Source: a virus
Lineage: Duplodnaviria > Caudoviricetes
Strand: one strand, 5' to 3'
IMG/VR virus record: IMGVR_UViG_3300033067_001302
Location: 1 to 64,000 of that record
DNA: 64,000 nt
In this document: positions 1 through 64,000 of the stretch, in pieces
Layout: every line of letters begins with the position of its first letter
Position numbering within the stretch: the stretch's first letter is position 1
The notes under the pieces: generated by a model
The model's database searches: none
What the model was told of the DNA's origin: nothing
The model's input: the letters and a program-made list of their open reading frames with translations, nothing else
Translations under genes and position numbers: made by a program

Positions 1-131
1 CTTGCGTAAAGGTGGGTATCCTTCCTTGCACAAATGGGACCATAGCCCCTTTCTTCACTCGCCGGGTCTTCCAGGGGCAAACCACAGCGAGAACAGCGAC
101 GACGTTCGTTCCGTTGGAAGGCAAGACTCAT
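1..131 (-). CDS. DUF6011-like zinc-binding protein, runs off the window edge
   Basis: Hand translation, absent from the ORF track: MSLAFQRNERRRCSRCGLPLEDPASEERGYGPICARK. This matches the CxxCG.PL.DP.S..RG.GP.C pattern. Confidence 0.7.
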   Translation of the reverse strand, partial: MSLAFQRNERRRCSRCGLPLEDPASEERGYGPICARKDTHLYA

Positions 132-148
132 CTGAACACCTCTATTCA

Positions 149-176
149 AGAATAATGTCTGTTTCGCCGGGGTCAA
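149..176 (-). promoter_or_regulatory. sigma70-like promoter
   Basis: TTGACC-16 nt-TATTCT upstream of the ATG at 131. Confidence 0.45.
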
Positions 177-323
177 GGGAAATATTATTTCTCCGGTGCA
201 TTTTCACCATCTTTCCCAAGTGATTACGAGATGTTAGGCGAATAGAAGGTTCCAGTTTTGTAAACTTAATCTGGAATCTATTCAGGTCGACATTCAGACA
301 ATTGAGAAACTTGAAAAGCAAAT

Positions 324-581
324 GTGGGGATGGCCGAACCAGTGCGATGCAAGGGCAGTTCCCTTCTTCACTCTTTCCAGTATGATAAGGAAGAGAGGAT
401 TCTCCGGGTCTTCTTCTTGAGCGGCTACGTCTATGACTACTTCTTTGTCCCTGAAGAGGTTGCAGAGGAGCTTCAAAGACTGGCTGAGCTGGGTGGAGAG
501 AGTCTTGGGAAGTGGTTCGCCAAGAACATCAAGAAGACATTTGAGTACCAGAGAGTAAAGCAGGAAGATGACGACAAATAG
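324..581 (+). CDS. KTSC-domain protein
   Basis: SSLLHSFQYDKEERILRVFFLSGYVYDYFFVP...SLGKWFAKNIKK is a typical KTSC pattern. Confidence 0.8.
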   Translation: MGMAEPVRCKGSSLLHSFQYDKEERILRVFFLSGYVYDYFFVPEEVAEELQRLAELGGESLGKWFAKNIKKTFEYQRVKQEDDDK

Positions 582-1053
582 GTTCTCCGCAAGTGACGAA
601 GGCAAGCTGTTCTACATCATTGGGGATTTCCCGGTGGCGATGTTCGAATTCGACGGTATGGCTTCAGCCGATATCCTGTCGTATCGAGGACTTGTGAACA
701 TTAACAGCAGCGAGACCGCCCTGCTTTACATTGGCTCAAGGGTTCCACAGCCGATCAATGGTAAGGTAGCCACCTTCTACGTCTTCCTCTACGATGAGAA
801 GGTTGTTGGACTCCCAACACATCTCTACGACGAGTCCAGCAATCCAATCATCTTTGTGGAGCTTGGAAAGGACCCCGTCCGTAGCAATGCAAGGTATGGA
901 GACAACCTACCACTTGCTCCAATTGCTATTACTGTTGCCAAGTCGGCGCTGCTCAAGCTTGCTCAGGTCGATAAGGACAGCGAAGCTCAAGAAGAAAAGA
1001 GTGGTTTTGTGAAAACGCTCCGTGAAATGTTCCTGGACTTTTTCAGAGCTTGA
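568..1053 (+). CDS. hypothetical protein
   Basis: 161-aa ORF overlapping the end of the KTSC gene; no motif recognised. Confidence 0.65.
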   Translation: MTTNRFSASDEGKLFYIIGDFPVAMFEFDGMASADILSYRGLVNINSSETALLYIGSRVPQPINGKVATFYVFLYDEKVVGLPTHLYDESSNPIIFVELGKDPVRSNARYGDNLPLAPIAITVAKSALLKLAQVDKDSEAQEEKSGFVKTLREMFLDFFRA

Positions 1054-1941
1054 TCACTCGGGATCAGCCGACTTACGGATGACCCAGTTGATGTCGTTCA
1101 CTTGGTAAGGAACTCCTACCTCGGCGCAGAACGCCTTGACACACGTCCAACCTTTGTACTGCTTCAACTTGCCTTTGAGCAGTAGTGACAGCCTTGCGGC
1201 ATACAAGCCATGAGCAAGAGCGAACTGTTTCACATTCACAACCTCGTAGAAAACTTCGCCAGTTGGAGAGTAAAGTAAAATGTCTTTGACGTGCAAGTAG
1301 TGGCGCACTTCCCCTTGTTTGAACTCCGTTCTCGGCGACGAATGCTTTCCGAGATGAGCTTCTCGCATCCCGTGGACATACTCGGGTGTTTGCCACTTTT
1401 CTTTCATGCGCGCGTGATTTGCAAGTCCGATTTTCTGGCGGTGCTCCTGTGTGAGAGACTTACCTCTTGTTGGACTTGGACGCCCATACATTGGATTCTT
1501 CTCACCTTTGTGCCCCGGATGACCTGCTTTGAACTGAGAAGCGATCATGTTGGGATTTGTTAGGGCGCGCAAGCGACAGTTTTCCTTAAAGGTCAAAGAG
1601 CGTGAAGGTTCATAAGAAGCTCGGTCAGCTTTCTTGCGAATGTTCAAGATGCCCGAGCACCAAAGTGCGTCTAGGTATTCCTGCTCTTTTTGCTGTCGCT
1701 GCAATTCAGTAGATGCTTCCATCACCTCCAGCACTTCAAATACGAAACTACCTTCCCCATACTTGTTGAAGCAGTTTTGCATTTTCTTGCTGTGATGTGT
1801 TCCCCTCCTCAAAGAGGACAAATGCCCCCGAAGTCGCCTTTTGAACTCTTTACAGCTTCCGATATAGAAGCTTCCGTTCGCGCGACAAGTGATTTTGTAA
1901 ATGCCGGATTTCTTGCTGTGCTGGTTGTATGAAACTTCCAC
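1054..1941 (-). mobile_element. GIY-YIG homing endonuclease with NUMOD-type repeats, fused to the displaced C-terminus of the methyltransferase
   Basis: SGIYKITCRANGSFYIGS...R...H...EQEYLD. The last 28 aa (VKAFCAEVGVPYQVNDINWVIRKSADPE) copy the C-terminus of the upstream gene. CTACTTA lies 5 nt before the GTG. Confidence 0.9.
1072..1141 (-). repeat. recoded 70-nt duplicate of 1967..2036 (methyltransferase 3' end)
   Basis: Manual alignment: 60/70 nt identical. Nine differences are synonymous and one is V/I. Confidence 0.95.
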
Positions 1942-1963
1942 ACAACTAAGTAGGGGACCGAAT

Positions 1964-2602
1964 TCACTTACGGATGATCCAGTTAATGTCGTTTACCTGA
2001 TAGGGAACGCCTACTTCCGCGCAGAATGCCTTGACAGCATTAGCCACGCTATCCCAAGGCCAATCATCACCGAAAATAGCGCCGCCAGGAGATAGTAGCT
2101 CCCAATAAGCGATAAGGTCGTCATACACATCCTTTTCGTCGTGACTTCCATCAATGTAGATCAAATCAGCCTGGAGTTCGAAGTCCCGCAAAAAGGAAGC
2201 TCCAATTTGGCTTGGCATCGACAATGGAACGATCTTGTCAGCACACCCGGCTTGGATCATGTTGCTCAAGAACCTCTTGTAGAAGGTTGGGCGGCCATTC
2301 TCCATTTCAAGGTGCTTCTTGAGCTCAGGATCTCTCCAGTGCTCCTTCGAACCGAGCCAAGTATCAATGCAGATCACAGCCGTGTCAAGGTCCAAGGCTG
2401 TACAGGAGTTCGCAAGGTTGGCTGCGCTCAATCCCATCCAGCTACCAACCTCAATGATCAACTTGGGACGGAGATGACTCACCAAACCTGGGAAGATTTG
2501 CCTGTCTCCGTTCCAACCCCAAAGGCGAGTTCCTGGGACGGCAGAGAAGTCCTCGAAAGCGTCCGAGAGCTCTAGTTTTGCAAGGAGTTCCTTCTTGTTC
2601 AT
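1964..2602 (-). CDS. class I SAM-dependent methyltransferase (Methyltransf_24-like)
   Basis: IIEVGSWMGLS, DLIYIDGSH, LSPGGAIFGDDW. The ATG at 2602 overlaps the upstream TGA. Confidence 0.85.
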   Translation of the reverse strand: MNKKELLAKLELSDAFEDFSAVPGTRLWGWNGDRQIFPGLVSHLRPKLIIEVGSWMGLSAANLANSCTALDLDTAVICIDTWLGSKEHWRDPELKKHLEMENGRPTFYKRFLSNMIQAGCADKIVPLSMPSQIGASFLRDFELQADLIYIDGSHDEKDVYDDLIAYWELLSPGGAIFGDDWPWDSVANAVKAFCAEVGVPYQVNDINWIIRK

Positions 2603-2811
2603 CGTCTTTCCTTCAAAGAAATGCAAATCAACTTCGTCTTGGAGCCCGGAATGAATCCAACCGTGTAGTTGTACATCCGGTTGAACTCATCTCCCATAGC
2701 CACGATCTCGTGCATCGCTTCTGGTGTGAAAGTCAAGGAAAAAGTGAAATCCACGCCTTTCCCTCTCACAGCATCGTGACGAGCACGAATGAGCTCGCGC
2801 ACAGTTGCCAT
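2599..2811 (-). CDS. hypothetical protein
   Basis: 70-aa ORF with stop/start overlaps on both sides. Confidence 0.65.
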   Translation of the reverse strand: MATVRELIRARHDAVRGKGVDFTFSLTFTPEAMHEIVAMGDEFNRMYNYTVGFIPGSKTKLICISLKERR

Positions 2812-3155
2812 CAGTTGGCCTGAGCTTTCTCCCGCTTGCCAACAAGCTTACCAGTTGTCGGATCGCGAGAAATCACAATGTCTTCCTCTGGTTCCTCAAC
2901 TTCATCGGTAGCCAGTGTAACAACTTGAGCCCTTGCCTTCTCCTCGGCTTGCCTCTGGAGAGCTTCGCCCATCTCGTTCCAACCCTTCACGTAATCCTCC
3001 GAAAGGATCAGAACGCCAGGATTCGCTTCGCTTTCCTCAAGGCGGACAGCTCGGCAGTGATCAACGACGCTCTGTTGCGTGATGATGCACATTGTCAAGA
3101 GCTCACGGATTTGACCAACTACTTGGTCGCTGAACTTGTAGACCTTCTTAGTCAT
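2811..3155 (-). CDS. hypothetical protein
   Basis: 114-aa ORF within the operon. Confidence 0.7.
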   Translation of the reverse strand: MTKKVYKFSDQVVGQIRELLTMCIITQQSVVDHCRAVRLEESEANPGVLILSEDYVKGWNEMGEALQRQAEEKARAQVVTLATDEVEEPEEDIVISRDPTTGKLVGKREKAQAN

Positions 3156-3185
3156 TGCTTTTTTCCTTAGTCATGGCTAGAGTGT

Positions 3186-4004
3186 TTACTGCTTCGCGAC
3201 TTGTTCAAGCCTTTCCTTGTAAAGCTTCAGGGCTTCCAGGGCTTCCGCGGGGATGTTCTCTGGAATAGAGTTTTCCAGGTCGATTCGGATGATCAAATCC
3301 CCGACCCTGGTCTCGTTGGGCCCCCTTGGGATTCCACCACCGGCAACCCTCATGGGAGACAGGGGTTGAAACCCAGCAGGGATCTTCAACTCCTTCTTAG
3401 TCCCATCAAGGAGTGTTACAGTCTTGGTTCCACCAAGAACCAAGGTTGGGTAATCAACCGGCACAGCCGTGAGAACATCGCCATTGTGGCCGAACTTGTA
3501 TGGTCCATTGACTCGGAAGGAAACAATCAGTTCGACACGAGTTCCTTCAATCTCCTCTCGGAAAATCAAGGAAATGCCATCCCTGCAACCCTTCGGGAAC
3601 TTGAATTTCTGAATGTGCTCGTATGGAGTGGATTCAAGCCCTTTGCCGACACGACGAGTCTTAACCAAGTTGATCGGCACTTCCCTCTCGCCACCCTCAA
3701 GGACTTCCTTGATTGAAATGTCGATGGTGATGCCAGTCCTGATTGTCCTATTGACGAAAGCATTGGCGAAAGCGTACTCAAATGGGTCAAATGCAGGCCC
3801 GTTCAAGGAATAGTCATACTCCTGCCTCTTCTGTGGATCAGAAAGAGTGGAGTACGCTTCGTTGACTTCCTTCATCTTGGCTTCCGCCGTACTATCCCCA
3901 GGGTTGCGATCGGGATGGTACTTCTTTGCCAATTCCCTGTAAGCAGCCTTGATCTCTTCGGGGGTAGCTTCAGGCGAAATGCCCAGGATCTCGTAGAACG
4001 TCAC
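3186..4004 (-). CDS. dnaJ: DnaJ-like co-chaperone (J domain plus C-terminal domain, no zinc finger)
   Basis: FYEILGIS...[17 protein letters not shown]...[11 protein letters not shown]; C-terminal GDLIIRI. Confidence 0.9.
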
Positions 4005-4495
4005 AGCTTCTTCTTCCTTTTCTTCCCGGTAAACTGAACTCCACCAACGGGAGCCTTCTGGTTAGCAGCCGATTCAAGAATCCCATTGGCAACCATAGCA
4101 GCCAAGGAGCCACCTGTCATCGTAGGGAGCGGAGGAGGAGGAGGAAGAGTTGAAACACGGCCTACGTCAGCTTCAAGTTGGCTTCGGGCTTTCTCGACCC
4201 TTCTAAGGCCCAACAGGCCGTATCCAGCAATGTCCTGGTAGGGAGACTCTCCAAGGGCATCCCTGTCAGTCGCAATTCGTTTCATCTTGTCGAAGATGCG
4301 CACCAACGCCAGAGCGTCACCGTACTGAGAAGGTTGGATTCCATTTGGATAGAGCAAACGCAAGAACTCCCCTGCGTCGTCAAAGCTAGATCCATAGGCA
4401 GCGTTCTTCACGTCAACAAGTGCTCCGACCCTCTGGCCGAGCGATTCGTAGTTTTCCTTTGTCATGGGGACTACCGTAGTCCCTGTTCGACCCAA
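4001..4495 (-). CDS. nucleotide-modification-associated domain 1 (DUF1599-like) protein
   Basis: KNAAYGSSF...RIFDKMKRI...[13 protein letters not shown] motif pattern. Confidence 0.65.
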
Positions 4496-4497
4496 AG

Positions 4498-4983
4498 TTA
4501 ACCGATGCGGTCGTAAATCAGGTACGAATGTGTTGAGAGGACTTTGCTCTCAACAATCTTCCACTTTGTGGTATCAAGGGAAGGGAAAAAGGCATCACCT
4601 GGATGCCGTCCGTATACCCTTGTAAGGTATACCCTGGAGGCAAATGGGAGAGCTTGACTGTAGATGTCAGCTCCGCCAATCACCATAACCTCGGCTCCTT
4701 GGGAGAAAAGAGTTGCAAGTCCCAATGCCTCTTCCCAGGACCTAGCAATGTGAATGCCAGTACCCTCAAGAAGAGAACGACTCAGGACGATATTCCATCT
4801 GTTTGGAAGTGGCTTTCCAATGGACTCATAAGTCTTACGACCCATGATAACGCTCTTCCCAAGAGTGAGCTCCTTGAACCTTTTCAGGTCCCCAGGAGCA
4901 TCCCAGCTAGGGAGAGAGCCGTGGTGCCCAATGACCCCATCATCGTCCGCAGCCACAATCAAGCTTACTTTTGTTTCCATCAT
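4498..4983 (-). CDS. folA: dihydrofolate reductase
   Basis: SLIVAA...VIG...LP.W..PGDLKRFKELT...VIMGRKTYESIGKPLPNR...VIGGADIY. Start reassigned to MMETKV. Confidence 0.95.
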   Translation of the reverse strand: MMETKVSLIVAADDDGVIGHHGSLPSWDAPGDLKRFKELTLGKSVIMGRKTYESIGKPLPNRWNIVLSRSLLEGTGIHIARSWEEALGLATLFSQGAEVMVIGGADIYSQALPFASRVYLTRVYGRHPGDAFFPSLDTTKWKIVESKVLSTHSYLIYDRIG

Positions 4984-5011
4984 ACCATAGAGAGTCGCGC
5001 TCGGTTGAAAC

Positions 5012-5185
5012 TCAACCTCCAGCAGTAGGATGAAGTTGGTCAACCTGCAATTTCAGTTTGATCACCGTGAATCGAAAAGGTGACTTGTGCCTGTAATTCA
5101 AGTAGAAAACCAGCCCAGCAGGTCGGTTCATCGGTTGGATCGCTACAATTTGCGACGCTATGGCTGGGAAAATGTTCCTCAGCAC
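5012..5185 (-). CDS. 57-aa miniature paralog of the major capsid protein Gol-like segment
   Basis: Hand translation from GTG: MLRNIFPAIASQIVAIQPMNRPAGLVFYLNYRHK. It aligns to the window's own MCP segment IVRRVFAGLVANEVVSVQPMSLPSGLLFYLDY. Confidence 0.75.
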   Translation of the reverse strand: MLRNIFPAIASQIVAIQPMNRPAGLVFYLNYRHKSPFRFTVIKLKLQVDQLHPTAGG

Positions 5186-5190
5186 AGCGA

Positions 5191-6054
5191 TCAGTTCTTC
5201 CAGCTTTGCATCGCCGCTGCAAGCTCGTGGTCTTCCTTGAAGATTTCATCATCGTGGAAGACCGTGGTGGGCTTGCCATCCTTCTTCGGAGGAGTGACTG
5301 GCTTTGCTGTGGGAGCAAAGTGCTCAGGAGCCTGGATCAGCTTCGGGCCAGTGAGCGGAGCATTGGGCTTGAAAGAAGCTCCGTCCGTGACAGCATCCTT
5401 CCCAAACCTCTCGAAGATCGCGTCGAGCTCCTTCTGGAAGTCAGAGGTCTTGGTCTTCTGACCCTTGCCCTTTCCGGTGCTCGGAACCTTGCTGTTCATG
5501 AGGACTTGTGGACCCTTGAACGAGTCGTTCGAGTACCACACGTTCTTGTGCCACGTTCCCATGTGCTCGTTGAGGATGATGGTTTCGCCATCGGAGTTCA
5601 TGAAAACAACCTTGGAGTAGCCAATGTAAGCCTCCAGGGTGGCGCGAATGAAGGAGTTCTTCAAGATCGAAGCCGGATTCTTGTAGTTCTCTGCAAGCAT
5701 CCTCGCGAACACTGCCGAATCACTCTCTTTGGCGGAAGTGAGGTTGGTCAGCGAACGAATGATGCCGTTGTGAGCAAGAGCGAGCTTGTTCTTCACGACC
5801 CAAAACGGGTGAGTATTCTCGGGTGTCACGTCGCCGTGGGTCTTGATACGGAAGTGCACGACCATCTTGCGAAGCGGTCCAGCTTCCTGGTACGCATCCC
5901 AGAACTCGTTGAACTTCATGAAGCCCTTCGAGACAACAACCTTGTCACCGGTTGCGTACATGAAGCCCGCTCCGTCCGAGTTGGCCTTCCACATGGTGCG
6001 GAAACTGTCTGCCGAAACCATGACCTTCTCGGGCTTCACAACGATGATACACAT
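5191..6054 (-). CDS. class II glutamine amidotransferase (Ntn hydrolase)
   Basis: N-terminal MC; NSDGAG; HFRIKTHG; NTHPF; LAHNGII; SDS. Confidence 0.85.
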   Translation of the reverse strand: MCIIVVKPEKVMVSADSFRTMWKANSDGAGFMYATGDKVVVSKGFMKFNEFWDAYQEAGPLRKMVVHFRIKTHGDVTPENTHPFWVVKNKLALAHNGIIRSLTNLTSAKESDSAVFARMLAENYKNPASILKNSFIRATLEAYIGYSKVVFMNSDGETIILNEHMGTWHKNVWYSNDSFKGPQVLMNSKVPSTGKGKGQKTKTSDFQKELDAIFERFGKDAVTDGASFKPNAPLTGPKLIQAPEHFAPTAKPVTPPKKDGKPTTVFHDDEIFKEDHELAAAMQSWKN

Positions 6055-6110
6055 TTGATTCTCTCCTCTGCTCTCTCTGTTCTTTCAACCTAATTCGTTT
6101 TCCAAGCCCG

Positions 6111-6362
6111 TCAAGTGAAAATCTTACCATCCGGTCGGAGGGTGATCCAAGGAAAGCAAGACCAAGCAGATGGAAGTTTCCAGTCAGGGGAATCGACGTT
6201 GCCGTTGTCCTCAAGAGAGTACAAGCCGCCAACCTCGAACCACCCGCTCCAGTGCTCTGCTCGTTCTGTACAGACCACCTGTCCGTCAGAAATCACCTTG
6301 AAGGCAAGGCCCCCGCCGTCGCCCGTTCGATATTCAGATCCCAGTGGTAGATTGAGTTTCAT
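6111..6362 (-). CDS. hypothetical protein
   Basis: 83-aa ORF preceded by a sigma70-like promoter. Confidence 0.55.
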   Translation of the reverse strand: MKLNLPLGSEYRTGDGGGLAFKVISDGQVVCTERAEHWSGWFEVGGLYSLEDNGNVDSPDWKLPSAWSCFPWITLRPDGKIFT

Positions 6363-6368
6363 GGTGGA

Positions 6369-6396
6369 ACCATAACCACCATCACCAGGAAGTCAA
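6369..6396 (-). promoter_or_regulatory. sigma70-like promoter
   Basis: TTGACT-16 nt-TATGGT just upstream of the ATG at 6362. Confidence 0.5.
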
Positions 6397-6539
6397 CGGT
6401 AGTGCTGAATCAATCCGTTGGTATAGAAAATGTGCCACGGCAAAAGGTGGCTGGCAGCGACGTAGTTTTTGCTCTTTTCAGGAACAACTGTCGCTTCCCG
6501 GAGCTCGTATTCCTTCCCAACCACCCAAGTCTCCTGCAT
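6393..6539 (-). CDS. small hypothetical protein (48 aa)
   Basis: MQETWVVGKEYELREATVV...; fills the gap on the coding strand. Confidence 0.45.
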   Translation of the reverse strand: MQETWVVGKEYELREATVVPEKSKNYVAASHLLPWHIFYTNGLIQHYR

Positions 6540-6543
6540 CACA

Positions 6544-6831
6544 GATGGGTTGTTCAGCATCGTAAGCAATGGACCATTCTGCGAGGATCTACAAAGCCTT
6601 TTCAAAGGCATTGGAATCAACTCGCAGGTTATCAGCCTGAAAAACGGTTACGATGGGCAATCTACGGAAGCCAAACGCTTGATGGTTTGCGGGAACAGAC
6701 AGGTATTGAAACTTATGGATTGGCTGTATACAGGGTCCGCGATCCACCTTGAGAGGAAACATGAGAAGTACCTCGCTCTCAAAGCGAACCCTGTATCCAG
6801 GAAGTATCCTATACAGCAACAGCTCCCTTGA
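6544..6831 (+). pseudogene. C-terminal fragment of a LAGLIDADG endonuclease, antisense to thyA
   Basis: FSIVSNGPFCEDLQSLF...RLMVCGNRQVLKLMDWLYTGSAIHLERKHEKY is a typical LAGLIDADG C-terminal half. No LAGLIDADG helix or clear start is present. Confidence 0.65.
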
Positions 6832-7879
6832 TCGCTGCGTGCGACTGATAGTCGTTCAGCTTGACGTGTTCCAAACGGAAATCATCAATGTTCTTGATTG
6901 ATGGGTCAAGCCAAAGTTGAGGCAACGGAAGTGGGGCGCGCGTCAATTGCTCTTTGACTTGCTCTAGATGAGTTTCATAGACATGCAGGTCTCCAAAGGT
7001 ATGGACAAACTCCCCAACTTCCAAACCCGTCACCTGGGCGATCATATGGGTCAGGAGAGCGTAGGAAGCGATGTTGAATGGAACTCCCAGGAAGGCATCA
7101 GCGCTCCTCTGGTAAAGCTGGCAATTCAACCTCGTTCCACCATGAGACACCCGGAACTGGAACAGGGTATGGCATGGGGGCAAGCTCACTTGATCGCAGG
7201 TTGCAGGGTTCCAACCCGTGACAATCAACCTGCGGCAAGACGGATTCGTCTTGATTCGCTCGATCACACGAGCAATTTGGTCAATTTTAGAGCGCTTTGG
7301 TGGTATCTCCGCGACAACCTTTTTTGGGTCCATTGGACCGAGTGGGGCCGAATATGGGGCGGAGTTAATAATGCTGTCGTACTTATCCATCGTTATCGAA
7401 CTCGCTTCGCCATTCTGTATGAGGCCATGCTGAACACCAAGTTTTGACAAAATAACATCAATTTCTTCAACATCTTCGGGAGTTCGAACATCGAATTCCG
7501 TGGCGCGCGAGGGGGAGCTATCAATTGCCTCCCACTTCCTCCACAAAGGACCATAGATAGGTCCCAGGTCGCCTTCTTCGCGTCCAAACTTCGCGCATTG
7601 CTCCTTGGTGGCCCACTCGTCCCAAATGTGGTTATTCTGGGCTTGGAGGTCCTTGACGTTGCTGCTTCCGCTAAGGAACCAGAGCAACTCCGAGGCAATC
7701 AAGCGGAAAGGAACCCTCTTCGTGGTGAGCAAGGGAAATCCGTCACGGAGGCTTACACGATATTGTCTTCCGAAAACAGAATAATATGCCTCTGCTGTTC
7801 TGCCATTTTGGATCAACTCTCCATTGTCTAGGATGTCTTCAAGAAGACGCTTATAGATTTCATCAATGTGTTCACTCAT
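6809..7879 (-). CDS. thyA: thymidylate synthase with a long internal insertion
   Basis: FPLLTTK, ELLWFLSG, IWDEW, LPPCHTLFQF, QRSADAFLGVPFNIASY. The ATG at 7879 overlaps the stop of the upstream endonuclease. Confidence 0.97.
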   Translation of the reverse strand: MSEHIDEIYKRLLEDILDNGELIQNGRTAEAYYSVFGRQYRVSLRDGFPLLTTKRVPFRLIASELLWFLSGSSNVKDLQAQNNHIWDEWATKEQCAKFGREEGDLGPIYGPLWRKWEAIDSSPSRATEFDVRTPEDVEEIDVILSKLGVQHGLIQNGEASSITMDKYDSIINSAPYSAPLGPMDPKKVVAEIPPKRSKIDQIARVIERIKTNPSCRRLIVTGWNPATCDQVSLPPCHTLFQFRVSHGGTRLNCQLYQRSADAFLGVPFNIASYALLTHMIAQVTGLEVGEFVHTFGDLHVYETHLEQVKEQLTRAPLPLPQLWLDPSIKNIDDFRLEHVKLNDYQSHAAIKGAVAV

Positions 7880-8553
7880 TTGTTTTCCTTTCTGCGCTTC
7901 CAAGCCTCTCTCATCTTCGCTTTAGTCTCTTCGCTTCTTTTGAGTCCAAAGTTTGGATTATTGGAGCCAGTGTTTTGTTCCCGCAATTTCTTTCGGGTTT
8001 CCGCTGATACAGCATGACCAAGCTTTGCTTCAGAAATGGCTTCTCTGTGCTCCTTGGTGAATTCACGACCAATGTGAGATGCCCGTATCCTTTCTTTAGT
8101 TTCTTGACTTTGCGGGTGTCCTTTTCGGCCCGTAAGAGCTGCACTTACTTTCTGGTATCGTTCTTCACCTCTGAGTTGTGCCTTGCTAGCACAACTCATT
8201 TTCAGTTTTGCCTCCGGTGAATGCCGATACCCCAAAGTAGATCCTGCGGTTGGCGAAAGGTTGAAAGAAGAATCCTCACCAAAGAGGAGGTCAATATGTT
8301 CCTGTTCACATTCAATGAGCATCTCTTCTTCCACCAGCTTCACCACTCCAAACACAAACTGCTCAGCCCCGTATTTGTTCCACGAACGCTGAAGTTTCTG
8401 ATTTGGATGTTTTCCTATACGGAGCAAGTAGAAGTGAGCCTTGTAACGTCTTTCAATATCAACAGACGAACCGTAGTATATCTGACCTGTTATCAGATTG
8501 GTAATCGAGTAAACGCCGGAACTCTTGCCAGTGAATTGAGTTACTAGCTTCAT
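7876..8553 (-). mobile_element. GIY-YIG homing endonuclease with NUMOD3-like repeats
   Basis: SGVYSITNLITGQIYYGSS..IERR...H...EQEHID; HSPEAKLKMS-type repeats. Confidence 0.9.
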
Positions 8554-8583
8554 AGTGAGTAGCTTTGGTTTTAGTACCAAACA

Positions 8584-8703
8584 CTAGGGCCCGCGGCGGT
8601 TCTGGTAGCCGAACACGCTGTAGTAGCCTTCCTTGGTCCTGCCATTCCCAATGTATTCGCCATTCTCAAGGATATGGCGGAGCATTTCCTGATATTGCTT
8701 CAC
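8584..8703 (-). pseudogene. thyA: displaced 5' remnant of thyA (39 aa)
   Basis: MKQYQEMLRHILENGEYIGNGRTKEGYYSVFGYQNRRGP* is a ThyA N-terminus. Its GTG overlaps the TGA of the upstream gene. Confidence 0.9.
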
Positions 8704-8945
8704 GACTTCACCGCAACTTTCGAGAACTGAGGGAAGATCATCAACTCCTTGGCGGTGATCTTCGCATTCATTCGATCAATGACCTGCTGAATTGTCATGC
8801 CATCAGCAACGGACATGATTTCAAGGACTCTCTTCAGATCCGAGGCCGAAATCCAAACAATCTGCTTGGGTGCTGCGGGCTCTGTGGTTGTAGTGGTTGG
8901 TTCACTGTTCTTGCGTCGAGTACGCTTTGGTGCTTTCTCTGTCAT
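8700..8945 (-). CDS. hypothetical protein
   Basis: 81-aa ORF whose stop overlaps the thyA remnant start. Confidence 0.65.
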   Translation of the reverse strand: MTEKAPKRTRRKNSEPTTTTTEPAAPKQIVWISASDLKRVLEIMSVADGMTIQQVIDRMNAKITAKELMIFPQFSKVAVKS

Positions 8946-8989
8946 GGAGATAGCATAGTGTGCGGACCGAGAAGAAGTTACCGGGGAAG

Positions 8990-10177
8990 CTACTTTCTGT
9001 CCTTCAAAGAAGGTCGAGTGATTGAGATTCCCATTCCGGGAGGATCATGGAGGGCATAGGGCTTCTTGTCGAGGTTCTTGTTGACCTTCTTGACAATCTT
9101 GCTCTGCTTCTCCCGGCCCGATTCATCTTCATTCTTTCCAGAGGAGAACCCAACGTAGGTGTCACCGTAAGGGCTCTTCCTGGAAGCTCCTCCAACGTGT
9201 TTCTGCCCCATCTGGTCGAGGACGTTTTCTTGGATAGGCCACTCAATCTCCCAAAGCTCGGAAGGCATTGGGTTGTATTCCATCTTTGGGCCCTTCCCCT
9301 CGTTCTTTGGGTCGCTCCACATCTTCTTGTGGGTAGGCTCAGGATCGGCTCCAAGGGGTCCTGTGTAGCCTTGAACGGCTCCCGTGCCCATTGCATTGAA
9401 CTCGTCCAGGAACTCCTCCATGATGGCGTCCACATCGTTTGCGGGCTTGGCCCCAACGAACTTGGATACATCGTAGACACCCTTCTCCACGGGAAGAGGA
9501 GCGGTCTTTCCTGTGTACTTCCAAATGTACCAAGTTGTAGCTTGGACAGCCTGGACAGGAACTCCGAGCTGTCGAGCGGCTTCTTGGTAATCCTGGATCA
9601 TCTGAGCTCTTTCCTTGGTGCTTGGATTCTTGAGCCCTTTGAGGTTTTCCTTGGCACCACGCCAAATGTTGATGGCGTGTCCATCAAGGACCATATCCTT
9701 CTCGACAGAAGAAGGGTCCATGAGGGATTTGAAGAAGACGGTAACCTTTGGACCGGTTACTAGCTTGGTATCCCCCTTCTTGAGGATCTCCTTGGCTCTG
9801 AGCACCTGACGAGGGTAGGCATTGATCTTTTCCTCACCTCTCAAGAGCTTCTCGGCAGCGGAAAGGTTGCTATTCCACTTGTTGCCTGGAGATAGAACGG
9901 CAACAATTGCGGCTGCAACAGGAAACGGGAGTTTGAAGGCAAGAGCGAGGTCCTCAACATCAGATTTGGCGTTGTGATACCATTTACCCCAATACTCCTT
10001 TTCCTCGGGAGTTGCTTGATTGTAGACGGTCACGATGTTGTGAACGCCGCCTCCAGGTTTCAAACCAAGCTGATCGACAGCCAACCCACTTCTCTTTGGC
10101 TCCTTGATCTTGGAGAGCTCGTCGAGTTCTTGCTGGGCTGTGTTCTCAAGGAATTCGAAAAGTGAGGACTCTTTCAT
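8990..10177 (-). CDS. DNA glycosylase-like (DUF7178-like) domain plus low-complexity head-protein-like tail
   Basis: KWYHNAK...AAIVAVLSPGNKWNSN...GPKVTVFF...MVLDGHA...QAVQATTWYIWK. CTATTTA lies 5 nt upstream. Confidence 0.6.
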   Translation of the reverse strand: MKESSLFEFLENTAQQELDELSKIKEPKRSGLAVDQLGLKPGGGVHNIVTVYNQATPEEKEYWGKWYHNAKSDVEDLALAFKLPFPVAAAIVAVLSPGNKWNSNLSAAEKLLRGEEKINAYPRQVLRAKEILKKGDTKLVTGPKVTVFFKSLMDPSSVEKDMVLDGHAINIWRGAKENLKGLKNPSTKERAQMIQDYQEAARQLGVPVQAVQATTWYIWKYTGKTAPLPVEKGVYDVSKFVGAKPANDVDAIMEEFLDEFNAMGTGAVQGYTGPLGADPEPTHKKMWSDPKNEGKGPKMEYNPMPSELWEIEWPIQENVLDQMGQKHVGGASRKSPYGDTYVGFSSGKNEDESGREKQSKIVKKVNKNLDKKPYALHDPPGMGISITRPSLKDRK

Positions 10178-10194
10178 GTCCCTAAATAGGGCAT

Positions 10195-10461
10195 TTACCT
10201 CCGACCAATAGACTCAACGAGCACCGGCTCCGCCACTTTCACCAGTCCACTCTCAAAGAGCTCATTGAGTTGGGGAATGGTTGCCTTGACTGTGTACCCG
10301 TCCATCCAATCAAAGTACGCAGTGACCTCAATTCCCTTTTCGTTGAAAAGGTTCCGGGAAGTGCCCTTTTTGAGGATCACAAACCCGCCAACTACCTTTG
10401 GGGGCTTTGCGTCGTCAAATTCCGTTCGCTTTTGCAATGGTCCGTAGTAGTAATAGCCCAT
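10195..10461 (-). CDS. hypothetical protein
   Basis: 88-aa ORF with AGGAG SD. Confidence 0.7.
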   Translation of the reverse strand: MGYYYYGPLQKRTEFDDAKPPKVVGGFVILKKGTSRNLFNEKGIEVTAYFDWMDGYTVKATIPQLNELFESGLVKVAEPVLVESIGRR

Positions 10462-10490
10462 CTTTACTCCTTTTCATGTCAACTGTAAGT

Positions 10491-13463
10491 TCAGTCTTTT
10501 GGAACGTCAAGGGTGAGAGTCCGAATGTCCCGCTTGCCCTGGAGAACTTGGAGCATGTCCTCTTCGATTGTCCCAGCAGCGTAGTAGTACAGGGCTTGCA
10601 CTGGCTTGGATTGGCCGAGGCGGTGAACACGTCCTGTCCTCTGGTCTAGCCGAGCTGGGTTCCATGGGAGCTCTGTGTGAATGACCACGTCTGCGGCCAT
10701 CTGCAAGCCATCCAAGCCAACACCACCAGCATCCGAGGCGAGGAACACCGAAACCCTTGGGTCAACAGTGAATGCCTCGACACTCTTCGCCCTTTGCTTT
10801 TCCGATTCCCTTCCGGTGAAGAAAACGTGCTTGATCCCGTCGTTGGTTAGCTCCCTGGAAAGGAGGTCCAGGTACTCTGTCCACTGAGAGAATAGCACGA
10901 TCTTGTGCCCTTTGGCAATCAGGTCTTTCACGTCTTTCAAGACGTTTGCTGTCTTCGAGGAAAGCGGGCTGGTAGCTTTCGTGATCAAGTCCACGGCATT
11001 GCAAGCTTGTCGCGCCTTGAGGAGGTAAGCCTGGAGCATCATCTTCTCTGCAAAGGAGAGACCGGAAGCAAGAGCCTTTGCCAGCAACCGCTTTGCCATC
11101 TGGTGGAAGTCGTCGTGGACTTTGCGTTGCTGCGGGGTCATTCCAACGGACTTGTGAGTGTGGGTAATTGGAGGAAGGGTCAGCTTGTCGTACCCAAAGA
11201 CCTTTCCCTTGATCTTTTGGTGCAATTGCTCAATGTTCTTGATCCCCGCAAACACCAGAACCTTCCTGTTGACGGAGATGACGTTCTGAAACTGAGCGCA
11301 GAACTTCCACTTTGGCCCAAGCGAACCGGGAGCGATCACGTCCATGATCGAGTAGAGGTCATCGAGACGGTTCTCGATGACCGTGCCAGAAAGGCCAAAG
11401 AAATACTCGCTTTTCAGCGTCTTGGCGGCTTTCCAAGCCTTGGACTCGTCGTTCCGAATGAACTGGATCTCGTCCATGATCACCAAGTCATACCTCTGCT
11501 CGGTGAAACGCTCATGGCGTTTCGCAAAGGTCTGATAGGTGACGATTTCCACGCTCTTCGTTCCCAACTTCTCCAGGTGCTTTGGGGTGTTGACGAGCAG
11601 GGAATCCATGCCAAGGGCTCGCTTTACCTCTTTTGCCCACTGGATCTTCAATGACTTTGGACAGATTACCAAAAGACGGGCATTTGGGTTGAGGTTTGCC
11701 CGAAGCCAGCCATAGCAGGCAATCGAGGTCAGGGTATTGTGAGTCACAATGTAGTCGTCTGTGACATACAAGTGATCGGCTGCATCAACACTGATGCACT
11801 GAACTACTTCGTGTCCGACAGAAACAGCCGATGTCATGGAGCGAATTGGCTGGTATTTGGTTCTTTCTCGAATTCGAGAAAGTTTTCGGGGCAAACGAAA
11901 CAGGTTCAAACCAGGAGGTGCTGAAATTGTTACAACGTAACTTGGTTTGCCCATTTTTTTCACCCCCAAGTAAGTAAAGCTTGTTTGCTTGGGTGACAGG
12001 GTGGCTTTACCACCAAATGACCTTACCAACTCCTGAACATCCTCTGCCAACTGCCTGGATGTGGAGTAAAACTGCACACTCATCCCATCACTAGAGACAA
12101 ACCCATCCGTATCCATCAAACCCTGAAGGATGTTGAGCCGACATTCAGCAGAGTTGTAGAGGAAACTCTTTGGCACAAACTTTTCATGGGATTTTTTCCC
12201 GCCCAACCCCAATACTCGGAGCTGATCTAGCAACTCATTGGCAGCACGAGTTTTTTCAGCCTTCGAAATTCGGTAATCGCAGCGTCCGAGAAATTTGACT
12301 GACAGGTTCGAAGGTAGGGCAGCTTTGATGGAATCAACGACAAATTGATCCGCGCTTGAGAAAGTAACGGATTTGGGTCCAAAAGAGCCATCTCCCAACA
12401 AAACACCTAGCAAGTAAGGGTCAAGCACTGTTGGTGTTGGCGTGAACTCTACCGAGCAAACCATTGGCACCTGAAAATTGTGATTGCCGTTCTCTCCCAC
12501 CAATTGGTCTTTGATGTCTTTTAGTGCGACTGTTTTAAACCCCTTACCTCTGTGCTTATCCCTCGGTGTAATCACGGACCACAAATGGTCTTCGCAACAT
12601 TGAGTCCTCGAACCATCCGAGAAGCTCACCTCGAACACCTCTTTCATTCCCTGGGGGTACACACCAGTGACCTTGGTAGGAAGGCCATTGCGACCAATCA
12701 CGAAATCCCCGACTTTGATTTGACCCATAGGCACCCAGCCGGAAGGGGTCAAAATTTTGCTGCTGAGCGGCTGCGCTTTTCCACTGCCCATGGTCATGGA
12801 GCAAACAGCCTTCTTCGCCTTGAGCATGGAGGCAAAGATTTCCTCTTGGTAGTCGTAGAGGTTCAGCGGAGCCGCAAGGATACCAGCACTCGATGGGACA
12901 GAAGCCAGGAGCTCGCTGTCTGTGACCATGGAGTCTAGGTTGAATCTCTCCCGAAATGTGGGAATGGCAACGCTCTCGATGACCGGTGCAGTCTTGAGGG
13001 CTTGCTTGGTCCCTGTGGTGTAGGTGCAAATGCCATCACTCTCCCCACTATACCCCTTGAGCTTGAAGGCTGTGGTTCGATACAGAGGGCTGAGCTTTCT
13101 CTGCTGGATCGCTCGCTCGAACTTCTGGAACACTCGGAATTGAGCAACCCACGGGAAAGCTTGGGCATGCTTCAGGATTCCAATGTGCTCGCAATGGTCA
13201 GTTTGCGTTTCCACAAACTCCTTGCAAGAGCACTGCCACACGTCGGCCAAGTTCTGGACGTAGAACGCCTTTCGGTGTCCATCAACAACCTTGTACTCCA
13301 CCAATTTGGGTGCTTCTGGACGTGCATCAAGCAGGGTGAAGTCGTACTGCTTCCCTAGCGCCTTGATCGTCTCCTGGTACTGCTGGAAGCTCAGAGGGTT
13401 GGTCGGGATGCTGGGGAGAACCTTGGCATCCGACTCATTTGGCCTGAATGAAATGGTGGTCAT
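10491..13463 (-). CDS. SNF2-family helicase with N-terminal SWIM zinc finger, interrupted by an intein
   Basis: CSCKEF...CEHI (SWIM); MGSGK|T (Walker A split by the intein); DEIQ; LSGTVIEN; GLDGLQ; WNPARLDQRTGRVHRLGQ. Confidence 0.93.
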   Translation of the reverse strand: MTTISFRPNESDAKVLPSIPTNPLSFQQYQETIKALGKQYDFTLLDARPEAPKLVEYKVVDGHRKAFYVQNLADVWQCSCKEFVETQTDHCEHIGILKHAQAFPWVAQFRVFQKFERAIQQRKLSPLYRTTAFKLKGYSGESDGICTYTTGTKQALKTAPVIESVAIPTFRERFNLDSMVTDSELLASVPSSAGILAAPLNLYDYQEEIFASMLKAKKAVCSMTMGSGKAQPLSSKILTPSGWVPMGQIKVGDFVIGRNGLPTKVTGVYPQGMKEVFEVSFSDGSRTQCCEDHLWSVITPRDKHRGKGFKTVALKDIKDQLVGENGNHNFQVPMVCSVEFTPTPTVLDPYLLGVLLGDGSFGPKSVTFSSADQFVVDSIKAALPSNLSVKFLGRCDYRISKAEKTRAANELLDQLRVLGLGGKKSHEKFVPKSFLYNSAECRLNILQGLMDTDGFVSSDGMSVQFYSTSRQLAEDVQELVRSFGGKATLSPKQTSFTYLGVKKMGKPSYVVTISAPPGLNLFRLPRKLSRIRERTKYQPIRSMTSAVSVGHEVVQCISVDAADHLYVTDDYIVTHNTLTSIACYGWLRANLNPNARLLVICPKSLKIQWAKEVKRALGMDSLLVNTPKHLEKLGTKSVEIVTYQTFAKRHERFTEQRYDLVIMDEIQFIRNDESKAWKAAKTLKSEYFFGLSGTVIENRLDDLYSIMDVIAPGSLGPKWKFCAQFQNVISVNRKVLVFAGIKNIEQLHQKIKGKVFGYDKLTLPPITHTHKSVGMTPQQRKVHDDFHQMAKRLLAKALASGLSFAEKMMLQAYLLKARQACNAVDLITKATSPLSSKTANVLKDVKDLIAKGHKIVLFSQWTEYLDLLSRELTNDGIKHVFFTGRESEKQRAKSVEAFTVDPRVSVFLASDAGGVGLDGLQMAADVVIHTELPWNPARLDQRTGRVHRLGQSKPVQALYYYAAGTIEEDMLQVLQGKRDIRTLTLDVPKD
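11736..12776 (-). mobile_element. 347-aa intein with LAGLIDADG endonuclease, class 3 signature
   Basis: Starts AQPL and ends VTHN before Thr+1. Contains CCEDHLW, VQCISV, YLLGVLLGDGS and LQGLMDTDG. Confidence 0.92.
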
Positions 13464-13517
13464 TCGTTACCTTTGGTAGAGGGTAGCTACGGACTATGCA
13501 CCTATTTCAGGCTGGAG

Positions 13518-13763
13518 TCAACCGTCTTTCCGTTTCAGACCACAGTCTCGTTCTTCCGTGCACTCCGTCAGGTATTCGGAGATAACCTTGGCACACTTCG
13601 AGCAAACAAGCAACCTCCCGGCTCCCTTTCGATGAAGCACAGCGTGCTCAATGCTCGTAAATACCCATTCCATGTCAAGGCTCCTTCCGCACCAAGAAAG
13701 TTGCCTTTCCTTGTCGGCTTTCACGCACTTGATGTAATCAGGACGGCGCGGCATTATGGCCAC
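13518..13763 (-). CDS. small Cys-rich hypothetical protein
   Basis: 81-aa ORF with WCGR and VCSKC. Confidence 0.6.
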   Translation of the reverse strand: MAIMPRRPDYIKCVKADKERQLSWCGRSLDMEWVFTSIEHAVLHRKGAGRLLVCSKCAKVISEYLTECTEERDCGLKRKDG

Positions 13764-14017
13764 TCTGAACAGGCGAGAATTCCCTTCTTTGTCATGAAGT
13801 CAGCCATCACACCAATTTCATGACCACCTTCATCCCAGGTTGGCGTTGTCTTTGGGTCAATTTCCCGCACTTCGATGACCTTGCTTCTGTACTCGGATTC
13901 GTCGAACGAGAGCTCCTTGTTAACGAAGTTGTTTGCTTCCTCAATTGAAGTCGCCACAACCCAATACTTGGCCCCGCCATCGTCCTCAACCAAATAAGCC
14001 TTGTTTTCGCTTTCCAT
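13754..14017 (-). CDS. hypothetical protein
   Basis: 87-aa ORF with a purine-rich SD. Confidence 0.7.
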   Translation of the reverse strand: MESENKAYLVEDDGGAKYWVVATSIEEANNFVNKELSFDESEYRSKVIEVREIDPKTTPTWDEGGHEIGVMADFMTKKGILACSEWP

Positions 14018-14029
14018 TTTTCCCTCTTT

Positions 14030-14401
14030 TCAAATCCATCGTGTAGGAACGTGATTCTTGTACTTCCGGTAGGTGTATCGGCAGCACGAATCAAAATGAA
14101 GAATATCGGACCCTGGCTTGTGACAAGAGCAAGTACAGGGTTCTGTCTGCTTCCAATTGAAGCCATTCACCAGAGCAAGTTCATCGAGCTTCTCCTGGGC
14201 CCAGAGAGCCATTGACTTGTCAACTTCCAGGATGTGCTCATGCCCAGGATCAAGCACTTCTTCTTCCTTGAAGGTGGGGCTGTGCGTGGTGACAAGCCAC
14301 TCAATGAACTCCACATTCCTTCGAATTTGCTTGTCTTCTCGGATTTGGCCGAAGTTGTTGAACTGGATCGACACAAAGAGCTTCTCGGGCATGGGTTTCA
14401 A
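14030..14401 (-). CDS. hypothetical protein
   Basis: 123-aa ORF downstream of a sigma70-like promoter. Confidence 0.65.
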   Translation of the reverse strand: MKPMPEKLFVSIQFNNFGQIREDKQIRRNVEFIEWLVTTHSPTFKEEEVLDPGHEHILEVDKSMALWAQEKLDELALVNGFNWKQTEPCTCSCHKPGSDILHFDSCCRYTYRKYKNHVPTRWI

Positions 14402-14428
14402 TGTAACCCACTACCCGTGAGAAGTCAA
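14400..14428 (-). promoter_or_regulatory. sigma70-like promoter
   Basis: TTGACT-17 nt-TACATT. Confidence 0.55.
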
Positions 14429-15450
14429 CCTTCAAAGAAGGTCTCCAGTCTTTCTCGCCATTTTTCCATGTCATCGCTCTCCCAAATGACAAGCACTTGA
14501 TACCCTTTCGACTCAAGGTAGGCGATTTTCCTCGCATCTTTCTCCCATTTCTCGGCAGCAGTATAGCTATCCCCAGGAATGCGGATTACATCCTCGGCAC
14601 TGTACTTCCTTGGGTTGGCGTGAATGTAGTCTCCGTTGATTTCAATGGCAATTTTTCTCTCAATACAAAGTTCATCAACCAATCGGTTGCCAACAATTTC
14701 TTCCGACTTAAACCCAAATTCTTCAAGCCTCAACTCAGCTCTGAGTCGTTGGTGAAGTTTACTGAGCTTCCCCCAATGGGTTCCAAATAGCCTCTCCACG
14801 TAAGCTGGATCATTCATTCTTTCCGTTTGAAACTCACTTCTCCTCTGTCTCTCTTCTGGCAAATTGACAGCTTTCTTGATGCCAGCACTCATTCTAGCTC
14901 TTGTGGATGGATCGCTCCATCGCTCCCTTGAGTTGAGCGAGTGTTTTGCTTTTGTCGCATCTGACACGACCACCAACCGGCCTGTGTTTGACTCGGAGAT
15001 GGCCCGCCGAACCTCCGGGAGTTTGGAAACATTACTGACTCCGTACTTTGCCTGCACCACCTCCTGAATGCGCAATTGCGTCGAGGGTTTTGAAAAGCCA
15101 TTTTGCTTTCCTTGACAGGAGAAAGAGCAGAACTTCTTCGGCTGACCTCTGTGGAAGCCAGCGGACCCACCACAAGTCAAGCACGATGGAATGCCAAACT
15201 TAGCCACATAGAGCTCGGCTCGTTTTTCAAACGAGTCATGTCCAAGGGCATATCGCTTGAACTTGCCTCGATAGAAAACAGGACGATCCCCACACAAGCC
15301 ACAAGCACAAGACGGTGCAACTCCACCATGCTCGACTTGGACCACATACTCTTCAAGAGTAAGAGAATGGGCAGACTTAACATGTTGCGTTAGCTGCCCG
15401 CCAAGATTATTCACAAACACTTCATGACAAATTTCACACGCAATGCTCAT
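14425..15450 (-). mobile_element. Vsr/DUF559-like (PD-(D/E)xK) putative homing endonuclease with zinc fingers
   Basis: N-terminal CEIC...H...H, CACG and CLTC...FCSFSC. C-terminal VDEL...IAIEINGDYIH...KD...LESKGYQVLVIWESD. ATACTTA lies 5 nt upstream. Confidence 0.8.
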
Positions 15451-15504
15451 ACAGCTAAGTATAGCATGGGATGCTGAAAGTGTTAAGCGTGCGAATATAC
15501 TAAA

Positions 15505-18003
15505 TTAGTTGCACTTGGAGGAGCCGCAGTCGAGGCAGGTCACGCAGCCTTGCTGGTAGCTGAGGTTGGTGGACCCACAATCCGGGCACTTCTTCTGGCT
15601 GGCCTTGGTTCCGTCCTTGATGTAGTTCTTCAACACCCTGGACATAACCTTGGAGAAGGAGAACAGGTCGGACTCTTTCTCAGCACCCTTGAGGAGTTGC
15701 TCCACGACGTACTGCACAGGAGCTCCGTGGCGGAGAGCCAAGGAGATTGTCCTTGTGAAGGCGGCATGGGTTGCGTTCTCAAAGATGTTGCCAATGTCCT
15801 TGATGATGGTCTCGTTCTCAGGGCTCTCGAAGTCGTAGTGGAAGTCGTACTCCGCTGGGTTAACCTCTCCATTGCGCTTGGCAATCTTTCCCTCACGGAC
15901 ACGCTTTGGAAGCGTGATGTGCTTGGAAAGTCCGCCCATTACCTCGTAAGGACGACCGGAAAGCTTTCCGATGAAGATTGTCCACTTCTCACCTTGGATG
16001 GTTGGGTGATAAACGTCGCACTCCAGCTCGGCAGGACGCTTCGGAGCATGGTGTTCAACAAACATCTCCTCTTCGACATCCGAACCACCTTCTGCGGAGA
16101 GAATCACACCGTCACGGCAGCCATCGCGGTAGATCGTGATTCCCTTGCAGCCAGCTTCCCAACCCTTCATGTAAACCGCCTTCACGGTCTCCACAGAGGC
16201 GTCACGAGGGAGGTTGGTGGTGTTGGAGATGGAGTGGTCGATCCACTTTTGAGCAGCGCCCTGCATCTCCACCTTGGCAACCCAATCCACATCAGCAATT
16301 GTCGACTTCCAGTACGGGGATTGCTCCACGTCCTCGTCACCCTTTTGGTTGATTTCCTTCCAAGCAGCAAAGCCTTGGTTGTAAACCTTGTACTCTGTCC
16401 ACTTGTCGCCCTGGGCATCCGTGAAGTCAACCCTTGCATTGGTGTCGCTTGGGTTGATCTTCTTCCTGCGAAGGTAGAATGCAGCGAAAACGGCATTCTC
16501 GATTCCAGAGGTAGTTCCGAAGCCCATCACAGCTTTTGCCAGGATAGAAGTGGAACCGGCTGGAGCGGTGGTGTTGTTTGCAATGTTCCTGCGTCCGTAC
16601 TTCAGGTATGCCTCGTAGAAGTCAGGACGGGCGTCCCAAATCCTTTGAAGGAATGGGTCATTCTTCTCCAGGTCGTGGCTGAATGCTGGGAATGCCCCAC
16701 GCTCCTTGGCGAGTTCGATGCTGGAAGCGTAGCTGTTCAGGGCAAGCTGCTTGTAGAGCTCCTCAACGACACGGATGCTTTCCTCGGAACCATAGCGCAT
16801 TCCCAGGGCTGCAACAAAGTCACCAACTGCGGTAACTCCGAGACCGGTGCGACGGCCTCGCTCGCAAGCTTGACGGATGTTGGTCCAAAGTCTCTTCTCT
16901 GCTGCTTTGATGTGCTCTGGCTCAGGGTCGTTGGCAATCTTTGCCAGAATTCGGTCAATCGACTCCAGCTCCATGTCGATGATATCGTCCATGAGACGTT
17001 GAGAGTGGCGGACCACCTCGCCAAAATGAACCCAATTCACCGCTGCGTTCTTGGTGTACGGCTGATTCACAAAGGAGAGGGTGTTGATCAAGAGCAGACG
17101 GCAAGAGTCATATGGAGAAAGGGTGATTTCTCCGCATGGATTGGTCGAGGAGGTCTTGTACTCCGGGTAGTTGTTCGCTGGGCAGTATTTCATGATCGGG
17201 TCCCAAAAGAGAAGACCCGGCTCTGCGCTTGCATGGGCTGCTGTCACGATCTCGGTCCAAAGGGAACGAGCGTCAACCATCTTGCGAACCTTTGGGGTTG
17301 GCGAATCAACAGGAAAACGGAGCTCCACATCCTTGCCGTCCCTGACGGCTTCCATGAACTCGTCGGAAAGGCGAATGGAGATGTTTGCGCCAGTGACCCT
17401 GGATTTGTCCTTCTTGATATCAATGAAGGTTTGGATCTCCGGGTGGTGAACCGAAATGGTGAGCATCAAGGCTCCTCTGCGCCCATTCTGAGCCGTCCTG
17501 CGGCAGGCATCAGAGAAGTCGTCCATGAAGACAGCAATGCCGTCTGTGGTGCCTGCGGCGTTGCTGGTCTGCATTCCCTTTGGTCGAATAGGGGAGATGT
17601 CAAAGCCGACACCACCACGTCGCTTCATGATCTCCTTCTCTTCACCCATGGTGTAGGTGATACCCGACATAGAGTCATGTGGGGGTGGAATCACGAAGCA
17701 ATTCGACAAGCTCATGAGCTGGTACTTGTTACCAATGCCAGCCATTGGGGAACCCTGGGGGATGACGTACTGGAACTTGTCCAGGTAGGAGAAAATCTTC
17801 TCCTCTGAGAGTGGGTTCTTGTACTTGCTCTCGATCCTTGCGAATTCCTTGGCAAGACGGCGGTGCATTTGCTCTGGAGTTGCCTCCACGAGCTCACCAT
17901 TTTCATCTTTCAAGGCGTACTTCGACACAAACACGTTGGCGGCGAGGGTGTTGCCTTCGAAATACTCTGTTGACTGCTGAATTGCTTCCTGAAACGAAAC
18001 CAT
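15505..18003 (-). CDS. nrdJ: class II (B12-dependent) ribonucleotide reductase
   Basis: SNCFV, RRGGVG, ANISI, STNPCGE, SCRL, APAGSTS, ISNTTNL, GITIYRDG; C-terminal zinc ribbon. Confidence 0.95.
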   Translation of the reverse strand: MVSFQEAIQQSTEYFEGNTLAANVFVSKYALKDENGELVEATPEQMHRRLAKEFARIESKYKNPLSEEKIFSYLDKFQYVIPQGSPMAGIGNKYQLMSLSNCFVIPPPHDSMSGITYTMGEEKEIMKRRGGVGFDISPIRPKGMQTSNAAGTTDGIAVFMDDFSDACRRTAQNGRRGALMLTISVHHPEIQTFIDIKKDKSRVTGANISIRLSDEFMEAVRDGKDVELRFPVDSPTPKVRKMVDARSLWTEIVTAAHASAEPGLLFWDPIMKYCPANNYPEYKTSSTNPCGEITLSPYDSCRLLLINTLSFVNQPYTKNAAVNWVHFGEVVRHSQRLMDDIIDMELESIDRILAKIANDPEPEHIKAAEKRLWTNIRQACERGRRTGLGVTAVGDFVAALGMRYGSEESIRVVEELYKQLALNSYASSIELAKERGAFPAFSHDLEKNDPFLQRIWDARPDFYEAYLKYGRRNIANNTTAPAGSTSILAKAVMGFGTTSGIENAVFAAFYLRRKKINPSDTNARVDFTDAQGDKWTEYKVYNQGFAAWKEINQKGDEDVEQSPYWKSTIADVDWVAKVEMQGAAQKWIDHSISNTTNLPRDASVETVKAVYMKGWEAGCKGITIYRDGCRDGVILSAEGGSDVEEEMFVEHHAPKRPAELECDVYHPTIQGEKWTIFIGKLSGRPYEVMGGLSKHITLPKRVREGKIAKRNGEVNPAEYDFHYDFESPENETIIKDIGNIFENATHAAFTRTISLALRHGAPVQYVVEQLLKGAEKESDLFSFSKVMSRVLKNYIKDGTKASQKKCPDCGSTNLSYQQGCVTCLDCGSSKCN

Positions 18004-18017
18004 AAGCTATCTCCTGT

Positions 18018-19496
18018 TCACTCTTCCGTACGGGAGGATGTCAATTGCATTCCCGATTCATTTGCTCTGTTCAAAACGTTCCTGAAGGACCGTTGAACGA
18101 AGTTTCTTTCTTCCTTGGCTTCCCGCTCTTGTTCTGCTGTCAAGCCTCGGACCTCATCCTCGGAGAGGAGAGAGAACCTTGAACGAGCGGTGTCGATCTT
18201 GATTGGGAAGCTGAGTCCGTCGATACCATTTCTGTTCTTGGCGATAAACAGGGTGCCGATACCAGTTGCTTTTTTGCTCTCAGGGCGTCCAAGACCGACC
18301 ACGAAGTCACAAATGTGAGCCTGGGCGTACGCCTCTGCCATGTTGGCAAGAGAGATGATGTCAGCCTCAGCACCTTCCTTGTTGGACTGAGAGGCTGTCC
18401 AAATAGGAACATCCAATTCCGAGGCGAATGCCCTGAGCTCCTCGAAAATCTTCTTGAGCTCCATCCTTGGAAGGTCGTACTTCTCTGTAGACCGCATGAT
18501 CTGAGCGTAGTCGATCACCAACATGTCAGGGCGGAAGCCCTCAAGCGCAAGCTTGTCGATGAATGACCGAAGGGTTTGAACCGTAGCAGTTCCCGTTGGG
18601 AAATACTTGATCCTGAGCTTTCCAAGGATTCCGGCGTTGTCGGCGTAGTATTTCTTGATCTCATCCATACGCTCCGCACAATCCAAGGAGTCAATTCCAA
18701 GGAGGTGAGAGTCATAGCGAACTCCAACAGCACGCTCAGCAAGCTCAAAGGTGAAGTGAAGGACGTTCTTTCCTTGAGTCAATGCCTGCGCACCAACGTG
18801 GGTAAGCCAGTGGCTCTTTCCCACGCCAGTTGGGGCAATCACGACATTCAACTCGCCAGAGCCAGTTCCTCCATTGAGAATCTTCTTGGCGTCCAACGAA
18901 GGGCCGTCAATCATATCCCAATTGGAGGAGCGAACACAAATGTTCGTCCTGATCGTGTTGCGAAAGGTAACAGAGTACCTCGCATCAATGTCGTCTTCCA
19001 GAGACAGAGCTGGAGCGGTTGCTTGTCCCGAAGAAATAGCCTTCTTGATGATCTCCAGGGAGAGTTCGTACTTATCTTCCGACTTTGCAAGCTCAGCGCA
19101 CTGAAGAAGGGCACTTGCAAAGGAACGGTGGCGGCAGAATGCCATTGCCGTTTCCTTGACGTACTGCAAGTCACCGTAGTCCTTCTTGATCTTGGTGTTC
19201 TTGATGACCCCAATCACCTGCTCAGCCAAGGCAGGGTCATTCACGACCTTGAGTTCGTCCCTCATCACTGTGATGAACAGGTCCAGGGACGGAAACTCCT
19301 TGTACGCCCTGTAGTACGAGAGGTATTTGCTTGCCATCGTACGGAGGTAGGCATACTCGAAATACTCGACATCAAGGATCTCTGCCGCTTGGGCCGCCCA
19401 AACCCGATCCGTCAAGAGAGCCTGAACGATCTTCTCCTGAAAAGCACGGTCGAACTTGGCAAATGAGTTCCTGTTGTCTTCACTTGTGGTGGACAT
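18018..19496 (-). CDS. replicative helicase, DnaB/T4 gp41-like
   Basis: APTGVGKS, FTFEL, LVIDYAQ, WTASQ, KNRNG. Confidence 0.9.
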   Translation of the reverse strand: MSTTSEDNRNSFAKFDRAFQEKIVQALLTDRVWAAQAAEILDVEYFEYAYLRTMASKYLSYYRAYKEFPSLDLFITVMRDELKVVNDPALAEQVIGVIKNTKIKKDYGDLQYVKETAMAFCRHRSFASALLQCAELAKSEDKYELSLEIIKKAISSGQATAPALSLEDDIDARYSVTFRNTIRTNICVRSSNWDMIDGPSLDAKKILNGGTGSGELNVVIAPTGVGKSHWLTHVGAQALTQGKNVLHFTFELAERAVGVRYDSHLLGIDSLDCAERMDEIKKYYADNAGILGKLRIKYFPTGTATVQTLRSFIDKLALEGFRPDMLVIDYAQIMRSTEKYDLPRMELKKIFEELRAFASELDVPIWTASQSNKEGAEADIISLANMAEAYAQAHICDFVVGLGRPESKKATGIGTLFIAKNRNGIDGLSFPIKIDTARSRFSLLSEDEVRGLTAEQEREAKEERNFVQRSFRNVLNRANESGMQLTSSRTEE

Positions 19497-19675
19497 TCAA
19501 TTCTCCTTGGTCATTCCAACCCTCTTGAAAGGTAGGGGCTGGAAGAGTTAGCTTACATCAGCAAGATTTGGGATTTACCGCTCTGTTCACTTGGTTGCGT
19601 TTTTTAACATCGGCGAGAAGCGGCACTCACTGCCATCGGTAAGAGGTAAGTACCTCTCGAGCTGGTGAACTTCCT

Positions 19676-20725
19676 TTATCCGATATTCGAATTTTGAACC
19701 GAGTGGATCAATGCCACTTGCATGTCATAAACAAGGGCATCGTAGTTGATGCTGCTCACAATCTTGGAATTCAGCAGGGATTTGATGAATTCCATCTTGT
19801 TGCAGGTGGGAGAGAAGTTCTCTACAGCGAAGTCAATCTTCTTCATCTGCTCGTAGGACATAGTCGACTCTGTGAGAAACATCAGTTGCCAGTTCCTCCA
19901 AATCATGTCCCCGCAGGAAGCGACGGAACCGTAAGCCTTGAGGGCCTTCTTTTCCATTGACTTGGTCTTGGCAACCTCAACAAGCTCCTGGACGCTTCGG
20001 TCTTTCTCGTTGTCCAGGAGTTCAGGGAAGAGTTTCAAAGCCGTCTTGAAACCAAGTCCTGGGACTCCAGGGATGTTGTCCGAGTCGTCTCCTGTAAGAG
20101 TCCTTACCAAGGCATAGTTCCGAGCCGGGATGTTCACAAATTCATCCTTCCCAACCTTCACCTTCACGATGGGACCACCATGGAGTGATTTGTCCGCAGG
20201 GTTGTAGAGTTGAACATTTGGATCATCCAGGAGTTGGTAGAAATCCCTGTCGGAGGACACAATGACTTTCATTGCGTCGACCGATTTCAGCTTGTTTTGG
20301 ATCAGGTAGGCGATCACATCGTCGCATTCGGTATCTGCAACGTAAAGTTGACACACAGGGAGGTGCTTGAGAGCAGCCACAAGGTTCTTGGTCTGCGTCA
20401 ACTTGTTCTCCTTGTCGTCCTTGATCCACTTCTTCGAAGGGACTCCATTGGGAGGAAGACCAATGGCCTTGAACTCCGAGCTCACCTTCATCCGGTTGGC
20501 TTTGTACTCAGGGAAAATCTTCCTTCTCCTGGGACATCCCCCGCCTTGCTCCCAAACGACGTATAGGCGCACTGGGTTGAACTGTTGGGTGAGAGAGTGC
20601 AGAGCCTTGATGAACCCAACAACTCCCCCGCATGGGTCCCCTACGGTCGTTACGGCGTCATTCGCCATGAAGTGCCTCACGAAGATGTTCATAGAATCGA
20701 CTATTAAGATTGGCCTTTCGTTCAT
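19676..20725 (-). CDS. 5'-3' exonuclease / T4 RNase H-like
   Basis: ILIVDSMN, RKIFPEYKANR, ECDDVI, SSDRDFYQL, GDDSDNIPGV. The ATG at 20725 overlaps the HNH stop (TAATG). Confidence 0.93.
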   Translation of the reverse strand: MNERPILIVDSMNIFVRHFMANDAVTTVGDPCGGVVGFIKALHSLTQQFNPVRLYVVWEQGGGCPRRRKIFPEYKANRMKVSSEFKAIGLPPNGVPSKKWIKDDKENKLTQTKNLVAALKHLPVCQLYVADTECDDVIAYLIQNKLKSVDAMKVIVSSDRDFYQLLDDPNVQLYNPADKSLHGGPIVKVKVGKDEFVNIPARNYALVRTLTGDDSDNIPGVPGLGFKTALKLFPELLDNEKDRSVQELVEVAKTKSMEKKALKAYGSVASCGDMIWRNWQLMFLTESTMSYEQMKKIDFAVENFSPTCNKMEFIKSLLNSKIVSSINYDALVYDMQVALIHSVQNSNIG

Positions 20726-21393
20726 TAATTTACCTTCTTTGCAAAAGTGTCTGTCTTGCGATGGCAGTCGTCGCATAGAGTTCGTCCATTGTCAAACTCC
20801 CACAACTCACAGCATTCCAAAGCATCCTCCAATGTTTTCACTGAATTCTCCTTGAGAATCAAGGCGAACTGTTTAATGTGGTCCGCATTAAGAGTTCCAC
20901 CCCGATGATTGCAGAACTTGCAGGTGTAGTTGTCTCGTTCAAACACCTTCTTCCTCCAGTCTTGCATTTTCACACAATCACGAATTTGCTTGTAAAGAGG
21001 AGATTTTCGTTGCTCGGGCGGCAACCATCGAGGGTGATTTGGTCCAATGTACTTGCCACCCCACATACCATTTTTCGCAACAGACATCCTGCGCTTGGTT
21101 TCTTCGGAGAAGACAATACCTTTTCGCTTTTCACTCATCAAAGCCGCATGTTCTGGGCGCACTTTACCAAAAAATGGATGATTTACTCCACTTTTGGCTT
21201 TTGCTTGCTTTTCCTTTGTTCGAGCAGTATGCTTCGTTGATAAACGAGCTTCAATTCCTGCCTTTTGAATCATATTGCACACAGTTTGTGCAGAACAGCC
21301 AAAGTGATGTGCAATCTCCTTCATTGACCACTGCTCGTCGATATACAGCCGACGCAGCTCTGGTTCTGGAATTATGATTCGCTTCTTCGCCAT
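20725..21393 (-). mobile_element. HNH homing endonuclease with NUMOD3-like repeats
   Basis: WRKKVFERDNYTCKFC...LNADHIK...NGRTLCDDCH. ATAGTTA lies 5 nt upstream. Confidence 0.9.
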
Positions 21394-21401
21394 TGCACTA
21401 A

Positions 21402-21458
21402 CTATGCTCTGACGAAGAGGTTGTATCCATCAATGATAAGGATTGGTCGTTCTTGCAT
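21402..21458 (-). pseudogene. displaced 5' remnant of the 5'-3' exonuclease gene (18 aa)
   Basis: MQERPILIIDGYNLFVRA* versus the working start MNERPILIVDSMNIFVRH: 12/18 identical. Confidence 0.9.
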
Positions 21459-21502
21459 GGAGTTACCTATGCAAGAACTCTCTCACATCTCGCGGTATTT
21501 TT

Positions 21503-22006
21503 TTACCGACCCGTCGAACCAAATCCACCATCCCCACGGGAGGTGTCTTCGACTTCTTCGACTTCAGTCAAGTTAACAGTCCCGATGGAGCTGCGCGTGG
21601 CAATCACCTGGATCACAACCTGAGCAATGCGGTCTCCAGCCTTGAAGGCAATCGGGCATGGATCAAGGTAGTAGCCACCCCAAGAGTCCCTTTCCAACTT
21701 TGGGGGATTGCCATTGTGGAGCAAAACTCCAATCTCTCCTCGGTACGTCTGGTCCACAATGCCACCGATTGGGAAAACTCCCTTCTTGGCAAGACCGCTT
21801 CGACCGAGGATTTGAAGGAAAACATCCTTGAGTTGGGTGTTTGAGACCGAGGCAAGTTTCAAGCCGGTTTTCACCAACAGGGTTTCCCCGGCCTTCAACT
21901 CAAAATCCTCGACGCAATAGAGGTCAAAACCCGCATCCCCAGGGTTGGCTTGGGTTGGGAGCTGAGCGCTTGGGTGGACCTTCTTGAAGCTGATGTTAAT
22001 GCTCAT
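21503..22006 (-). CDS. dut: trimeric dUTPase
   Basis: DAGFDL, RSGLA, GIVDQTYRGE, RIAQ, RGDGGFGSTG. Confidence 0.97.
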   Translation of the reverse strand: MSINISFKKVHPSAQLPTQANPGDAGFDLYCVEDFELKAGETLLVKTGLKLASVSNTQLKDVFLQILGRSGLAKKGVFPIGGIVDQTYRGEIGVLLHNGNPPKLERDSWGGYYLDPCPIAFKAGDRIAQVVIQVIATRSSIGTVNLTEVEEVEDTSRGDGGFGSTGR

Positions 22007-23229
22007 TCGTCGTCTTCCTGCTTTCGCATTTCCTCGTAGGAGTTGGCGTCAACACCCTTGAACGATGGATGCTGGGTATCCTCTCCAGCAACAAGGGCAG
22101 TGGCGCAGAGAGCGTCAACATACTCCTTGTACTCGGGGACATTCAACACCGAAGAACGGAAATCGTCCTTGTAGAACTTCACCTCATGGATAATCTCTCC
22201 GTCCGAGGCATTCACAACGGAGAAGGTCTTCCAGGCTTGAGCGCCTTCAATCTTCAAGCGCTTCCCGTTGTAGATCACGGGGCCGTTAGCCTCACAGAAC
22301 TGCCTGAGAGAGTCAAAGAGTGGCCCATCGTCAACAACTCCCTTTCCGAAGAGGATCGAGAGCTCAGCGGCACGGAAAGGTGGGGCAACCTTGTTCTTGA
22401 TGACCTTCACCTCGACGTTGATGCCGTAAACCTTATCCTTTTCTCCCTTGATAGGCTGACCCGTCATCACACGAAGTCGAACAGAGCAAGCGTAGGGGAT
22501 GGCAGAGCCACCTGGAGTCGTGGTTGGGTCACCGTACATGACGCCAATCTTCATGCGCTGCTGGTTGATGATCAAGAGAACCACCTTCTCGCTGGCAATG
22601 ATATTGCTGATCTTCCGCATACCCTTGGAGAGCACACGGGCCTGGAGACCGATGGAGTTATCTGTGTACTCTCCTTCAAGCTCGGCCTTTGGGGAGGTGG
22701 CAGCAACAGAGTCCCAAATGATCAACATTGGAACGTTCTTGTTGAGGGCACGAGACTTGAGAATGGCCATTTCAATGAACTTGAAGACCTCCTCCGTGCA
22801 GTTGTTCTGAATGAACACGAAGTTCTTCTTCACGTCCAATCCAAGCGACCGGAGGTTCTCAGGAGAGGTTGCATTTTCCGTGTCGATGTAGACCACAATA
22901 CCGCCCATTTCTTGGCAGCTCTTTGCAGCCTGGAATGCAAGGTGGCTCTTTCCACAAGATGGAGGGCCTTGGATCTCAATAATCCTTCCTTCTGGGAAAC
23001 CACCACCAGGGCGGTTCGAGATGGCATAGTCCAAGAGGACAGAGCCGGTGCTCACCCAACGCTTGATGTTCGTTGGTGCGGAAACATCACCGAGATTCCA
23101 AGCAACTTGCTCCTTTGCCTCTCGGTTGATCTGCTTGATCAATTCCGAGGAGTAATCATCGGCGTTGTCCATTGTTGTTGCGGCTGCGGTTGCTGGAGTC
23201 GATTCTTTCACTGTCTTTGCTTTTGCCAT
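22003..23229 (-). CDS. recA: RecA/UvsX-like recombinase
   Basis: GPPSCGKS, YIDTE, IWDSVAA, INQQR, TTPGGSA, KNKVAPPFR. Confidence 0.95.
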   Translation of the reverse strand: MAKAKTVKESTPATAAATTMDNADDYSSELIKQINREAKEQVAWNLGDVSAPTNIKRWVSTGSVLLDYAISNRPGGGFPEGRIIEIQGPPSCGKSHLAFQAAKSCQEMGGIVVYIDTENATSPENLRSLGLDVKKNFVFIQNNCTEEVFKFIEMAILKSRALNKNVPMLIIWDSVAATSPKAELEGEYTDNSIGLQARVLSKGMRKISNIIASEKVVLLIINQQRMKIGVMYGDPTTTPGGSAIPYACSVRLRVMTGQPIKGEKDKVYGINVEVKVIKNKVAPPFRAAELSILFGKGVVDDGPLFDSLRQFCEANGPVIYNGKRLKIEGAQAWKTFSVVNASDGEIIHEVKFYKDDFRSSVLNVPEYKEYVDALCATALVAGEDTQHPSFKGVDANSYEEMRKQEDDE

Positions 23230-23287
23230 TGCTTTGCTTCCTTGATTCTGTGAGCTAATTTCTGGTCGGAACGAATACTTGAATTGC

Positions 23288-23614
23288 CTATTCGTCCACT
23301 TGTTCGCAAAAAACCAGGGTAACCGAGGACGGCGTGGCCTTCCACTTCCAACGAGCCGTGATCATTCCCTTGATCAAGGTTGCCTTCTTCACCATATCGG
23401 CAAAGCTGCTCCCATCCATCAAGTAGAAGCCATTTGTTGTAAGGTCCTTCAGATAGAACCTCTCGGCGTTGTAGCTGAGCACACCCATGCTGGCCTGAAA
23501 GGAATGCTCCGAGAGAGCGTGCTCCCGGACAACCTTCTTCTCAAAGCCCGATGGAATGGAGGCGTAGAAAATGCCGTCGACTGTCTCGAAAATCTTGCTT
23601 GGTTTGCTTGACAT
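23288..23614 (-). CDS. hypothetical protein
   Basis: 108-aa ORF with GGGGA SD. Confidence 0.65.
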   Translation of the reverse strand: MSSKPSKIFETVDGIFYASIPSGFEKKVVREHALSEHSFQASMGVLSYNAERFYLKDLTTNGFYLMDGSSFADMVKKATLIKGMITARWKWKATPSSVTLVFCEQVDE

Positions 23615-23633
23615 TTCTTTCCCCTAGAATGCC

Positions 23634-23671
23634 AAAAACCCCCACCAGTTTTCACCGATGAGGGTTTTTTT
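23634..23671 (-). terminator. intrinsic terminator after the SSB gene
   Basis: ACCCTCATCGGT-GAAA-ACTGGTGGGGGT followed by a T run; A/T runs on both sides. Confidence 0.85.
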
Positions 23672-23687
23672 CTGCCTTTTTTCTGTA

Positions 23688-24503
23688 TCAGAGGCCGTTG
23701 AACTGATCCTCAACCGACTTCAGGGCTTCATCGTCAGAGCCAACTTCTGCGTCGGCAGTTCCAGCGATGCTTCCTGCATCAATGTCGAGGTACTTGCGGA
23801 GCATCTGAGCAAGCTCGTCGTAGCCCTTGACTTGCTTCTTGAAGATTTCAGCAAAGTTCGGCACGGTGGCAACCAGCTTGTCAATCTCCTCTTGCGTTGC
23901 AGCAAGCTTCGAGGTCTTGCCACCAGGACGAACGTCAACGTCGTTCACAGGGTACGACTTGCCGGTTGTCTCATTCGTAAACGTCTTTCCGCTTGGGGAA
24001 ACCGTCAACTTGAAGTCACGACCAACCATTGGGTCGTTGAGCTGCTCCTCAGCGTACTCCTCATCAAGGAAGTTCGCATAGAACTTCTTGCAGAGATTGC
24101 GGCTCACCTCGTAAACCTGTACACCCTTCTCCTTCTCCTCACGAACGAGGATTGGAGCGTAGAAGCGAGGCTGAGGAAGGAGACCACGGATCGTGTTCCA
24201 GGCGTTCTTGTTTCCGCGATCCTTGTTGAGCTCGACAACAAGCTCTGCAACGGGATCGGGAAGACCGAACTGAGCAGGGGCAACAAGACGGAAAGGGCTC
24301 AACTTCTTGTTGTCGTAGTAGTTCAACTCGAAGAACGGCTGTCCGTCAAAGCTCGTTGGCATGCAACGGATGTTGAAAGTGCGTGCCTTTCCATCCTCGG
24401 TCAAGGTTGGCTTCCAAAACGGAAGCGAGGGACCCGCCTTCTTCTTCTTTTCACCGGAGAGCTCAGCGAACTTTTCTGCGAGTGCCTTGATGTTGATTGT
24501 CAT
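23688..24503 (-). CDS. single-stranded DNA-binding protein, T4 gp32-like
   Basis: FWKP...IRCMP...FGLPDPV...PRFYAPILVR...DPMVGRDFKL; acidic C-terminus. Confidence 0.8.
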   Translation of the reverse strand: MTINIKALAEKFAELSGEKKKKAGPSLPFWKPTLTEDGKARTFNIRCMPTSFDGQPFFELNYYDNKKLSPFRLVAPAQFGLPDPVAELVVELNKDRGNKNAWNTIRGLLPQPRFYAPILVREEKEKGVQVYEVSRNLCKKFYANFLDEEYAEEQLNDPMVGRDFKLTVSPSGKTFTNETTGKSYPVNDVDVRPGGKTSKLAATQEEIDKLVATVPNFAEIFKKQVKGYDELAQMLRKYLDIDAGSIAGTADAEVGSDDEALKSVEDQFNGL

Positions 24504-24586
24504 TTTGGGTTTTTCCTTTGGGTTTTACTTGGGTTGTGATTGGGTTGAAACTTGGGTTTTACTATTGGGACAGCCGTTTTGCTGTC
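24504..24586 (-). repeat. six phased (A)ACCCAA units plus an upstream hairpin in the SSB leader
   Basis: TTGGG on the + strand at 24505, 24518, 24529, 24540, 24552 and 24565; hairpin GACAGC-N6-GCTGTC at 24569..24586. Confidence 0.85.
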
Positions 24587-24670
24587 TTTCTAAGTATGGC
24601 CCAGGAGGGGTGAACTGTTAACCGCCGTGTACGATTTATCTCCAGTGAATTCGCACACTTATACGATTTT

Positions 24671-25300
24671 TCAAAGGGTGACCTTACTCTTGTCACGACC
24701 TTGGTGACAGGAGATTCCGATAGCTTGACGGAGCATGACAGCGAGGGTTGGCTCGTTGGTCATGGGCATATCAGGGTCGCGATTTGCTTGATCAAAGTTG
24801 TAGATCGCTGTGAACTCACCTTCGCTCAGCACAGCACCGGCTGCTTGAAGCTTGAAGAGGGAGAGCTGCGATACCTTCGTCGAACTGAATACAGGATTGA
24901 CCTCGTAGAAGATACCACGAGAGGCATGCCAGTCGGAATTTTTTGGAAGGTAATACTCGATGCCATCCTTCCCAGCTTTTCCGACATCATGGAAAAGGGA
25001 AACCACCACCATTTCCTCAATTGAAAGCTTGGTCTCAAAGCTCTTGTTCAGGATACTCATGTTCTTGAGCACCTTGAGGGAGTGCTCGACAAGTCCACCA
25101 GGGAAAGCTCCATGGTACTCTCGCCTTGTGGATGCAGGAGCCAACACAAGCTCCGGGGTATCCCCAAGGACTCTGAGAAGAGCTTCCTTTTTCTGAGATG
25201 AGGACTTAACGTTGTCGGCGACGAACTTCTCAAGCTTCTGGAAGTTGCTTACCGCTTTGTCGAACTCTGGTGTTGTCATGTCCGACAAGATAGCTGGCAA
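24671..25300 (-). CDS. HD-domain hydrolase
   Basis: APAS...YHGAFPGGLVEHSLKV...LFHDVGK. Confidence 0.85.
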   Translation of the reverse strand: MPAILSDMTTPEFDKAVSNFQKLEKFVADNVKSSSQKKEALLRVLGDTPELVLAPASTRREYHGAFPGGLVEHSLKVLKNMSILNKSFETKLSIEEMVVVSLFHDVGKAGKDGIEYYLPKNSDWHASRGIFYEVNPVFSSTKVSQLSLFKLQAAGAVLSEGEFTAIYNFDQANRDPDMPMTNEPTLAVMLRQAIGISCHQGRDKSKVTL

Positions 25301-25325
25301 GAAACTTCGATTTAACCGCTAGAAG

Positions 25326-26597
25326 CTAAAATCGTTCGGCCTTGAGAGGAAAGGTAAAGCCTGGGAAGAGGGGGATACCCTGAGAGCCAACTTTGCAAAG
25401 CTCGGGAAGCCTATCCTCCGCTTCCTCGTGTACGTCGAGCACAATCGAGTCGATCACAAGGAACAAGGGAATGATCATTGTATCCCCTTCAAGGGCTTCC
25501 AGGACCCTCTTGAAGCCGTAGAGAGCTACGTCCACAGCAGTGCTCTGGATGAAGTAGTTCAGGAGCATGTAGTCCTCGGCCTCTCTCGTGTCGACATGAC
25601 GACCAAAGTGACTCTTGATGAAGGTACGACCGGAAGCTTCATTCTCTTCCTTCAAGCGTTGACGCATTTTTTGCAACCCAAAAAAGTCATCGAGGAGCTC
25701 AATCAACCCATCGGCATCCCTAACTGAGTCCAGCTTGGAAACAACCGTCTCACGGCTTGCTCCGTAGAGCTGACTCAGGACAACTTCCTTCACTGTGTTC
25801 CTCGGGATTTCGGAAATACCCAATTTCTTGGAAATATGAGCATACAGGTCTTCCACAACTGTAGGTGAAGGTGCGAGTGGAGGATAACCAAGAAGAGAAG
25901 AAGAAGGGGGAATAGTAATAGTAGTAGAAGGATCTCCACCAAGAGCCAGGGCAACCCAGGGTTCAAGGGAGCGGTAGTCCAAGGAGATAATCTTCCCCTT
26001 CCTTCCGAACCTTGAGGTAAGCAGGGAACGCTTGTCCTTGGGGAGCGACAAAATCTTTGGACCAGAGACAACCTTGGTTCGTCCGGTCTTTGTTTCTCTT
26101 GAATAGACCACATCCTGAGCGAACCCAAGCTGGTCGGGTTCAAAGGACCGAATGATCTGAGTGGCGTGCTTGTCCTCCCCGAACACCTTCCAAGCTACCG
26201 GATCAATCTTTGCCGGTTGCAGGTGATCAAATACCTCCGAGGTAGCCTTGACGTGTGTCAGGTAATACTCCAAGTCCAGGGAAGAGAAGTTGTCGATGAG
26301 GTAGTCCCCCAACTCTCTCAGAGCCCCCAGGAAGACCGACTGAGGCATTGTAAGAGCCCAAGGTACCCTTGACACCTCCTGACCAGCCAAAGCCGTTTGA
26401 AGGGCCTTCTTGTGCGAAGCAGGTGGGAACTCTGGAGAGGTCAACCCATGAAGGTGAGCGATCTCCTCGAACTGCTGTGTCCCATAGACCAAGGGCGTAT
26501 CGGGGAGCTCCTTGACTTTCAGGATTTTCCGTGTATCAGATTGGCATACAAGGTGTTGAGAGAACCCAACGGCATCTTTGTGGATGTAAATGTCCAT
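25326..26597 (-). CDS. divergent family A DNA polymerase domain without an exonuclease domain
   Basis: TKTGR; motif A SLDYRSLEPWV; motif B RNTVKEVVLSQLYG; LNYFIQSTAVD; motif C LVIDSIV. Confidence 0.75.
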   Translation of the reverse strand: MDIYIHKDAVGFSQHLVCQSDTRKILKVKELPDTPLVYGTQQFEEIAHLHGLTSPEFPPASHKKALQTALAGQEVSRVPWALTMPQSVFLGALRELGDYLIDNFSSLDLEYYLTHVKATSEVFDHLQPAKIDPVAWKVFGEDKHATQIIRSFEPDQLGFAQDVVYSRETKTGRTKVVSGPKILSLPKDKRSLLTSRFGRKGKIISLDYRSLEPWVALALGGDPSTTITIPPSSSLLGYPPLAPSPTVVEDLYAHISKKLGISEIPRNTVKEVVLSQLYGASRETVVSKLDSVRDADGLIELLDDFFGLQKMRQRLKEENEASGRTFIKSHFGRHVDTREAEDYMLLNYFIQSTAVDVALYGFKRVLEALEGDTMIIPLFLVIDSIVLDVHEEAEDRLPELCKVGSQGIPLFPGFTFPLKAERF

Positions 26598-26636
26598 CCT
26601 GAGATGGTAACACAGGACTCAACTAGAATCCAGGGC

Positions 26637-29600
26637 TCATCTCAACCTTGTTGGTGCACCTGTTGGTTGACCTGTTGGGGTGTTGTTTGCGTTTGCTTGA
26701 ATATCGTTCAAGATCGTTTGGGCATTCTTGATCGTATCAATCAAGGAACGGTACTTGCCCCAGCCATCGTAAGGTGAGAACTTGGCATCGGTCGTAAAGA
26801 CTCCTGCCTCGATCCTGTGGGAGATACCTGTGACGTAGTAGAAGTTGTCGATGGTTGTTCCGGTCTTGAAGTCAACAAAGAACTTCGTACCGTACTCCAG
26901 GAGAGGGCAACCAAGGGAAGGAATGGAAAGATCACAAGGAATCACCTGGAGAGGAAGTCCTCCAGGAGATTCACCATTTGGTTCCAGGGGGTCTGAGTGA
27001 AAGGAACGAAGGAGGTTGACCGTGGAGAGCTGAGCGTTCTGTTGAGTTGAGAGAGCTGCGTTCTTCACAGCCGTGCCTTGTGCCCCAACAAGGATGTAAG
27101 GCGAGGTCTTCATCATGAATTCCCGCAACTTTGCTGGTCCGCCGTTAATTCTGTAAATTGGCGGATTGGAGTTGGGGATTTGGGTAATCAACCCAGCGTT
27201 TTGAGCAGCTTGGATGATGGAGTTGGCTTCCATTGCATGGGATTGAGAAACCCCAGGATTGCCTCCTTGTTGGGTTGGGACAGGACGGATGGACCTGAGT
27301 TCATCCTCTCGGTTTGCTTCCAGGAGAGCTGCTTGTGTGTCGTAGGAGGTTGTGTGCTTGTCGAAGATGTGCACGCGAAGGATGGATACTCCAGAAGCGG
27401 TATCGGAGTTTGCGCCTTCTGGCAAAGCTCTTGCTGTCCTTGGGATGCACTCAATGAAGTAATCAAGTTGTGGAAGCTTGAAGCTTCCATCTGGAGTTCC
27501 ATTTGGTCCGCTGAGGAGTTGCTCGATCCTGGTTTGGAGGGCAAGGGAATCCGTTGCCGTTGACTGAGCTTCTCCAGAACCAACAGCATTGTCACTTGGG
27601 GTGGTCCACCATGGTCTTCCAGTTCCGCTTGGATTCCTCAGACCGTAAGATGGGGCTGCTGGGTCTTCAATGATTGTGGAAGAGACAAAACTGAGGAAGT
27701 CCTGGAGGGTCATATCTCCAGCACGGGAGATGTTCTCCATCCTGTATCTTGTGTACTCCCTCAGAAAGTACCTTGTATCCACCTGGAAATTGGCGATATT
27801 CAGGGTTCTTGCGAATCCAGCATAGGAGTTGAATGGGTAAAAGATCAACTGAACGTCGTCGAACTTCCTGGAAAGAGCAAGTGGTTGTCCAACAAATGCA
27901 AGGAAAAGAGAACCAAGGGTGACAGAAGGCCGTACTCCAAGCGTCCTGAGCTCTTGGTCTGCTTGATTGATCTCCCTTGCTACATCGCCCGAATAGGAGA
28001 TATATCTGCGGCCCGCAGCACGCCCTTCCGGGTAGTTTGCGGTAGGGGTTGCTGAGAACGCCTCAACTCCACCCCTGGACAGCCTAGCGAGCTTCCTAGC
28101 GATGTTTGCTTGGATGGTGGAACGGAGCTGAGTTGTTTGGCCTCTTCGACCATCGGCACCATAAAGGTTATTCAAGGCCCCCAGGAGAGCTCTTGCGCTT
28201 GGGTTCTGTGTGTTCCTTAGAGCAGCTCGGAAGTTGGCAAGTTCAGTCCTGAGTTCTGGGGTCAAGAGGAGCTGGCCGTTGCTGTCGCTTGCTGCATCCA
28301 AGACCTGAACACCCCTTACCTCGCGGGTGCCAATGGAATTGGACTGGAATACCCTCCTGCGAAGTTCCCCAACTTGTTCAGTAAGGTTCCTAACCTGACG
28401 GATGATGTCAGAAACGCCGGTCTCGTCAGAGGAAATGGTCTCAGTCCTGAAGTCATTCGCCCCTCTCATTGCAAGAGAAAGAGAAATGATGGCTTGCCCA
28501 GCTTCATCAAACTGCATGGAGGTGTTGATGATCCCGTATTTCTCTTTGCACCTCATTCCGTTGAGGAGATTAGCGTACATGTTGTTCGCCGATGGCGGAT
28601 CGGGGTGACTCCAGCCGTATTCGATCAAGATTTCCGTATTTCCGTAAAGATCAGGACGAATGAAGTCTGCGACCTCAGCAAGACGCGACTTGTCATGGAG
28701 AACAAAGTCCATTTTAGCTGTCTTGAAGCACATGAAGCCAGTCGTCGGGACAATCTCGACTGTCAAGCTCTTGAAGGTCATCATCGGCCTGAACTTGTCC
28801 TGAATTGGCACACTTCTTCTGTCGGAGCCGTGAGCGCTCTGGCTCTTGTCCTCGTCGGCATTCACAAATGTTTGCGGAGCTGTGAAGACCTCCATCCCCA
28901 CTGCCGTGTATTCCTGCTGCCTTCCAACGGAGTTTGTTCCCTTGACAACAGACGAGTCAAGCAGGATGCGGCGAGTTCCATTTGCAACCTCCGCTCCATC
29001 AATGAACTTGATCAACCCAGGAGCTTGAATCCTTCCATCAGCATCCGTTGGTGGACGGCTAAATTGGAAGACGACTTCCAGGAATGGAACACACCTGGAA
29101 ATCTCAATGCTTGGCAGGGCATTCATGAAGATGGTAACCGCGTTCACATTCCTGTGAATTGGGAGAACCCGAACGTTGTTCACCATGATCGCAGACAAGG
29201 AAGGGGAAATATCCCTGTTTGGGTGGGACCTGTCGGAGTTGATGGTTGTGGAGCCAAGAATGGCCTGAACGGAATCTTCTGGCCTATTTGTGGAGCCTTT
29301 GATCACACCGGAGCCCTCACCGGCAGCACGGTTTCCAGCACCATCCCCAGGGCCAAATACCACCTTGACCGACTTGTTCAATGACTCGATGACATTTTGG
29401 ATGTTCTGAGCTCCACCACCTTCCAAGAGCAAGCGGTTGATGTTGTCAACAATGTCCTGGCTCGTGTATCCACCGGTTGAGGTGTCAATCAGCACCTCAA
29501 TCATCTTGGTGATCCACTCTGGTGGCGGTGGAATTTCAAAGGAGGAATTAGTATCCTGCCCTTGGATCTGGGAGAGAGCAATAGAGCCCGCAAGATCCCT

Positions 29601-29690
29601 TACCGTGTAAAGCCCGAAGTATTTCGAGAGCTTACGGATGGATTCCTGAAGTGGGATGGTTGTGGCTGGTTGATTTGCACCGGCTGGCAT
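26637..29690 (-). CDS. large baseplate hub-like structural protein
   Basis: About 1017 aa, following the wedge gene. The C-terminal YYVTGISHRIEAGVFTTDAKF is typical of hub/late-control-D-like proteins. Confidence 0.55.
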   Translation of the reverse strand: MPAGANQPATTIPLQESIRKLSKYFGLYTVRDLAGSIALSQIQGQDTNSSFEIPPPPEWITKMIEVLIDTSTGGYTSQDIVDNINRLLLEGGGAQNIQNVIESLNKSVKVVFGPGDGAGNRAAGEGSGVIKGSTNRPEDSVQAILGSTTINSDRSHPNRDISPSLSAIMVNNVRVLPIHRNVNAVTIFMNALPSIEISRCVPFLEVVFQFSRPPTDADGRIQAPGLIKFIDGAEVANGTRRILLDSSVVKGTNSVGRQQEYTAVGMEVFTAPQTFVNADEDKSQSAHGSDRRSVPIQDKFRPMMTFKSLTVEIVPTTGFMCFKTAKMDFVLHDKSRLAEVADFIRPDLYGNTEILIEYGWSHPDPPSANNMYANLLNGMRCKEKYGIINTSMQFDEAGQAIISLSLAMRGANDFRTETISSDETGVSDIIRQVRNLTEQVGELRRRVFQSNSIGTREVRGVQVLDAASDSNGQLLLTPELRTELANFRAALRNTQNPSARALLGALNNLYGADGRRGQTTQLRSTIQANIARKLARLSRGGVEAFSATPTANYPEGRAAGRRYISYSGDVAREINQADQELRTLGVRPSVTLGSLFLAFVGQPLALSRKFDDVQLIFYPFNSYAGFARTLNIANFQVDTRYFLREYTRYRMENISRAGDMTLQDFLSFVSSTIIEDPAAPSYGLRNPSGTGRPWWTTPSDNAVGSGEAQSTATDSLALQTRIEQLLSGPNGTPDGSFKLPQLDYFIECIPRTARALPEGANSDTASGVSILRVHIFDKHTTSYDTQAALLEANREDELRSIRPVPTQQGGNPGVSQSHAMEANSIIQAAQNAGLITQIPNSNPPIYRINGGPAKLREFMMKTSPYILVGAQGTAVKNAALSTQQNAQLSTVNLLRSFHSDPLEPNGESPGGLPLQVIPCDLSIPSLGCPLLEYGTKFFVDFKTGTTIDNFYYVTGISHRIEAGVFTTDAKFSPYDGWGKYRSLIDTIKNAQTILNDIQANANNTPTGQPTGAPTRLR

Positions 29691-29692
29691 GG

Positions 29693-29980
29693 TTATCCTA
29701 CATAACGCGAAACGTCGGCAAGGTCGGGAATCTTGATGATGGTTCCAACAGGAACCTGAAGGGCCCACCCAATGTCAGAAGCCGCTGCAATTACCCACCA
29801 GAGTCTACCATCTCCGTAGTACATTCCAGCAAGAATATCCAAGCGGTTGCTCTCCTGGAGGGTGAGTTGCTGGAAGCGAATGTTCCCGGCTGCCATGTTT
29901 TCTCGAATGACTGGAAGGGCAAAAGAGGTGCCATAGCGGTATCCAATGCCGATGGTCGGGGTTCTGCCGTAGCGCTTCAT
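29693..29980 (-). CDS. baseplate wedge gp53/LysM-like protein
   Basis: RLDILAGMYYGDGRLWWVIAAASDI...GTIIKIP. Confidence 0.75.
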   Translation of the reverse strand: MKRYGRTPTIGIGYRYGTSFALPVIRENMAAGNIRFQQLTLQESNRLDILAGMYYGDGRLWWVIAAASDIGWALQVPVGTIIKIPDLADVSRYVG

Positions 29981-32900
29981 CTATTATTTCCTACTCCACC
30001 ACCACCCGCACCATTTCCAACACCGACACCGTTGGAGGAACGAGGGAAGGTAAGTTGTTGAGCTCTCTTCATGATGGTTTCTTCTCTGTCAACTTGATGC
30101 TTGTCTTCTGGCATTCCATTGACCCATGTCTTCATGCTGTTCCCGATGTTGTAGACCGGAGCTGTCATGAAGCCATCCGAATCGAGACCTGGGTTGATGT
30201 CGTGAATTGGTTCAAAGTCCATGGAGACTTTTACCATCATTGGAGCACGGGAATTGTGCCTTCCTGTTTCCCACCTTGAGTCGCTCCAATCCATGCGGAG
30301 GTTCTTGATGAATCCAGCCAATCCCTTGCCCTTGGTGCTCTCAAAAGCCTTGATAACAGAGTTTCCGTTATCTCCATTTGGGTTGAAGAAGTCGGAGACC
30401 ACACCTTGGGTGTTGGTGTTGGTGTCAGGGAGATTCTCCTGGGATGATTGATTGTAGGCAATCCTTGTAATCTCTGTTGGATCTGGTCTGAGGTCATACT
30501 GAGAACAGCCGAAAATACCATCTTGTCCCGCCGTTCCATTTGGCACGGAGAAGGTATAGAGCTTCAGGGATGGATCGCTTGTGGAGGTTGTTGATCCGAC
30601 AATTCGAACCTTGACTTCCTGGGAGATTACCAATGGAGCTCCTGCTGGAGATGCCTGCGGGCTTACAGTCCTACCACCGGCTGAATCCGAATTGGTGACC
30701 GAAACAAAGGCGTTGATGCCTGCACCAGCACGTCCTCCAGCACCCGTTCTCTGGACCTGTGAAGGCTGCCCAGGGGAACTGGTGAGGTTTCCAAGGCGAG
30801 GGTAGCCAAGGTTCCTGTTGCCCGCCCCTCGGCTTCTCTGCGTTGGCAATGGGGTAAGGATAGCATACTCCCCAACTTGGTATTCTCCTCTGCGAGACAT
30901 GCGCTCGGTGACCTGTTCACGGTTGCGGAGAAGGGAAGCATTGTAGGTAATCGTGGTGTTTTGTCCCTGAATGGAGAATTGGTTCGAACCAACACCAAAG
31001 AGACGTGCAGCACCAAAACGGGTGTAGTTGCTCTTCCAAACATCCCCGAGACGAAGGCGAACCAATGGAGAAGCTCCGGGAAGTTGGGAGAATGGCTGAA
31101 TGAACTTGTTGTTCGTTGTGCCAACCTGCCTACCTTGGGTGTACTGCGGGTAGACCATCATGATCAACCTGTTCACCTTGTACCACATAGAGTCAAAGTC
31201 ATCCTCGGATGTAGCAACCACACGGAACTCCAAAGAAATCCTCCTTTGGGTGTTCTTGTAGATCATAGCCTTTCCAATTCGACCATAACCGTCAACGTCG
31301 GTGTACTCCGGCTCAAAGGAGTCGCTCATGCTTTCCATGAAGGCGTGGAAGGTAAGGATTTCATTCGTCCTTACATCGTGGAAATAGAACGGCATGTAAT
31401 CGGCTTCCAGGTACTCTTCAAGAAGCTTCACATCCTCCGCTGAGATTCTATTCCCGGTAACATCGCTTGGCCCCTTGACAATGCTCAGATTGTTCTTGGA
31501 CAATGAAGCCCCAAGGGCCTCTGTTGGGTTCCTTGACTGGTCCGTTGATCCAAGGAAAGCTGCTTCTGCCCTGAAGATGCTGTTTGGAATGAGGTACATC
31601 GACTTGGAGGTCTGAGAACCCCAAGCCAAGGCATTTCTGTAAGGTCCAGGAAGACGGTTGGCCGACTGAAGGGCTGCTGGGTTGAGAGCACCCTCTCCCC
31701 TTGGTCCAAGCTGTCCGTCAACAACGATCTTGTCCACGTCGGAGATGAACTCAATCACCTCGCCGTTCTCATCCAGAGCAAATCCTGCATCAGCGTGATT
31801 CATGGCAATATCGCCAATTGTGGCAAGAATATTGCAAAACTTCAGGAGAAGGGAGTTGTTCAGCTTTTGGATGAGCTCGATCGAGCCAAGTGGGTTTCCA
31901 AGGAGGGTAACATCGTTGACGTTCCTTGGCCTATCAGCTTCATTGGTATTCACCATTCCACCGGCTGCTGCCAAGAGGAAGTCTGTGGTGGAACGCACGA
32001 TGGTGCGCATGATCGTGTTGTAGTAGCCGTGGTTCTTTGCGAGTTTTGAGGTGGCATTGGTTGCCGAGGAAAGACCAAAGAACACGTCAACGCCCTTGGA
32101 TACACAAAGGAAGTAATCGTGTGAGGTCTGGGCAATCTGGATCTCAAACTCCGTATTCCGGTAAGCGTCAAGCTCCGATGCCTTTCCAAGAAAAGAACCG
32201 AGTCTCTTCCTGCGGTCTCCTCTCGAAGGATTTCCTCCAAGGTTCGATTCCACGGTTGGACGGCGTGCAGAAATGATTGCTGCTGCACTCTTGATCAACC
32301 CACCAACAGTCAAAGCCAAGAGAGCAGCGGAGGCAACGGAAGCTGTGCTTGTGAGACCAGCAAATGGGGCAAGCCAGTTGTTCACGCTACCGTAGGACAT
32401 TACAGGATCACGGATGATGTTGTCCTCCAAGGAAGGCTTCGTGAAGTCCGGGTTTACATCCTTCATGATCTTCGTTGGACTGATCCTGCTAATGTCGATC
32501 TTCTGCCCCATTCGAGCAAGACCTGGAGCTGTGGAAGCGCCTCTTGCTGCCAACTCTTGTGCAATGTTCTCTGGGTCCGTTGGAATGTAGTATTCCCCGG
32601 AAGCCTGGAGCATTGTGAGAACACCAATCTTCTTCAAATCCCTGAGCTTGACAAGGACAGCGGTGTCCCCGTGAGGAGTTGGGAACTTCTTTGGTCCGTA
32701 CTTTCCAAACTCTTGCTGGGCGTACCCGATCCCCAGGTTGCTTTCCTCTTCCCTCACAGCACCAGCACCGCTGGAACCTGGAGTTTCCACGGACAAACCT
32801 TCATTCATTTCCAAACCGGAGCGCGGAATAAAGGTTTTGCCAAGCGTAAAGCGATTGTTCTGGAATTGTACTTCCCTGACACGCTTCACAAAGCTAGATT

Positions 32901-33372
32901 GCTCGCCTTGGTCGTTGACTTCCTTGAAAATGTCTGTGGCGCTTGGATCATTTGAAGAGCTCTTACCCTTCTTGATACGAAACTTGCCAGAACTGCTATC
33001 AGTATCCAAGAATCCGCTCTCGGAGAGCTTGTTGAACTCCACCTCAGCAGACTTCCCATCAGGACCAGTCTCATGGAGCCCCTTGGTGAAGTGTTCCTGT
33101 CCGTTAGCTCCTGGGTCTGTCAATGGAGCTGGATTGCCAAGGTCATCCTGGAGAGAAAACTTCCCTTGGGTTGTGCTCAAGGGGAATTGGTTGACCGTTT
33201 CGTTGGTGACGTTTACGCCGTACTCGACCATTCGACGAAGAACATCTGGACGGATGTCGTCCTTGTCGATTTGAACGGTGTTGTTGGGACCGGTATTCTC
33301 CAGGTAGGGAACAATTCTGTTCTCCTCCAAGGTTTGCATGAGGTCCCCAAGACGGCGTGAAGTTCTGGACAT
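29977..33372 (-). CDS. large baseplate / tail-tube-initiator-like protein
   Basis: MPFYFHDVRTNEILTFHAF...YGRIGKAMIYKNTQRRISLEF...PLVRLRLGD; located after the tape measure gene. Confidence 0.6.
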   Translation of the reverse strand: MSRTSRRLGDLMQTLEENRIVPYLENTGPNNTVQIDKDDIRPDVLRRMVEYGVNVTNETVNQFPLSTTQGKFSLQDDLGNPAPLTDPGANGQEHFTKGLHETGPDGKSAEVEFNKLSESGFLDTDSSSGKFRIKKGKSSSNDPSATDIFKEVNDQGEQSSFVKRVREVQFQNNRFTLGKTFIPRSGLEMNEGLSVETPGSSGAGAVREEESNLGIGYAQQEFGKYGPKKFPTPHGDTAVLVKLRDLKKIGVLTMLQASGEYYIPTDPENIAQELAARGASTAPGLARMGQKIDISRISPTKIMKDVNPDFTKPSLEDNIIRDPVMSYGSVNNWLAPFAGLTSTASVASAALLALTVGGLIKSAAAIISARRPTVESNLGGNPSRGDRRKRLGSFLGKASELDAYRNTEFEIQIAQTSHDYFLCVSKGVDVFFGLSSATNATSKLAKNHGYYNTIMRTIVRSTTDFLLAAAGGMVNTNEADRPRNVNDVTLLGNPLGSIELIQKLNNSLLLKFCNILATIGDIAMNHADAGFALDENGEVIEFISDVDKIVVDGQLGPRGEGALNPAALQSANRLPGPYRNALAWGSQTSKSMYLIPNSIFRAEAAFLGSTDQSRNPTEALGASLSKNNLSIVKGPSDVTGNRISAEDVKLLEEYLEADYMPFYFHDVRTNEILTFHAFMESMSDSFEPEYTDVDGYGRIGKAMIYKNTQRRISLEFRVVATSEDDFDSMWYKVNRLIMMVYPQYTQGRQVGTTNNKFIQPFSQLPGASPLVRLRLGDVWKSNYTRFGAARLFGVGSNQFSIQGQNTTITYNASLLRNREQVTERMSRRGEYQVGEYAILTPLPTQRSRGAGNRNLGYPRLGNLTSSPGQPSQVQRTGAGGRAGAGINAFVSVTNSDSAGGRTVSPQASPAGAPLVISQEVKVRIVGSTTSTSDPSLKLYTFSVPNGTAGQDGIFGCSQYDLRPDPTEITRIAYNQSSQENLPDTNTNTQGVVSDFFNPNGDNGNSVIKAFESTKGKGLAGFIKNLRMDWSDSRWETGRHNSRAPMMVKVSMDFEPIHDINPGLDSDGFMTAPVYNIGNSMKTWVNGMPEDKHQVDREETIMKRAQQLTFPRSSNGVGVGNGAGGGGVGNNR

Positions 33373-33380
33373 GCCAGTAA

Positions 33381-33557
33381 CTATTCGCTCTTGGGTTTTT
33401 GCATATTCACAGCGGTTTCAATCGGTTTGAGAACCTTTTCCGTGAATTCCTTCTGAAGATTTGCCAAGCCCTCCAAAACCCTTGCTCTCTCGTCCTCTGG
33501 AATCATCGCAAGGAGCTCTTGAAACTCCTTGGATTCCATGATATTACTATCTGCCAT
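33381..33557 (-). CDS. small hypothetical protein (58 aa, not in the ORF track)
   Basis: MADSNIMESKEFQELLAMIPEDERARVLEGLANLQKEFTEKVLKPIETAVNMQKPKSE*; GAGGT SD; exactly fills the gap. Confidence 0.75.
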   Translation of the reverse strand: MADSNIMESKEFQELLAMIPEDERARVLEGLANLQKEFTEKVLKPIETAVNMQKPKSE

Positions 33558-33559
33558 GG

Positions 33560-36500
33560 TTACCTCTCAAGCGAGCCGTGGTTGATGCGTGTTGGGTGAG
33601 GACCCACACGACGAAGCATTCCAAGTTCAAGTGCATCAAGACCGTTATTGTCCAACTTGATCGTGACGTTGACGTTAACCGTGAAGTTTCGGTTCTGGAT
33701 TGTGTACTCACCCTGGGAACCAAGGCCAATCGAGTCCCCCAGGTGTTGCAGGCTTTGTTCGATCTCAATTGGCCTGATTCCACGGATAGTCGCCGAGAGC
33801 TGGTTCACATGAGCAACCATATCGGTGACAACTGTGGCAATTCGAGCAAACTGAACCCGCTCAATTTGATTAGCAACGTTGGAGGTCACTGTAGCGATGT
33901 TCTCCACCCTGGAAAGGGATTGGATCATTTGCGGAATCTGGCTAAGCGTGTTGAACACAGCTCGCATTGAATCCAACTTGGCTGAGAATGCTGCTGGATT
34001 GCCAATAACAGCGCCAACAGATTTAAGCTGTGGGACGATTGTCTGAAGAATTGAAATCAAACCCTTGCTACCTTCTCCTCCAGTCAAGGTGAGCAAGAGA
34101 AGGTTCATCGTATGGGTGATATCTCTCAAGGTTGTCATCTGCCCAACGCCCTGATCGCCCGCCGAGCCCTTGAACGACTGGATGAATCTTGGGATCTCAG
34201 AAACAACTTGGAACAAGCTCTGCATTGCCTGCATTCCCCTTGTAAGACTGGAGGCTTCCTTTACGGAGATTCCAGCGAAAGCAGCGCGCATGTTCGTCAC
34301 AAGAACAGGGAGGTCATCCTTCACTCTGGAGAAGAAGGTATTAACCAAGTTCGTCATCTGGAAGATGGTTCCGGCATCGGCAGGAGTTGTTCTTGCAGCC
34401 AACCCAGTATCACCCCCACCTTGTCCTCGTGCAAGTCCGGCAATAATGGACCCAATCGACCCAATAACAGTAAAGATTGGACCGATTGCTGGTGCAATTG
34501 CCTGCAAAGCTTTCACTTGCTCTGGATTCAGGCTTTCAACACTCGATGCGACTGACTTGAGCAGGTCGCCAATCTTCACAAAAAGATCGCTGCCAGTAAT
34601 CGTTCGCATTGTATCACGGATAAACGCGCTCATGTGCTGCACTACACCGTGAAATTGAGCTCCTCGATTCATCTCAGCCAAGAGGGAAGCACTTGGACGC
34701 AAAGCCTGTGCCATATCTCCAACCCCTGCCAGGATGCTTGGAATTACCTGAGCGGCCTTTGCCTGTGCTTCGGTAAAGCCACTTGGGAGGTTTGTGGTCA
34801 CCGTAGCAACCACCGTCCTCACGAACTGGCTGAGCTTGTTACCAACCTCGCTAACGTAGTCAGTCATCAAACTAATGCGACGAGCAACACTGTCTCCTTC
34901 CAAACCTTGCAGGAAGCTAGGCTCGTTAATGGCTTCAGAAGGTGGTTTCAGGGCATTTGCCAAGCCGGAAACACCGGAAAGAAGGTCTCCGATGATCTGG
35001 GCAGACTTCACCTGCTGCTCGCTACCTGTCAAACCCTGGACGTTCGTCCTGATGGCGTCGACAATTCGAACAATCTGGCCACCCAGGGCGTTAATCAAGT
35101 TCTCGACTTGCTTGAGATTTTCCTTTTGCTGAGCCGCTCCTGTCCCACGGATGAAGTCAATGAAGCTCGGGGTTGTAGCCGATACCATCTGAGCAACATT
35201 GGCTGCAAACTGTCCAACGCCCTTCATTACCTCGACGAAGATTTTAGCTTTATCAGCAAATCCTGGTCCTGGACGGAAATTGTCAATTGCTCTCATGATC
35301 GCCATTCCCTGGACGGTCATCACAGCAATGCTTGCAGCAATTGTTGCCATACCAGCAGCGATTACCAATGCTCCAACACCACCACCGGCTGTTGCAGCCA
35401 AACCAACAACTCCAGCAATTGCCACCACAGCGGAGGCTGCAAGGAAGAAGGTTCCCATGGCTCCCATTACCAAGACGCTCTTGGTAATCTTGGAGGTCTC
35501 GATGTTGCCAAAGAGCTTGATCAACCCAACCGTTGCATAGGCCATTGCAGCCCCCACAACGCCGATCATTGCCACGCCAATAGCGATCTTACCAACCATG
35601 CCAGCGTTCAGGTTGATGGCACTGAGAAGCTTCACAGCCCCGGCAATTGCCAACATCGAGGTGGCTGTGGTGATCATCGCACCGGCTGCTGCTGCAATGG
35701 ATTGGGTGGTCAGTCTGTTCTCCTGCATTGCCTTAGCGAAGCGGAAGATAGCATACATGATTCCGGCCATACCGACGGTGATGAAGAGGGTGATTGCAGC
35801 CATCTTCACCAAGGCAGCACCCCAATTTACCTTTGAGGTTGAGGCTGCCGTTGCAGCTTGCTCTGCACCCTTGATTACGCCTGCGGCTGCTCCACCGGCA
35901 CCAGCTCCACCGGCTGGTGGAATTGGAAGCTTGGACATTGCCTGGGAAGCTGCACTGACCTGGGTTGCGAACATTCCCTTGACAGAGTTGAAAGCCTTTG
36001 AAATGCCGCCGCTCTGAGCCCAATTCATGAGTCCTGTAGCGAAGGCTCCAGCAATGCTCGTGGAGATAGCTCTTCCGGCCATTCCAACAAATGCCGGAGC
36101 CGCAAGAGCCCCAATCACCTTCATGAAGTTCTCCTTCACCCAGGGTTCAACTTTGACCCAGAGGGCAGAGAACATCTCCTTGGTTGCTTTCCAGAGTCCC
36201 GGACCTGCTTCCTTGATCGCATCGACGATTGGACCAAGGAGTTGAGCAACAAAGCTCTGGGCTCCACTTGCAGCACCACCGGCTCCACCAAGTCCCTTGC
36301 GTCCAGTGATAATGTCGGTTACCTCTCGCAGCCCCTTGGTAAGGGTTGTCATGGCGATCTTGAGCATTCCACCAGCAATGTTGGAGAGGGCGACGAAGAA
36401 CTTCTTGAATCCATCGAGGATACGTTGGCTGTTCGGCGAGTTGTTGCCAAACCAGCTAAAAAAGTCGTCCTTGAGATGCTCCAGGAGCTTTGGGAGAGCT

Positions 36501-38224
36501 GTCTTTGGATTGTCGGTCATGTCCTTGAAGAAGACCTTGAAGGTCTCCGTGATTCTTGAGAACATGGCTCTGAACTTGCGCGGCTCAAAGAGGTCTCCAA
36601 TTCCCTTGAAAACATCCTTCACCCCAGGGAACATGTCGACGAAGGCTCTACCAACCTTGATTCCTTCGTAATATGCAGTTCTCAGATCAATCCTGAGCTC
36701 CCGCATAATCTTCCTGAACTCGCTGGAACGCTGGATACCAACCGTGAATCCCTGGATGAACCTATCGAAGAATCCACCCTTACCAAAGGACCCCGACTTT
36801 ACCAACCTCTCGATGGAATCAGCCAAAGCCTTCATTGCCTGCGTCTGAGTCAATTGAGACTTCTTTGCGGCATCGGCTTTCTTGGTGACTTGATCGTAAG
36901 TCATGCCCTGGTTCTTCATGGAGAACACAAGGTCAAGAGCGGAGTCCTCAAGGCCAGTTTGCTGGGCCAGCAAGGTCCTTTCCTGGCGGGTCATTGTCTC
37001 AACCGACCTGCCTGCCTGGAAGAATGCTTTCCTCAACTGCTCGACCCTTTCAGCAGGGTTCTGAGCCTTCATCATCTCAAGGGCGTCAACATTCAGCCCG
37101 AATGCCTGGGAGAGTTGAGCTGCACCCTCTGCGGCATCCGTGAAGTTGTCGTACTTCTCAATGACACCCATGACCTTGGAAACTTCAACGCCCAAACGGC
37201 GGAAGTAGGTCACAGCTTGACCGATTTCCTTGATGGCAATTCCACCAAAGTGCTTGAAGTCAGCCATCAAAGTTCCCATGTCTCTGGAAATCTCCTTGGC
37301 TGAGCCTGCCGTTCCTCCAAACGCCTTGCTTAGTTGCGTGGAATAGTTGGTGATCTGTCGAAGTTCTTCAGTTACGGCTGTTCCAAGGGCATGAGACCGT
37401 GTTGCAACCGCCTTTTGAGCCTCATCTGTTAGACCAAGGCCCTTGTAGTAGGCTCCAATGGACTCGGCATTCTGAACGAACTGCTTGGAGAGGTTGGCAA
37501 AGAGCGGCCCAAGGTTATGGGCATACTCCTGAAGGTATTTCAACCTTTCGGCGAGGTTTCCAAAAATCCTCGTGACAGAGAGTCCTGTCTGGGCCAGTTC
37601 CCCCTTCATGTTCTTTGCCATGTCAACAATGGCACGACCGGAGGTCTCCCTGAGAGAGCCAAATTCCTTTCGAATGTCCTCCAAAGCCTGAGCCAAGGCA
37701 GTATCCGCACCACCTGCATCGGCCATGGTGATCAACCCCTTCAACATCTTGAAAGGAATAGACAAGATGGCAATGCCAATTTGCCCAAGGGACTCAACCA
37801 AACCAAGACCTGCACTGGCGGCTGTCTTGAGCATGTTGGAGGAGAACTTCAAGCCCTGGACGAATCCGTCAATCGAGGAGGCTGCTACGGAGAACCTCTT
37901 CACTTGCTTGGTCAGGGTATCCATCCCCTTACCTGTAGCTTGCTCCTTCTCAAGGGCTTCTTTCAGGGAGGAGTTCACCTTGTCGAACACATCTTGATTG
38001 GTGGAACCGAAGTCCTTCGATTTCTGAGATGCTTCTTCAACAGCCCGAGTTGTGTCTTCGACACTTGAGGCAACATCCTTGAAATTTGCCGACTTCATTG
38101 CTGAAACAAGGTTTTGCGTCAAAGACACTTGGTCTTTGAGGAGCTTGGAGGAGCTCTCCAAGAGCTTGTTCTGCTCAGCAATCAGTTCGTTGAGCTGAAG
38201 TTGAATATCAAGGTTGTTAGCCAT
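33560..38224 (-). CDS. tape measure protein
   Basis: 1554 aa, Ala/Gly-rich and helical with hydrophobic segments; located upstream of the baseplate genes. Confidence 0.8.
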   Translation of the reverse strand: MANNLDIQLQLNELIAEQNKLLESSSKLLKDQVSLTQNLVSAMKSANFKDVASSVEDTTRAVEEASQKSKDFGSTNQDVFDKVNSSLKEALEKEQATGKGMDTLTKQVKRFSVAASSIDGFVQGLKFSSNMLKTAASAGLGLVESLGQIGIAILSIPFKMLKGLITMADAGGADTALAQALEDIRKEFGSLRETSGRAIVDMAKNMKGELAQTGLSVTRIFGNLAERLKYLQEYAHNLGPLFANLSKQFVQNAESIGAYYKGLGLTDEAQKAVATRSHALGTAVTEELRQITNYSTQLSKAFGGTAGSAKEISRDMGTLMADFKHFGGIAIKEIGQAVTYFRRLGVEVSKVMGVIEKYDNFTDAAEGAAQLSQAFGLNVDALEMMKAQNPAERVEQLRKAFFQAGRSVETMTRQERTLLAQQTGLEDSALDLVFSMKNQGMTYDQVTKKADAAKKSQLTQTQAMKALADSIERLVKSGSFGKGGFFDRFIQGFTVGIQRSSEFRKIMRELRIDLRTAYYEGIKVGRAFVDMFPGVKDVFKGIGDLFEPRKFRAMFSRITETFKVFFKDMTDNPKTALPKLLEHLKDDFFSWFGNNSPNSQRILDGFKKFFVALSNIAGGMLKIAMTTLTKGLREVTDIITGRKGLGGAGGAASGAQSFVAQLLGPIVDAIKEAGPGLWKATKEMFSALWVKVEPWVKENFMKVIGALAAPAFVGMAGRAISTSIAGAFATGLMNWAQSGGISKAFNSVKGMFATQVSAASQAMSKLPIPPAGGAGAGGAAAGVIKGAEQAATAASTSKVNWGAALVKMAAITLFITVGMAGIMYAIFRFAKAMQENRLTTQSIAAAAGAMITTATSMLAIAGAVKLLSAINLNAGMVGKIAIGVAMIGVVGAAMAYATVGLIKLFGNIETSKITKSVLVMGAMGTFFLAASAVVAIAGVVGLAATAGGGVGALVIAAGMATIAASIAVMTVQGMAIMRAIDNFRPGPGFADKAKIFVEVMKGVGQFAANVAQMVSATTPSFIDFIRGTGAAQQKENLKQVENLINALGGQIVRIVDAIRTNVQGLTGSEQQVKSAQIIGDLLSGVSGLANALKPPSEAINEPSFLQGLEGDSVARRISLMTDYVSEVGNKLSQFVRTVVATVTTNLPSGFTEAQAKAAQVIPSILAGVGDMAQALRPSASLLAEMNRGAQFHGVVQHMSAFIRDTMRTITGSDLFVKIGDLLKSVASSVESLNPEQVKALQAIAPAIGPIFTVIGSIGSIIAGLARGQGGGDTGLAARTTPADAGTIFQMTNLVNTFFSRVKDDLPVLVTNMRAAFAGISVKEASSLTRGMQAMQSLFQVVSEIPRFIQSFKGSAGDQGVGQMTTLRDITHTMNLLLLTLTGGEGSKGLISILQTIVPQLKSVGAVIGNPAAFSAKLDSMRAVFNTLSQIPQMIQSLSRVENIATVTSNVANQIERVQFARIATVVTDMVAHVNQLSATIRGIRPIEIEQSLQHLGDSIGLGSQGEYTIQNRNFTVNVNVTIKLDNNGLDALELGMLRRVGPHPTRINHGSLER

Positions 38225-38282
38225 CTGCTACTTCGGGAATAATTAGACTCGTGTCCAATTCGCCGGATGTTTTCGGCTAACC

Positions 38283-38561
38283 GTGGGAAGCAACATGTCA
38301 GACTACAAACTCTCAGCAACAGGAAAGCTTTTCTTTGCTTCTTTGGTTGCCGCAATGCAAGGCGGCAAATCCTCCATCAAGATCAAAGGGACGCCGCAGT
38401 ACATCAAGGCACTTACTGACGTAATCAAGGCTTCAAAAGCCTTCCAGGAAGAAGTGGAAAAACCTGATGCTACGATCGAATCCGTAATTGAAAAGATGCG
38501 CCTAAAGAACATGGCCGCAGCAGATTTCAAAGTTCAAACAGGATTTCCTTGGCCTTTGTGA
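38283..38561 (+). CDS. hypothetical protein
   Basis: 92-aa ORF starting a short plus-strand island. Confidence 0.7.
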   Translation: MGSNMSDYKLSATGKLFFASLVAAMQGGKSSIKIKGTPQYIKALTDVIKASKAFQEEVEKPDATIESVIEKMRLKNMAAADFKVQTGFPWPL

Positions 38562-38609
38562 GACAAAACCTCCCCTCTGTGTTACACTCCTCTCTGGAGT
38601 CACAAACAC

Positions 38610-39491
38610 ATGAAGTTCAACTACGAAGGTCATTCTCTCAAATCAGGCATCTACAAGCTGGTCAATACTAGCAATGGCCGATTATACATTGGCAGCGCAA
38701 AAGAATTCAAAGAGCGTTGGCAAGCTCATGCACGGCAATTGAAAGCTGGCAAACACTCAAACAAATACCTCCAAAACGACTTCAATAAGTGTGGATCGGA
38801 GGTGTTTGAGTTTCATGTTGTCGAACTAACTGATGTTTCCAAGGAACAGAGGATGCTTCGAGAGCAACACTATTTGGACCAACTCCACGACAACATGGAT
38901 AATTGTTACAACTTCAAAAAACAAGCACAGTCACCGGAAGGTGAAAAGTTTGGGCGTTCAATGAAGGAGATTTGGGAACGGCCCGAGTATCGTGCTCGAC
39001 AATCTGAGATTCAATCTCAACGAACCAAGGAGTTGTGGCAGGACCCCGAGTACCGTGCCAAGCACGAGGAGAAGATTCGAGAGTTCACTCAGACAGAGGA
39101 ATACCGAGAAAAGCTTCGGGAATTCACTAAGGCCCGCTGGGCTAATCCTGAGTTCCGAGAGCAGGTGGCGAGCTCCTTTCAGAGTGAAGAGTTCAAAAAG
39201 AAGGTGGGGGACCACTCCAGGACTCTTTGGCAAGATGAAGAGTATAGAGCCAAGCAATCAGAATCCCGTAAAGCAGCATGGGACTCTGATCCTGAGCGCA
39301 AACGGAAGGCATCTGAGCGGCTGAAAGGCCGAATGGCAAAGACCTACACTCTTCGAAGCCCCGAAGGAGAAGTGGTGACTTTCACCAACATGCAGGCTTT
39401 CTGCTTGGAGCGGGGCCTTCAACCTTCTGGCCTGTGCAAGGTTGCAAATGGCAAATGGGCTTCATACAAGGGATGGACCAAACCTAGTTAG
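38610..39491 (+). mobile_element. GIY-YIG homing endonuclease with W..PEYR repeats
   Basis: SGIYKLVNTSNGRLYIGSAKEFKERW..H; repeats WERPEYR, WQDPEYR, WANPEFR, WQDEEYR. Confidence 0.9.
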
Positions 39492-39501
39492 CTGATAGCT
39501 C

Positions 39502-40167
39502 ATGACAGTTCAATACTCCCTAGTTTCCAACGAAGACGACGAAGATGGCTTCATTAACCAACTCTATGAGCTTAGTAATGCCGTTGGCATTCACTTCAAT
39601 CGAGCAGAAGAGCCATTTGAAGTAGCTCTCGTGGATGGCGAAGTGGTGGGCGGCTCCGTCGTCTCATTGTCGATGGACGAGGTCGGTTTCAGTGTGGTGA
39701 TTAACCCTCAGCATCAGGGGCTTGGCATTGGGAAGACACTGATTGCTCATATCCTTAGTCATGCCAGGGAAATGGGTGCTGCATCCGTCTATGCGGACGT
39801 GGTGAATGATACGGTGTTAAGGCCATATTTGGCGAAACTAGGCTTCCACGAAGAAGAGGGTAGAATCATGCGAAAGCAACTCCAGGAAACAAAAACAACC
39901 ATGAAGAAATCGGAACTGATCAAGCTCATCCAAGAGAGCGTATCGAATGCTCTCAAGGAATACGACGAAGGGGACAAGGCTCTCCAAGCGGACGTTCGCC
40001 TCGACCAAGCTGTTAGGGAGGCTGACCAACTTGTGGACTCCCTGAGAGCTCTGGTGAAGGCAATGCAGCGCAAGCAGGACTTTGCCATGCTCTCGATGTT
40101 CAACAAGTCGCTTGGTGGCTTCGTCCAAAAGGTAGCGACGGCTGTTAGAACCGGAAAGGTTCAGTAA
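39502..40167 (+). CDS. GNAT acetyltransferase fused to a head-protein-like helical segment
   Basis: VVINPQHQGLGIGKTLI...YLAKLGF, then LQE TKTT MKKSELIKLIQESV. Confidence 0.75.
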   Translation: MTVQYSLVSNEDDEDGFINQLYELSNAVGIHFNRAEEPFEVALVDGEVVGGSVVSLSMDEVGFSVVINPQHQGLGIGKTLIAHILSHAREMGAASVYADVVNDTVLRPYLAKLGFHEEEGRIMRKQLQETKTTMKKSELIKLIQESVSNALKEYDEGDKALQADVRLDQAVREADQLVDSLRALVKAMQRKQDFAMLSMFNKSLGGFVQKVATAVRTGKVQ

Positions 40168-40170
40168 CCC

Positions 40171-40716
40171 ATGTTCTCCAAGGTGGCCGAGAAGGTTCTG
40201 AAGCTGGTTCACCCTGACGGCTTCCACAAGAGAATCTCCGTTAAGACCTTCCAGCTTCCCAATGGACTGGAAGAGACTTTCTTTGTTGACTTGGGGAAGG
40301 ACTCTGTTCAAGTTCTCTGCATTACCAAACCCGAACCTGGGATTGAACCCGATGTTGTTCTCGTCCAACAGTTTCGACCTGGAACCGAGCAGCTTGAACT
40401 GGAACTCCCAGGTGGCGGCTTGGATACGGGAGAGAACCCACTGGAAGGTGGAATCAGGGAGCTCAGGGAAGAGACCGGATACGTGGGAGATGCCACATAT
40501 CTTGGCAAACTTCCATACTCTCCATACTCAACGGGCTGGCGTCATTGCGTTTTGGTGATCAATGCAAAGAAAGTCGATCACCAATCATTGGACCCAAATG
40601 AGTTCGTTTCCATTCTCAAGATGCCTCTTCGGGACTTCAGAATGAAGATGAAGAATGGAGAAATCCGTGGATGGGATTTGGGCTACATGGGTTTGGACTA
40701 TTTGGGCAAACTGTAA
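40171..40716 (+). CDS. NUDIX hydrolase (ADP-ribose pyrophosphatase-like)
   Basis: VQQFRP...LELPGGGLDTGENPLEGGIRELREETG Nudix box. Confidence 0.93.
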   Translation: MFSKVAEKVLKLVHPDGFHKRISVKTFQLPNGLEETFFVDLGKDSVQVLCITKPEPGIEPDVVLVQQFRPGTEQLELELPGGGLDTGENPLEGGIRELREETGYVGDATYLGKLPYSPYSTGWRHCVLVINAKKVDHQSLDPNEFVSILKMPLRDFRMKMKNGEIRGWDLGYMGLDYLGKL

Positions 40717-40762
40717 AGTTGCCAATAATACGGGGCTCAATTACATTGGAAAGGCTTGAGGA

Positions 40763-41437
40763 TCACTTCTTCGGAAGTGTCTTGAGCCCTTCATTGAGAA
40801 GGCGAATGTTCTTCTCAATAGTAGATTCAGCAAGCTTCTCAATGAAGGATTGAGCTGGATAGCTGTGTCCTTCAAAGGTAAAATGACGCTCGGCACGAGG
40901 GAGAGAGCCTTTCTTCTGTTCTTTGTCTTGCTTGGAACGGTACTCTGAGTATGCCTGCCCAATGGTCATTGGATTAAACTGGCCGAGGTCCATCGTATCG
41001 CCGTTCTTGAAGTGCAGCCGAACCTGTCCGCCTGTTTCTGGACCAGCGTAGACAACAGCATCCTGATCAAAATGCTTTCCAAGACGATTGGCCGTCTCCA
41101 GGTCAATTTTGAATACCATCAATGATGGCTCGACGCTATCGACCAGTTTGTCGGGAGGGCATTGATCGTACGGAACGGAGGTGTCTTGACATTCCTGCCA
41201 GTGTCCACGTAGCTGAATGTAGCCCAGCCCCTTGGCTCGAACGAAGCTTTGTAGGGCCTGGAAGTTCGCCAGATTGGTCTTCTTGTCGTTGGACTGACGC
41301 CAGGAAGTGAGAATTGCAAATCCCTCCTCCTTCGCCTTGTTGACATGGGACATGATCCGGTTTAGTGAACTCTCAAAGAGTTTACTCTTTTCGTTCTTCA
41401 ACTTGGCGGCAAGAATGGTTTGCAGGTTATCTTCCAT
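40763..41437 (-). CDS. putative SAM-lyase (T3 SAMase-like fold) protein
   Basis: ILTSWR...N...L...G...LRGHWQE...VEPSLMV...A..L...FDQDAVVY follows the motif order recalled for phage SAM lyases. Start reassigned to MEDNLQ. Confidence 0.5.
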   Translation of the reverse strand: MEDNLQTILAAKLKNEKSKLFESSLNRIMSHVNKAKEEGFAILTSWRQSNDKKTNLANFQALQSFVRAKGLGYIQLRGHWQECQDTSVPYDQCPPDKLVDSVEPSLMVFKIDLETANRLGKHFDQDAVVYAGPETGGQVRLHFKNGDTMDLGQFNPMTIGQAYSEYRSKQDKEQKKGSLPRAERHFTFEGHSYPAQSFIEKLAESTIEKNIRLLNEGLKTLPKK

Positions 41438-41502
41438 ATAGATCCTAATAATGGTGAGAAGTTGAACTTGACAAGGTAAGTGTGAAGCTGTTATTCGAAT
41501 AG

Positions 41503-42072
41503 TCAAGCCCTGGGAGTTGGTTCCCAACAAGCGCCGCAGCGGGGCTCGTAGAGCCCGTGAGCGCCAACCTCTACAGCTTCACCCGTCTTGGCATATGGAA
41601 GCTCCCTGTAGGTCCTTCCAGCATCTTCCTTGCAGCAGACGCAGATAGCCTTGAGCTTGGTCACTTCATCTGCCTTAGCAAGGAGAACTGGGACAGCACC
41701 AAACGGCTCCCCGTAGGTGTTCATGTCAAGGCCAGCACAGATCACACGAATCCCATCAGCAAGCAACCCATCAACAACGGGGACGATCCAGCTTGGATCA
41801 AAGAACTGGACCTCGTCAAATGCGACAACCTTCGTGTTGTCCCCAACAACGAACCTTTCCTTGGTGTTGATCGGAACAGGCTTGACTCCGGTAGCAGACT
41901 CAAGGTCTGTCTTCCCGTGGGAGACAATCCTCTCCACGCCATACCTGTAATCCATAGATGGCTTGAAAACTTGGATGTCTTGACCAGAGATGGTGCAGCG
42001 CTTGACTCGACGAATGAGTTCCTCTGTCTTGCCTGCAAACATGGGACCACAAATGACTTCTAGCTTGCTCAT
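41503..42072 (-). CDS. tdk: thymidine kinase
   Basis: ICGPMFAGKTEEL, DEVQFF, VICAGLD, KLKAIC..C, YEPRCGAC. Confidence 0.95.
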   Translation of the reverse strand: MSKLEVICGPMFAGKTEELIRRVKRCTISGQDIQVFKPSMDYRYGVERIVSHGKTDLESATGVKPVPINTKERFVVGDNTKVVAFDEVQFFDPSWIVPVVDGLLADGIRVICAGLDMNTYGEPFGAVPVLLAKADEVTKLKAICVCCKEDAGRTYRELPYAKTGEAVEVGAHGLYEPRCGACWEPTPRA

Positions 42073-42113
42073 GGTTATGGAGTATCGCCTTCTGAAACCA
42101 GAATGTTGCTGGT

Positions 42114-42818
42114 TCAACCCTTGCCGTAATACGTCTTGTTGACAGCCTCGGTAAACCCGGAGTCGATAATTACGGCCTTCCCACCAACGATTCCCCATGA
42201 GTCAAGCTTGGCAATATCTCCTGGCTCGTACTTGCAATCACGAATGGCCTTTACAACTCTAGCAAAGAACTGATTTGTCGAGGCTTGAGCGTAGTTCTGC
42301 TGGTCCTGGGGAGTCACATTGGAAGCCTTACCAGCAAATGCACCCTTGAGAGCTGACCAAAACGTCTTCCAAGGAAGTCCGGTGAGCGACCTAAAGGCAT
42401 CCTCTGTCATTGGCTGAGCTTCCTCAACCAAGATCCAAAAGCCCGCTGGACTCTGCTCAAATGTCTTCGGAAAGAGAGAAACCACATCTGCCGAGGAAGC
42501 GCAGACAGTAGCCTCAGCTTGGTTCTGCCCAATCCCTCCGTCATTCTTGGCAACCTTCAAGACCTTACCATTCCCCAAACGATAAACGAGCCGCCCTTGA
42601 CCCTCACCAAGGAGAGCTCGTCCCAGGGTCTTGTTGACGTACTCCAGGACAGCGTTAAGATCCCCCAGCTTGCGTAGTTCATCGAAGTTGAACGCTACTT
42701 GTGGCGCAGAGCTTCCAGAAGAAGAGGGTTTTCTTACTGGAGCGGTCGAGGCATCAAAGTCCTCACTGAGGTAGAGGTTGATGGCAGCTTCGATGTACCT
42801 ATGGAGTGGGGTGGTCAT
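42114..42818 (-). CDS. divergent protein-kinase-like protein
   Basis: LLGEGQGRLVY, VLKVAKN, QNQAE, DIAKLDSWG, VIIDSG. Confidence 0.7.
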   Translation of the reverse strand: MTTPLHRYIEAAINLYLSEDFDASTAPVRKPSSSGSSAPQVAFNFDELRKLGDLNAVLEYVNKTLGRALLGEGQGRLVYRLGNGKVLKVAKNDGGIGQNQAEATVCASSADVVSLFPKTFEQSPAGFWILVEEAQPMTEDAFRSLTGLPWKTFWSALKGAFAGKASNVTPQDQQNYAQASTNQFFARVVKAIRDCKYEPGDIAKLDSWGIVGGKAVIIDSGFTEAVNKTYYGKG

Positions 42819-42849
42819 GTTACCCGTTAATTAGGGCACCCCGCCAGCT

Positions 42850-43188
42850 CTATTTGTCGTTGTAAACGACCTTCAGGACGCCAATCCACTCACCGTTTGT
42901 ATCATCCTCGTCCAGGATCACACACTCACGCAAGGGTTTGACCGGAAGAGGGCAATATCCCCATCTCTCCGTGATCTTCATGACCTTGTTGTGGACCTCG
43001 CTCAGATCAATGAAGCGAATCTTCCACGAAGAGTCATCCCCCCAATAGCAACCACAAAGGAAGCCGAAGGAAGCGAACCTCAACCTCGTTTCCTTCGGAG
43101 GTGGTTCCCCTTCTTCCTCCGGCTCATTGTACTCTGGCTGGTTATCCCAAGTGGCGTGCCAGAGAGGTAACGTTTTGAATTGCGTCAA
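42850..43188 (-). CDS. hypothetical protein
   Basis: 112-aa ORF with a TTG start overlapping the upstream TGA. Confidence 0.6.
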   Translation of the reverse strand: MTQFKTLPLWHATWDNQPEYNEPEEEGEPPPKETRLRFASFGFLCGCYWGDDSSWKIRFIDLSEVHNKVMKITERWGYCPLPVKPLRECVILDEDDTNGEWIGVLKVVYNDK

Positions 43189-43464
43189 GTAAACCTGCGC
43201 AGCTTTGCTGGAACCTCTGGCCTCGACTTGTTTGTCAGTGAACGAACGTCGGGTGTGTTGTCGTGCAGTCCCTTGCTCGTTTGACCATTCTGAGCTTCAG
43301 CGGCCTTCTGAATCTCCTCGTTGATTCTCTTGATCAACCACCTGCGATAGATGATCGGGAAGTTGTAGAAGTCCTTCCAGGAAGTCATCCCGAAGTAGTA
43401 ACCGAGAGCGAAGAAGGGCTCAAGGATAACCTTGGCTCTATCTTCAGGAGTTAGGCCAAAAAAA
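43185..43464 (-). CDS. frameshift extension of the hub/tail chaperone (gp51-like segment)
   Basis: The protein-like reading FFGLTPEDRAKVILEPFFALGYYFG... begins at a T7 run, with no start codon at that point. Confidence 0.65.
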
Positions 43465-44301
43465 GGAGGCTCCCATTGGGACAGCAACCTCCTCGGTGTG
43501 TCCACAATTTGGACACTCGAACTGACAACGCATGTCAATTCCCGGCTCATGCTGTTCCATGTACTTGCGGAGGGCCAGAGAGTCCCTTGCTGGCAGGTAG
43601 GTGATGGTCTTGGCGATCGTGTTGCGATCCTCAACGCCATCAACCGAGAGAACGCAAGAAGTCAGACGGGTTGTGATCACGCTGTCAACAGCAAGACCCT
43701 TCTTTTTCTTTGCCTCAACAATTGCCGCAATCTCTTCCTCGTCCTTGCCTGTCAAGAAGCGGAACGCCACAACCTTCCCCGAAACAGGGAGCTTGAAGGC
43801 AAACCTGTTCACTCCAGGCTCCACTGGATCAAGTTCAAGTGGCTTGATATCCAGGTCGCTCAAGTTGATTGGGTATTCCGTCTTTTGCTCGCAAGATGGA
43901 CATTGAACAACTGGGGTGTACTCCGGTCCGTATCCTGTAATACGGATTGCAACCATCAAGGCGTTCCTGTCACCGGCAAGGAGATCGTTCACTGAAACTC
44001 CTGGAGTGAGAAGGCACGAACGGATCAACTCGGTGATCACTGTACCCTTCTTGATCAGGGCACGCGACATAAGGATATCTTCCTCTTGAGTTGTCATGCC
44101 CTTGATATCAATGAACTCCTTGCCGTGCAATGGAGAACCCACGGGATAAACCAATCCTCGGCTTGGCAGAGGCACCTGAGCGCTTGGGATTTGAATTTCC
44201 TGCATTGGCACAGCGGAAACCTTGTTTCCCTCTGCGGCTTGGCGTGCAGCGAAGATAGCGTTTCTTACTGCCCTGTCATCTTCTGGCGACATTCCTGACA
44301 T
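43444..44301 (-). CDS. baseplate hub assembly / tail assembly chaperone (T4 gp26-like)
   Basis: VPLPSRGLVYP, MTTQEEDILMS, GDRNALMVAIRITGYG, CPSC...CPNCG...FFWP. Confidence 0.8.
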   Translation of the reverse strand: MSGMSPEDDRAVRNAIFAARQAAEGNKVSAVPMQEIQIPSAQVPLPSRGLVYPVGSPLHGKEFIDIKGMTTQEEDILMSRALIKKGTVITELIRSCLLTPGVSVNDLLAGDRNALMVAIRITGYGPEYTPVVQCPSCEQKTEYPINLSDLDIKPLELDPVEPGVNRFAFKLPVSGKVVAFRFLTGKDEEEIAAIVEAKKKKGLAVDSVITTRLTSCVLSVDGVEDRNTIAKTITYLPARDSLALRKYMEQHEPGIDMRCQFECPNCGHTEEVAVPMGASFFWPNS

Positions 44302-44398
44302 TGTCCTTGAATCCTTTTCTCGTTACGGCGAGCTCTTGCTCTTGGCCGTACATAGTGGTCAGGACAATTTTCGACAGAATTCGCACGTTGGTTAACGC

Positions 44399-44857
44399 TC
44401 AACGCTTTTGGAAGATTTCCACCAAGGCTCTCATCAAGGAAGAGAATGGAACCCTTGGGAAAACACCAAGGGCTACGATGTACATGGCCAAGGCGTGAAT
44501 ATCCTTTTTTGGTGTGGTCACACCCTTGAGGATCTTCGCTGCTGTGCTAACAGCCAATGCCTGCCCCTTGGTATCCTGCCCTTGTGTCTGTCTCTGAGTC
44601 TTAGGGTCAGTTAGAACCACTTCTGGTGCAGGGTATTCATCGAGCGTCTGAAGGACAGTTGTCAACTGTGACTTCAGGAGAGCCATCTCGTGTTCCTGAC
44701 GGTCTTTTCTGGCGTAAATGTTCAACTTCTTCTTCCCAAGACGCAAGTTGTCGGGGTGAAGCTTGGATTTGCGGTAATACTTGCTTCCCTCAGAGAGAGC
44801 CTTCTTGACCTCTCTCCTTGCGAACTCCAGGATCAGTTCTTCTAGCGCCTTGTTCAT
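44399..44857 (-). CDS. hypothetical head-associated-like protein
   Basis: N-terminal helix ending ALSE; ATAGTTA lies 6 nt upstream. Confidence 0.65.
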   Translation of the reverse strand: MNKALEELILEFARREVKKALSEGSKYYRKSKLHPDNLRLGKKKLNIYARKDRQEHEMALLKSQLTTVLQTLDEYPAPEVVLTDPKTQRQTQGQDTKGQALAVSTAAKILKGVTTPKKDIHALAMYIVALGVFPRVPFSSLMRALVEIFQKR

Positions 44858-44902
44858 CTTTGGTAACTATGGCAGTGAATTCTCTTCCTTGCTAGAGCTA
44901 CA

Positions 44903-45835
44903 ATGGAAGCCATGAAGACATTTTTCTCGCTCATGACAGAGCAAAGGAACCGAAAAGAACACGAGGTCAAGTCCGACCTTGACGCCCATTTCAGTAAGAA
45001 TCCCAAGGGAATAACCTGCCCGGTCCCAGGTTGTCCTTGCACCTTGACCTTCCTTCGATGGGGTGCATTGTGGGATCACTTCCTGGACAACAACCACAAG
45101 CGTGACTTCTTCAAGGCATACGAGCAGAAGTACCACCGTCCCTTCTGTGACCCTTCAGGAGAGGGATTCAAGCATGGCGTTCGTTCCTTGATGCTGGCAA
45201 TGCTGATTCAGCCAACCTCCTTGGTTTCCCTTCAAGCCATGCTTGTCAGGCGGAAGAAACCGGTCGTGGAAGCCGTTGAGAGGATCAAGAAGGTCCGCCC
45301 AGTACAGGAACAGCAGACCCTCCTTGTCGAGGCTGAGCCGCCAGCAGAAGCCGCCACAAAGCCAACAGAGGGCATCAAGGAACCACCTTCTAGGGTGGAG
45401 ACCATTGAGCTTGCGAGGGTCATTGCAGGAAGCCCCACAAAGAAGAGTGCCTTCTCTCGACTCTCGGACATTATCCGGGACAGTAAAGAGATCAACGTCG
45501 AGTGGAGAGGAGCTGTTTACTCCAAGTACGTGCACATGTTCCATGGTATTCCACCTTGCTTCCACTGCCGATCAGCGGAAGGAAAGCAGATCCACCACCA
45601 GAACCCACTCTTCCATGAAATCATCCTCATTGCTCTCAACAAGTTGGCAACAACTGCTGATGAGGTCATGAAGGATTACGATAGCATGGAGGCATCTATG
45701 GGAGGAACTGGCTTGTTCCACCGTGTTCTTGCGGAAGTGGTGAACTACCACAACCAAGAGGGTTGGGTCTTGGCTGTCCCCTACTGCCAAGAATGCAACC
45801 AAGATGCCGAAGCAAAAAGAAGAAAAGGAAGATAA
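44903..45835 (+). CDS. zinc-finger plus HNH-like protein on the opposite strand
   Basis: CPVPGC...H...H; CFHC...QIHHQNP...PYCQECN. Confidence 0.5.
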   Translation: MEAMKTFFSLMTEQRNRKEHEVKSDLDAHFSKNPKGITCPVPGCPCTLTFLRWGALWDHFLDNNHKRDFFKAYEQKYHRPFCDPSGEGFKHGVRSLMLAMLIQPTSLVSLQAMLVRRKKPVVEAVERIKKVRPVQEQQTLLVEAEPPAEAATKPTEGIKEPPSRVETIELARVIAGSPTKKSAFSRLSDIIRDSKEINVEWRGAVYSKYVHMFHGIPPCFHCRSAEGKQIHHQNPLFHEIILIALNKLATTADEVMKDYDSMEASMGGTGLFHRVLAEVVNYHNQEGWVLAVPYCQECNQDAEAKRRKGR

Positions 45836-45873
45836 GCTTCGAGTTCTGCAAGAGAATGCCCGAAGGCCAGTTC

Positions 45874-46362
45874 TCAGAATTGCAGGACAGCGTTGTCGTA
45901 GCGAAGTGTGAGCGAAATCTCAACGAGGTCCGATCCTTCGTAGGAAAGGTCGTTGAAGTTTGCTTCCGTGATGAATGCACCCTTGATATCCCAAAGCTGA
46001 ACAACCGTTCCGACTGGATCAAGGAGCTTCAACTGGATGTCACGCTTGTAGAAGTCGGCATAGCCCTCACGGCCAGTAACCGACTCGTACTTGGCACGAA
46101 TCCACTCCATAACCTGCTGGGCTCCCGAAGGACCAACAGGATCGTGCATTGTCACGGTCATCGTGTTGAAGGTCGTCTTACCTCCAATGTACCGTGTTTG
46201 ATTCATGAACGGAATGGCGACCTCTTCCGTTGTGAAAGTTGGGCGAGAAGCCGTCTTCACAAGGAATGCGTCGATTCCTTCAATTGCCAGGATGAATTGA
46301 CGCTTGGCAAGTGGTTGAAACTTGGTGACAAGCATGTCTTCTACGCCGAGTGTGGTAGCCAT
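45874..46362 (-). CDS. tail tube protein (T4 gp19-like)
   Basis: FQPLAKRQF, ASRP, GKTTFNTMTVTMHDP, YKRDIQLKLLDPVG. Confidence 0.9.
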   Translation of the reverse strand: MATTLGVEDMLVTKFQPLAKRQFILAIEGIDAFLVKTASRPTFTTEEVAIPFMNQTRYIGGKTTFNTMTVTMHDPVGPSGAQQVMEWIRAKYESVTGREGYADFYKRDIQLKLLDPVGTVVQLWDIKGAFITEANFNDLSYEGSDLVEISLTLRYDNAVLQF

Positions 46363-46395
46363 TTGTTCTTACTCTCTTCTCCGATAAGTATTCGC

Positions 46396-46686
46396 TTATC
46401 TTTTTTGCTTGCTAATCGACTCGGCGATTCCTCTCACGTCAGCTTCGTCTGCTTTCAGACCGGCTGCCGCCAAGATGCCATCAGCTTGCTCAATGTGATG
46501 AACAGCCTTTTGGATCACCTCGGAAGGAATATCCTTTCCGTGAGCCGACATAATTCGGCCGGTAATCAGCATCAAAAGCTGTGTTGCATCATCAAGGTCG
46601 GAAGCGTCCACGGAACGCTCAAGATTTTCTTTGAGTGCCTTTGCAACCGACTCTTTGACCATCTGTTTCAGGTCTTTGACCTTCAT
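46396..46686 (-). CDS. small head-protein-like protein
   Basis: MKVKDLKQMVKESVAKALKE; TGATG coupling with the upstream gene. Confidence 0.65.
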   Translation of the reverse strand: MKVKDLKQMVKESVAKALKENLERSVDASDLDDATQLLMLITGRIMSAHGKDIPSEVIQKAVHHIEQADGILAAAGLKADEADVRGIAESISKQKR

Positions 46687-47477
46687 CAAACCCACTCCCA
46701 ACCAAGTACATCCATGATCGAGGAAGCAAGATGTTCTGCATTCTCATCACCGGAATCCAAGAGAGCAGAAAGAACCTTGTGCATACCCTCTCCGGTATCC
46801 ATCATTGCCTCTGCTTCGCCTGAATCCATTCCGGCCTTTGCCATTGCAGCTTCGAACGAACGTGCGTCCGAACCACGAAGGGTCATTGACCAACCACCAT
46901 CGGCGTCCAAAGCAGCCTGAAGCTCCTCTGGAGATGGAAGCTGACCAAAGCTGGAGCTTCCTCTCTTTGGATCGCCGTCCGAAACACCCTCCTGGGTTGG
47001 AGCTGTCATCATGGAACCCGATGGCTTGCCTGCTGGAGGCATTGCTCCCCCTGGCATACCCATCTCCTGAAGAGAAGAACGAACAACCTTGCGGACAGCC
47101 TCAGCAAGTGCTGTCTTGCTGATCTTTGCCTTTGGGGAGGTCTTCTTTTCTTGGATTGCCTTTTGGATTCCACCCTTTACGGCCTCGGAAACCAGCTTCT
47201 TGAGATCGCTCTTTTTCATTTTCTTCTCCATCAAGTCCATTTCGTTGGCTTGGTCGACTGCCTGTGCAATTTGGTTGTATTCCCACCCCTGGAAGGCTGG
47301 GGATGAAGCAAGGAAGTCAACGAAGGCCCTATCTCGCTTTGAGTCAGGAACAACAGCAATGGCGTTCACTGCTGCGTCGTGGTTTTGCGGCAAATCAAGC
47401 CAATTTACCATGGCTCGGATATCTCCGGGCTTAATGAATTGGACTGGCAGCCTTGTTTCCTTGATCTTACTACTCAT
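46686..47477 (-). CDS. multi-segment head-protein-like protein
   Basis: Internal MKKSDLKKLVSEAV and several LxE/IxE sites. Confidence 0.7.
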   Translation of the reverse strand: MSSKIKETRLPVQFIKPGDIRAMVNWLDLPQNHDAAVNAIAVVPDSKRDRAFVDFLASSPAFQGWEYNQIAQAVDQANEMDLMEKKMKKSDLKKLVSEAVKGGIQKAIQEKKTSPKAKISKTALAEAVRKVVRSSLQEMGMPGGAMPPAGKPSGSMMTAPTQEGVSDGDPKRGSSSFGQLPSPEELQAALDADGGWSMTLRGSDARSFEAAMAKAGMDSGEAEAMMDTGEGMHKVLSALLDSGDENAEHLASSIMDVLGWEWV

Positions 47478-47483
47478 CTCTCA

Positions 47484-50483
47484 TCATCCTTGGGAAAAGT
47501 TGCCCCTGTTGGTAATTACGAAGTCCACCGAGAGGAATTCGAGTGTCTTCGTTGGGATGATGAAGACCTTGCCCCTGATCGTCTTGTTTTCCAAGTCGGC
47601 CTGGGTTGTGGTTGAGGTGTCAATTGCGACCTTGAATCCATCAAGTCCCCTCTGGTCCTGAATCTTCTTCAGGATTGGAGTTACCTGCTGGTTAAACCTT
47701 GCGATTGTGGCCTCACGAGACTGCTCGAAGAGCATCTTGTTTGCGACCTTGCGAACCTCACGGCGCACTGCAATCAAGAGCCTACGAACGTTCACGCGAT
47801 CCATGGAGCTCTGGCGAGCAAGGACAGTCTTCTGGCCCCACACAACCGGTCCTGTGCTTCCTGGGAAGGACACAATTGGGTTGATGTTGACAGCGTAAAG
47901 AGCGTCCATGTTTGCCTTGGACAGGCGAACCACAGGCTCCACAGACGACTCAAGAGCGCCTCTGGTGAAACCGGCAGGAGCGAACCATGGGTAACCCACA
48001 GCGTCGTTCTTGCTGAATGCCCCAAGAACACCAACCGTTGGAGGAACACGGACCGTATCACGGTTGTATCCATCCTTCATGGTCAGGTCAGGGAAATATG
48101 CTGCTGCAAACGAGCTGTTCAATCCACGACCCGAGAAGTTCGTAATCGTGTTGTTCACGCTCACACGCTGCGAAGAACCGGAGACAACGAGGTTGTCAAT
48201 GTCCCTCTCTTCAATGTCCATGAGGTAAAGAGCGTCGAAACGATCTTCCACGGAGCGGATTGCCAAGTCCGTAACGTAGCGCTGACGAACTCCAGGCATT
48301 GCCAAGAGTTGGATGTCAACTTCCGTCGAATCCTGCATGATCGACAGAGCCTTGGTGAAGGACGAAACCGTAGGACCCGAGGACAAACCACGAGCTGTGT
48401 AGGTCATCTCTTCTGCAAGAGCCTTGTTTGTAAGCTGTGCTGCATCTGCATCGAAGATGCGGACGCCATCAAAGCCACCCTGAAGGGTAAAGGAGAACTT
48501 GGCAAGAGCACGAGCTCCTGGGTCCAGGAGATCCGACACTGTCAGGGCCTTGGTCAAAGCCGTGGTGTTTGTGGCGATTCCACCAGCACGGGTGTAGGTC
48601 CAGTTCTCCGGCTTGGTTCCATCGGCAATTCCGCTTGCGGAAACGTATGGAACAGTCAGGTTCTCCAAGGTGAACAGGTTGTTGTTGAACCTGTCAGCAT
48701 CGAGAATTCCGTTTTCTGCTGTGTCAGCAACTCCCTCATTTGCAGAAACAAGGACATTTTGCCAAACAGTCTGGAATGTTGGGAAATACTTCGAGTACGA
48801 CTTGATAGAGTCGTTTGCCACGTAGCTGGAGTTTGGATCGGTTGCCGACTCTTGACGCTCGAACTGAACACCCCAGTAGAGGTTCTTGTCCGAAGTCTGA
48901 GTTGGGCTAGTTCCCCTTGTCAACACCAAGCGGAATGGTACAGGTGGCTGCACAAGCTTGTAGAATGGGTTCGACGAGCTGTAACCAGCCGAATCCGAGA
49001 ATGCTGGCATTGGAGCCGTTCCCGAGGTGATGAGGTGAGGGTAACCCCTGAAACCCATTGGAAGGGCTGTCTCAGGAGCTTCTCCATTTGTCACGTCGTC
49101 GGAAATCTGGACACGGATGTACTTCGAGCGGATTGGGTAATCACCCGTCTGATTCAACTTCTGCTTCCCAAGGGTTGCGTCGAAGTTGTAGAACAACCTT
49201 GCGTCACCGATGATCTTGCCGATGTACCTTGGGCTTCCAACGTCGAGGCTCAAAGCTCTCCATGCTTCAAGAACAACCTTGTTGTTGTCCGAGTCGTTGA
49301 AATCTCGAACAAGGAGGTCGAAGGTGCCGAACTGCGTTGTGTCGGAGTTCGATGGCTGGATGTTCTCGATGGAAATCTTCAGCTTGGCATTTGGCTCTTC
49401 GCCGTCGCCGGATGCCCAAACCTGGAAGAGGTTGATTGGACGACCACCGAACTTCTGCGAGATGACCCAGGTCGACTTGGCTGTAGCAAAGCGATCCTCG
49501 AATCCTTCGAAGTTTGGAGCCGTGGTTGTTCCGCTGTTCCTTGTCTGCGAACCAGTCAAGATGAATGCGCAACGCTCACGGTATCCGTTACCTGCGGCTG
49601 CACCGGATGCTGCAACAACGATTCCAGAACCCGTCACAACAGCGATTGCTGGGTGAATGTCGTGGTGGCTGTAGAGAACGTAACCGGCACGCTCAAGGAG
49701 AAGTGGGTCCTTGTTGAAGGTCTTTGCAAAGTAGTTTGGAGCAGAAGGATCAAACGAAGCCGTGATCACGTTGCTGTAAGCCGAGTCCGTTGCCTTGTGC
49801 CCATTCAGGAACATGACAAACTCTTGCTTGCCGGAACCAAGGTTCACAGCTCCAGAGATGGCTCCCTTGATGTTTGCAGCCGTTGCAGCAGCCGTCGTAG
49901 ACGGAGCTGTAGAGGTAGTGTTGTAGGAGCTGGAAAGAGTCAGAACCACGCCAGAAGCAGCCATCAGGACGCCACGGATGACAGGAACTCCCTGCGCAGA
50001 CAGTCCAGCATCGGTGAAGACTGTCGAGCCGTTAGACTGCGACATGAATGCTCCCAGAAAGTAAGTCCTTCCGAGAGGTCCTGTGGTGTTTGCAAAGGCG
50101 TTGCTTCCGAGATTTCCTGAAAGCGTTGCTTGTGGCTGCTCATCTCCAACCACGAAACCTGCATTTGTTACCTTGCCAGCGTTGTTGCCCGAAGAAGTTC
50201 TCTTTTGGCCGTCCCCAGCACCAAGGACGCGCATGTAGGTAATTGCTTGTGCATTCCTGAGCCACTCGTTTGCTGCCAGAGGGCCTGCACGGAAAGTGAT
50301 TGTAGGTGCTCCGAAGCGCACCACAAAGTCCTTCATTCCAGGGAGGGTTACTGGCACAAAGGCAGGCCCCTTCGATGCAGGAGCAATCACTCCAGCAGGA
50401 ATTCCGACTGGTTCATTGGCCGTTGGTCCCGTCAGGTCGATTTCTCGGGTTGTTACGCCAGCGCTCTTAAATCCTTGTGCCAT
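47484..50483 (-). CDS. tail sheath protein, copy 2
   Basis: FKSAGVTTREID, KGPAFVP, PWFAPAGFTRG, RVNVRRL, TKTLEFLSVDF. Confidence 0.93.
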   Translation of the reverse strand: MAQGFKSAGVTTREIDLTGPTANEPVGIPAGVIAPASKGPAFVPVTLPGMKDFVVRFGAPTITFRAGPLAANEWLRNAQAITYMRVLGAGDGQKRTSSGNNAGKVTNAGFVVGDEQPQATLSGNLGSNAFANTTGPLGRTYFLGAFMSQSNGSTVFTDAGLSAQGVPVIRGVLMAASGVVLTLSSSYNTTSTAPSTTAAATAANIKGAISGAVNLGSGKQEFVMFLNGHKATDSAYSNVITASFDPSAPNYFAKTFNKDPLLLERAGYVLYSHHDIHPAIAVVTGSGIVVAASGAAAGNGYRERCAFILTGSQTRNSGTTTAPNFEGFEDRFATAKSTWVISQKFGGRPINLFQVWASGDGEEPNAKLKISIENIQPSNSDTTQFGTFDLLVRDFNDSDNNKVVLEAWRALSLDVGSPRYIGKIIGDARLFYNFDATLGKQKLNQTGDYPIRSKYIRVQISDDVTNGEAPETALPMGFRGYPHLITSGTAPMPAFSDSAGYSSSNPFYKLVQPPVPFRLVLTRGTSPTQTSDKNLYWGVQFERQESATDPNSSYVANDSIKSYSKYFPTFQTVWQNVLVSANEGVADTAENGILDADRFNNNLFTLENLTVPYVSASGIADGTKPENWTYTRAGGIATNTTALTKALTVSDLLDPGARALAKFSFTLQGGFDGVRIFDADAAQLTNKALAEEMTYTARGLSSGPTVSSFTKALSIMQDSTEVDIQLLAMPGVRQRYVTDLAIRSVEDRFDALYLMDIEERDIDNLVVSGSSQRVSVNNTITNFSGRGLNSSFAAAYFPDLTMKDGYNRDTVRVPPTVGVLGAFSKNDAVGYPWFAPAGFTRGALESSVEPVVRLSKANMDALYAVNINPIVSFPGSTGPVVWGQKTVLARQSSMDRVNVRRLLIAVRREVRKVANKMLFEQSREATIARFNQQVTPILKKIQDQRGLDGFKVAIDTSTTTQADLENKTIRGKVFIIPTKTLEFLSVDFVITNRGNFSQG

Positions 50484-50551
50484 GATGCTTTTCCCTTAGA
50501 CAGCTATTCCGTAAGTATGCCCGTGTGGACTGTTCAGGTCCCTGTTGTTTG

Positions 50552-53500
50552 TCAGACGAACTGAACGCCACTTGGCGAAACGATGAAGTCAAGCGCAATG
50601 AACTCAACTGCAAGGGTTGGGAGCAAGCGGATTTGAACGTTCATCTGGTTGGAGTCGAGATCGACTTGGGTGTTGTTGCTGTCGTCGCAAATCACGACGA
50701 AAGCCTGGAGTCCACCCTTTGCCTGGATGCTCGACAAAACAGCGTTGTACTGCTTCACAAGCTCCGTGCGGAGGGAGACTGTCATGTTCTCAAACATGAG
50801 CTTGTTTCCGATTTCAACGATGCTCCTCTTGGCCTCAAGGATCATTCTCTTGACATTCGTAGAGGTCAAAGAGGACTTTCCTTGCTTGAGGGTCATCTGG
50901 CTTGGAATCACGAAACCAGCTTGTGGGTACCTCACGATTGGATTGATTCTTGCCGCAATCAGACGATCGCGCTCTGGCTGGTTCAGCCTTACTGTGGTTC
51001 CCTTGACAAAGCCAAGAGCAGCACGGTTGAATCCGGCAGGAGCAAACCATGGGTAGCCAACCCTGTCGTTGTAACCGAAAGCCGACAAGGTCACAGCGCT
51101 TGCGGGAACAATGACATTTCTGCCATTTGTTGTGTCCTCAATCGTTGTGTTTGGGAAAGCTGCGGTTACTGCATCGTTGTCGATTGCACGAGCATCGAAC
51201 ACATCCTTGGTTTCGTCCGAATCAGTGTAACGACCGCTGTCTCCATCGAAGATGCGGGTTCCATTGAAGTCGTAGTAAGGGATGTCCACGATGTACATGG
51301 ACAGGGTGTGCTCAGCCGTCTTCGTAGCAGCATCGTCGGTGACGAATGGTTCACGGATTCCTGGGATCACCAGAATGTTGTGCTGGGAAATCAAAGGGTC
51401 TGTGATGATCTTCACTGCCGTCTGGTAAGAGAAGATCGAAGCGTTGGTCTTTCCTGTTCCCGTAAGGTTCGAGGAGAATCCTGGGGACGTGAAGCTGCCA
51501 TTTGCACCACCGCCACTCTCTGTAGAGGTAGCCTTGTCGTTCAAACGAGCAGCGTTCTTGTCCAAGATGTTGACTCCATCAAATCCACCAGCCATCACAG
51601 TCGTGAACTTGGCGTAATCCGAGAACTGGTTGAACACAGCAGCCGTGGAACCCTTCATCAGAAGAGTTGCCAAGGTCACACGAGCTCCATTTGTGTCGGT
51701 AACGGTGTAATCCGATGGATCGACCGTTCCATTACGGATGTAAGCCGTTTCCTTCATGTGCGTCTCTGCCGAAGCCGTAACGTCAGCGAGAGTGATGTTG
51801 GAAAGGCACACACGGGCAAGCGTGAACTTGTTGTCGTTGAAGGTGTCGGCCTTGGAGCCGGTCACCAACACGTCGAGCTTCTCAATTCCGTGGAACTTCG
51901 TCAAAGCACCCACCAAGGCGTTTGGCTCGTTCGAGATGTTTGGGTTCAGGACGTTCACATTGCGCTCACCCTTGACACCCCAGAAGTACCTGGAATCCAC
52001 AACCTCGTTGGCTCCAGGTTGACCCTCAAAGCCAGCAGAAGCAGAAACCTCACCCCTTGTCACCTTGAAGCGGAAAGGAAGTGGAGGAAGCATTGCCGAG
52101 AGCAGACGGTCATCTGTCGTGCCGGAAGCTGCCAGACGGATGAAGGAACCAGAGATTCCACCAACTGGCAAACCATCGTTTCCAGTATGGGAGGTGTTCA
52201 GGAAGCTGAAACCACGGAATCCGAATGGAAGAGCATTTCCAGGAATTGTCTTCCTGGTGACTTGGTCAGACATAACCACACGAATGAGCTTCGAGCGGTT
52301 TGGGTTCTGGCCTTCCTTCACCAAACGGCGGTCCTCTGGGTCGAGGGTATCAAAGGTGTAGGAAACCTTGATATCACCAATGACCTTGGCGATGTAGTTG
52401 TCAGCGTCAGGGTCAAGGCTGACGTTGTTGTACTGCTCGATCACCATTGGCTCAATGTCCGTGTCATCGAAGGCACGAACAAGGACAGTGAAGGTTCCAA
52501 AGAGGTACTTCGGATCGCTCGAAGCTCTCAGGTTGGCAATCGAAATCTTGTATTTTTGGTTGGCGTAAGCACCGTCGTCCAGGGACTCAAAGTAGAAGAG
52601 GTTGTACTCTGTTGCCCCGAAAGGTTGAGAGATGAACCAAGTCGTCTTTGGTGTCGTGAACCTTGTGTCAAAGCGTCCGAAGGCATCCCTGAGAGTCAGG
52701 GAAGTGTCTCCAGAGTTTGCCGAGGTGTTCGAGGAGCCAGAAACCACACCAACGCAGTTGGATGCAGTAGAAACCGTAGCAATCTCGTCGTCCACTGCAA
52801 AGTCGCAGTAAAGGACGTGGCGCTCTGTCTCAAACTTCTCAGGATCGGTGTTCAGGATCTTGGCAATGTAGTCTGGGCTCGTTGGATTCAGCGAGGCAGT
52901 CATGATCCTCACGCCAGCGTATCCATCGGTGTTTCCGAAAGACGAGCCAGAGGACGAGGAAAGGACAAGCTTGAACTTCTTGTAGGTCACGCTTGTCGAA
53001 GCCGAATCGAGCGTTGCAAAGTCGTCCAAAGCCCCAGAGAAGGTGTCCGAGGCAGACATGATCATCAAGCGGGTATCGTGAGCCGTGAAGACCATTCCAC
53101 GAACCAAGTAAACGTCCGTAGACGAACCAGTCGTGAAGAAGGACGAGTTGTCCGAGAACATTGGAAGTCCGTAGACCTCAGTTCCAGTCACAACGTGCTT
53201 TGCAACGATAAACTGCGTCGAACCCTTGTAACGAAGGTCACCAGCACCCACAGCAGAGCCGCTGATCAAGAAACCTGCATTCTTGACAATTCCCTTTGTC
53301 CTGGTGTTGTCGAACTCGGTCTGGGTGGAGTTAGCTCCACCACCAAGAACGCGAACAAATGTGGCAGCAAAGCGGTTGTCAAGCCACTTCTGCACTGCGT
53401 ATGGGGCAGCAAACTTTGGGTTCAAGTCGCCGAACTTGCTCTGGAAGTCAGCAAAAGAACCAAGGGTAACTGGCACAAAAGCTGGTCCCTTTTGCGAAGT

Positions 53501-53602
53501 ACCAACGATTGCAGCCGGAATACCAGAAGGCTCAACCGTCCTGGCAGAGAGGTCGATTTCACGGTCGTAGAACCCTGGGCTCTTGAAAATTTGGTCGCTC
53601 AT
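50552..53602 (-). CDS. tail sheath protein, copy 1
   Basis: FKSPGFYDREID, KGPAFVP, PWFAPAGFNRA, NVKRM, AVEFIALDF. Confidence 0.93.
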   Translation of the reverse strand: MSDQIFKSPGFYDREIDLSARTVEPSGIPAAIVGTSQKGPAFVPVTLGSFADFQSKFGDLNPKFAAPYAVQKWLDNRFAATFVRVLGGGANSTQTEFDNTRTKGIVKNAGFLISGSAVGAGDLRYKGSTQFIVAKHVVTGTEVYGLPMFSDNSSFFTTGSSTDVYLVRGMVFTAHDTRLMIMSASDTFSGALDDFATLDSASTSVTYKKFKLVLSSSSGSSFGNTDGYAGVRIMTASLNPTSPDYIAKILNTDPEKFETERHVLYCDFAVDDEIATVSTASNCVGVVSGSSNTSANSGDTSLTLRDAFGRFDTRFTTPKTTWFISQPFGATEYNLFYFESLDDGAYANQKYKISIANLRASSDPKYLFGTFTVLVRAFDDTDIEPMVIEQYNNVSLDPDADNYIAKVIGDIKVSYTFDTLDPEDRRLVKEGQNPNRSKLIRVVMSDQVTRKTIPGNALPFGFRGFSFLNTSHTGNDGLPVGGISGSFIRLAASGTTDDRLLSAMLPPLPFRFKVTRGEVSASAGFEGQPGANEVVDSRYFWGVKGERNVNVLNPNISNEPNALVGALTKFHGIEKLDVLVTGSKADTFNDNKFTLARVCLSNITLADVTASAETHMKETAYIRNGTVDPSDYTVTDTNGARVTLATLLMKGSTAAVFNQFSDYAKFTTVMAGGFDGVNILDKNAARLNDKATSTESGGGANGSFTSPGFSSNLTGTGKTNASIFSYQTAVKIITDPLISQHNILVIPGIREPFVTDDAATKTAEHTLSMYIVDIPYYDFNGTRIFDGDSGRYTDSDETKDVFDARAIDNDAVTAAFPNTTIEDTTNGRNVIVPASAVTLSAFGYNDRVGYPWFAPAGFNRAALGFVKGTTVRLNQPERDRLIAARINPIVRYPQAGFVIPSQMTLKQGKSSLTSTNVKRMILEAKRSIVEIGNKLMFENMTVSLRTELVKQYNAVLSSIQAKGGLQAFVVICDDSNNTQVDLDSNQMNVQIRLLPTLAVEFIALDFIVSPSGVQFV

Positions 53603-53704
53603 TATGTCCCTCGTCTAACTTCTGCCACGGAACGCAGCAATCAGTTCAGATTGTCTTGCGATAATTAGGGTCCAATATCCACGATTCCGACTTGGAGTCA
53701 GGCT

Positions 53705-54925
53705 TCATTTCCCTTGGATTGCGAGGATGAACTCGTCGAGGGTCTCAAACCCATCGGCGTAGTACACTGTTTCGCCTTGCTTTTGGTTGCTTCCCAGGAT
53801 GCTGGCCTTTTTTACGGCCATCTTGCCAGTAAGAGGATTGGCTACCTTCTTCTCGACAATGAATCTCTGGTCCGAAGTCAAAGTTTGAGCATCCTCAACC
53901 CTTTCTTCGATATCTGACAGGGCATACGGCTCACCTGGGAGATTGGGTCCTTGGGGGCTTACAACCTTTCCTGTCGGGATCACTGTCTCAAAGGAGATTT
54001 CCACAGCAGAGATTGTTCTCCTGACAGGAACAGGCATTCCAGGCCCGTTGGAGGCCAAGAGGAAGGCTTTCACAGTCATTTGGAAGGTGTAGCGGATAAC
54101 CTTCTTGTCCTCGGTGAACTCTTCAAAGTTGTCAGCCGAGGTAACCTCATCGGAGATTTCGCCAATGAACCAATATCCCTTTGGGGTGTTCAAGCGAAAC
54201 ATCTTTCCTTGAGGAAGCTGTGCGCTCAAGAGAGTCGTGACCATGTAGTTCATGTGGACAGAGTAAGATGACCAAAAGGTAATCTCATACGTGGCCGTGT
54301 AGAACTGTGGCTGTGGGATAGTGATGACTTCCCAAACGTTGTTGCCAAGCTTCGGATCGAGAAGAGCTCCTTCCCTAACAGCTTCATCAACAATTGGACC
54401 GTTCTGACCTTGGTCTCTGGTGGAACTTGGTCCATTTGGGTTCAAGTCAGTCAAGGCAAGCTTGTTGATAAGGTTCTGGTAGTCCCTATCCTCCGAAGCA
54501 AGCCTTCTCTTGATCACCAAGTCTCCGGTAAACTGATTCATACCCCTGGAGGTTAGATCGTCGGGAGTTTGGGTGATTGACTTCCTGCGAATGGCAATAG
54601 CAGGAAGAATCAACTGGTGATCCTTCTTGGTCCTGATTGGACGAAGCTTCTTGACAAGAGCGAATCTTTCCCCTCCCGCCAGAATGACAAGAGGTTTGTT
54701 GACTTGCTCAACAGAGGACTCCCCATCGGAGATGCTTTGAGCTGCAAACCCAATTTCCCTGTCGAATAGTGCATGGACTGCCACATCCACATCTTCAATG
54801 TCACATGAAGGAATGGTGTAGTCTGTAGGACTTGAGCCCTCGTAACCTGTAGGAAGATGCTCTACCGGGTTTCTTGGGTCACGCTCAATGTTCCAGCGAG
54901 TAGAATTCTTCCCGGATGGTGCCAT
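53705..54925 (-). CDS. tail completion / sheath stabilizer-like protein
   Basis: IEDVDVAV, LILPAIAIRR, PQPQFYTATYEITFW; located between neck and sheath genes. Confidence 0.6.
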   Translation of the reverse strand: MAPSGKNSTRWNIERDPRNPVEHLPTGYEGSSPTDYTIPSCDIEDVDVAVHALFDREIGFAAQSISDGESSVEQVNKPLVILAGGERFALVKKLRPIRTKKDHQLILPAIAIRRKSITQTPDDLTSRGMNQFTGDLVIKRRLASEDRDYQNLINKLALTDLNPNGPSSTRDQGQNGPIVDEAVREGALLDPKLGNNVWEVITIPQPQFYTATYEITFWSSYSVHMNYMVTTLLSAQLPQGKMFRLNTPKGYWFIGEISDEVTSADNFEEFTEDKKVIRYTFQMTVKAFLLASNGPGMPVPVRRTISAVEISFETVIPTGKVVSPQGPNLPGEPYALSDIEERVEDAQTLTSDQRFIVEKKVANPLTGKMAVKKASILGSNQKQGETVYYADGFETLDEFILAIQGK

Positions 54926-54939
54926 GCTGGTAATTATGC

Positions 54940-55632
54940 CTAAGTAGCATAGTGGGAAGCATAGACATCTTCGGTATACCCGGAATCAAGCAGCACCACA
55001 CGCTGATCCGGCGTCTTGCCCCAGTGGTCTAGAAGTTGCAAGTCAGCAGGGATCAAGTCAGGGCGATTTGCCAGAGCGGTGAAGAGTCTTCCGATGAATG
55101 GAAGATATTCAATTCCCCGGACTGACATTCCTGGCATTGGATGCCGTGCACGCTTATCAGCTTCAATTTGGGCCTTTACTGTTACATCAAAGGCTCGTCC
55201 AACATCGCCCAACGAGCTGTAGTGACCAAGGAACTTGTACATGAAGTTCCAAGGAACCTGTGTGAGCTGTTCGAACTCCTTTTGATTTTTGAGCGGACGT
55301 ACCAGCTCCGACACCATCCAGGCATCGTTTTGTCCCATCTTGTAAATCCTCGTAACCAAAGGAGCCACACCGGGATTCTGAGCTAGTTCGTACTCTGCTC
55401 TGTTCTGAGCGAGGCCCTTCTCATTCTTAGCGATCTTCAAAGCCCTCTTGCTGTCAAGAAGAAAGGCAGCACGAGACGAACCCTCTCCAAGCAATGGAAG
55501 CTTACCCGCAACGGTAAGGATCATTTGCTCTGGGCTGTCCATCTTGTCGAACATCTCTGGGTTGAACTTTGCCTCTTCAAGCTCTTGAGACTCAAGAAGC
55601 CAGAAGTCCAGGACAGATTTCAGGTTATTCAT
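54940..55632 (-). CDS. divergent protein-kinase-like protein, paralog of 42114..42818
   Basis: LLGEGSSRAAF, ALKIAKN, AQNRAE, DLQLLDHWG, VLLDSG. Confidence 0.72.
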   Translation of the reverse strand: MNNLKSVLDFWLLESQELEEAKFNPEMFDKMDSPEQMILTVAGKLPLLGEGSSRAAFLLDSKRALKIAKNEKGLAQNRAEYELAQNPGVAPLVTRIYKMGQNDAWMVSELVRPLKNQKEFEQLTQVPWNFMYKFLGHYSSLGDVGRAFDVTVKAQIEADKRARHPMPGMSVRGIEYLPFIGRLFTALANRPDLIPADLQLLDHWGKTPDQRVVLLDSGYTEDVYASHYAT

Positions 55633-56281
55633 CGTACAGTGTATTCGCTTTCAGGGTTGGGTCTACATCAACTCGCCTTGGACCATCTCCAAGGGCAGGG
55701 GCAGGAAGGTCATCTCCAAGACGTTCACGAACATCACGGATATCACCTGTCGGACCGTCGCTGTTCTCTGCAATTCCCCTCTGCTGCTCAAATGGAGTTG
55801 GCGGGGTCGTCTCTTCAACTGGCTTGAAGAACTTCTGAGGGTTGAACTCTCCTGGACGGGCAAGCTTCCCGATAACCTTGTAGGCAACATCGTGCTCAAC
55901 CTGCCCAAAGAAGTTGTTCATGTTCAGGTAAGAGACAATCTCGTAAGCGTTATCGCCATAAGTGAAGAAGTCTCCCTCCGAAAGCTCAAGACCCTTTTGA
56001 GCCAAGTCTCTGGCTTGGAGGAACACCTCAAGTGTGTTCTGTTGCTCAGGTCCAAAGGTGGTCATCTTCGTCTCCCACTGGGGCTGTCCAACCAGGGCAT
56101 CGACCTTGATTGGGTTTTCGAAGATTTTCTTCACGGCCTCATTGTACACAGGGTGAATCTTCGTCTTCAGGGTCGAGACAGGCCAGTAGATGATGGCTTG
56201 GCCGACAATGTCCTTGATGAACTCCTTGCCGAGGTCATTGAAGTAGTCGATCTCTTTTTGGGTTACGAACAGCCGTGGCAT
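55625..56281 (-). CDS. neck / head-completion protein (gp14-like)
   Basis: IIYWPVS.LKTKIHPVYNEA, GDFFTYGDNAYEI; located in the neck position. Confidence 0.7.
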   Translation of the reverse strand: MPRLFVTQKEIDYFNDLGKEFIKDIVGQAIIYWPVSTLKTKIHPVYNEAVKKIFENPIKVDALVGQPQWETKMTTFGPEQQNTLEVFLQARDLAQKGLELSEGDFFTYGDNAYEIVSYLNMNNFFGQVEHDVAYKVIGKLARPGEFNPQKFFKPVEETTPPTPFEQQRGIAENSDGPTGDIRDVRERLGDDLPAPALGDGPRRVDVDPTLKANTLYDE

Positions 56282-57273
56282 CTTATTTCTCCTATATCTC
56301 CCCTTCTCTCCTCTTCCTGGTTATCCTCCACTATGAGAAGAGGTTTCAGGAGAACATTTTCCTTAAATAGAATCCACCCCTTGTGGGATTTGATCTTGCC
56401 GGATAGAAGCGAATAGAGGTTCTGCTTTTGCAAACCGTGCGTTTTAGCAAAAGTAGGAATATGGGAAATATTGCGGTAAACAGTTCCGTCTGGTGCCTGC
56501 ACTGAACCATACGTTTTTACGGGCTGAGAGCTATTTCTTTTGACAATATTCTCTCGTCCATGAGCCTGCATCTTCGCTTTGAACTCAGGCTCCAAGGCAA
56601 GTCTGCCTCGGTATGTCTCCGCTCTTTTTCTAACTGATTCCTCGGTATTCAAAGACTTGATTGCGGCTTCTTTGACTTCTGGGTCACTCATCCGGTTCTT
56701 CATCCAAAGAGACATGGTTTCTTGGTGCTCGGGATCATTCCAAATGGTTTGAGCACGCTTGGAGGCCGTTGCTTTACCCTCTTCTGTATTCCAGAACCTC
56801 TTTGCCTTTTCTGCAAGAGTAGACCGATATACCTCATTCTCCCAAACCTTCTTCATCGAATCACTTTTCTTCGCCTTGGTCTCCTCGGGGGTGTTGGAAT
56901 AACAGCTACGTTCCAATGCTTCTGTTTTTTCCTTGAAGTTGTAGCAAACACGGGAGCCATCGGGAAGAAGAGCATGGTAAATGCTACCAATGTACTCCTC
57001 CTCCCTCTTGTTGCGTTCTTCCTTGGTAGATCCTTCCAGCACCTCTAGGACATGAAACTCAAGGAAATCATCATGACCCAACGCTTCCTTGCACTTGTTG
57101 AAGTCGGCTTGGAGAAATTTGTTCTGGTGTTTGCCCTTCAAAAGTGAGGACGCATGGCTGCGCCACCGACTCTTAAACTCTTTGGCTTGACCAATGTATT
57201 GGCGACCTGTGTGAATATTGAGAATCCTGTAGATTCCTGAAGCTTTCGAGTGCCCACCGTAGATTAATTTCAT
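56263..57273 (-). mobile_element. GIY-YIG homing endonuclease
   Basis: SGIYRILNIHTGRQYIGQAKEFKSRW..H; NUMOD1-like C-terminus (HGLQKQNL...HKGW). Confidence 0.9.
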
Positions 57274-57329
57274 AACTACACCATTCCTTTGAGAGGTAGC
57301 ATAGTTCAAAGGGGGACGTTTTGCAGCCC

Positions 57330-58589
57330 CTAAAAACACTTTATAGCATGAGTCGGAGGCATGGGGAGGAAGGAAAGTTGCTTCATCAGGTTCTCGGCCT
57401 TCTGAGCTTCCATCTCTTGGAGCTTGTCGTAGGACAGGGACTCAAGCTGACCCTTGAGTTCCTCGATGAGCTTGGTCTGGTCTTCTCTGGCTTCCTGAAC
57501 GAGCTCAGAGCCATCCAGTTCGAGGTCAGCATTTGGAATGGGGATACGCTTGACCTTACGACGGACACGACCCATGATCTCCAGAGCAAGAGCAAAAGTC
57601 ATTCTAGCAATCCAGTTCTTTGCCCACTGGTTGAGGGTTGCGTAGTTCACAAGACCGAATGGGATGTTGGCAGGATTGGAAGCTCCTGCTGCCACTCCAG
57701 AGAAACCAGAGGAACCTGCAAGCCCTGCTGTTCCGCTGAGTGAGCTGCTGACACCGAGGTCGATGAAGGCTCCATTCACCTGGGCTTGGAAGCCCACTCG
57801 AATCCAAACCTTATTGTTCACCCCTGGGATGATGGAGGTTGGAACGGGAAAGAAACGGATATTCCTGCCGGAAATCTTGTAGGTGTAATGGGATCTTCTC
57901 ACCTTGCTTGCCAGCTTGAGCTGACCAGCACGAAGAACATCCTCGTAGAGTGGAAGGATGTGGAAACGGGTATCCGTGTTGAAGGCTCCCATTGGGATAC
58001 CGACACCTGCTACGTTTCCAAAGTTCGTACCGAATGAGGAGTTGAAGAGATACTGGATTGGAGCGAAGTGGAACACCTCAAAGACACGCATCTTTCCACC
58101 AGAGCCGGAAAGCATGCCGTACAGAGCATTGCCAGCCTCATCCTTCAGGTCAGTGAAAAGGTCGTAATCCTGCTTCCCGGTTACCATGTCAATCGAACCG
58201 GAAAAGGAGTTCTGAGTCGAACCGAAGCCGATGATGTTGGCATAAGGCTCAGCCAACCTATCAAGGAACTCAAGGTTCGGAGCAACGTAGACGTTCGTGA
58301 GATTGATGGTATTCTGGTTGGTCGTGGAATCCCAAGAACCCGTTGGAGTCCCAAGAAGGCTGGCAAGGTTGCTCTTTGTCTGGTATTCGATAACCCAAGA
58401 GTTGAATCTCCAGGTCGCCTCCTCAAAGCAAGACCAAATTTCCTTCTTCGACAACTCAGTCGAAAGCGTGGTCTCCCCAGCCTTGCGCTTGACGTAAGTC
58501 ACCATGGAATCAGCATCCCTTTGGAACGCTGGGTCTGAGTCGAATAGCCCAAACGATGTTGGTCGAGGAGTGGTTACGAACGTTGCCAT
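57330..58589 (-). CDS. neck protein (gp13-like)
   Basis: VKRKAG...ELSKKEIWSCFEEA, W..RMTFALALEIMGRVRRK..RIPIP...LDGSEL. Confidence 0.8.
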   Translation of the reverse strand: MATFVTTPRPTSFGLFDSDPAFQRDADSMVTYVKRKAGETTLSTELSKKEIWSCFEEATWRFNSWVIEYQTKSNLASLLGTPTGSWDSTTNQNTINLTNVYVAPNLEFLDRLAEPYANIIGFGSTQNSFSGSIDMVTGKQDYDLFTDLKDEAGNALYGMLSGSGGKMRVFEVFHFAPIQYLFNSSFGTNFGNVAGVGIPMGAFNTDTRFHILPLYEDVLRAGQLKLASKVRRSHYTYKISGRNIRFFPVPTSIIPGVNNKVWIRVGFQAQVNGAFIDLGVSSSLSGTAGLAGSSGFSGVAAGASNPANIPFGLVNYATLNQWAKNWIARMTFALALEIMGRVRRKVKRIPIPNADLELDGSELVQEAREDQTKLIEELKGQLESLSYDKLQEMEAQKAENLMKQLSFLPMPPTHAIKCF

Positions 58590-58625
58590 GAGCCTACCCG
58601 TTAAGTAGGGCTGGCAAACGTCACA

Positions 58626-59000
58626 TTATTTGATAACGAGGCCCTTCATTCCCTGAATTTGGGTGCTCATCTTGTTCAAGAGGTCGGCCTTCTTCTTGAA
58701 GTTCGTTTCCTTCGCAGCAGCCTGGAGACCTTGGTTGATATTCATGTTGGTTCCCGGAACCATCACGTTGTTTGCCGGGTCGTCGTTCCCAGGTTTCGTT
58801 CCCACTCCCGACTTCGTACCGGTCGTTCCAGTCGTTCCAGAGGTGCCCATGGACGTAGTGGAAGTCCCAGTAGAAAGAGTGCCCTGGGTGACCTCCGAGA
58901 GCTTTGAAAGGTCCTTGAACATCTCCTCTTTCACAGCCTCACGGATGTACTCCATTACCAGCTTCTCGAACGCCTCCATGCTCATGAACTCTTTTGCCAT
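58626..59000 (-). CDS. hypothetical head-protein-like protein
   Basis: MSMEAFEKLVMEYIREAVKEE followed by a Thr/Gly-rich linker. Confidence 0.7.
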   Translation of the reverse strand: MAKEFMSMEAFEKLVMEYIREAVKEEMFKDLSKLSEVTQGTLSTGTSTTSMGTSGTTGTTGTKSGVGTKPGNDDPANNVMVPGTNMNINQGLQAAAKETNFKKKADLLNKMSTQIQGMKGLVIK

Positions 59001-59003
59001 GAT

Positions 59004-59612
59004 TCACTTTCCTTTGCGAAGAGCTGCAAGCTCCTCTTTGATCATCTCACGGACCATATCAACGAAGGCTTCCGTGCTCATGAACTTCTTCTTCTTCTCA
59101 GGAGTGCCCTTCTTGGAAGTTGGCTGCTCCTTGTAGTGAGGTTCATCTCCCTTGTTTGCCATGTAGTGCGCCAAGGCATATGGGTTGTCGATCTCTCCAC
59201 CCTTACCAGTGTGTCCGTGGGTCTTCATAGCCCTCACAGTGCCGTGCCATCCCTCTGGTGGTGCCTCGGAAAGCATGTCACTCTTGAGCTCCTCAAAGGC
59301 GGCATGGACCACTTCCCAGCTTACCCCGTCAGGTAGGTTGAAGTTCTGCTCCAACTCAGCGGAGACTTGGTTCATGACTTCCTTGTCAATCTTCCCAGCC
59401 TTCTTCAAGAGCTTTTTGGCTGCATCAACCAGAACCCTGGCTTCTGGAGTGTCCTTCATTTCAGGCGGCGATTCATCGGGAGCAAGCAAGGTATCAAACC
59501 AGCTTGGGTCCGTTGCTTGCGATACGCCTTCCCCATATTGGTCGTATCCAGCTTCCTTCATTGTCCTGGTGACGCTCTCCATCACCATCTTCTTCAGCTC
59601 TTTTACCTTCAT
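59004..59612 (-). CDS. hypothetical head-protein-like protein
   Basis: MKVKELKKMVMESV...LSE APPEGWHGTVRAMK...NPYALAHYM; CTAATTA upstream. Confidence 0.72.
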   Translation of the reverse strand: MKVKELKKMVMESVTRTMKEAGYDQYGEGVSQATDPSWFDTLLAPDESPPEMKDTPEARVLVDAAKKLLKKAGKIDKEVMNQVSAELEQNFNLPDGVSWEVVHAAFEELKSDMLSEAPPEGWHGTVRAMKTHGHTGKGGEIDNPYALAHYMANKGDEPHYKEQPTSKKGTPEKKKKFMSTEAFVDMVREMIKEELAALRKGK

Positions 59613-59670
59613 TTCATACGCCTTTCCGTGGTAATTAGGTTGTACCACGTTAGAAGGCGTTCAGAAGGGT

Positions 59671-60336
59671 TCAGAGGAGGTTCATATCGAGGACCTTGAT
59701 GGTGATGCCATCAAGACGAGTGAGGCAAGGAAGAGGCTCCTCAGCGAAGGCCGCGCCGACCTTCCAGTCATCCTCGAAGAGACTTGGGACAACATTTCCT
59801 TCGACCTTGACCTCAAGCTTTTTCTGGTCTGCAAACTTGGTGCGCGAAACCTTCTTGTCGGTCACGAGTACAAGCTTCGCCACCGATGCAGGAAGTTCGG
59901 AACTTACGTGAACGTAGAACTTCCCATTCAGCACACCAACAAGCTCACCAAAGGCACCCTTCATTGTCTCCTTTGGGCTGTTATTGTTTGCGTAGTACAC
60001 AGGACGATACGCAGCAGCGTGCTCAAGGATAGTTGCAAAGTCCGGGGAACACTCCAGAATTTGAGGCATTTGATTCGTACGCTGCCTCACCGTCACCGCT
60101 GCGTCGTCGATCACATCAACGAGGGTTTCGTACCACGAACGGACGGTCCCAGTAAACATTGGACCCGCACTCGCCACTCCCTTGTTAAGGGCAGAATCAG
60201 CTCCCGTCAGCTTGTTGACGAACTTGCCCGGGGCTCTGGGCCAGAAGCGCACATTCTTGTCCTCCACAACTGGGGTTGGAGGTGCGATTGGTGCGGTTGG
60301 AACAGTTCTGTATGGATTTGTCAGCTCTTCTGTCAT
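59671..60336 (-). CDS. truncated major capsid protein paralog 2
   Basis: WPRAPGKFVNKLTGA, FTGTVRSWYETL, SPDFATILEH, KVLDMNLL all align to the MCP C-terminal third. Confidence 0.85.
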   Translation of the reverse strand: MTEELTNPYRTVPTAPIAPPTPVVEDKNVRFWPRAPGKFVNKLTGADSALNKGVASAGPMFTGTVRSWYETLVDVIDDAAVTVRQRTNQMPQILECSPDFATILEHAAAYRPVYYANNNSPKETMKGAFGELVGVLNGKFYVHVSSELPASVAKLVLVTDKKVSRTKFADQKKLEVKVEGNVVPSLFEDDWKVGAAFAEEPLPCLTRLDGITIKVLDMNLL

Positions 60337-60365
60337 TGATTCCTCTATTCCAGAGGAATATGGCT

Positions 60366-61160
60366 CTAGAGCACAGGCATGTCCAAAACGATAATTTCGT
60401 AGTCTGCCAACAAAGCAGGTTGGTCCAAAGCCACGATGTCGAGCTCAGGCACTTCCTTGTGGATGTCCCCAAATTCTGCCTTGAACCTGGAAACCAACTT
60501 CACGTTGATCCTGTTCTCTGGATGCGTGCTGGTGCGCAAGAGAGTGAACCGATCAAACAGGTTGTTCGAAGCAACCCAGCTCGACGGGCTCACCTGCTCC
60601 CAAGCTTTGGCGTATCCCCTGCCGAACAAGTTATTGTCGGTAATGAATGGCGACGTTTCCACGATATTTGCCGTAAAGAGGTTCCTGCGGAACATATCGT
60701 TGGAAGCCTGAATAATGAGCTCTTGAAGTGTTCCAAACCAATCCTCCATGGTTCCCGTGAACTCCATGATTGGCTCCATCACCTCTTGTTCTTGACGAAC
60801 AACAACCTCTGTCTTTGGACTCACACCTGGGAGTGGCGTAACAGACAGCTCAGCCATCTTCACGACCTTCTTCAAGGCCACTGCACCCGTGTCCTTGTTA
60901 ACGTACCTACCAGGAGCCATGGACCAGTGATACGTTCTCCTGTCGGTAACCACCTTGCGGTGATCTTTCAGATCGGTGAACCCCCCAGCCTTGAAAGCTG
61001 CTTCCAGCTTCGCCACATTCGGGGCCGCTCTCCAGGCAGCAAGGGCTGCTTCAAGTGGTGGAACCACAAATTCCGAACTTGGCTTCTTGGCTGGCGGTCC
61101 TCCGCAACAAGCAGGGGTGCAATACTCTCTTCCGTCTGGTCCGCTAATTCTCTTTTCCAT
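60366..61160 (-). CDS. truncated major capsid protein paralog 1
   Basis: WSMAPGRYVNKDTGA, FTGTMEDWFGTL, ETSPF, IVLDMPVL. Start reassigned to MEKRIS (GAGG SD). Confidence 0.8.
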   Translation of the reverse strand: MEKRISGPDGREYCTPACCGGPPAKKPSSEFVVPPLEAALAAWRAAPNVAKLEAAFKAGGFTDLKDHRKVVTDRRTYHWSMAPGRYVNKDTGAVALKKVVKMAELSVTPLPGVSPKTEVVVRQEQEVMEPIMEFTGTMEDWFGTLQELIIQASNDMFRRNLFTANIVETSPFITDNNLFGRGYAKAWEQVSPSSWVASNNLFDRFTLLRTSTHPENRINVKLVSRFKAEFGDIHKEVPELDIVALDQPALLADYEIIVLDMPVL

Positions 61161-61203
61161 CTTTTCCTCACGGAAAGGCTGTAAGAGAGAGGCCAAAATG
61201 CAC

Positions 61204-61234
61204 AAAACCCCCGATGCAAAAAGCACCGAGGGTC
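61204..61234 (-). terminator. intrinsic terminator after the major capsid gene
   Basis: ACCCTCGGTGC-loop-GCATCGGGGGT followed by TTT. Confidence 0.8.
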
Positions 61235-61272
61235 TTGACGCTCCCTCTACCGGGAGCTAAGATCCCGAAGGA

Positions 61273-63186
61273 TCAGATGAGGTTCATATCGAGAACCGTA
61301 ACCGTGGCGTAGAAGTCAGCGCGAACCATCTTCTTGCCGTAGCGTGTCATCACACCCTTGCGAGGAGTGAAGTCTTCCTGTGCGTAGATCACAGGAGTGA
61401 GGATCAAAGGAACGTATGGAGCGTAGATGTAGCCGGACTCCAGGAAGGTGTTACCCTTCAATCCCAAGAGAATCTTGTTTGTTGGGAAGTATGGGTCCTT
61501 GTAGACCACGTACCTGTTGTTCAGCGTACCGATTGCCTCGGCACCGATCGTCATGCTCTCCTTGACTTGGCCGTCCGAGTCAACCTTGTATGCTGGCTTG
61601 TAGGCCACAAGGTGCTCGAAGATGGTTGCCACGTCTGGCGAGGTGATGATGAAGTTTCCGCTTCCACGGAGTGTCTTCCTGTGGATCGTGTTGGCTGCAT
61701 CCGTGATGGTCTCCATGAGCGTCTCGTACCACTCACGCACATTTCCGAAGAACTGTGGTCCTGGAGCGAGAACGTTGTTGTGAAGAGCCTCTGCACCCGT
61801 CTGCTTGTTGACGATACGTCCTGGAGCACGCGACCAGTACAGGTTTGCTGCGCTGGCTTGTGTGAGGAGATCGTTCAAGATTTCACGGTCGATGTCGAGC
61901 GTGATCATTTCGCTGAGGATGTTGGTCAGCTCCACTTCCACGTCGATGGAGTAGAAAGCTGTCAAGTCCTGTGCCATCTCTGGCGACCAACGAGCGCGGA
62001 GCTTACGGGTTGTAGCCGTAACCGACACGCCTTCGATCTTGATGTCAACTTCTGGAATCCTTGGCGAGGAGTCAATTGCGAAGTCCGTTTCGAACGATGG
62101 AACCGTAAGGGTCGTGCCCTCCGAACCAACCGAAAGTGCGTCGCTGATTGCTGCCGAACCAGAGATGTAAGCCGAAGCTGTACCAGCAGGCTGTGGAGCC
62201 GTTCCTGCGTTGGCGACCTTCAACACAAACATGACGTGGCTTCCGCCAAGTGGGTTTGGTGTGAAGAGACCCGTAGCTGCGTTCCAGTCTCCACGCTTGT
62301 TCAAGGCACGGAGGTTGAGGACGCCAAGACCACCCTGGAAGCTGTCGCCCCAAGCTGTGACCGAGTTGCCGACCGAGCCGAAGCCGGTGATTGCAATTTG
62401 GTCAAGCGAGTTGAGATCAAGTCCCGAAATCTTGCCTGTAAGCTCGGAGGCCGAGACGAACATGAAGCAGAAATCGAAGCTACCATCGGTGAGACCATTC
62501 TCAATGTCCGAACGGAAACCAGCGTAGCGGGCGTTGTAGCCTGTCCAGTCAGCCGACGAAGCGACAACTGCCGTGGTTCCTGTGGTCCAGGTCGAGCCCG
62601 AGAGCCAGTAACCAACCGAGTCAGTCGAGCCGGTGATGTTCAAAGCACCCTTGTGAACCTTGGAGAATCCTGTTCCCACGAGGTCGTACTGGCCACCAGC
62701 AGGAGTTGCACCCGAACGAATCGAGGCTCCAGTTGGAAGGCCGTACACCGAGGTTGCCCTCTTGTAGGTGTCAGCCGTTGCCGAGGTCGAGAGGCTCAGA
62801 CCTGCATCACCACCGACGTTCGAGCCGTAGGTGTAATCCAAGTAGAAGAGCAGTCCCGAAGGAAGGCTCATTGGCTGAACCGAAACCACTTCGTTGGCGA
62901 CGAGGCCAGCAAAGACCCTACGAACGATAGGGAAGGCAACGTTCGAGAAGCCTGCAATCTGACCCGAGGAAGTCAGAGCAGCGCCACCTGTCGAGATGGC
63001 GTTGGACTCCTGGATGAGCTGTGCAGTCTGGTTCTCAAGAAGGCGAGAGAGGCTCTCCTTCTGGACGCCGGAAAGACCCTCAAGAAGTCCTGTTGCAGAC
63101 CACTTGGACAGGAGCCTTGGAGCGTCGGCTCCAAGCGAACGGCGGTTCACGCCCTCTGCCAATTGCGAAAGTGAGAAAGTTTTCAT
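61273..63186 (-). CDS. major capsid protein (T4 gp23-like)
   Basis: KWSATGLLEG, VRRVF...VQPMSLP, TRKLRARWSPEMAQDL, EIDREI-like LDIDREIL, IYAPYVPL, FTPRKGVMTRYG. Confidence 0.96.
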   Translation of the reverse strand: MKTFSLSQLAEGVNRRSLGADAPRLLSKWSATGLLEGLSGVQKESLSRLLENQTAQLIQESNAISTGGAALTSSGQIAGFSNVAFPIVRRVFAGLVANEVVSVQPMSLPSGLLFYLDYTYGSNVGGDAGLSLSTSATADTYKRATSVYGLPTGASIRSGATPAGGQYDLVGTGFSKVHKGALNITGSTDSVGYWLSGSTWTTGTTAVVASSADWTGYNARYAGFRSDIENGLTDGSFDFCFMFVSASELTGKISGLDLNSLDQIAITGFGSVGNSVTAWGDSFQGGLGVLNLRALNKRGDWNAATGLFTPNPLGGSHVMFVLKVANAGTAPQPAGTASAYISGSAAISDALSVGSEGTTLTVPSFETDFAIDSSPRIPEVDIKIEGVSVTATTRKLRARWSPEMAQDLTAFYSIDVEVELTNILSEMITLDIDREILNDLLTQASAANLYWSRAPGRIVNKQTGAEALHNNVLAPGPQFFGNVREWYETLMETITDAANTIHRKTLRGSGNFIITSPDVATIFEHLVAYKPAYKVDSDGQVKESMTIGAEAIGTLNNRYVVYKDPYFPTNKILLGLKGNTFLESGYIYAPYVPLILTPVIYAQEDFTPRKGVMTRYGKKMVRADFYATVTVLDMNLI

Positions 63187-63220
63187 CGTTTACTCCGATA
63201 TTCCTTTTTGCTAAGTAGAG

Positions 63221-64000
63221 TTACTTGCGCTTGATTCCAGCAAGTTGCATCAAACGGTTCTTCTCTGCTTCCACCAGGGTTGCTCCCTCGTATGGGTTGG
63301 CAGATTCGTTGAGAGGAGCAGCAGCGGTTACACCTGCCTTCGAAGAGCTTCCTGCCTTCGAAGAAACCTTCTGCATTCCCTCAACCACAACCTTCACGCG
63401 GTTGTAGATTGCCTTGACTTCCTCAAGCGATGTCCCTCTGTCCAGGTGCTCCGCAATTTTCTGCTTCTGTTCCTTGGTCAGATTTCGGTTATTCACGAAA
63501 GGCTGGAAATGAACCAGCTTTGCGTTGAACAGCTTTTGATCGGCAAGACTCGAACGGAGAACCTTGTTCTCCTTCACAATCTTGGCCGTAACAGGACGCT
63601 TCTTGCTCTCAGCAAGTGGTCCCTTGTCCTCTGGCTCGTCATCGTCGCCATCGAGGTCCAAATCCACGTCGTCGCCTTCGTCAGCACCGGCATCAGCCGA
63701 TCCAACACCAAGCGAGCTTGGTTCATCCGAAGAAGGCATATCATCGACGACTTCAATCTCGTCGTCATCCCCAAGGCCCGAAAGCTCTGGAACGAGGTCA
63801 GCAAGATCAAAGTTGAAGTTGATCACGGTTCCCTCATCCTCCGACATAACTCCCATTCCAGGAGCGCCAGGAGTTGGGAGAGCGTCGCCACCTTCCATTG
63901 GCATTCCGCATTCCTTCAGTTGCTCCTGAAGTGCGGCAATCTGCTTCTTCAAAGCCTCGGCCTTGATCTTCTTGGTCTGCTCAGCAAGCGCCTTCGAAGA
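63221..64000 (-). CDS. prohead scaffold protein, 5' end outside the window
   Basis: Acidic linker, LFNAKL...LTKEQKQKIAEHLD, C-terminal RLMQLAGI; immediately upstream of the MCP gene. Confidence 0.8.
   Translation of the reverse strand, partial: SSKALAEQTKKIKAEALKKQIAALQEQLKECGMPMEGGDALPTPGAPGMGVMSEDEGTVINFNFDLADLVPELSGLGDDDEIEVVDDMPSSDEPSSLGVGSADAGADEGDDVDLDLDGDDDEPEDKGPLAESKKRPVTAKIVKENKVLRSSLADQKLFNAKLVHFQPFVNNRNLTKEQKQKIAEHLDRGTSLEEVKAIYNRVKVVVEGMQKVSSKAGSSSKAGVTAAAPLNESANPYEGATLVEAEKNRLMQLAGIKRK

Follow-up and report, generated by a model that had tools for sequence, protein, structure and literature searches.

Homing endonuclease genes paired with replacement host gene ends at three loci of an uncultured giant phage

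The window analysed here, 64,000 nucleotides in length, is a metagenome-derived viral contig from an uncultured giant phage. At three nuclease loci, all on the minus strand, a homing endonuclease gene (two GIY-YIG and one HNH) is flanked by a short dead end of a host gene and by a whole working copy of that gene. The host ends involved are the 3′ end of a methyltransferase and the 5′ ends of a thymidylate synthase and of a 5′-3′ exonuclease. A preliminary description of this DNA had proposed three free-standing endonucleases of two families sharing one architecture with duplicated gene ends; domain matches and alignments confirm this, and the duplicated-end layout is real at all three loci. 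Chance is excluded as the source of the duplicates, because a scan of all six frames over the full 64 kb with loose cut-offs (9/17, 13/33 and 10/23 identical residues) matched each working end only to itself and to its own remnant, and the three end pairs likewise stand out in a self-tblastx of the window. The layout is found at three of the five free-standing GIY-YIG/HNH genes of the window. A fourth, a GIY-YIG gene at 56263..57339, is a clean intergenic insertion between conserved genes with no duplicate, and no duplicate was seen on inspection of the fifth. With two other GIY-YIG genes showing no such duplicate, the layout is frequent here yet not universal. The SNF2 helicase gene of the same segment holds a LAGLIDADG intein-like insert.

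The working methyltransferase gene (Methyltransf_24, Pfam E 2e-17; 1964..2626, minus strand) is chimeric: its identity to the empty-site relative L020 is 97-100% down to about position 2061 and 85-87% beyond. The foreign replacement 3′ end covers 1964..2060 (minus strand). GIY-YIG homing endonuclease gene 1 (1054..1941, minus strand; Pfam E 7e-10 and PHROG) has no stop codon of its own, and its translation runs on into the old methyltransferase end (1054..1141, minus strand), a remnant of 24 codons followed by 5 codons and the old stop. This displaced native end had been described as a separate scar; it belongs instead to the GIY-YIG open frame, whose final 29 codons (1141..1054) it forms. Between the duplicated stretches, 2036..1966 and 1141..1071, 61 of 71 nt and 22 of 23 residues are identical; of these 23 codons, 9 carry synonymous changes only and 1 a residue change. 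The empty-site contig 3300015608_001385 (L020/L015) lacks window positions 1965..1142, and GIY-YIG gene 1 is absent from it. Its single methyltransferase 3′ end equals the remnant at 71/71 nt and the working end at 61/71, and the identity to the remnant runs 23 nt further, including the old stop codon. The insertion point lies 71 nt ahead of the methyltransferase stop. GIY-YIG gene 1 is also present in L016, as a diverged variant.

The working thymidylate synthase gene (6809..7879, minus strand; Pfam E 1e-104), also chimeric, aligns over its full length with relatives; its start, previously placed at 7903, is corrected to the ATG at 7879, which overlaps the stop of the GIY-YIG gene (ATGA). Its foreign replacement 5′ end comprises about 42 codons (7752..7879, minus strand; 55/99 nt identical to the empty allele). 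GIY-YIG gene 2, with a NUMOD3 domain (7876..8553, minus strand; Pfam and PHROG), lies next to it, and the reading frame is open back to 8580, where an alternative TTG start stands 3 nt past the stop of the remnant. That remnant, the displaced native 5′ end (8584..8703, minus strand), has a GTG start, 39 codons and a TAG stop, and is continuous with the upstream DNA at about 96% identity to L020. The duplicate pairs 7855..7757 with 8694..8596 (33 codons, 21 residues identical). Three relatives, L020, L021 and L022, lack both window positions 8595..7752 and GIY-YIG gene 2, and in them 8596 joins 7751 with 5 nt between, which sets the insertion point past about codon 37. At 92/99 nt their thymidylate synthase 5′ ends agree with the remnant, as do 32-33 of 33 residues; with the working end the agreement is 55/99 nt. 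The new start shares 82% residue identity with that of L023 and 70% with that of L027, a more distant relative that carries the new-type start natively, with neither endonuclease nor remnant. In L023, just the last ~45 codons of GIY-YIG gene 2 remain, and the left junction of the stub differs from that of the window by a few bases, which fits either separate insertions or a later deletion.

At the third locus, the working chimeric 5′-3′ exonuclease gene (FEN/RNase H-like; 19676..20725, minus strand; Pfam 5_3_exonuc_N E 9e-25) begins at the same methionine as its homologues. Its start is corrected from 20776 to the ATG at 20725, which overlaps the stop of the HNH gene (TAATG). The replacement 5′ end comprises codons 1-17 (20675..20725, minus strand; 36/51 nt identical to the empty allele), of which codons 1-12 are unlike the native allele. 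The endonuclease gene (20725..21393, minus strand; PHROG HNH 1e-19, Pfam NUMOD3) encodes HNH, NUMOD3 and helix-turn-helix parts, with both CxxC pairs and the His-Asn-His residues visible in its translation. The displaced native 5′ end (21402..21458, minus strand) has its own ribosome-binding site, an ATG, 18 codons and a TAG, and ends 8 nt ahead of the HNH start; the duplicate pairs 20725..20675 with 21458..21408 (17 codons, 12 residues identical). The HNH gene is missing in L123, L003, L004 and L005. In the empty-site metagenome contig L123, the dUTPase is followed by 44 nt and then by the exonuclease, and the stub of the window likewise lies 44 nt past the dUTPase stop. The first 51 nt of the L123 exonuclease match the remnant at 48 positions and the working end at 36. 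The insertion point lies past codon 17, and the working copy equals the L123 allele from 14 nt upstream of that point onwards.

These empty sites bear directly on the origin of the two ends. Empty alleles had been predicted to match the remnant at the junction, and they do so at all three loci (71/71, 92/99 and 48/51 nt, versus 61/71, 55/99 and 36/51 for the working ends). The contrary outcome, an empty site closer to the working end, was looked for and found at none. A relative's functional methyltransferase allele is identical to the native remnant, whereas the working copy differs from that allele at 10/71 nt. That the replacement ends are foreign, which had been suggested alongside recoding, is borne out by the 9 of 10 changed methyltransferase codons that are synonymous and by the new thymidylate synthase start, which groups with the L027/L023 type. 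Judged from these alignments, the working ends were imported and did not diverge locally, and the original interpretation of the loci as gene-end replacements is supported.

Among related genomes the cassettes are patchy and occur in several variants and decayed forms, the states seen being empty, intact (the window), variant, frameshifted and tail-only. Between the window and L001, the HNH gene is 99.1-99.2% identical and the new exonuclease end 51/51, on a backbone of 95.2% (dUTPase) to 96.7% (exonuclease body). The exonuclease stubs of the two are only 87.7% identical, that of L001 belonging to a different natural allele class. A cassette at 99-100% on a 95-97% backbone, with differing remnant alleles, argues that the HNH cassette moved between genomes; on these identities, one cassette is shown to have passed recently from one backbone to another, each of which retained its own native stub. 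At the methyltransferase locus, the window and L016 share 94-95.5% identity in the backbone and 93% in the stub, against just 52-73% in the new end and GIY-YIG gene; since the right boundary is the same, these are two cassette variants at one site. L002 and L126 carry an HNH variant in which the DNA-binding part and the new end both differ, with just a few bases differing within 40 nt upstream of the insertion point. The HNH gene of L127 is frameshifted. In L128 it is down to its last 73 codons plus the new end, the stub is lost and the exonuclease is intact. Both decayed copies (L128 at the exonuclease, L023 at the thymidylate synthase) keep the endonuclease tail and the new end.

We consider it probable (roughly 0.85) that each locus is a mobile cassette in which a free-standing homing endonuclease gene is joined by a foreign version of the adjoining host gene end. 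The imported end restores a full, chimeric gene, the native end has been displaced to the far side of the endonuclease as a dead stub, and splicing is not required. We infer that the enzyme cuts the empty allele close to the inner edge of the stub, and that the break would be repaired from a co-infecting cassette-bearing genome, homology being provided on one side by the gene body and on the other by the stub or the DNA past it. Indirect support for cutting and enzyme-driven transfer comes from the HNH cassette, which is closer to that of L001 (99.2%) than the backbone is (95-97%) and lies beside a different stub allele. Differences in the imported end may shield carriers from cutting. The first event at each site may have joined a donor endonuclease, lying beside a naturally resistant allele, to a broken recipient, the stub-side junction being made without homology. 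In both 5′ cases, the start signals of the stub would drive a brief leader frame that stops 3-32 nt short of the endonuclease start, and translation from the new host start would be coupled to the endonuclease stop. Resistance to repeat cutting, the positions of the cuts and the coupling are predictions from sequence. At the exonuclease, where the working copy equals L123 near the insertion point, protection by recoding would need positions further upstream or the lost upstream context. The stubs may be passengers and not working homology arms, as the intact exonuclease of the stub-less L128 suggests.

A rather unlikely alternative is that the stubs are debris of single imprecise repairs: ordinary intergenic endonucleases would spread by general flanking homology, the new end would be a co-conversion tract, and neither end would matter for spread or immunity. 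Free-standing endonucleases of the T4 type do cut in a neighbouring gene and co-convert flanking markers (PMC2988022), L128 has lost its stub with the gene unharmed, and the fourth GIY-YIG gene of the window is a plain intergenic insertion. Against debris, the exonuclease stub boundary recurs in the window, L001, L002, L126 and L127 despite different cassette variants and stub alleles, and the methyltransferase stub boundary recurs in the window and L016 with different variants. The same boundary with differing cassettes and stub alleles argues that the stub-bearing structure itself is transmitted or re-created, and three independent loci with two enzyme families lie within 21 kb. The debris reading parts from the mobile cassette on function alone; the structure it assumes is the same. 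Local duplication of the host's own end at insertion, akin to a long target-site duplication, with later divergence of the working copy and no foreign DNA, would fit the colinear copies lying 0.7-0.9 kb apart, but is already contradicted and very improbable. It is the unconstrained copy that stayed identical or nearly so to the functional alleles of relatives (71/71 and 48/51 nt), while the constrained working copy differs from those alleles by 14-44%; another natural lineage has a thymidylate synthase start that matches the new one, and L016 has yet another new methyltransferase end.

It is still less probable that the inserts are of the intron or intein type, or that the pieces of split genes are joined as RNA or protein. 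Introns and inteins are classic residents of phage thymidylate synthase and replication genes, and the intein-like insert of the helicase gene lies in the same segment. No group I or II intron model of Rfam matched at the gathering score in the window, however, or at E<=1 over positions 1..22500, and the arrangement of an ORF within a self-splicing group I intron was not seen. Homologues align colinearly with the working genes over their full length, and the flanking pieces overlap in content where exons would abut; because the stubs duplicate sequence already in the working gene, they do not complement it. An assembly artefact, with metagenome contigs merging two strain variants, could be suspected because the window is metagenome-derived. 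It is equally improbable here, as the structures recur in several assemblies made independently, from different samples and with different pipelines: L001, L002 and L016 from IMG/VR, L126 from ENA, and the Logan contig L125, which is 99.9% identical to the window.

We found no description of the duplicated-end layout in phages in the literature. Its closest known counterparts are the mobile endonuclease ORFs (mORFs) that make hybrid genes in fungal mitochondria, the 5′-end version of the phage, with overlapping stop and start, being a variant. Hybrid-gene mORFs are known from atp6 of Allomyces macrogynus and from atp6, atp9, cox2 and nad3 of Glomus sp. (PMC3630166), and C-terminal duplications of cob and atp6 from Endoconidiophora (PMC6279837). 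There, a protein gene holds a free-standing GIY-YIG or LAGLIDADG ORF that no intron surrounds; ahead of the ORF comes a diverged C-terminal copy in the same frame as the gene, and the native C-terminal part is displaced downstream. The native copy matches a close relative, and the inserted one is divergent and seemingly of horizontal origin. The methyltransferase case shares all these points. Likewise, the phage endonuclease ORFs lie inside protein-coding genes with no intron, as set by the empty alleles. At all three loci the gene is made whole by a diverged end, the native end lies out of use in its displaced position, and the displaced end, not the inserted one, matches close relatives without the element. 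Unlike the fungal cases, the host is a double-stranded DNA phage and not an organelle, one enzyme is of the HNH family, and the phage cases are known from sequence alone. Two of the three are mirror images, in which a 5′ end rather than a C-terminal one is replaced, along with ribosome-binding site and start, and the endonuclease stop overlaps the new start.

Bonocora et al. 2011 reportedly found a role in protecting the target for the insert of T4 gene 60. In that phage, the HNH endonuclease mobA travels with the 50-nt translational bypass insert of gene 60 (bioRxiv 10.1101/2022.08.31.505936); as here, an endonuclease moves with adjacent sequence that alters the target while the gene stays functional, but there the gene is split and bypassed by the ribosome, and here a full alternative gene end makes translational recoding unnecessary. 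The Seg (GIY-YIG) and Mob (HNH) genes of T4, the model of intronless homing (PMC2988022), resemble our loci in enzyme families, in their large phage host, in their location amid genes for nucleotide metabolism and replication, where they share the orientation of their neighbours and are closely packed with them, and in their variable presence among relatives. Our GIY-YIG and HNH genes also lie outside any intron or intein and vary among related phages, and foreign tracts adjoin them, as co-conversion predicts. Seg and Mob genes are, however, described as intergenic, lying between conserved genes, and no form of the word "duplication" occurs in the review (PMC2988022); at our three loci the insertion point lies within the target gene and a native-end stub is left. 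The mobE gene in nrdA of Aeromonas phage Aeh1 ("genes in pieces", PMC2988022) is likewise inserted in a phage coding sequence, but there two polypeptides reassemble and no end is duplicated, whereas here the host gene is whole.

More tentatively, and with somewhat less than even odds, the 5′-end cassettes may act as a one-way ratchet. The 3′ end of the endonuclease gene would contain or overlap the host's only working ribosome-binding site and start, and the old start signals would be diverted to the leader mini-frame feeding the endonuclease. Because the host start signals sit there, the nuclease might degenerate, yet neither its tail nor the foreign gene end could be lost, and these are exactly what L023 and L128 keep.

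Mobile cassettes of this kind would give selfish nucleases a third route, by which a spare gene end lets them reside inside an essential phage gene with no intron, intein or split gene. They would also explain short unannotated pseudo-ends beside endonuclease genes as cryptic mosaicism, and the chimeric termini of the functional genes can lead to errors in gene calling, phylogeny and pangenome clustering. A single set of related genomes here offers a rare snapshot of three elements, from two enzyme families, as empty sites, intact copies, variants and decayed forms. Should the inner edge of the stub mark the cut site, sequence alone could predict what many uncharacterised phage endonucleases target, and if the ratchet holds generally, large phages would have in such cassettes a main means of exchanging foreign gene termini and fixing them.

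All three endonuclease genes of the preliminary description are real. Two encode GIY-YIG enzymes (1054..1941 and 7876..8553), one of them with NUMOD3, and the third encodes an HNH enzyme with NUMOD3 and a helix-turn-helix (20725..21393). As that description also held, each gene, on the minus strand like its host gene, adjoins a short second copy of the neighbouring host gene's end: the 3′ end of a methyltransferase gene and the 5′ ends of the thymidylate synthase and exonuclease genes, respectively. The working copy of each end, which completes the host gene, and the stub left beside it are related as proteins at the codon level. Differences are synonymous-only at 9 and residue-changing at 1 of 23 codons for the methyltransferase, at 15 and 12 of 33 codons for thymidylate synthase, and at 5 and 5 of 17 codons for the exonuclease. 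When the whole window was scanned in six frames with loose cut-offs, each working end matched itself and its own stub only, and the three end pairs were also prominent in a self-tblastx of the window. The gene boundaries differ from the first reading in that the exonuclease starts at ATG 20725, overlapping the HNH stop; thymidylate synthase starts at ATG 7879, overlapping the GIY-YIG stop; and the methyltransferase stub supplies the final 29 codons of the GIY-YIG ORF, in frame, both in the window and in the relative L016. An intron reading was rejected, with no match to an intron RNA model in two Rfam searches.

The prediction that relatives with an empty site would match the remnant was borne out at all three loci. 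The three host proteins served as queries against viral contigs, and the close relatives recovered share exonuclease and methyltransferase at 89–99% residue identity. At the methyltransferase site, contig 3300015608_001385 (L020/L015) is missing window 1965..1142, and its single gene end matches the remnant at 71/71 nt vs. 61/71 nt for the working end, and the identity to the stub takes in the old stop codon as well. For thymidylate synthase, L020 and two further relatives (L021 and L022) are missing window 8595..7752; they match the remnant at 92/99 nt and 32–33/33 residues vs. 55/99 nt for the working end, and 5 nt separate the DNA upstream of the stub from the gene body. The HNH gene is present in all close viral-contig relatives, so the empty exonuclease allele was sought by another route. 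Two members of the exonuclease protein cluster start like the stub, and the contig of one (metagenome contig L123) has the order dUTPase, 44 nt, exonuclease; the HNH gene and new end are missing, and its gene end matches the remnant at 48/51 nt vs. 36/51 nt for the working end. Searching viral contigs for the exact exonuclease stub pattern gave no match because the stub is polymorphic, and a scan of metagenome contigs returned distant exonuclease relatives only.

Sequence comparison shows the working ends to be foreign. Along the methyltransferase gene, the window and L020 are 97–100% identical, with ~86% identity from roughly 2060 to the stop and 100% in the stub. The thymidylate synthase protein is chimeric: its first ~42 residues are of the type found in the relatives L023 and L027, and the following part is near-identical to L020 and L021. 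In L027 this start is native: it follows the upstream gene directly, and the locus has no endonuclease and no stub. A natural lineage with a different insertion-site sequence thus exists. An L027-type lineage is a plausible source of the new thymidylate synthase start. The gene is mosaic well past its replaced start. Within it, window 7288..7527 (minus strand) is a lineage-specific insert region whose length and sequence vary between the window, L020/L021, L022, and L023. Downstream of thymidylate synthase, extra DNA in L021 and L022 contains small ORFs only, with no nuclease signature by eye.

Comparison with a relative carrying the HNH cassette (endonuclease gene plus new end), L001, gives evidence of movement between genomes. 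The HNH gene is 99.1–99.2% identical and the new end 51/51, vs. 95.2% for dUTPase and 96.7% for the exonuclease body in the backbone; the exonuclease stub, at only 87.7% identity, represents another natural allele class. A near-identical cassette beside two different native stubs implies transfer between backbones that each retained their own old end. The methyltransferase site shows the reverse pattern in L016, where the backbone is 94–95.5% and the stub 93% identical to the window but the cassettes only 52–73%, with an identical right boundary. Two other contigs (L002 and the ENA contig L126) have a variant HNH gene whose helix-turn-helix and first NUMOD3 region are different, as is its new end.

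Point by point, the methyltransferase 3′-end case has the architecture of fungal mitochondrial hybrid-gene elements, and the two 5′-end cases are a mirror-image variant of it. Unlike T4-type free-standing endonucleases, insertion here is inside a gene and leaves a stub behind. No description of endonuclease-linked gene-end duplication in phage was found in the searchable literature, coverage of which was incomplete; the negative result therefore amounts to an absence of evidence only. Drawing on what is known about GIY-YIG and HNH homing endonucleases (PMC2988022) and about fungal mobile endonuclease ORFs (PMC3630166), we infer a mechanism in which the enzyme would cut or nick the empty allele near the inner edge of the stub, the cassette would be copied by repair from a co-infecting carrier, and the imported end would be different enough to escape cutting. 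Immunity is the weakest of these steps: starting 14 nt upstream of the insertion point, the working copy of the exonuclease gene is identical to the empty allele, and the L002-type end resembles the empty allele more closely still.

The window spans the first 64 kb of a viral contig from IMG/VR that is 82.6 kb long and has an estimated completeness of 23%. Contigs of up to 298 kb encode exonuclease proteins identical to its own, which identifies the phage as an uncultured jumbo phage. The region has no megablast match among 50,697 phage records, and the best cultured-phage protein matches are ~35% identical at most, so no cultured relative is available. The minus strand of the 1..23 kb segment encodes nucleotide-metabolism and replication genes, namely a UvsX/RecA-like recombinase, dUTPase, 5′-3′ exonuclease, DnaB-like helicase, ribonucleotide reductase, SNF2 helicase, thymidylate synthase, and a methyltransferase. 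Elsewhere, window 47500..53500 and 59900..61800 hold tandem paralogous gene blocks (27–46% residue identity in self-comparison) unrelated to the endonuclease cassettes.

Other nuclease genes and inserts accompany these loci: an intein-like insert and a nuclease gene within the same 21 kb, each lacking in some relatives, and two more GIY-YIG genes further along the window. The SNF2-family helicase ORF (10491..13463) is interrupted in frame by 1038 nt encoding a LAGLIDADG_3 domain (11739..12776, minus strand), an insert that looks intein-like; L020 has this insert, and L021 and L022 lack it. Immediately following the ribonucleotide reductase gene, 14425..15450 (minus strand) encodes 341 residues that include a DUF559 (Vsr-like nuclease) domain. 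It is a clean insertion: the relative G003 lacks window 14431..15511 and has the two flanks 1 nt apart. G005 has no match either, though one flank was not found there. This gene may be a further free-standing nuclease element, one without a gene-end duplicate. Gene calling gives the large subunit of ribonucleotide reductase ~1170 residues in relatives L127 (5232..) and L128 (5223..) vs. 832 in the window, which suggests an intein or other insert. A third GIY-YIG gene (38610..39491, plus strand) varies in presence among relatives, being absent in G003 and diverged in G004, and no duplicate was seen in the window self-comparison; the first 400 nt of the adjoining acetyltransferase gene have no DNA match in G003 and may be a co-conversion tract. 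A fourth (56263..57339, minus strand) is inserted cleanly between genes, after a hairpin; G003 lacks it, and its junctions show no duplicate. Near its 3′ end, 49 nt (56300..56348) recur at 83–86% identity at several places in G001 and G002, probably reflecting a C-terminal motif conserved among related endonuclease genes. At the position that the HNH cassette occupies in the window, between dUTPase and exonuclease, the more distant relatives L003 (4849..5751) and L004 (5039..6016) carry an opposite-strand gene of 300–325 residues. This intergenic spot is an insertion hot spot.

The geometry of the junctions alone suggests that expression may be coupled. In the exonuclease stub, the ribosome-binding site and the ATG are retained, and 8 nt separate the stop codon of the stub from the HNH start. 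The thymidylate synthase stub terminates 3 nt ahead of a TTG and 32 nt ahead of the ATG of its GIY-YIG gene. Both new host-gene starts overlap the nuclease stop. Decayed copies occur among the relatives: the HNH gene is frameshifted in L127; L128 keeps only its last 73 codons, followed by the new exonuclease start, and has lost the stub; and L023 has the old thymidylate synthase stub, the last ~45 GIY-YIG codons, and the new-type start. The imported gene ends therefore outlive the nuclease.

Follow-up and report, generated by a model that had tools for sequence, protein, structure and literature searches.

Homing elements that carry a substitute for the end of the gene they invade are established in yeast and in fungal mitochondria. 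In Torulaspora and Lachancea, the WHO unit consists of a nuclease gene and a replacement FBA1 3′ end that confers resistance, and the displaced fragment serves as a recombination arm; at the cut site, the identity of FBA1 drops from 99% to 85% (Coughlan et al., 2020; PMC7282813). In fungal mitochondria, mORF hybrid genes have been reported for atp6 of Allomyces macrogynus and for atp6, atp9, cox2 and nad3 of Glomus (Beaudet et al., 2013; PMC3630166). Among phages, the Seg (GIY-YIG) and Mob (HNH) elements of T4 carry out intronless homing (Edgell et al., 2010; PMC2988022), and one-sided homologous repair with an illegitimate junction was obtained experimentally in T4 intron homing (Parker et al., 1999, as summarised in PMC2988022). 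Duplication or replacement of a gene end is not described in this review of T4 homing, in which the stem "duplicat" occurs 0 times (PMC2988022), and a limited search of the full-text literature returned no description of gene-end replacement in a phage.

The locus considered here belongs to an uncultured phage and lies within a 64-kb window (the term denotes the whole stretch of DNA analysed, 64,000 nt), where a GIY-YIG nuclease gene (HEG) is placed between two copies of the 3′ end of a methyltransferase gene. The best explanation of this locus, with its observed anatomy, empty site, foreign gene end, recent cassette transfer and occupation of one site by several deep HEG lineages, is a free-standing GIY-YIG homing cassette inside the methyltransferase 3′ end, a reading to which we assign a probability of roughly 0.87 and in which the activity of the enzyme, its cut site and the roles of the two copies are what we infer.

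Of these systems, the WHO element comes closest in mechanism. In both systems a replacement 3′ end (hereafter the new end) lies upstream of the nuclease gene and the old end downstream, identity drops sharply within the host gene (here from 97% to 84%), the two parts of that gene have discordant phylogenies, and old copies decay. The WHO proteins, however, are intein-like LAGLIDADG enzymes with a zinc finger operating in diploid meiosis, whereas the present protein is a phage GIY-YIG enzyme presumably operating during co-infection; in WHO the nuclease ORF stays separate from the displaced fragments, whereas the old end is fused here, and no stacked cluster of old ends, as found in WHO, was seen at this locus. 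Cleavage has been demonstrated for WHO and is predicted for the phage element. With the mitochondrial mORFs, the locus shares a foreign C-terminal segment, an endonuclease ORF, a native remnant identical or nearly identical to the end found in an ORF-less relative, and an inserted copy whose DNA has diverged while its protein sequence is conserved; the enzyme in the atp9 case is likewise of the GIY-YIG family. The mORFs differ in residing in organelle genomes, and in the phage the host gene has its own stop while it is the HEG that is fused to the downstream remnant. As with the T4 elements, the enzyme is free-standing and related to I-TevI, flanking markers are co-converted, several HEG paralogues occur per genome, and the upstream motif also precedes virion genes, matching the late or middle promoters of T4 HEGs; the T4 elements, however, occupy intergenic positions or divide a gene into two parts that still function, whereas here a gene end is replaced.

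Since yeast and fungal mitochondria already provide the mechanism, the locus is valuable as a clear-cut example from a phage and as a nuclease paired with a target that can be tested, rather than as a new principle. It holds an unusually complete record, comprising an empty allele, three deeply diverged nuclease lineages, one recent transfer and stages of decay, and it illustrates how a free-standing endonuclease would colonise a locus that has no intergenic room without destroying the host gene. Cassettes of this kind would make phage gene ends evolve discordantly with gene bodies and, in annotation, would appear as chimeric gene ends, false C-terminal extensions of nucleases and short pseudogene scars.

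Anatomy of the methyltransferase and nuclease genes

All the genes concerned, the methyltransferase and the HEG, are encoded on the minus strand. The methyltransferase gene (1964..2626, minus strand) encodes a class-I, SAM-dependent enzyme (Pfam Methyltransf_24, E = 2e-17; RMNT_CmcI) and is chimeric, combining a resident body with a foreign 3′ end. The mechanically defined ORF starts at TTG 2626 and comprises 220 aa; homologues and the gene call in the independently assembled relative L064 place the start eight codons later, at ATG 2602 (MNKKELL), giving 212 aa, and this shorter form is likely the real gene. When the 220-aa ORF is aligned end to end with its homologues, the foreign end is in frame and the product full-length, and several natural methyltransferase alleles likewise stop directly after IRK or IYK. 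Two full-length methyltransferase homologues, each about 50% identical to the query, were also observed in tandem on the metagenomic contigs L021 (1200-2494) and L022 (2501-3795). On the other side of the locus, a convergent ORF of 161 aa assigned to no family (568..1053, plus strand) has its stop abutting that of the old end, with 0 bases between them, so that a HEG-less locus has no non-coding room 3′ of the methyltransferase.

A preliminary description of this DNA, drawn from its letters and translated ORFs, had reported a repeat with 60 of 70 nt identical and nine of ten differences silent. A repeat search with alignment recovered a direct repeat of 71 nt (1071-1141 and 1966-2036) with 61 identical positions (86%), a spacing of 895 nt and the same nine-plus-one pattern. 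The upstream copy (1966..2036, minus strand) consists of the terminal 23 codons of the functional methyltransferase gene with one base on either side. Read in frame, the 23 codons (1967-2035 and 1072-1140) give VKAFCAEVGVPYQVNDINW[I/V]IRK, and the ten differences between them comprise nine synonymous changes and one conservative replacement (ATC/GTC, I/V). The formal count of synonymous versus non-synonymous differences that the description had proposed yields a strong silent bias: by the Nei-Gojobori method, the 23 codons hold 14.5 synonymous and 54.5 non-synonymous sites, with pS 0.62 and pN 0.018 (Fisher P = 7e-7), and random sets of ten substitutions alter at most one residue with a probability of 5e-6. 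The repeated segment is highly conserved across all methyltransferase homologues, and the longest identical run between its two copies measures 12 nt.

The positions of the two copies relative to the genes also agreed with the description, according to which the upstream copy stops at IRK, with a CTACTTA motif and the nuclease start just beyond, and the downstream copy lies in the GIY-YIG frame and ends SADPE-stop. The upstream copy closes the methyltransferase ORF at IRK-TGA (TGA 1964-1966) and is followed by a spacer of 22 nt (1942..1963, minus strand), made up of 10 nt, the motif CTACTTA (1947-1953) and a further 5 nt before the HEG start. ORF translation places the downstream copy in frame with the GIY-YIG ORF (1054..1941, 295 aa), where it continues with SADPE and a stop. 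The methyltransferase ORF being closed by its TGA 22 nt ahead of the HEG start, the HEG is not carried in an intron or an intein; an Rfam search over 500-3200 returned no family at E ≤ 1, neither a group I intron nor another RNA.

The HEG ORF opens at GTG 1941 and ends at 1054. Its N-terminus matches the Pfam GIY-YIG family (PF01541, E = 6.6e-10, 39.6 bits against a cut-off of 22.6), residues 11-74 match the catalytic domain of I-TevI (1MK0, E = 1.7e-10), and G13, Y15, Y26, G28, R36, H40, E86 and N100 are invariant in an alignment of five homologues; judged by these features the gene looks intact, and its product is a predicted nuclease. On the C-terminus, NUMOD3 scored 15.3 bits, below the cut-off of 20.4, and a block of the form SP.G.V...FA..HGL...LL.GK...YKGWT is common to this HEG, its paralogues and the HEG of a close relative (L011). 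The native part of the free-standing HEG (1142..1941, minus strand) covers residues 1-267, ends in YKGWTC and has no stop of its own. The resident old end (1054..1141, minus strand; VKAF...IRKSADPE-stop), fused to it in frame, supplies the last 28 residues (268-295) and the stop codon.

A GIY-YIG paralogue of 293 aa elsewhere in the window (38610-39491, plus strand), flanked by a 1554-aa tape-measure-like gene and a GNAT-like gene, has a normal end, YKGWTKPS-stop. Because the paralogues end in this way, the HEG type found in the window appears to have lost its last codons and stop at the junction. The in-frame fusion of HEG and old end is kept in the window, in L064 and in L011. It may nonetheless be secondary, since in another relative (L065) the old-end remnant begins 2-4 codons further upstream than the junction of the window type; on this alignment the fusion may reflect a deletion, or the insertions may be independent.

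Resident and foreign gene ends

Relatives of the locus comprised five relatives of the methyltransferase in IMG/VR and others drawn from metagenomes and Logan, and all phages compared are uncultured metagenome contigs. In public phage records, a DNA search with 300-3300 gave no match and protein searches recovered just distant HEGs and methyltransferases. The empty site is represented by L010, which has no HEG and is without the 895-nt insert, while its flanks are 95-96% identical to the window at the nucleotide level. Its methyltransferase (225 aa, 4001..4678, plus strand) ends in IRKSADPE-stop and abuts the same convergent gene (4679..5158, minus strand), and the methyltransferase of the window is 98% identical to it in amino acids.

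Over 93 nt, from 1141 down to 1049, the window matches the only 3′ end of L010 at every base (100%). The downstream copy is thus the resident old end, and, given that this copy and the bases that follow equal L010, the window corresponds to L010 plus an insert of 895 nt. This base-for-base match to a HEG-less relative bears out the earlier proposal that the old methyltransferase end had become fused to the endonuclease.

The upstream copy has a different history. Between the window and L010, the methyltransferase is 97% identical in its body (2.8% differences, 16 of 578 nt) and drops to 84% from 2048 onwards, 13 of the 82 nt of the new end (1967..2048, minus strand) being different. The 100 nt immediately before this point (2149-2049) are identical in the window, L010 and L011. 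The diverged stretch thus reaches 12 nt beyond the repeat on its upstream side, and one of its changes is an A/S replacement; within the copy, the states GAA, GGC, GTA, ATT and ATC are those of the upstream copy in L011, several of them occurring also in L013. Because the divergence outruns the repeat and the states match those of other alleles, the upstream copy is best regarded as a natural foreign allele that was shaped by purifying selection on a strongly conserved C-terminus and arrived with the HEG. The same observations, a diverged tract and the states of natural alleles, support the earlier suggestion that both copies had been under protein-level selection before they met. Of the earlier wording "duplicated and synonymously recoded", the duplication is real, whereas recoding in place gives way to a foreign allele in view of the shared states.

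The alternative would be a tandem duplication formed in place around the inserted HEG, one copy of which was then silently recoded by selection without any foreign donor. Two features fit such an origin: the new end keeps a clade-specific AEVG residue despite a silent divergence that is near saturation (pS 0.62), and none of the 11 alleles compared is its exact donor. Recoding confined to a duplicate does not readily account, however, for a diverged tract that passes the repeat and carries a non-synonymous A versus S difference, nor for the five states held in common with L011; moreover, the whole cassette has been transferred horizontally, and the copy left untouched is the non-functional one. 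We therefore consider recoding in place improbable and retain a foreign origin for the new end, while its silent divergence combined with the kept AEVG, which no sampled donor explains, could reflect selection on silent sites.

Transfer, lineages and decay among relatives

The relative L064, an independent Logan assembly found by protein search, carries the same new end and a HEG that is 98% identical in amino acids. Across 1112..2149 (minus strand), it is nearly unchanged from the window, with 12 of 1,038 nt different (1.2%; 98.8% identity), whereas the flanks of the two differ at 31 of 550 nt on the left (5.6%) and at 41 of 412 nt on the right (10%; Fisher P = 6e-7 and 7e-14, respectively, against the tract). 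On this pattern of divergence, 1112..2149 is a recently transferred unit. This one comparison places the end of the low-divergence tract between 1271 and 1111, at the old end or in its first 30 nt, from 1141 to 1111; a crossover would be expected there if the old end is the homology arm. The old end of L064 is exactly the allele of L011 and not that of the window, so that two old-end alleles accompany one cassette, and a single old-end allele accompanies two cassettes that are very different.

In L011 the layout and the junction (YKGWTC followed by VKAF) are those of the window; its methyltransferase body is 97% identical in amino acids and its flanks are 91-95% identical, while its HEG is only 62-65% identical to that of the window in amino acids and about 60% in nucleotides. 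The HEG of the window is equally far (60-64% aa) from those in phages whose methyltransferase is 70-73% identical in amino acids, and these distant phages hold a third HEG lineage. Presence or absence of the HEG also varies between backbones that are 97-98% identical.

Several relatives record later stages. The HEG is truncated in L019, L065 and L066. L019 and L065 retain an old end in decay, which no longer shares the HEG frame in L019, and in L066 there is no old-end remnant. In L065 the remnant amounts to about 70 nt plus 2-4 codons by DNA alignment; a longer remnant suggested by protein alignment was rejected, as it needs a gap of eight residues and the DNA alignment backs the shorter extent. 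The HEGs of L019, L065 and L066 are cut at a similar point, after GKHSSP.TEF, and therefore are without the C-terminal DNA-binding block. In the third HEG lineage, about ten protein clusters (P0002-P0011) measure only 164-255 aa. The widespread truncated HEG may represent a relic in slow decay or a protein that has been domesticated.

Domestication might also be extended to the nuclease as a whole, which would then be defunct and inherited vertically, its fused methyltransferase tail providing a new role such as association with the methyltransferase or its partners. The conservation of the in-frame fusion in the window, L064 and L011 is in keeping with this, as is the sub-clade that retains a truncated HEG of 164-255 aa with a similar cut point in the three loci examined, since persistence can signal domestication. 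Vertical inheritance is nevertheless hard to reconcile with a cassette that is 98.8% identical across backbones differing by 5-10% with its presence-absence polymorphism between nearly identical backbones, and with a tail that is decaying in L019 and L065 and lies outside the HEG frame in L019. We accordingly judge this interpretation unlikely and favour a mobile cassette. That the repeat is an assembly chimera of two co-occurring strains can be dismissed as extremely improbable: the contig is metagenome-derived and close strains do co-occur (L010 and L012 both come from sample 3300015608), but the HEG ORF runs unbroken across the junction and the layout recurs in the independent assemblies L011, L064, L019 and L065, with the same junctions in L064 (SRR12900997) and L011 (3300046786) and decayed ones in ERZ724505 and ERZ18669188.

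Proposed homing mechanism, candidate promoter motif and further cassettes

Under the homing-cassette reading, the mobile unit would comprise a foreign methyltransferase 3′ end of about 82 nt together with its stop, the 22-nt spacer and the HEG. Its insertion would exchange at least the last 23 codons of the host gene for a protein-equivalent copy that is 14% diverged in DNA, and because of this equivalence the methyltransferase would stay intact. The resident end would be displaced downstream and, in the lineage of the window, would have been joined in frame to the stop-less HEG. During co-infection, by analogy with WHO and with an I-TevI-like enzyme, the nuclease would cut HEG-less alleles near the onset of divergence (about 2036-2049), and the break would be repaired from the HEG-bearing genome, copying both the new end and the HEG. 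The left crossover would fall in the conserved block 2149-2049 and the right one in the old end or in the downstream gene, the old end being most likely the right-hand homology arm. The first insertion probably occurred by one-sided, illegitimate repair of a double-strand break, which would yield such a duplication.

The diverged new end would in turn protect its carrier from self-cleavage and, with no identical run longer than 12 nt, would hinder repeat-to-repeat recombination that deletes the HEG. The extent of the transferred tract suggests that the cut likely falls no further than 113 nt upstream or 30 nt downstream of the junction. Since the old end of the carrier keeps the repeated 71 nt unchanged, a target confined to these 71 nt would expose the carrier itself to cleavage, and the target should span or precede the junction. 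The data are compatible with silent differences shielding the site from cleavage, as the WHO model predicts. L010 has a CNNNG cue of the I-TevI style, CCTTG, at 24-20 nt upstream of the junction; it was not taken as evidence, because it is expected by chance and also occurs in HEG-bearing alleles.

A broader proposition combines several of these elements: that the silent divergence of the new end was selected at the level of the selfish element, conferring self-immunity and blocking repeat-mediated excision; that the stop-less fusion locks the homology arm to the nuclease; and that such cassettes are a general, hitherto undescribed way of colonising packed phage genomes, driving the formation of chimeric gene termini. 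Taken jointly, these claims are speculative, and we hold them to be possible rather than probable.

The motif in the spacer is a plausible candidate promoter by its placement. CTACTTA occurs four times in the window, always on the minus strand and with an ORF start following at 5-25 nt, as CTACTTA[GA] at 1947, 54941, 58602 and 63212 ahead of starts at 1941, 54925, 58589 and 63186; the ORFs are, in this order, the HEG, a 406-aa ORF, a 419-aa ORF and a 637-aa capsid-like ORF. Four occurrences compare with 1.4-1.7 expected, and 3-10% of shuffled sequences reach this number, so the count alone is not significant. At the HEG, L064 retains the motif unchanged, L011 has an altered form (CACTAGTTA) and L019 has CATACTTAA. 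The motif may serve in the control of late genes, a role suggested only by its position before ORF starts.

The same layout is found twice more in the window, at thyA and at an exonuclease gene, which brings the total to three cassettes from two nuclease families. In the second case (7876-8703, minus strand), a GIY-YIG gene (7876-8553) lies just upstream of thyA, which starts at about 7879-7903, and is itself preceded by a dead N-terminal thyA fragment (8584-8703) encoding ILENGEYIGNGRTKEGYYSVFGYQ, which resembles the N-terminus of the working thyA, ILDNGELIQNGRTAEAYYSVFGRQ. In the third case (20725-21458, minus strand), an HNH gene (20725-21393) is placed between a dead 18-codon start, MQERPILIIDGYNLFVRA followed by a stop (21402-21458), and a working 5′-3′ exonuclease-like gene beginning MNERPILIVDSMNIFVRH. 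A fourth GIY-YIG paralogue (56263-57339, minus strand) extends 37 residues past HKGWI, reaching into the beginning of the gene that follows (55625..56281), and may represent another stop-less insertion.
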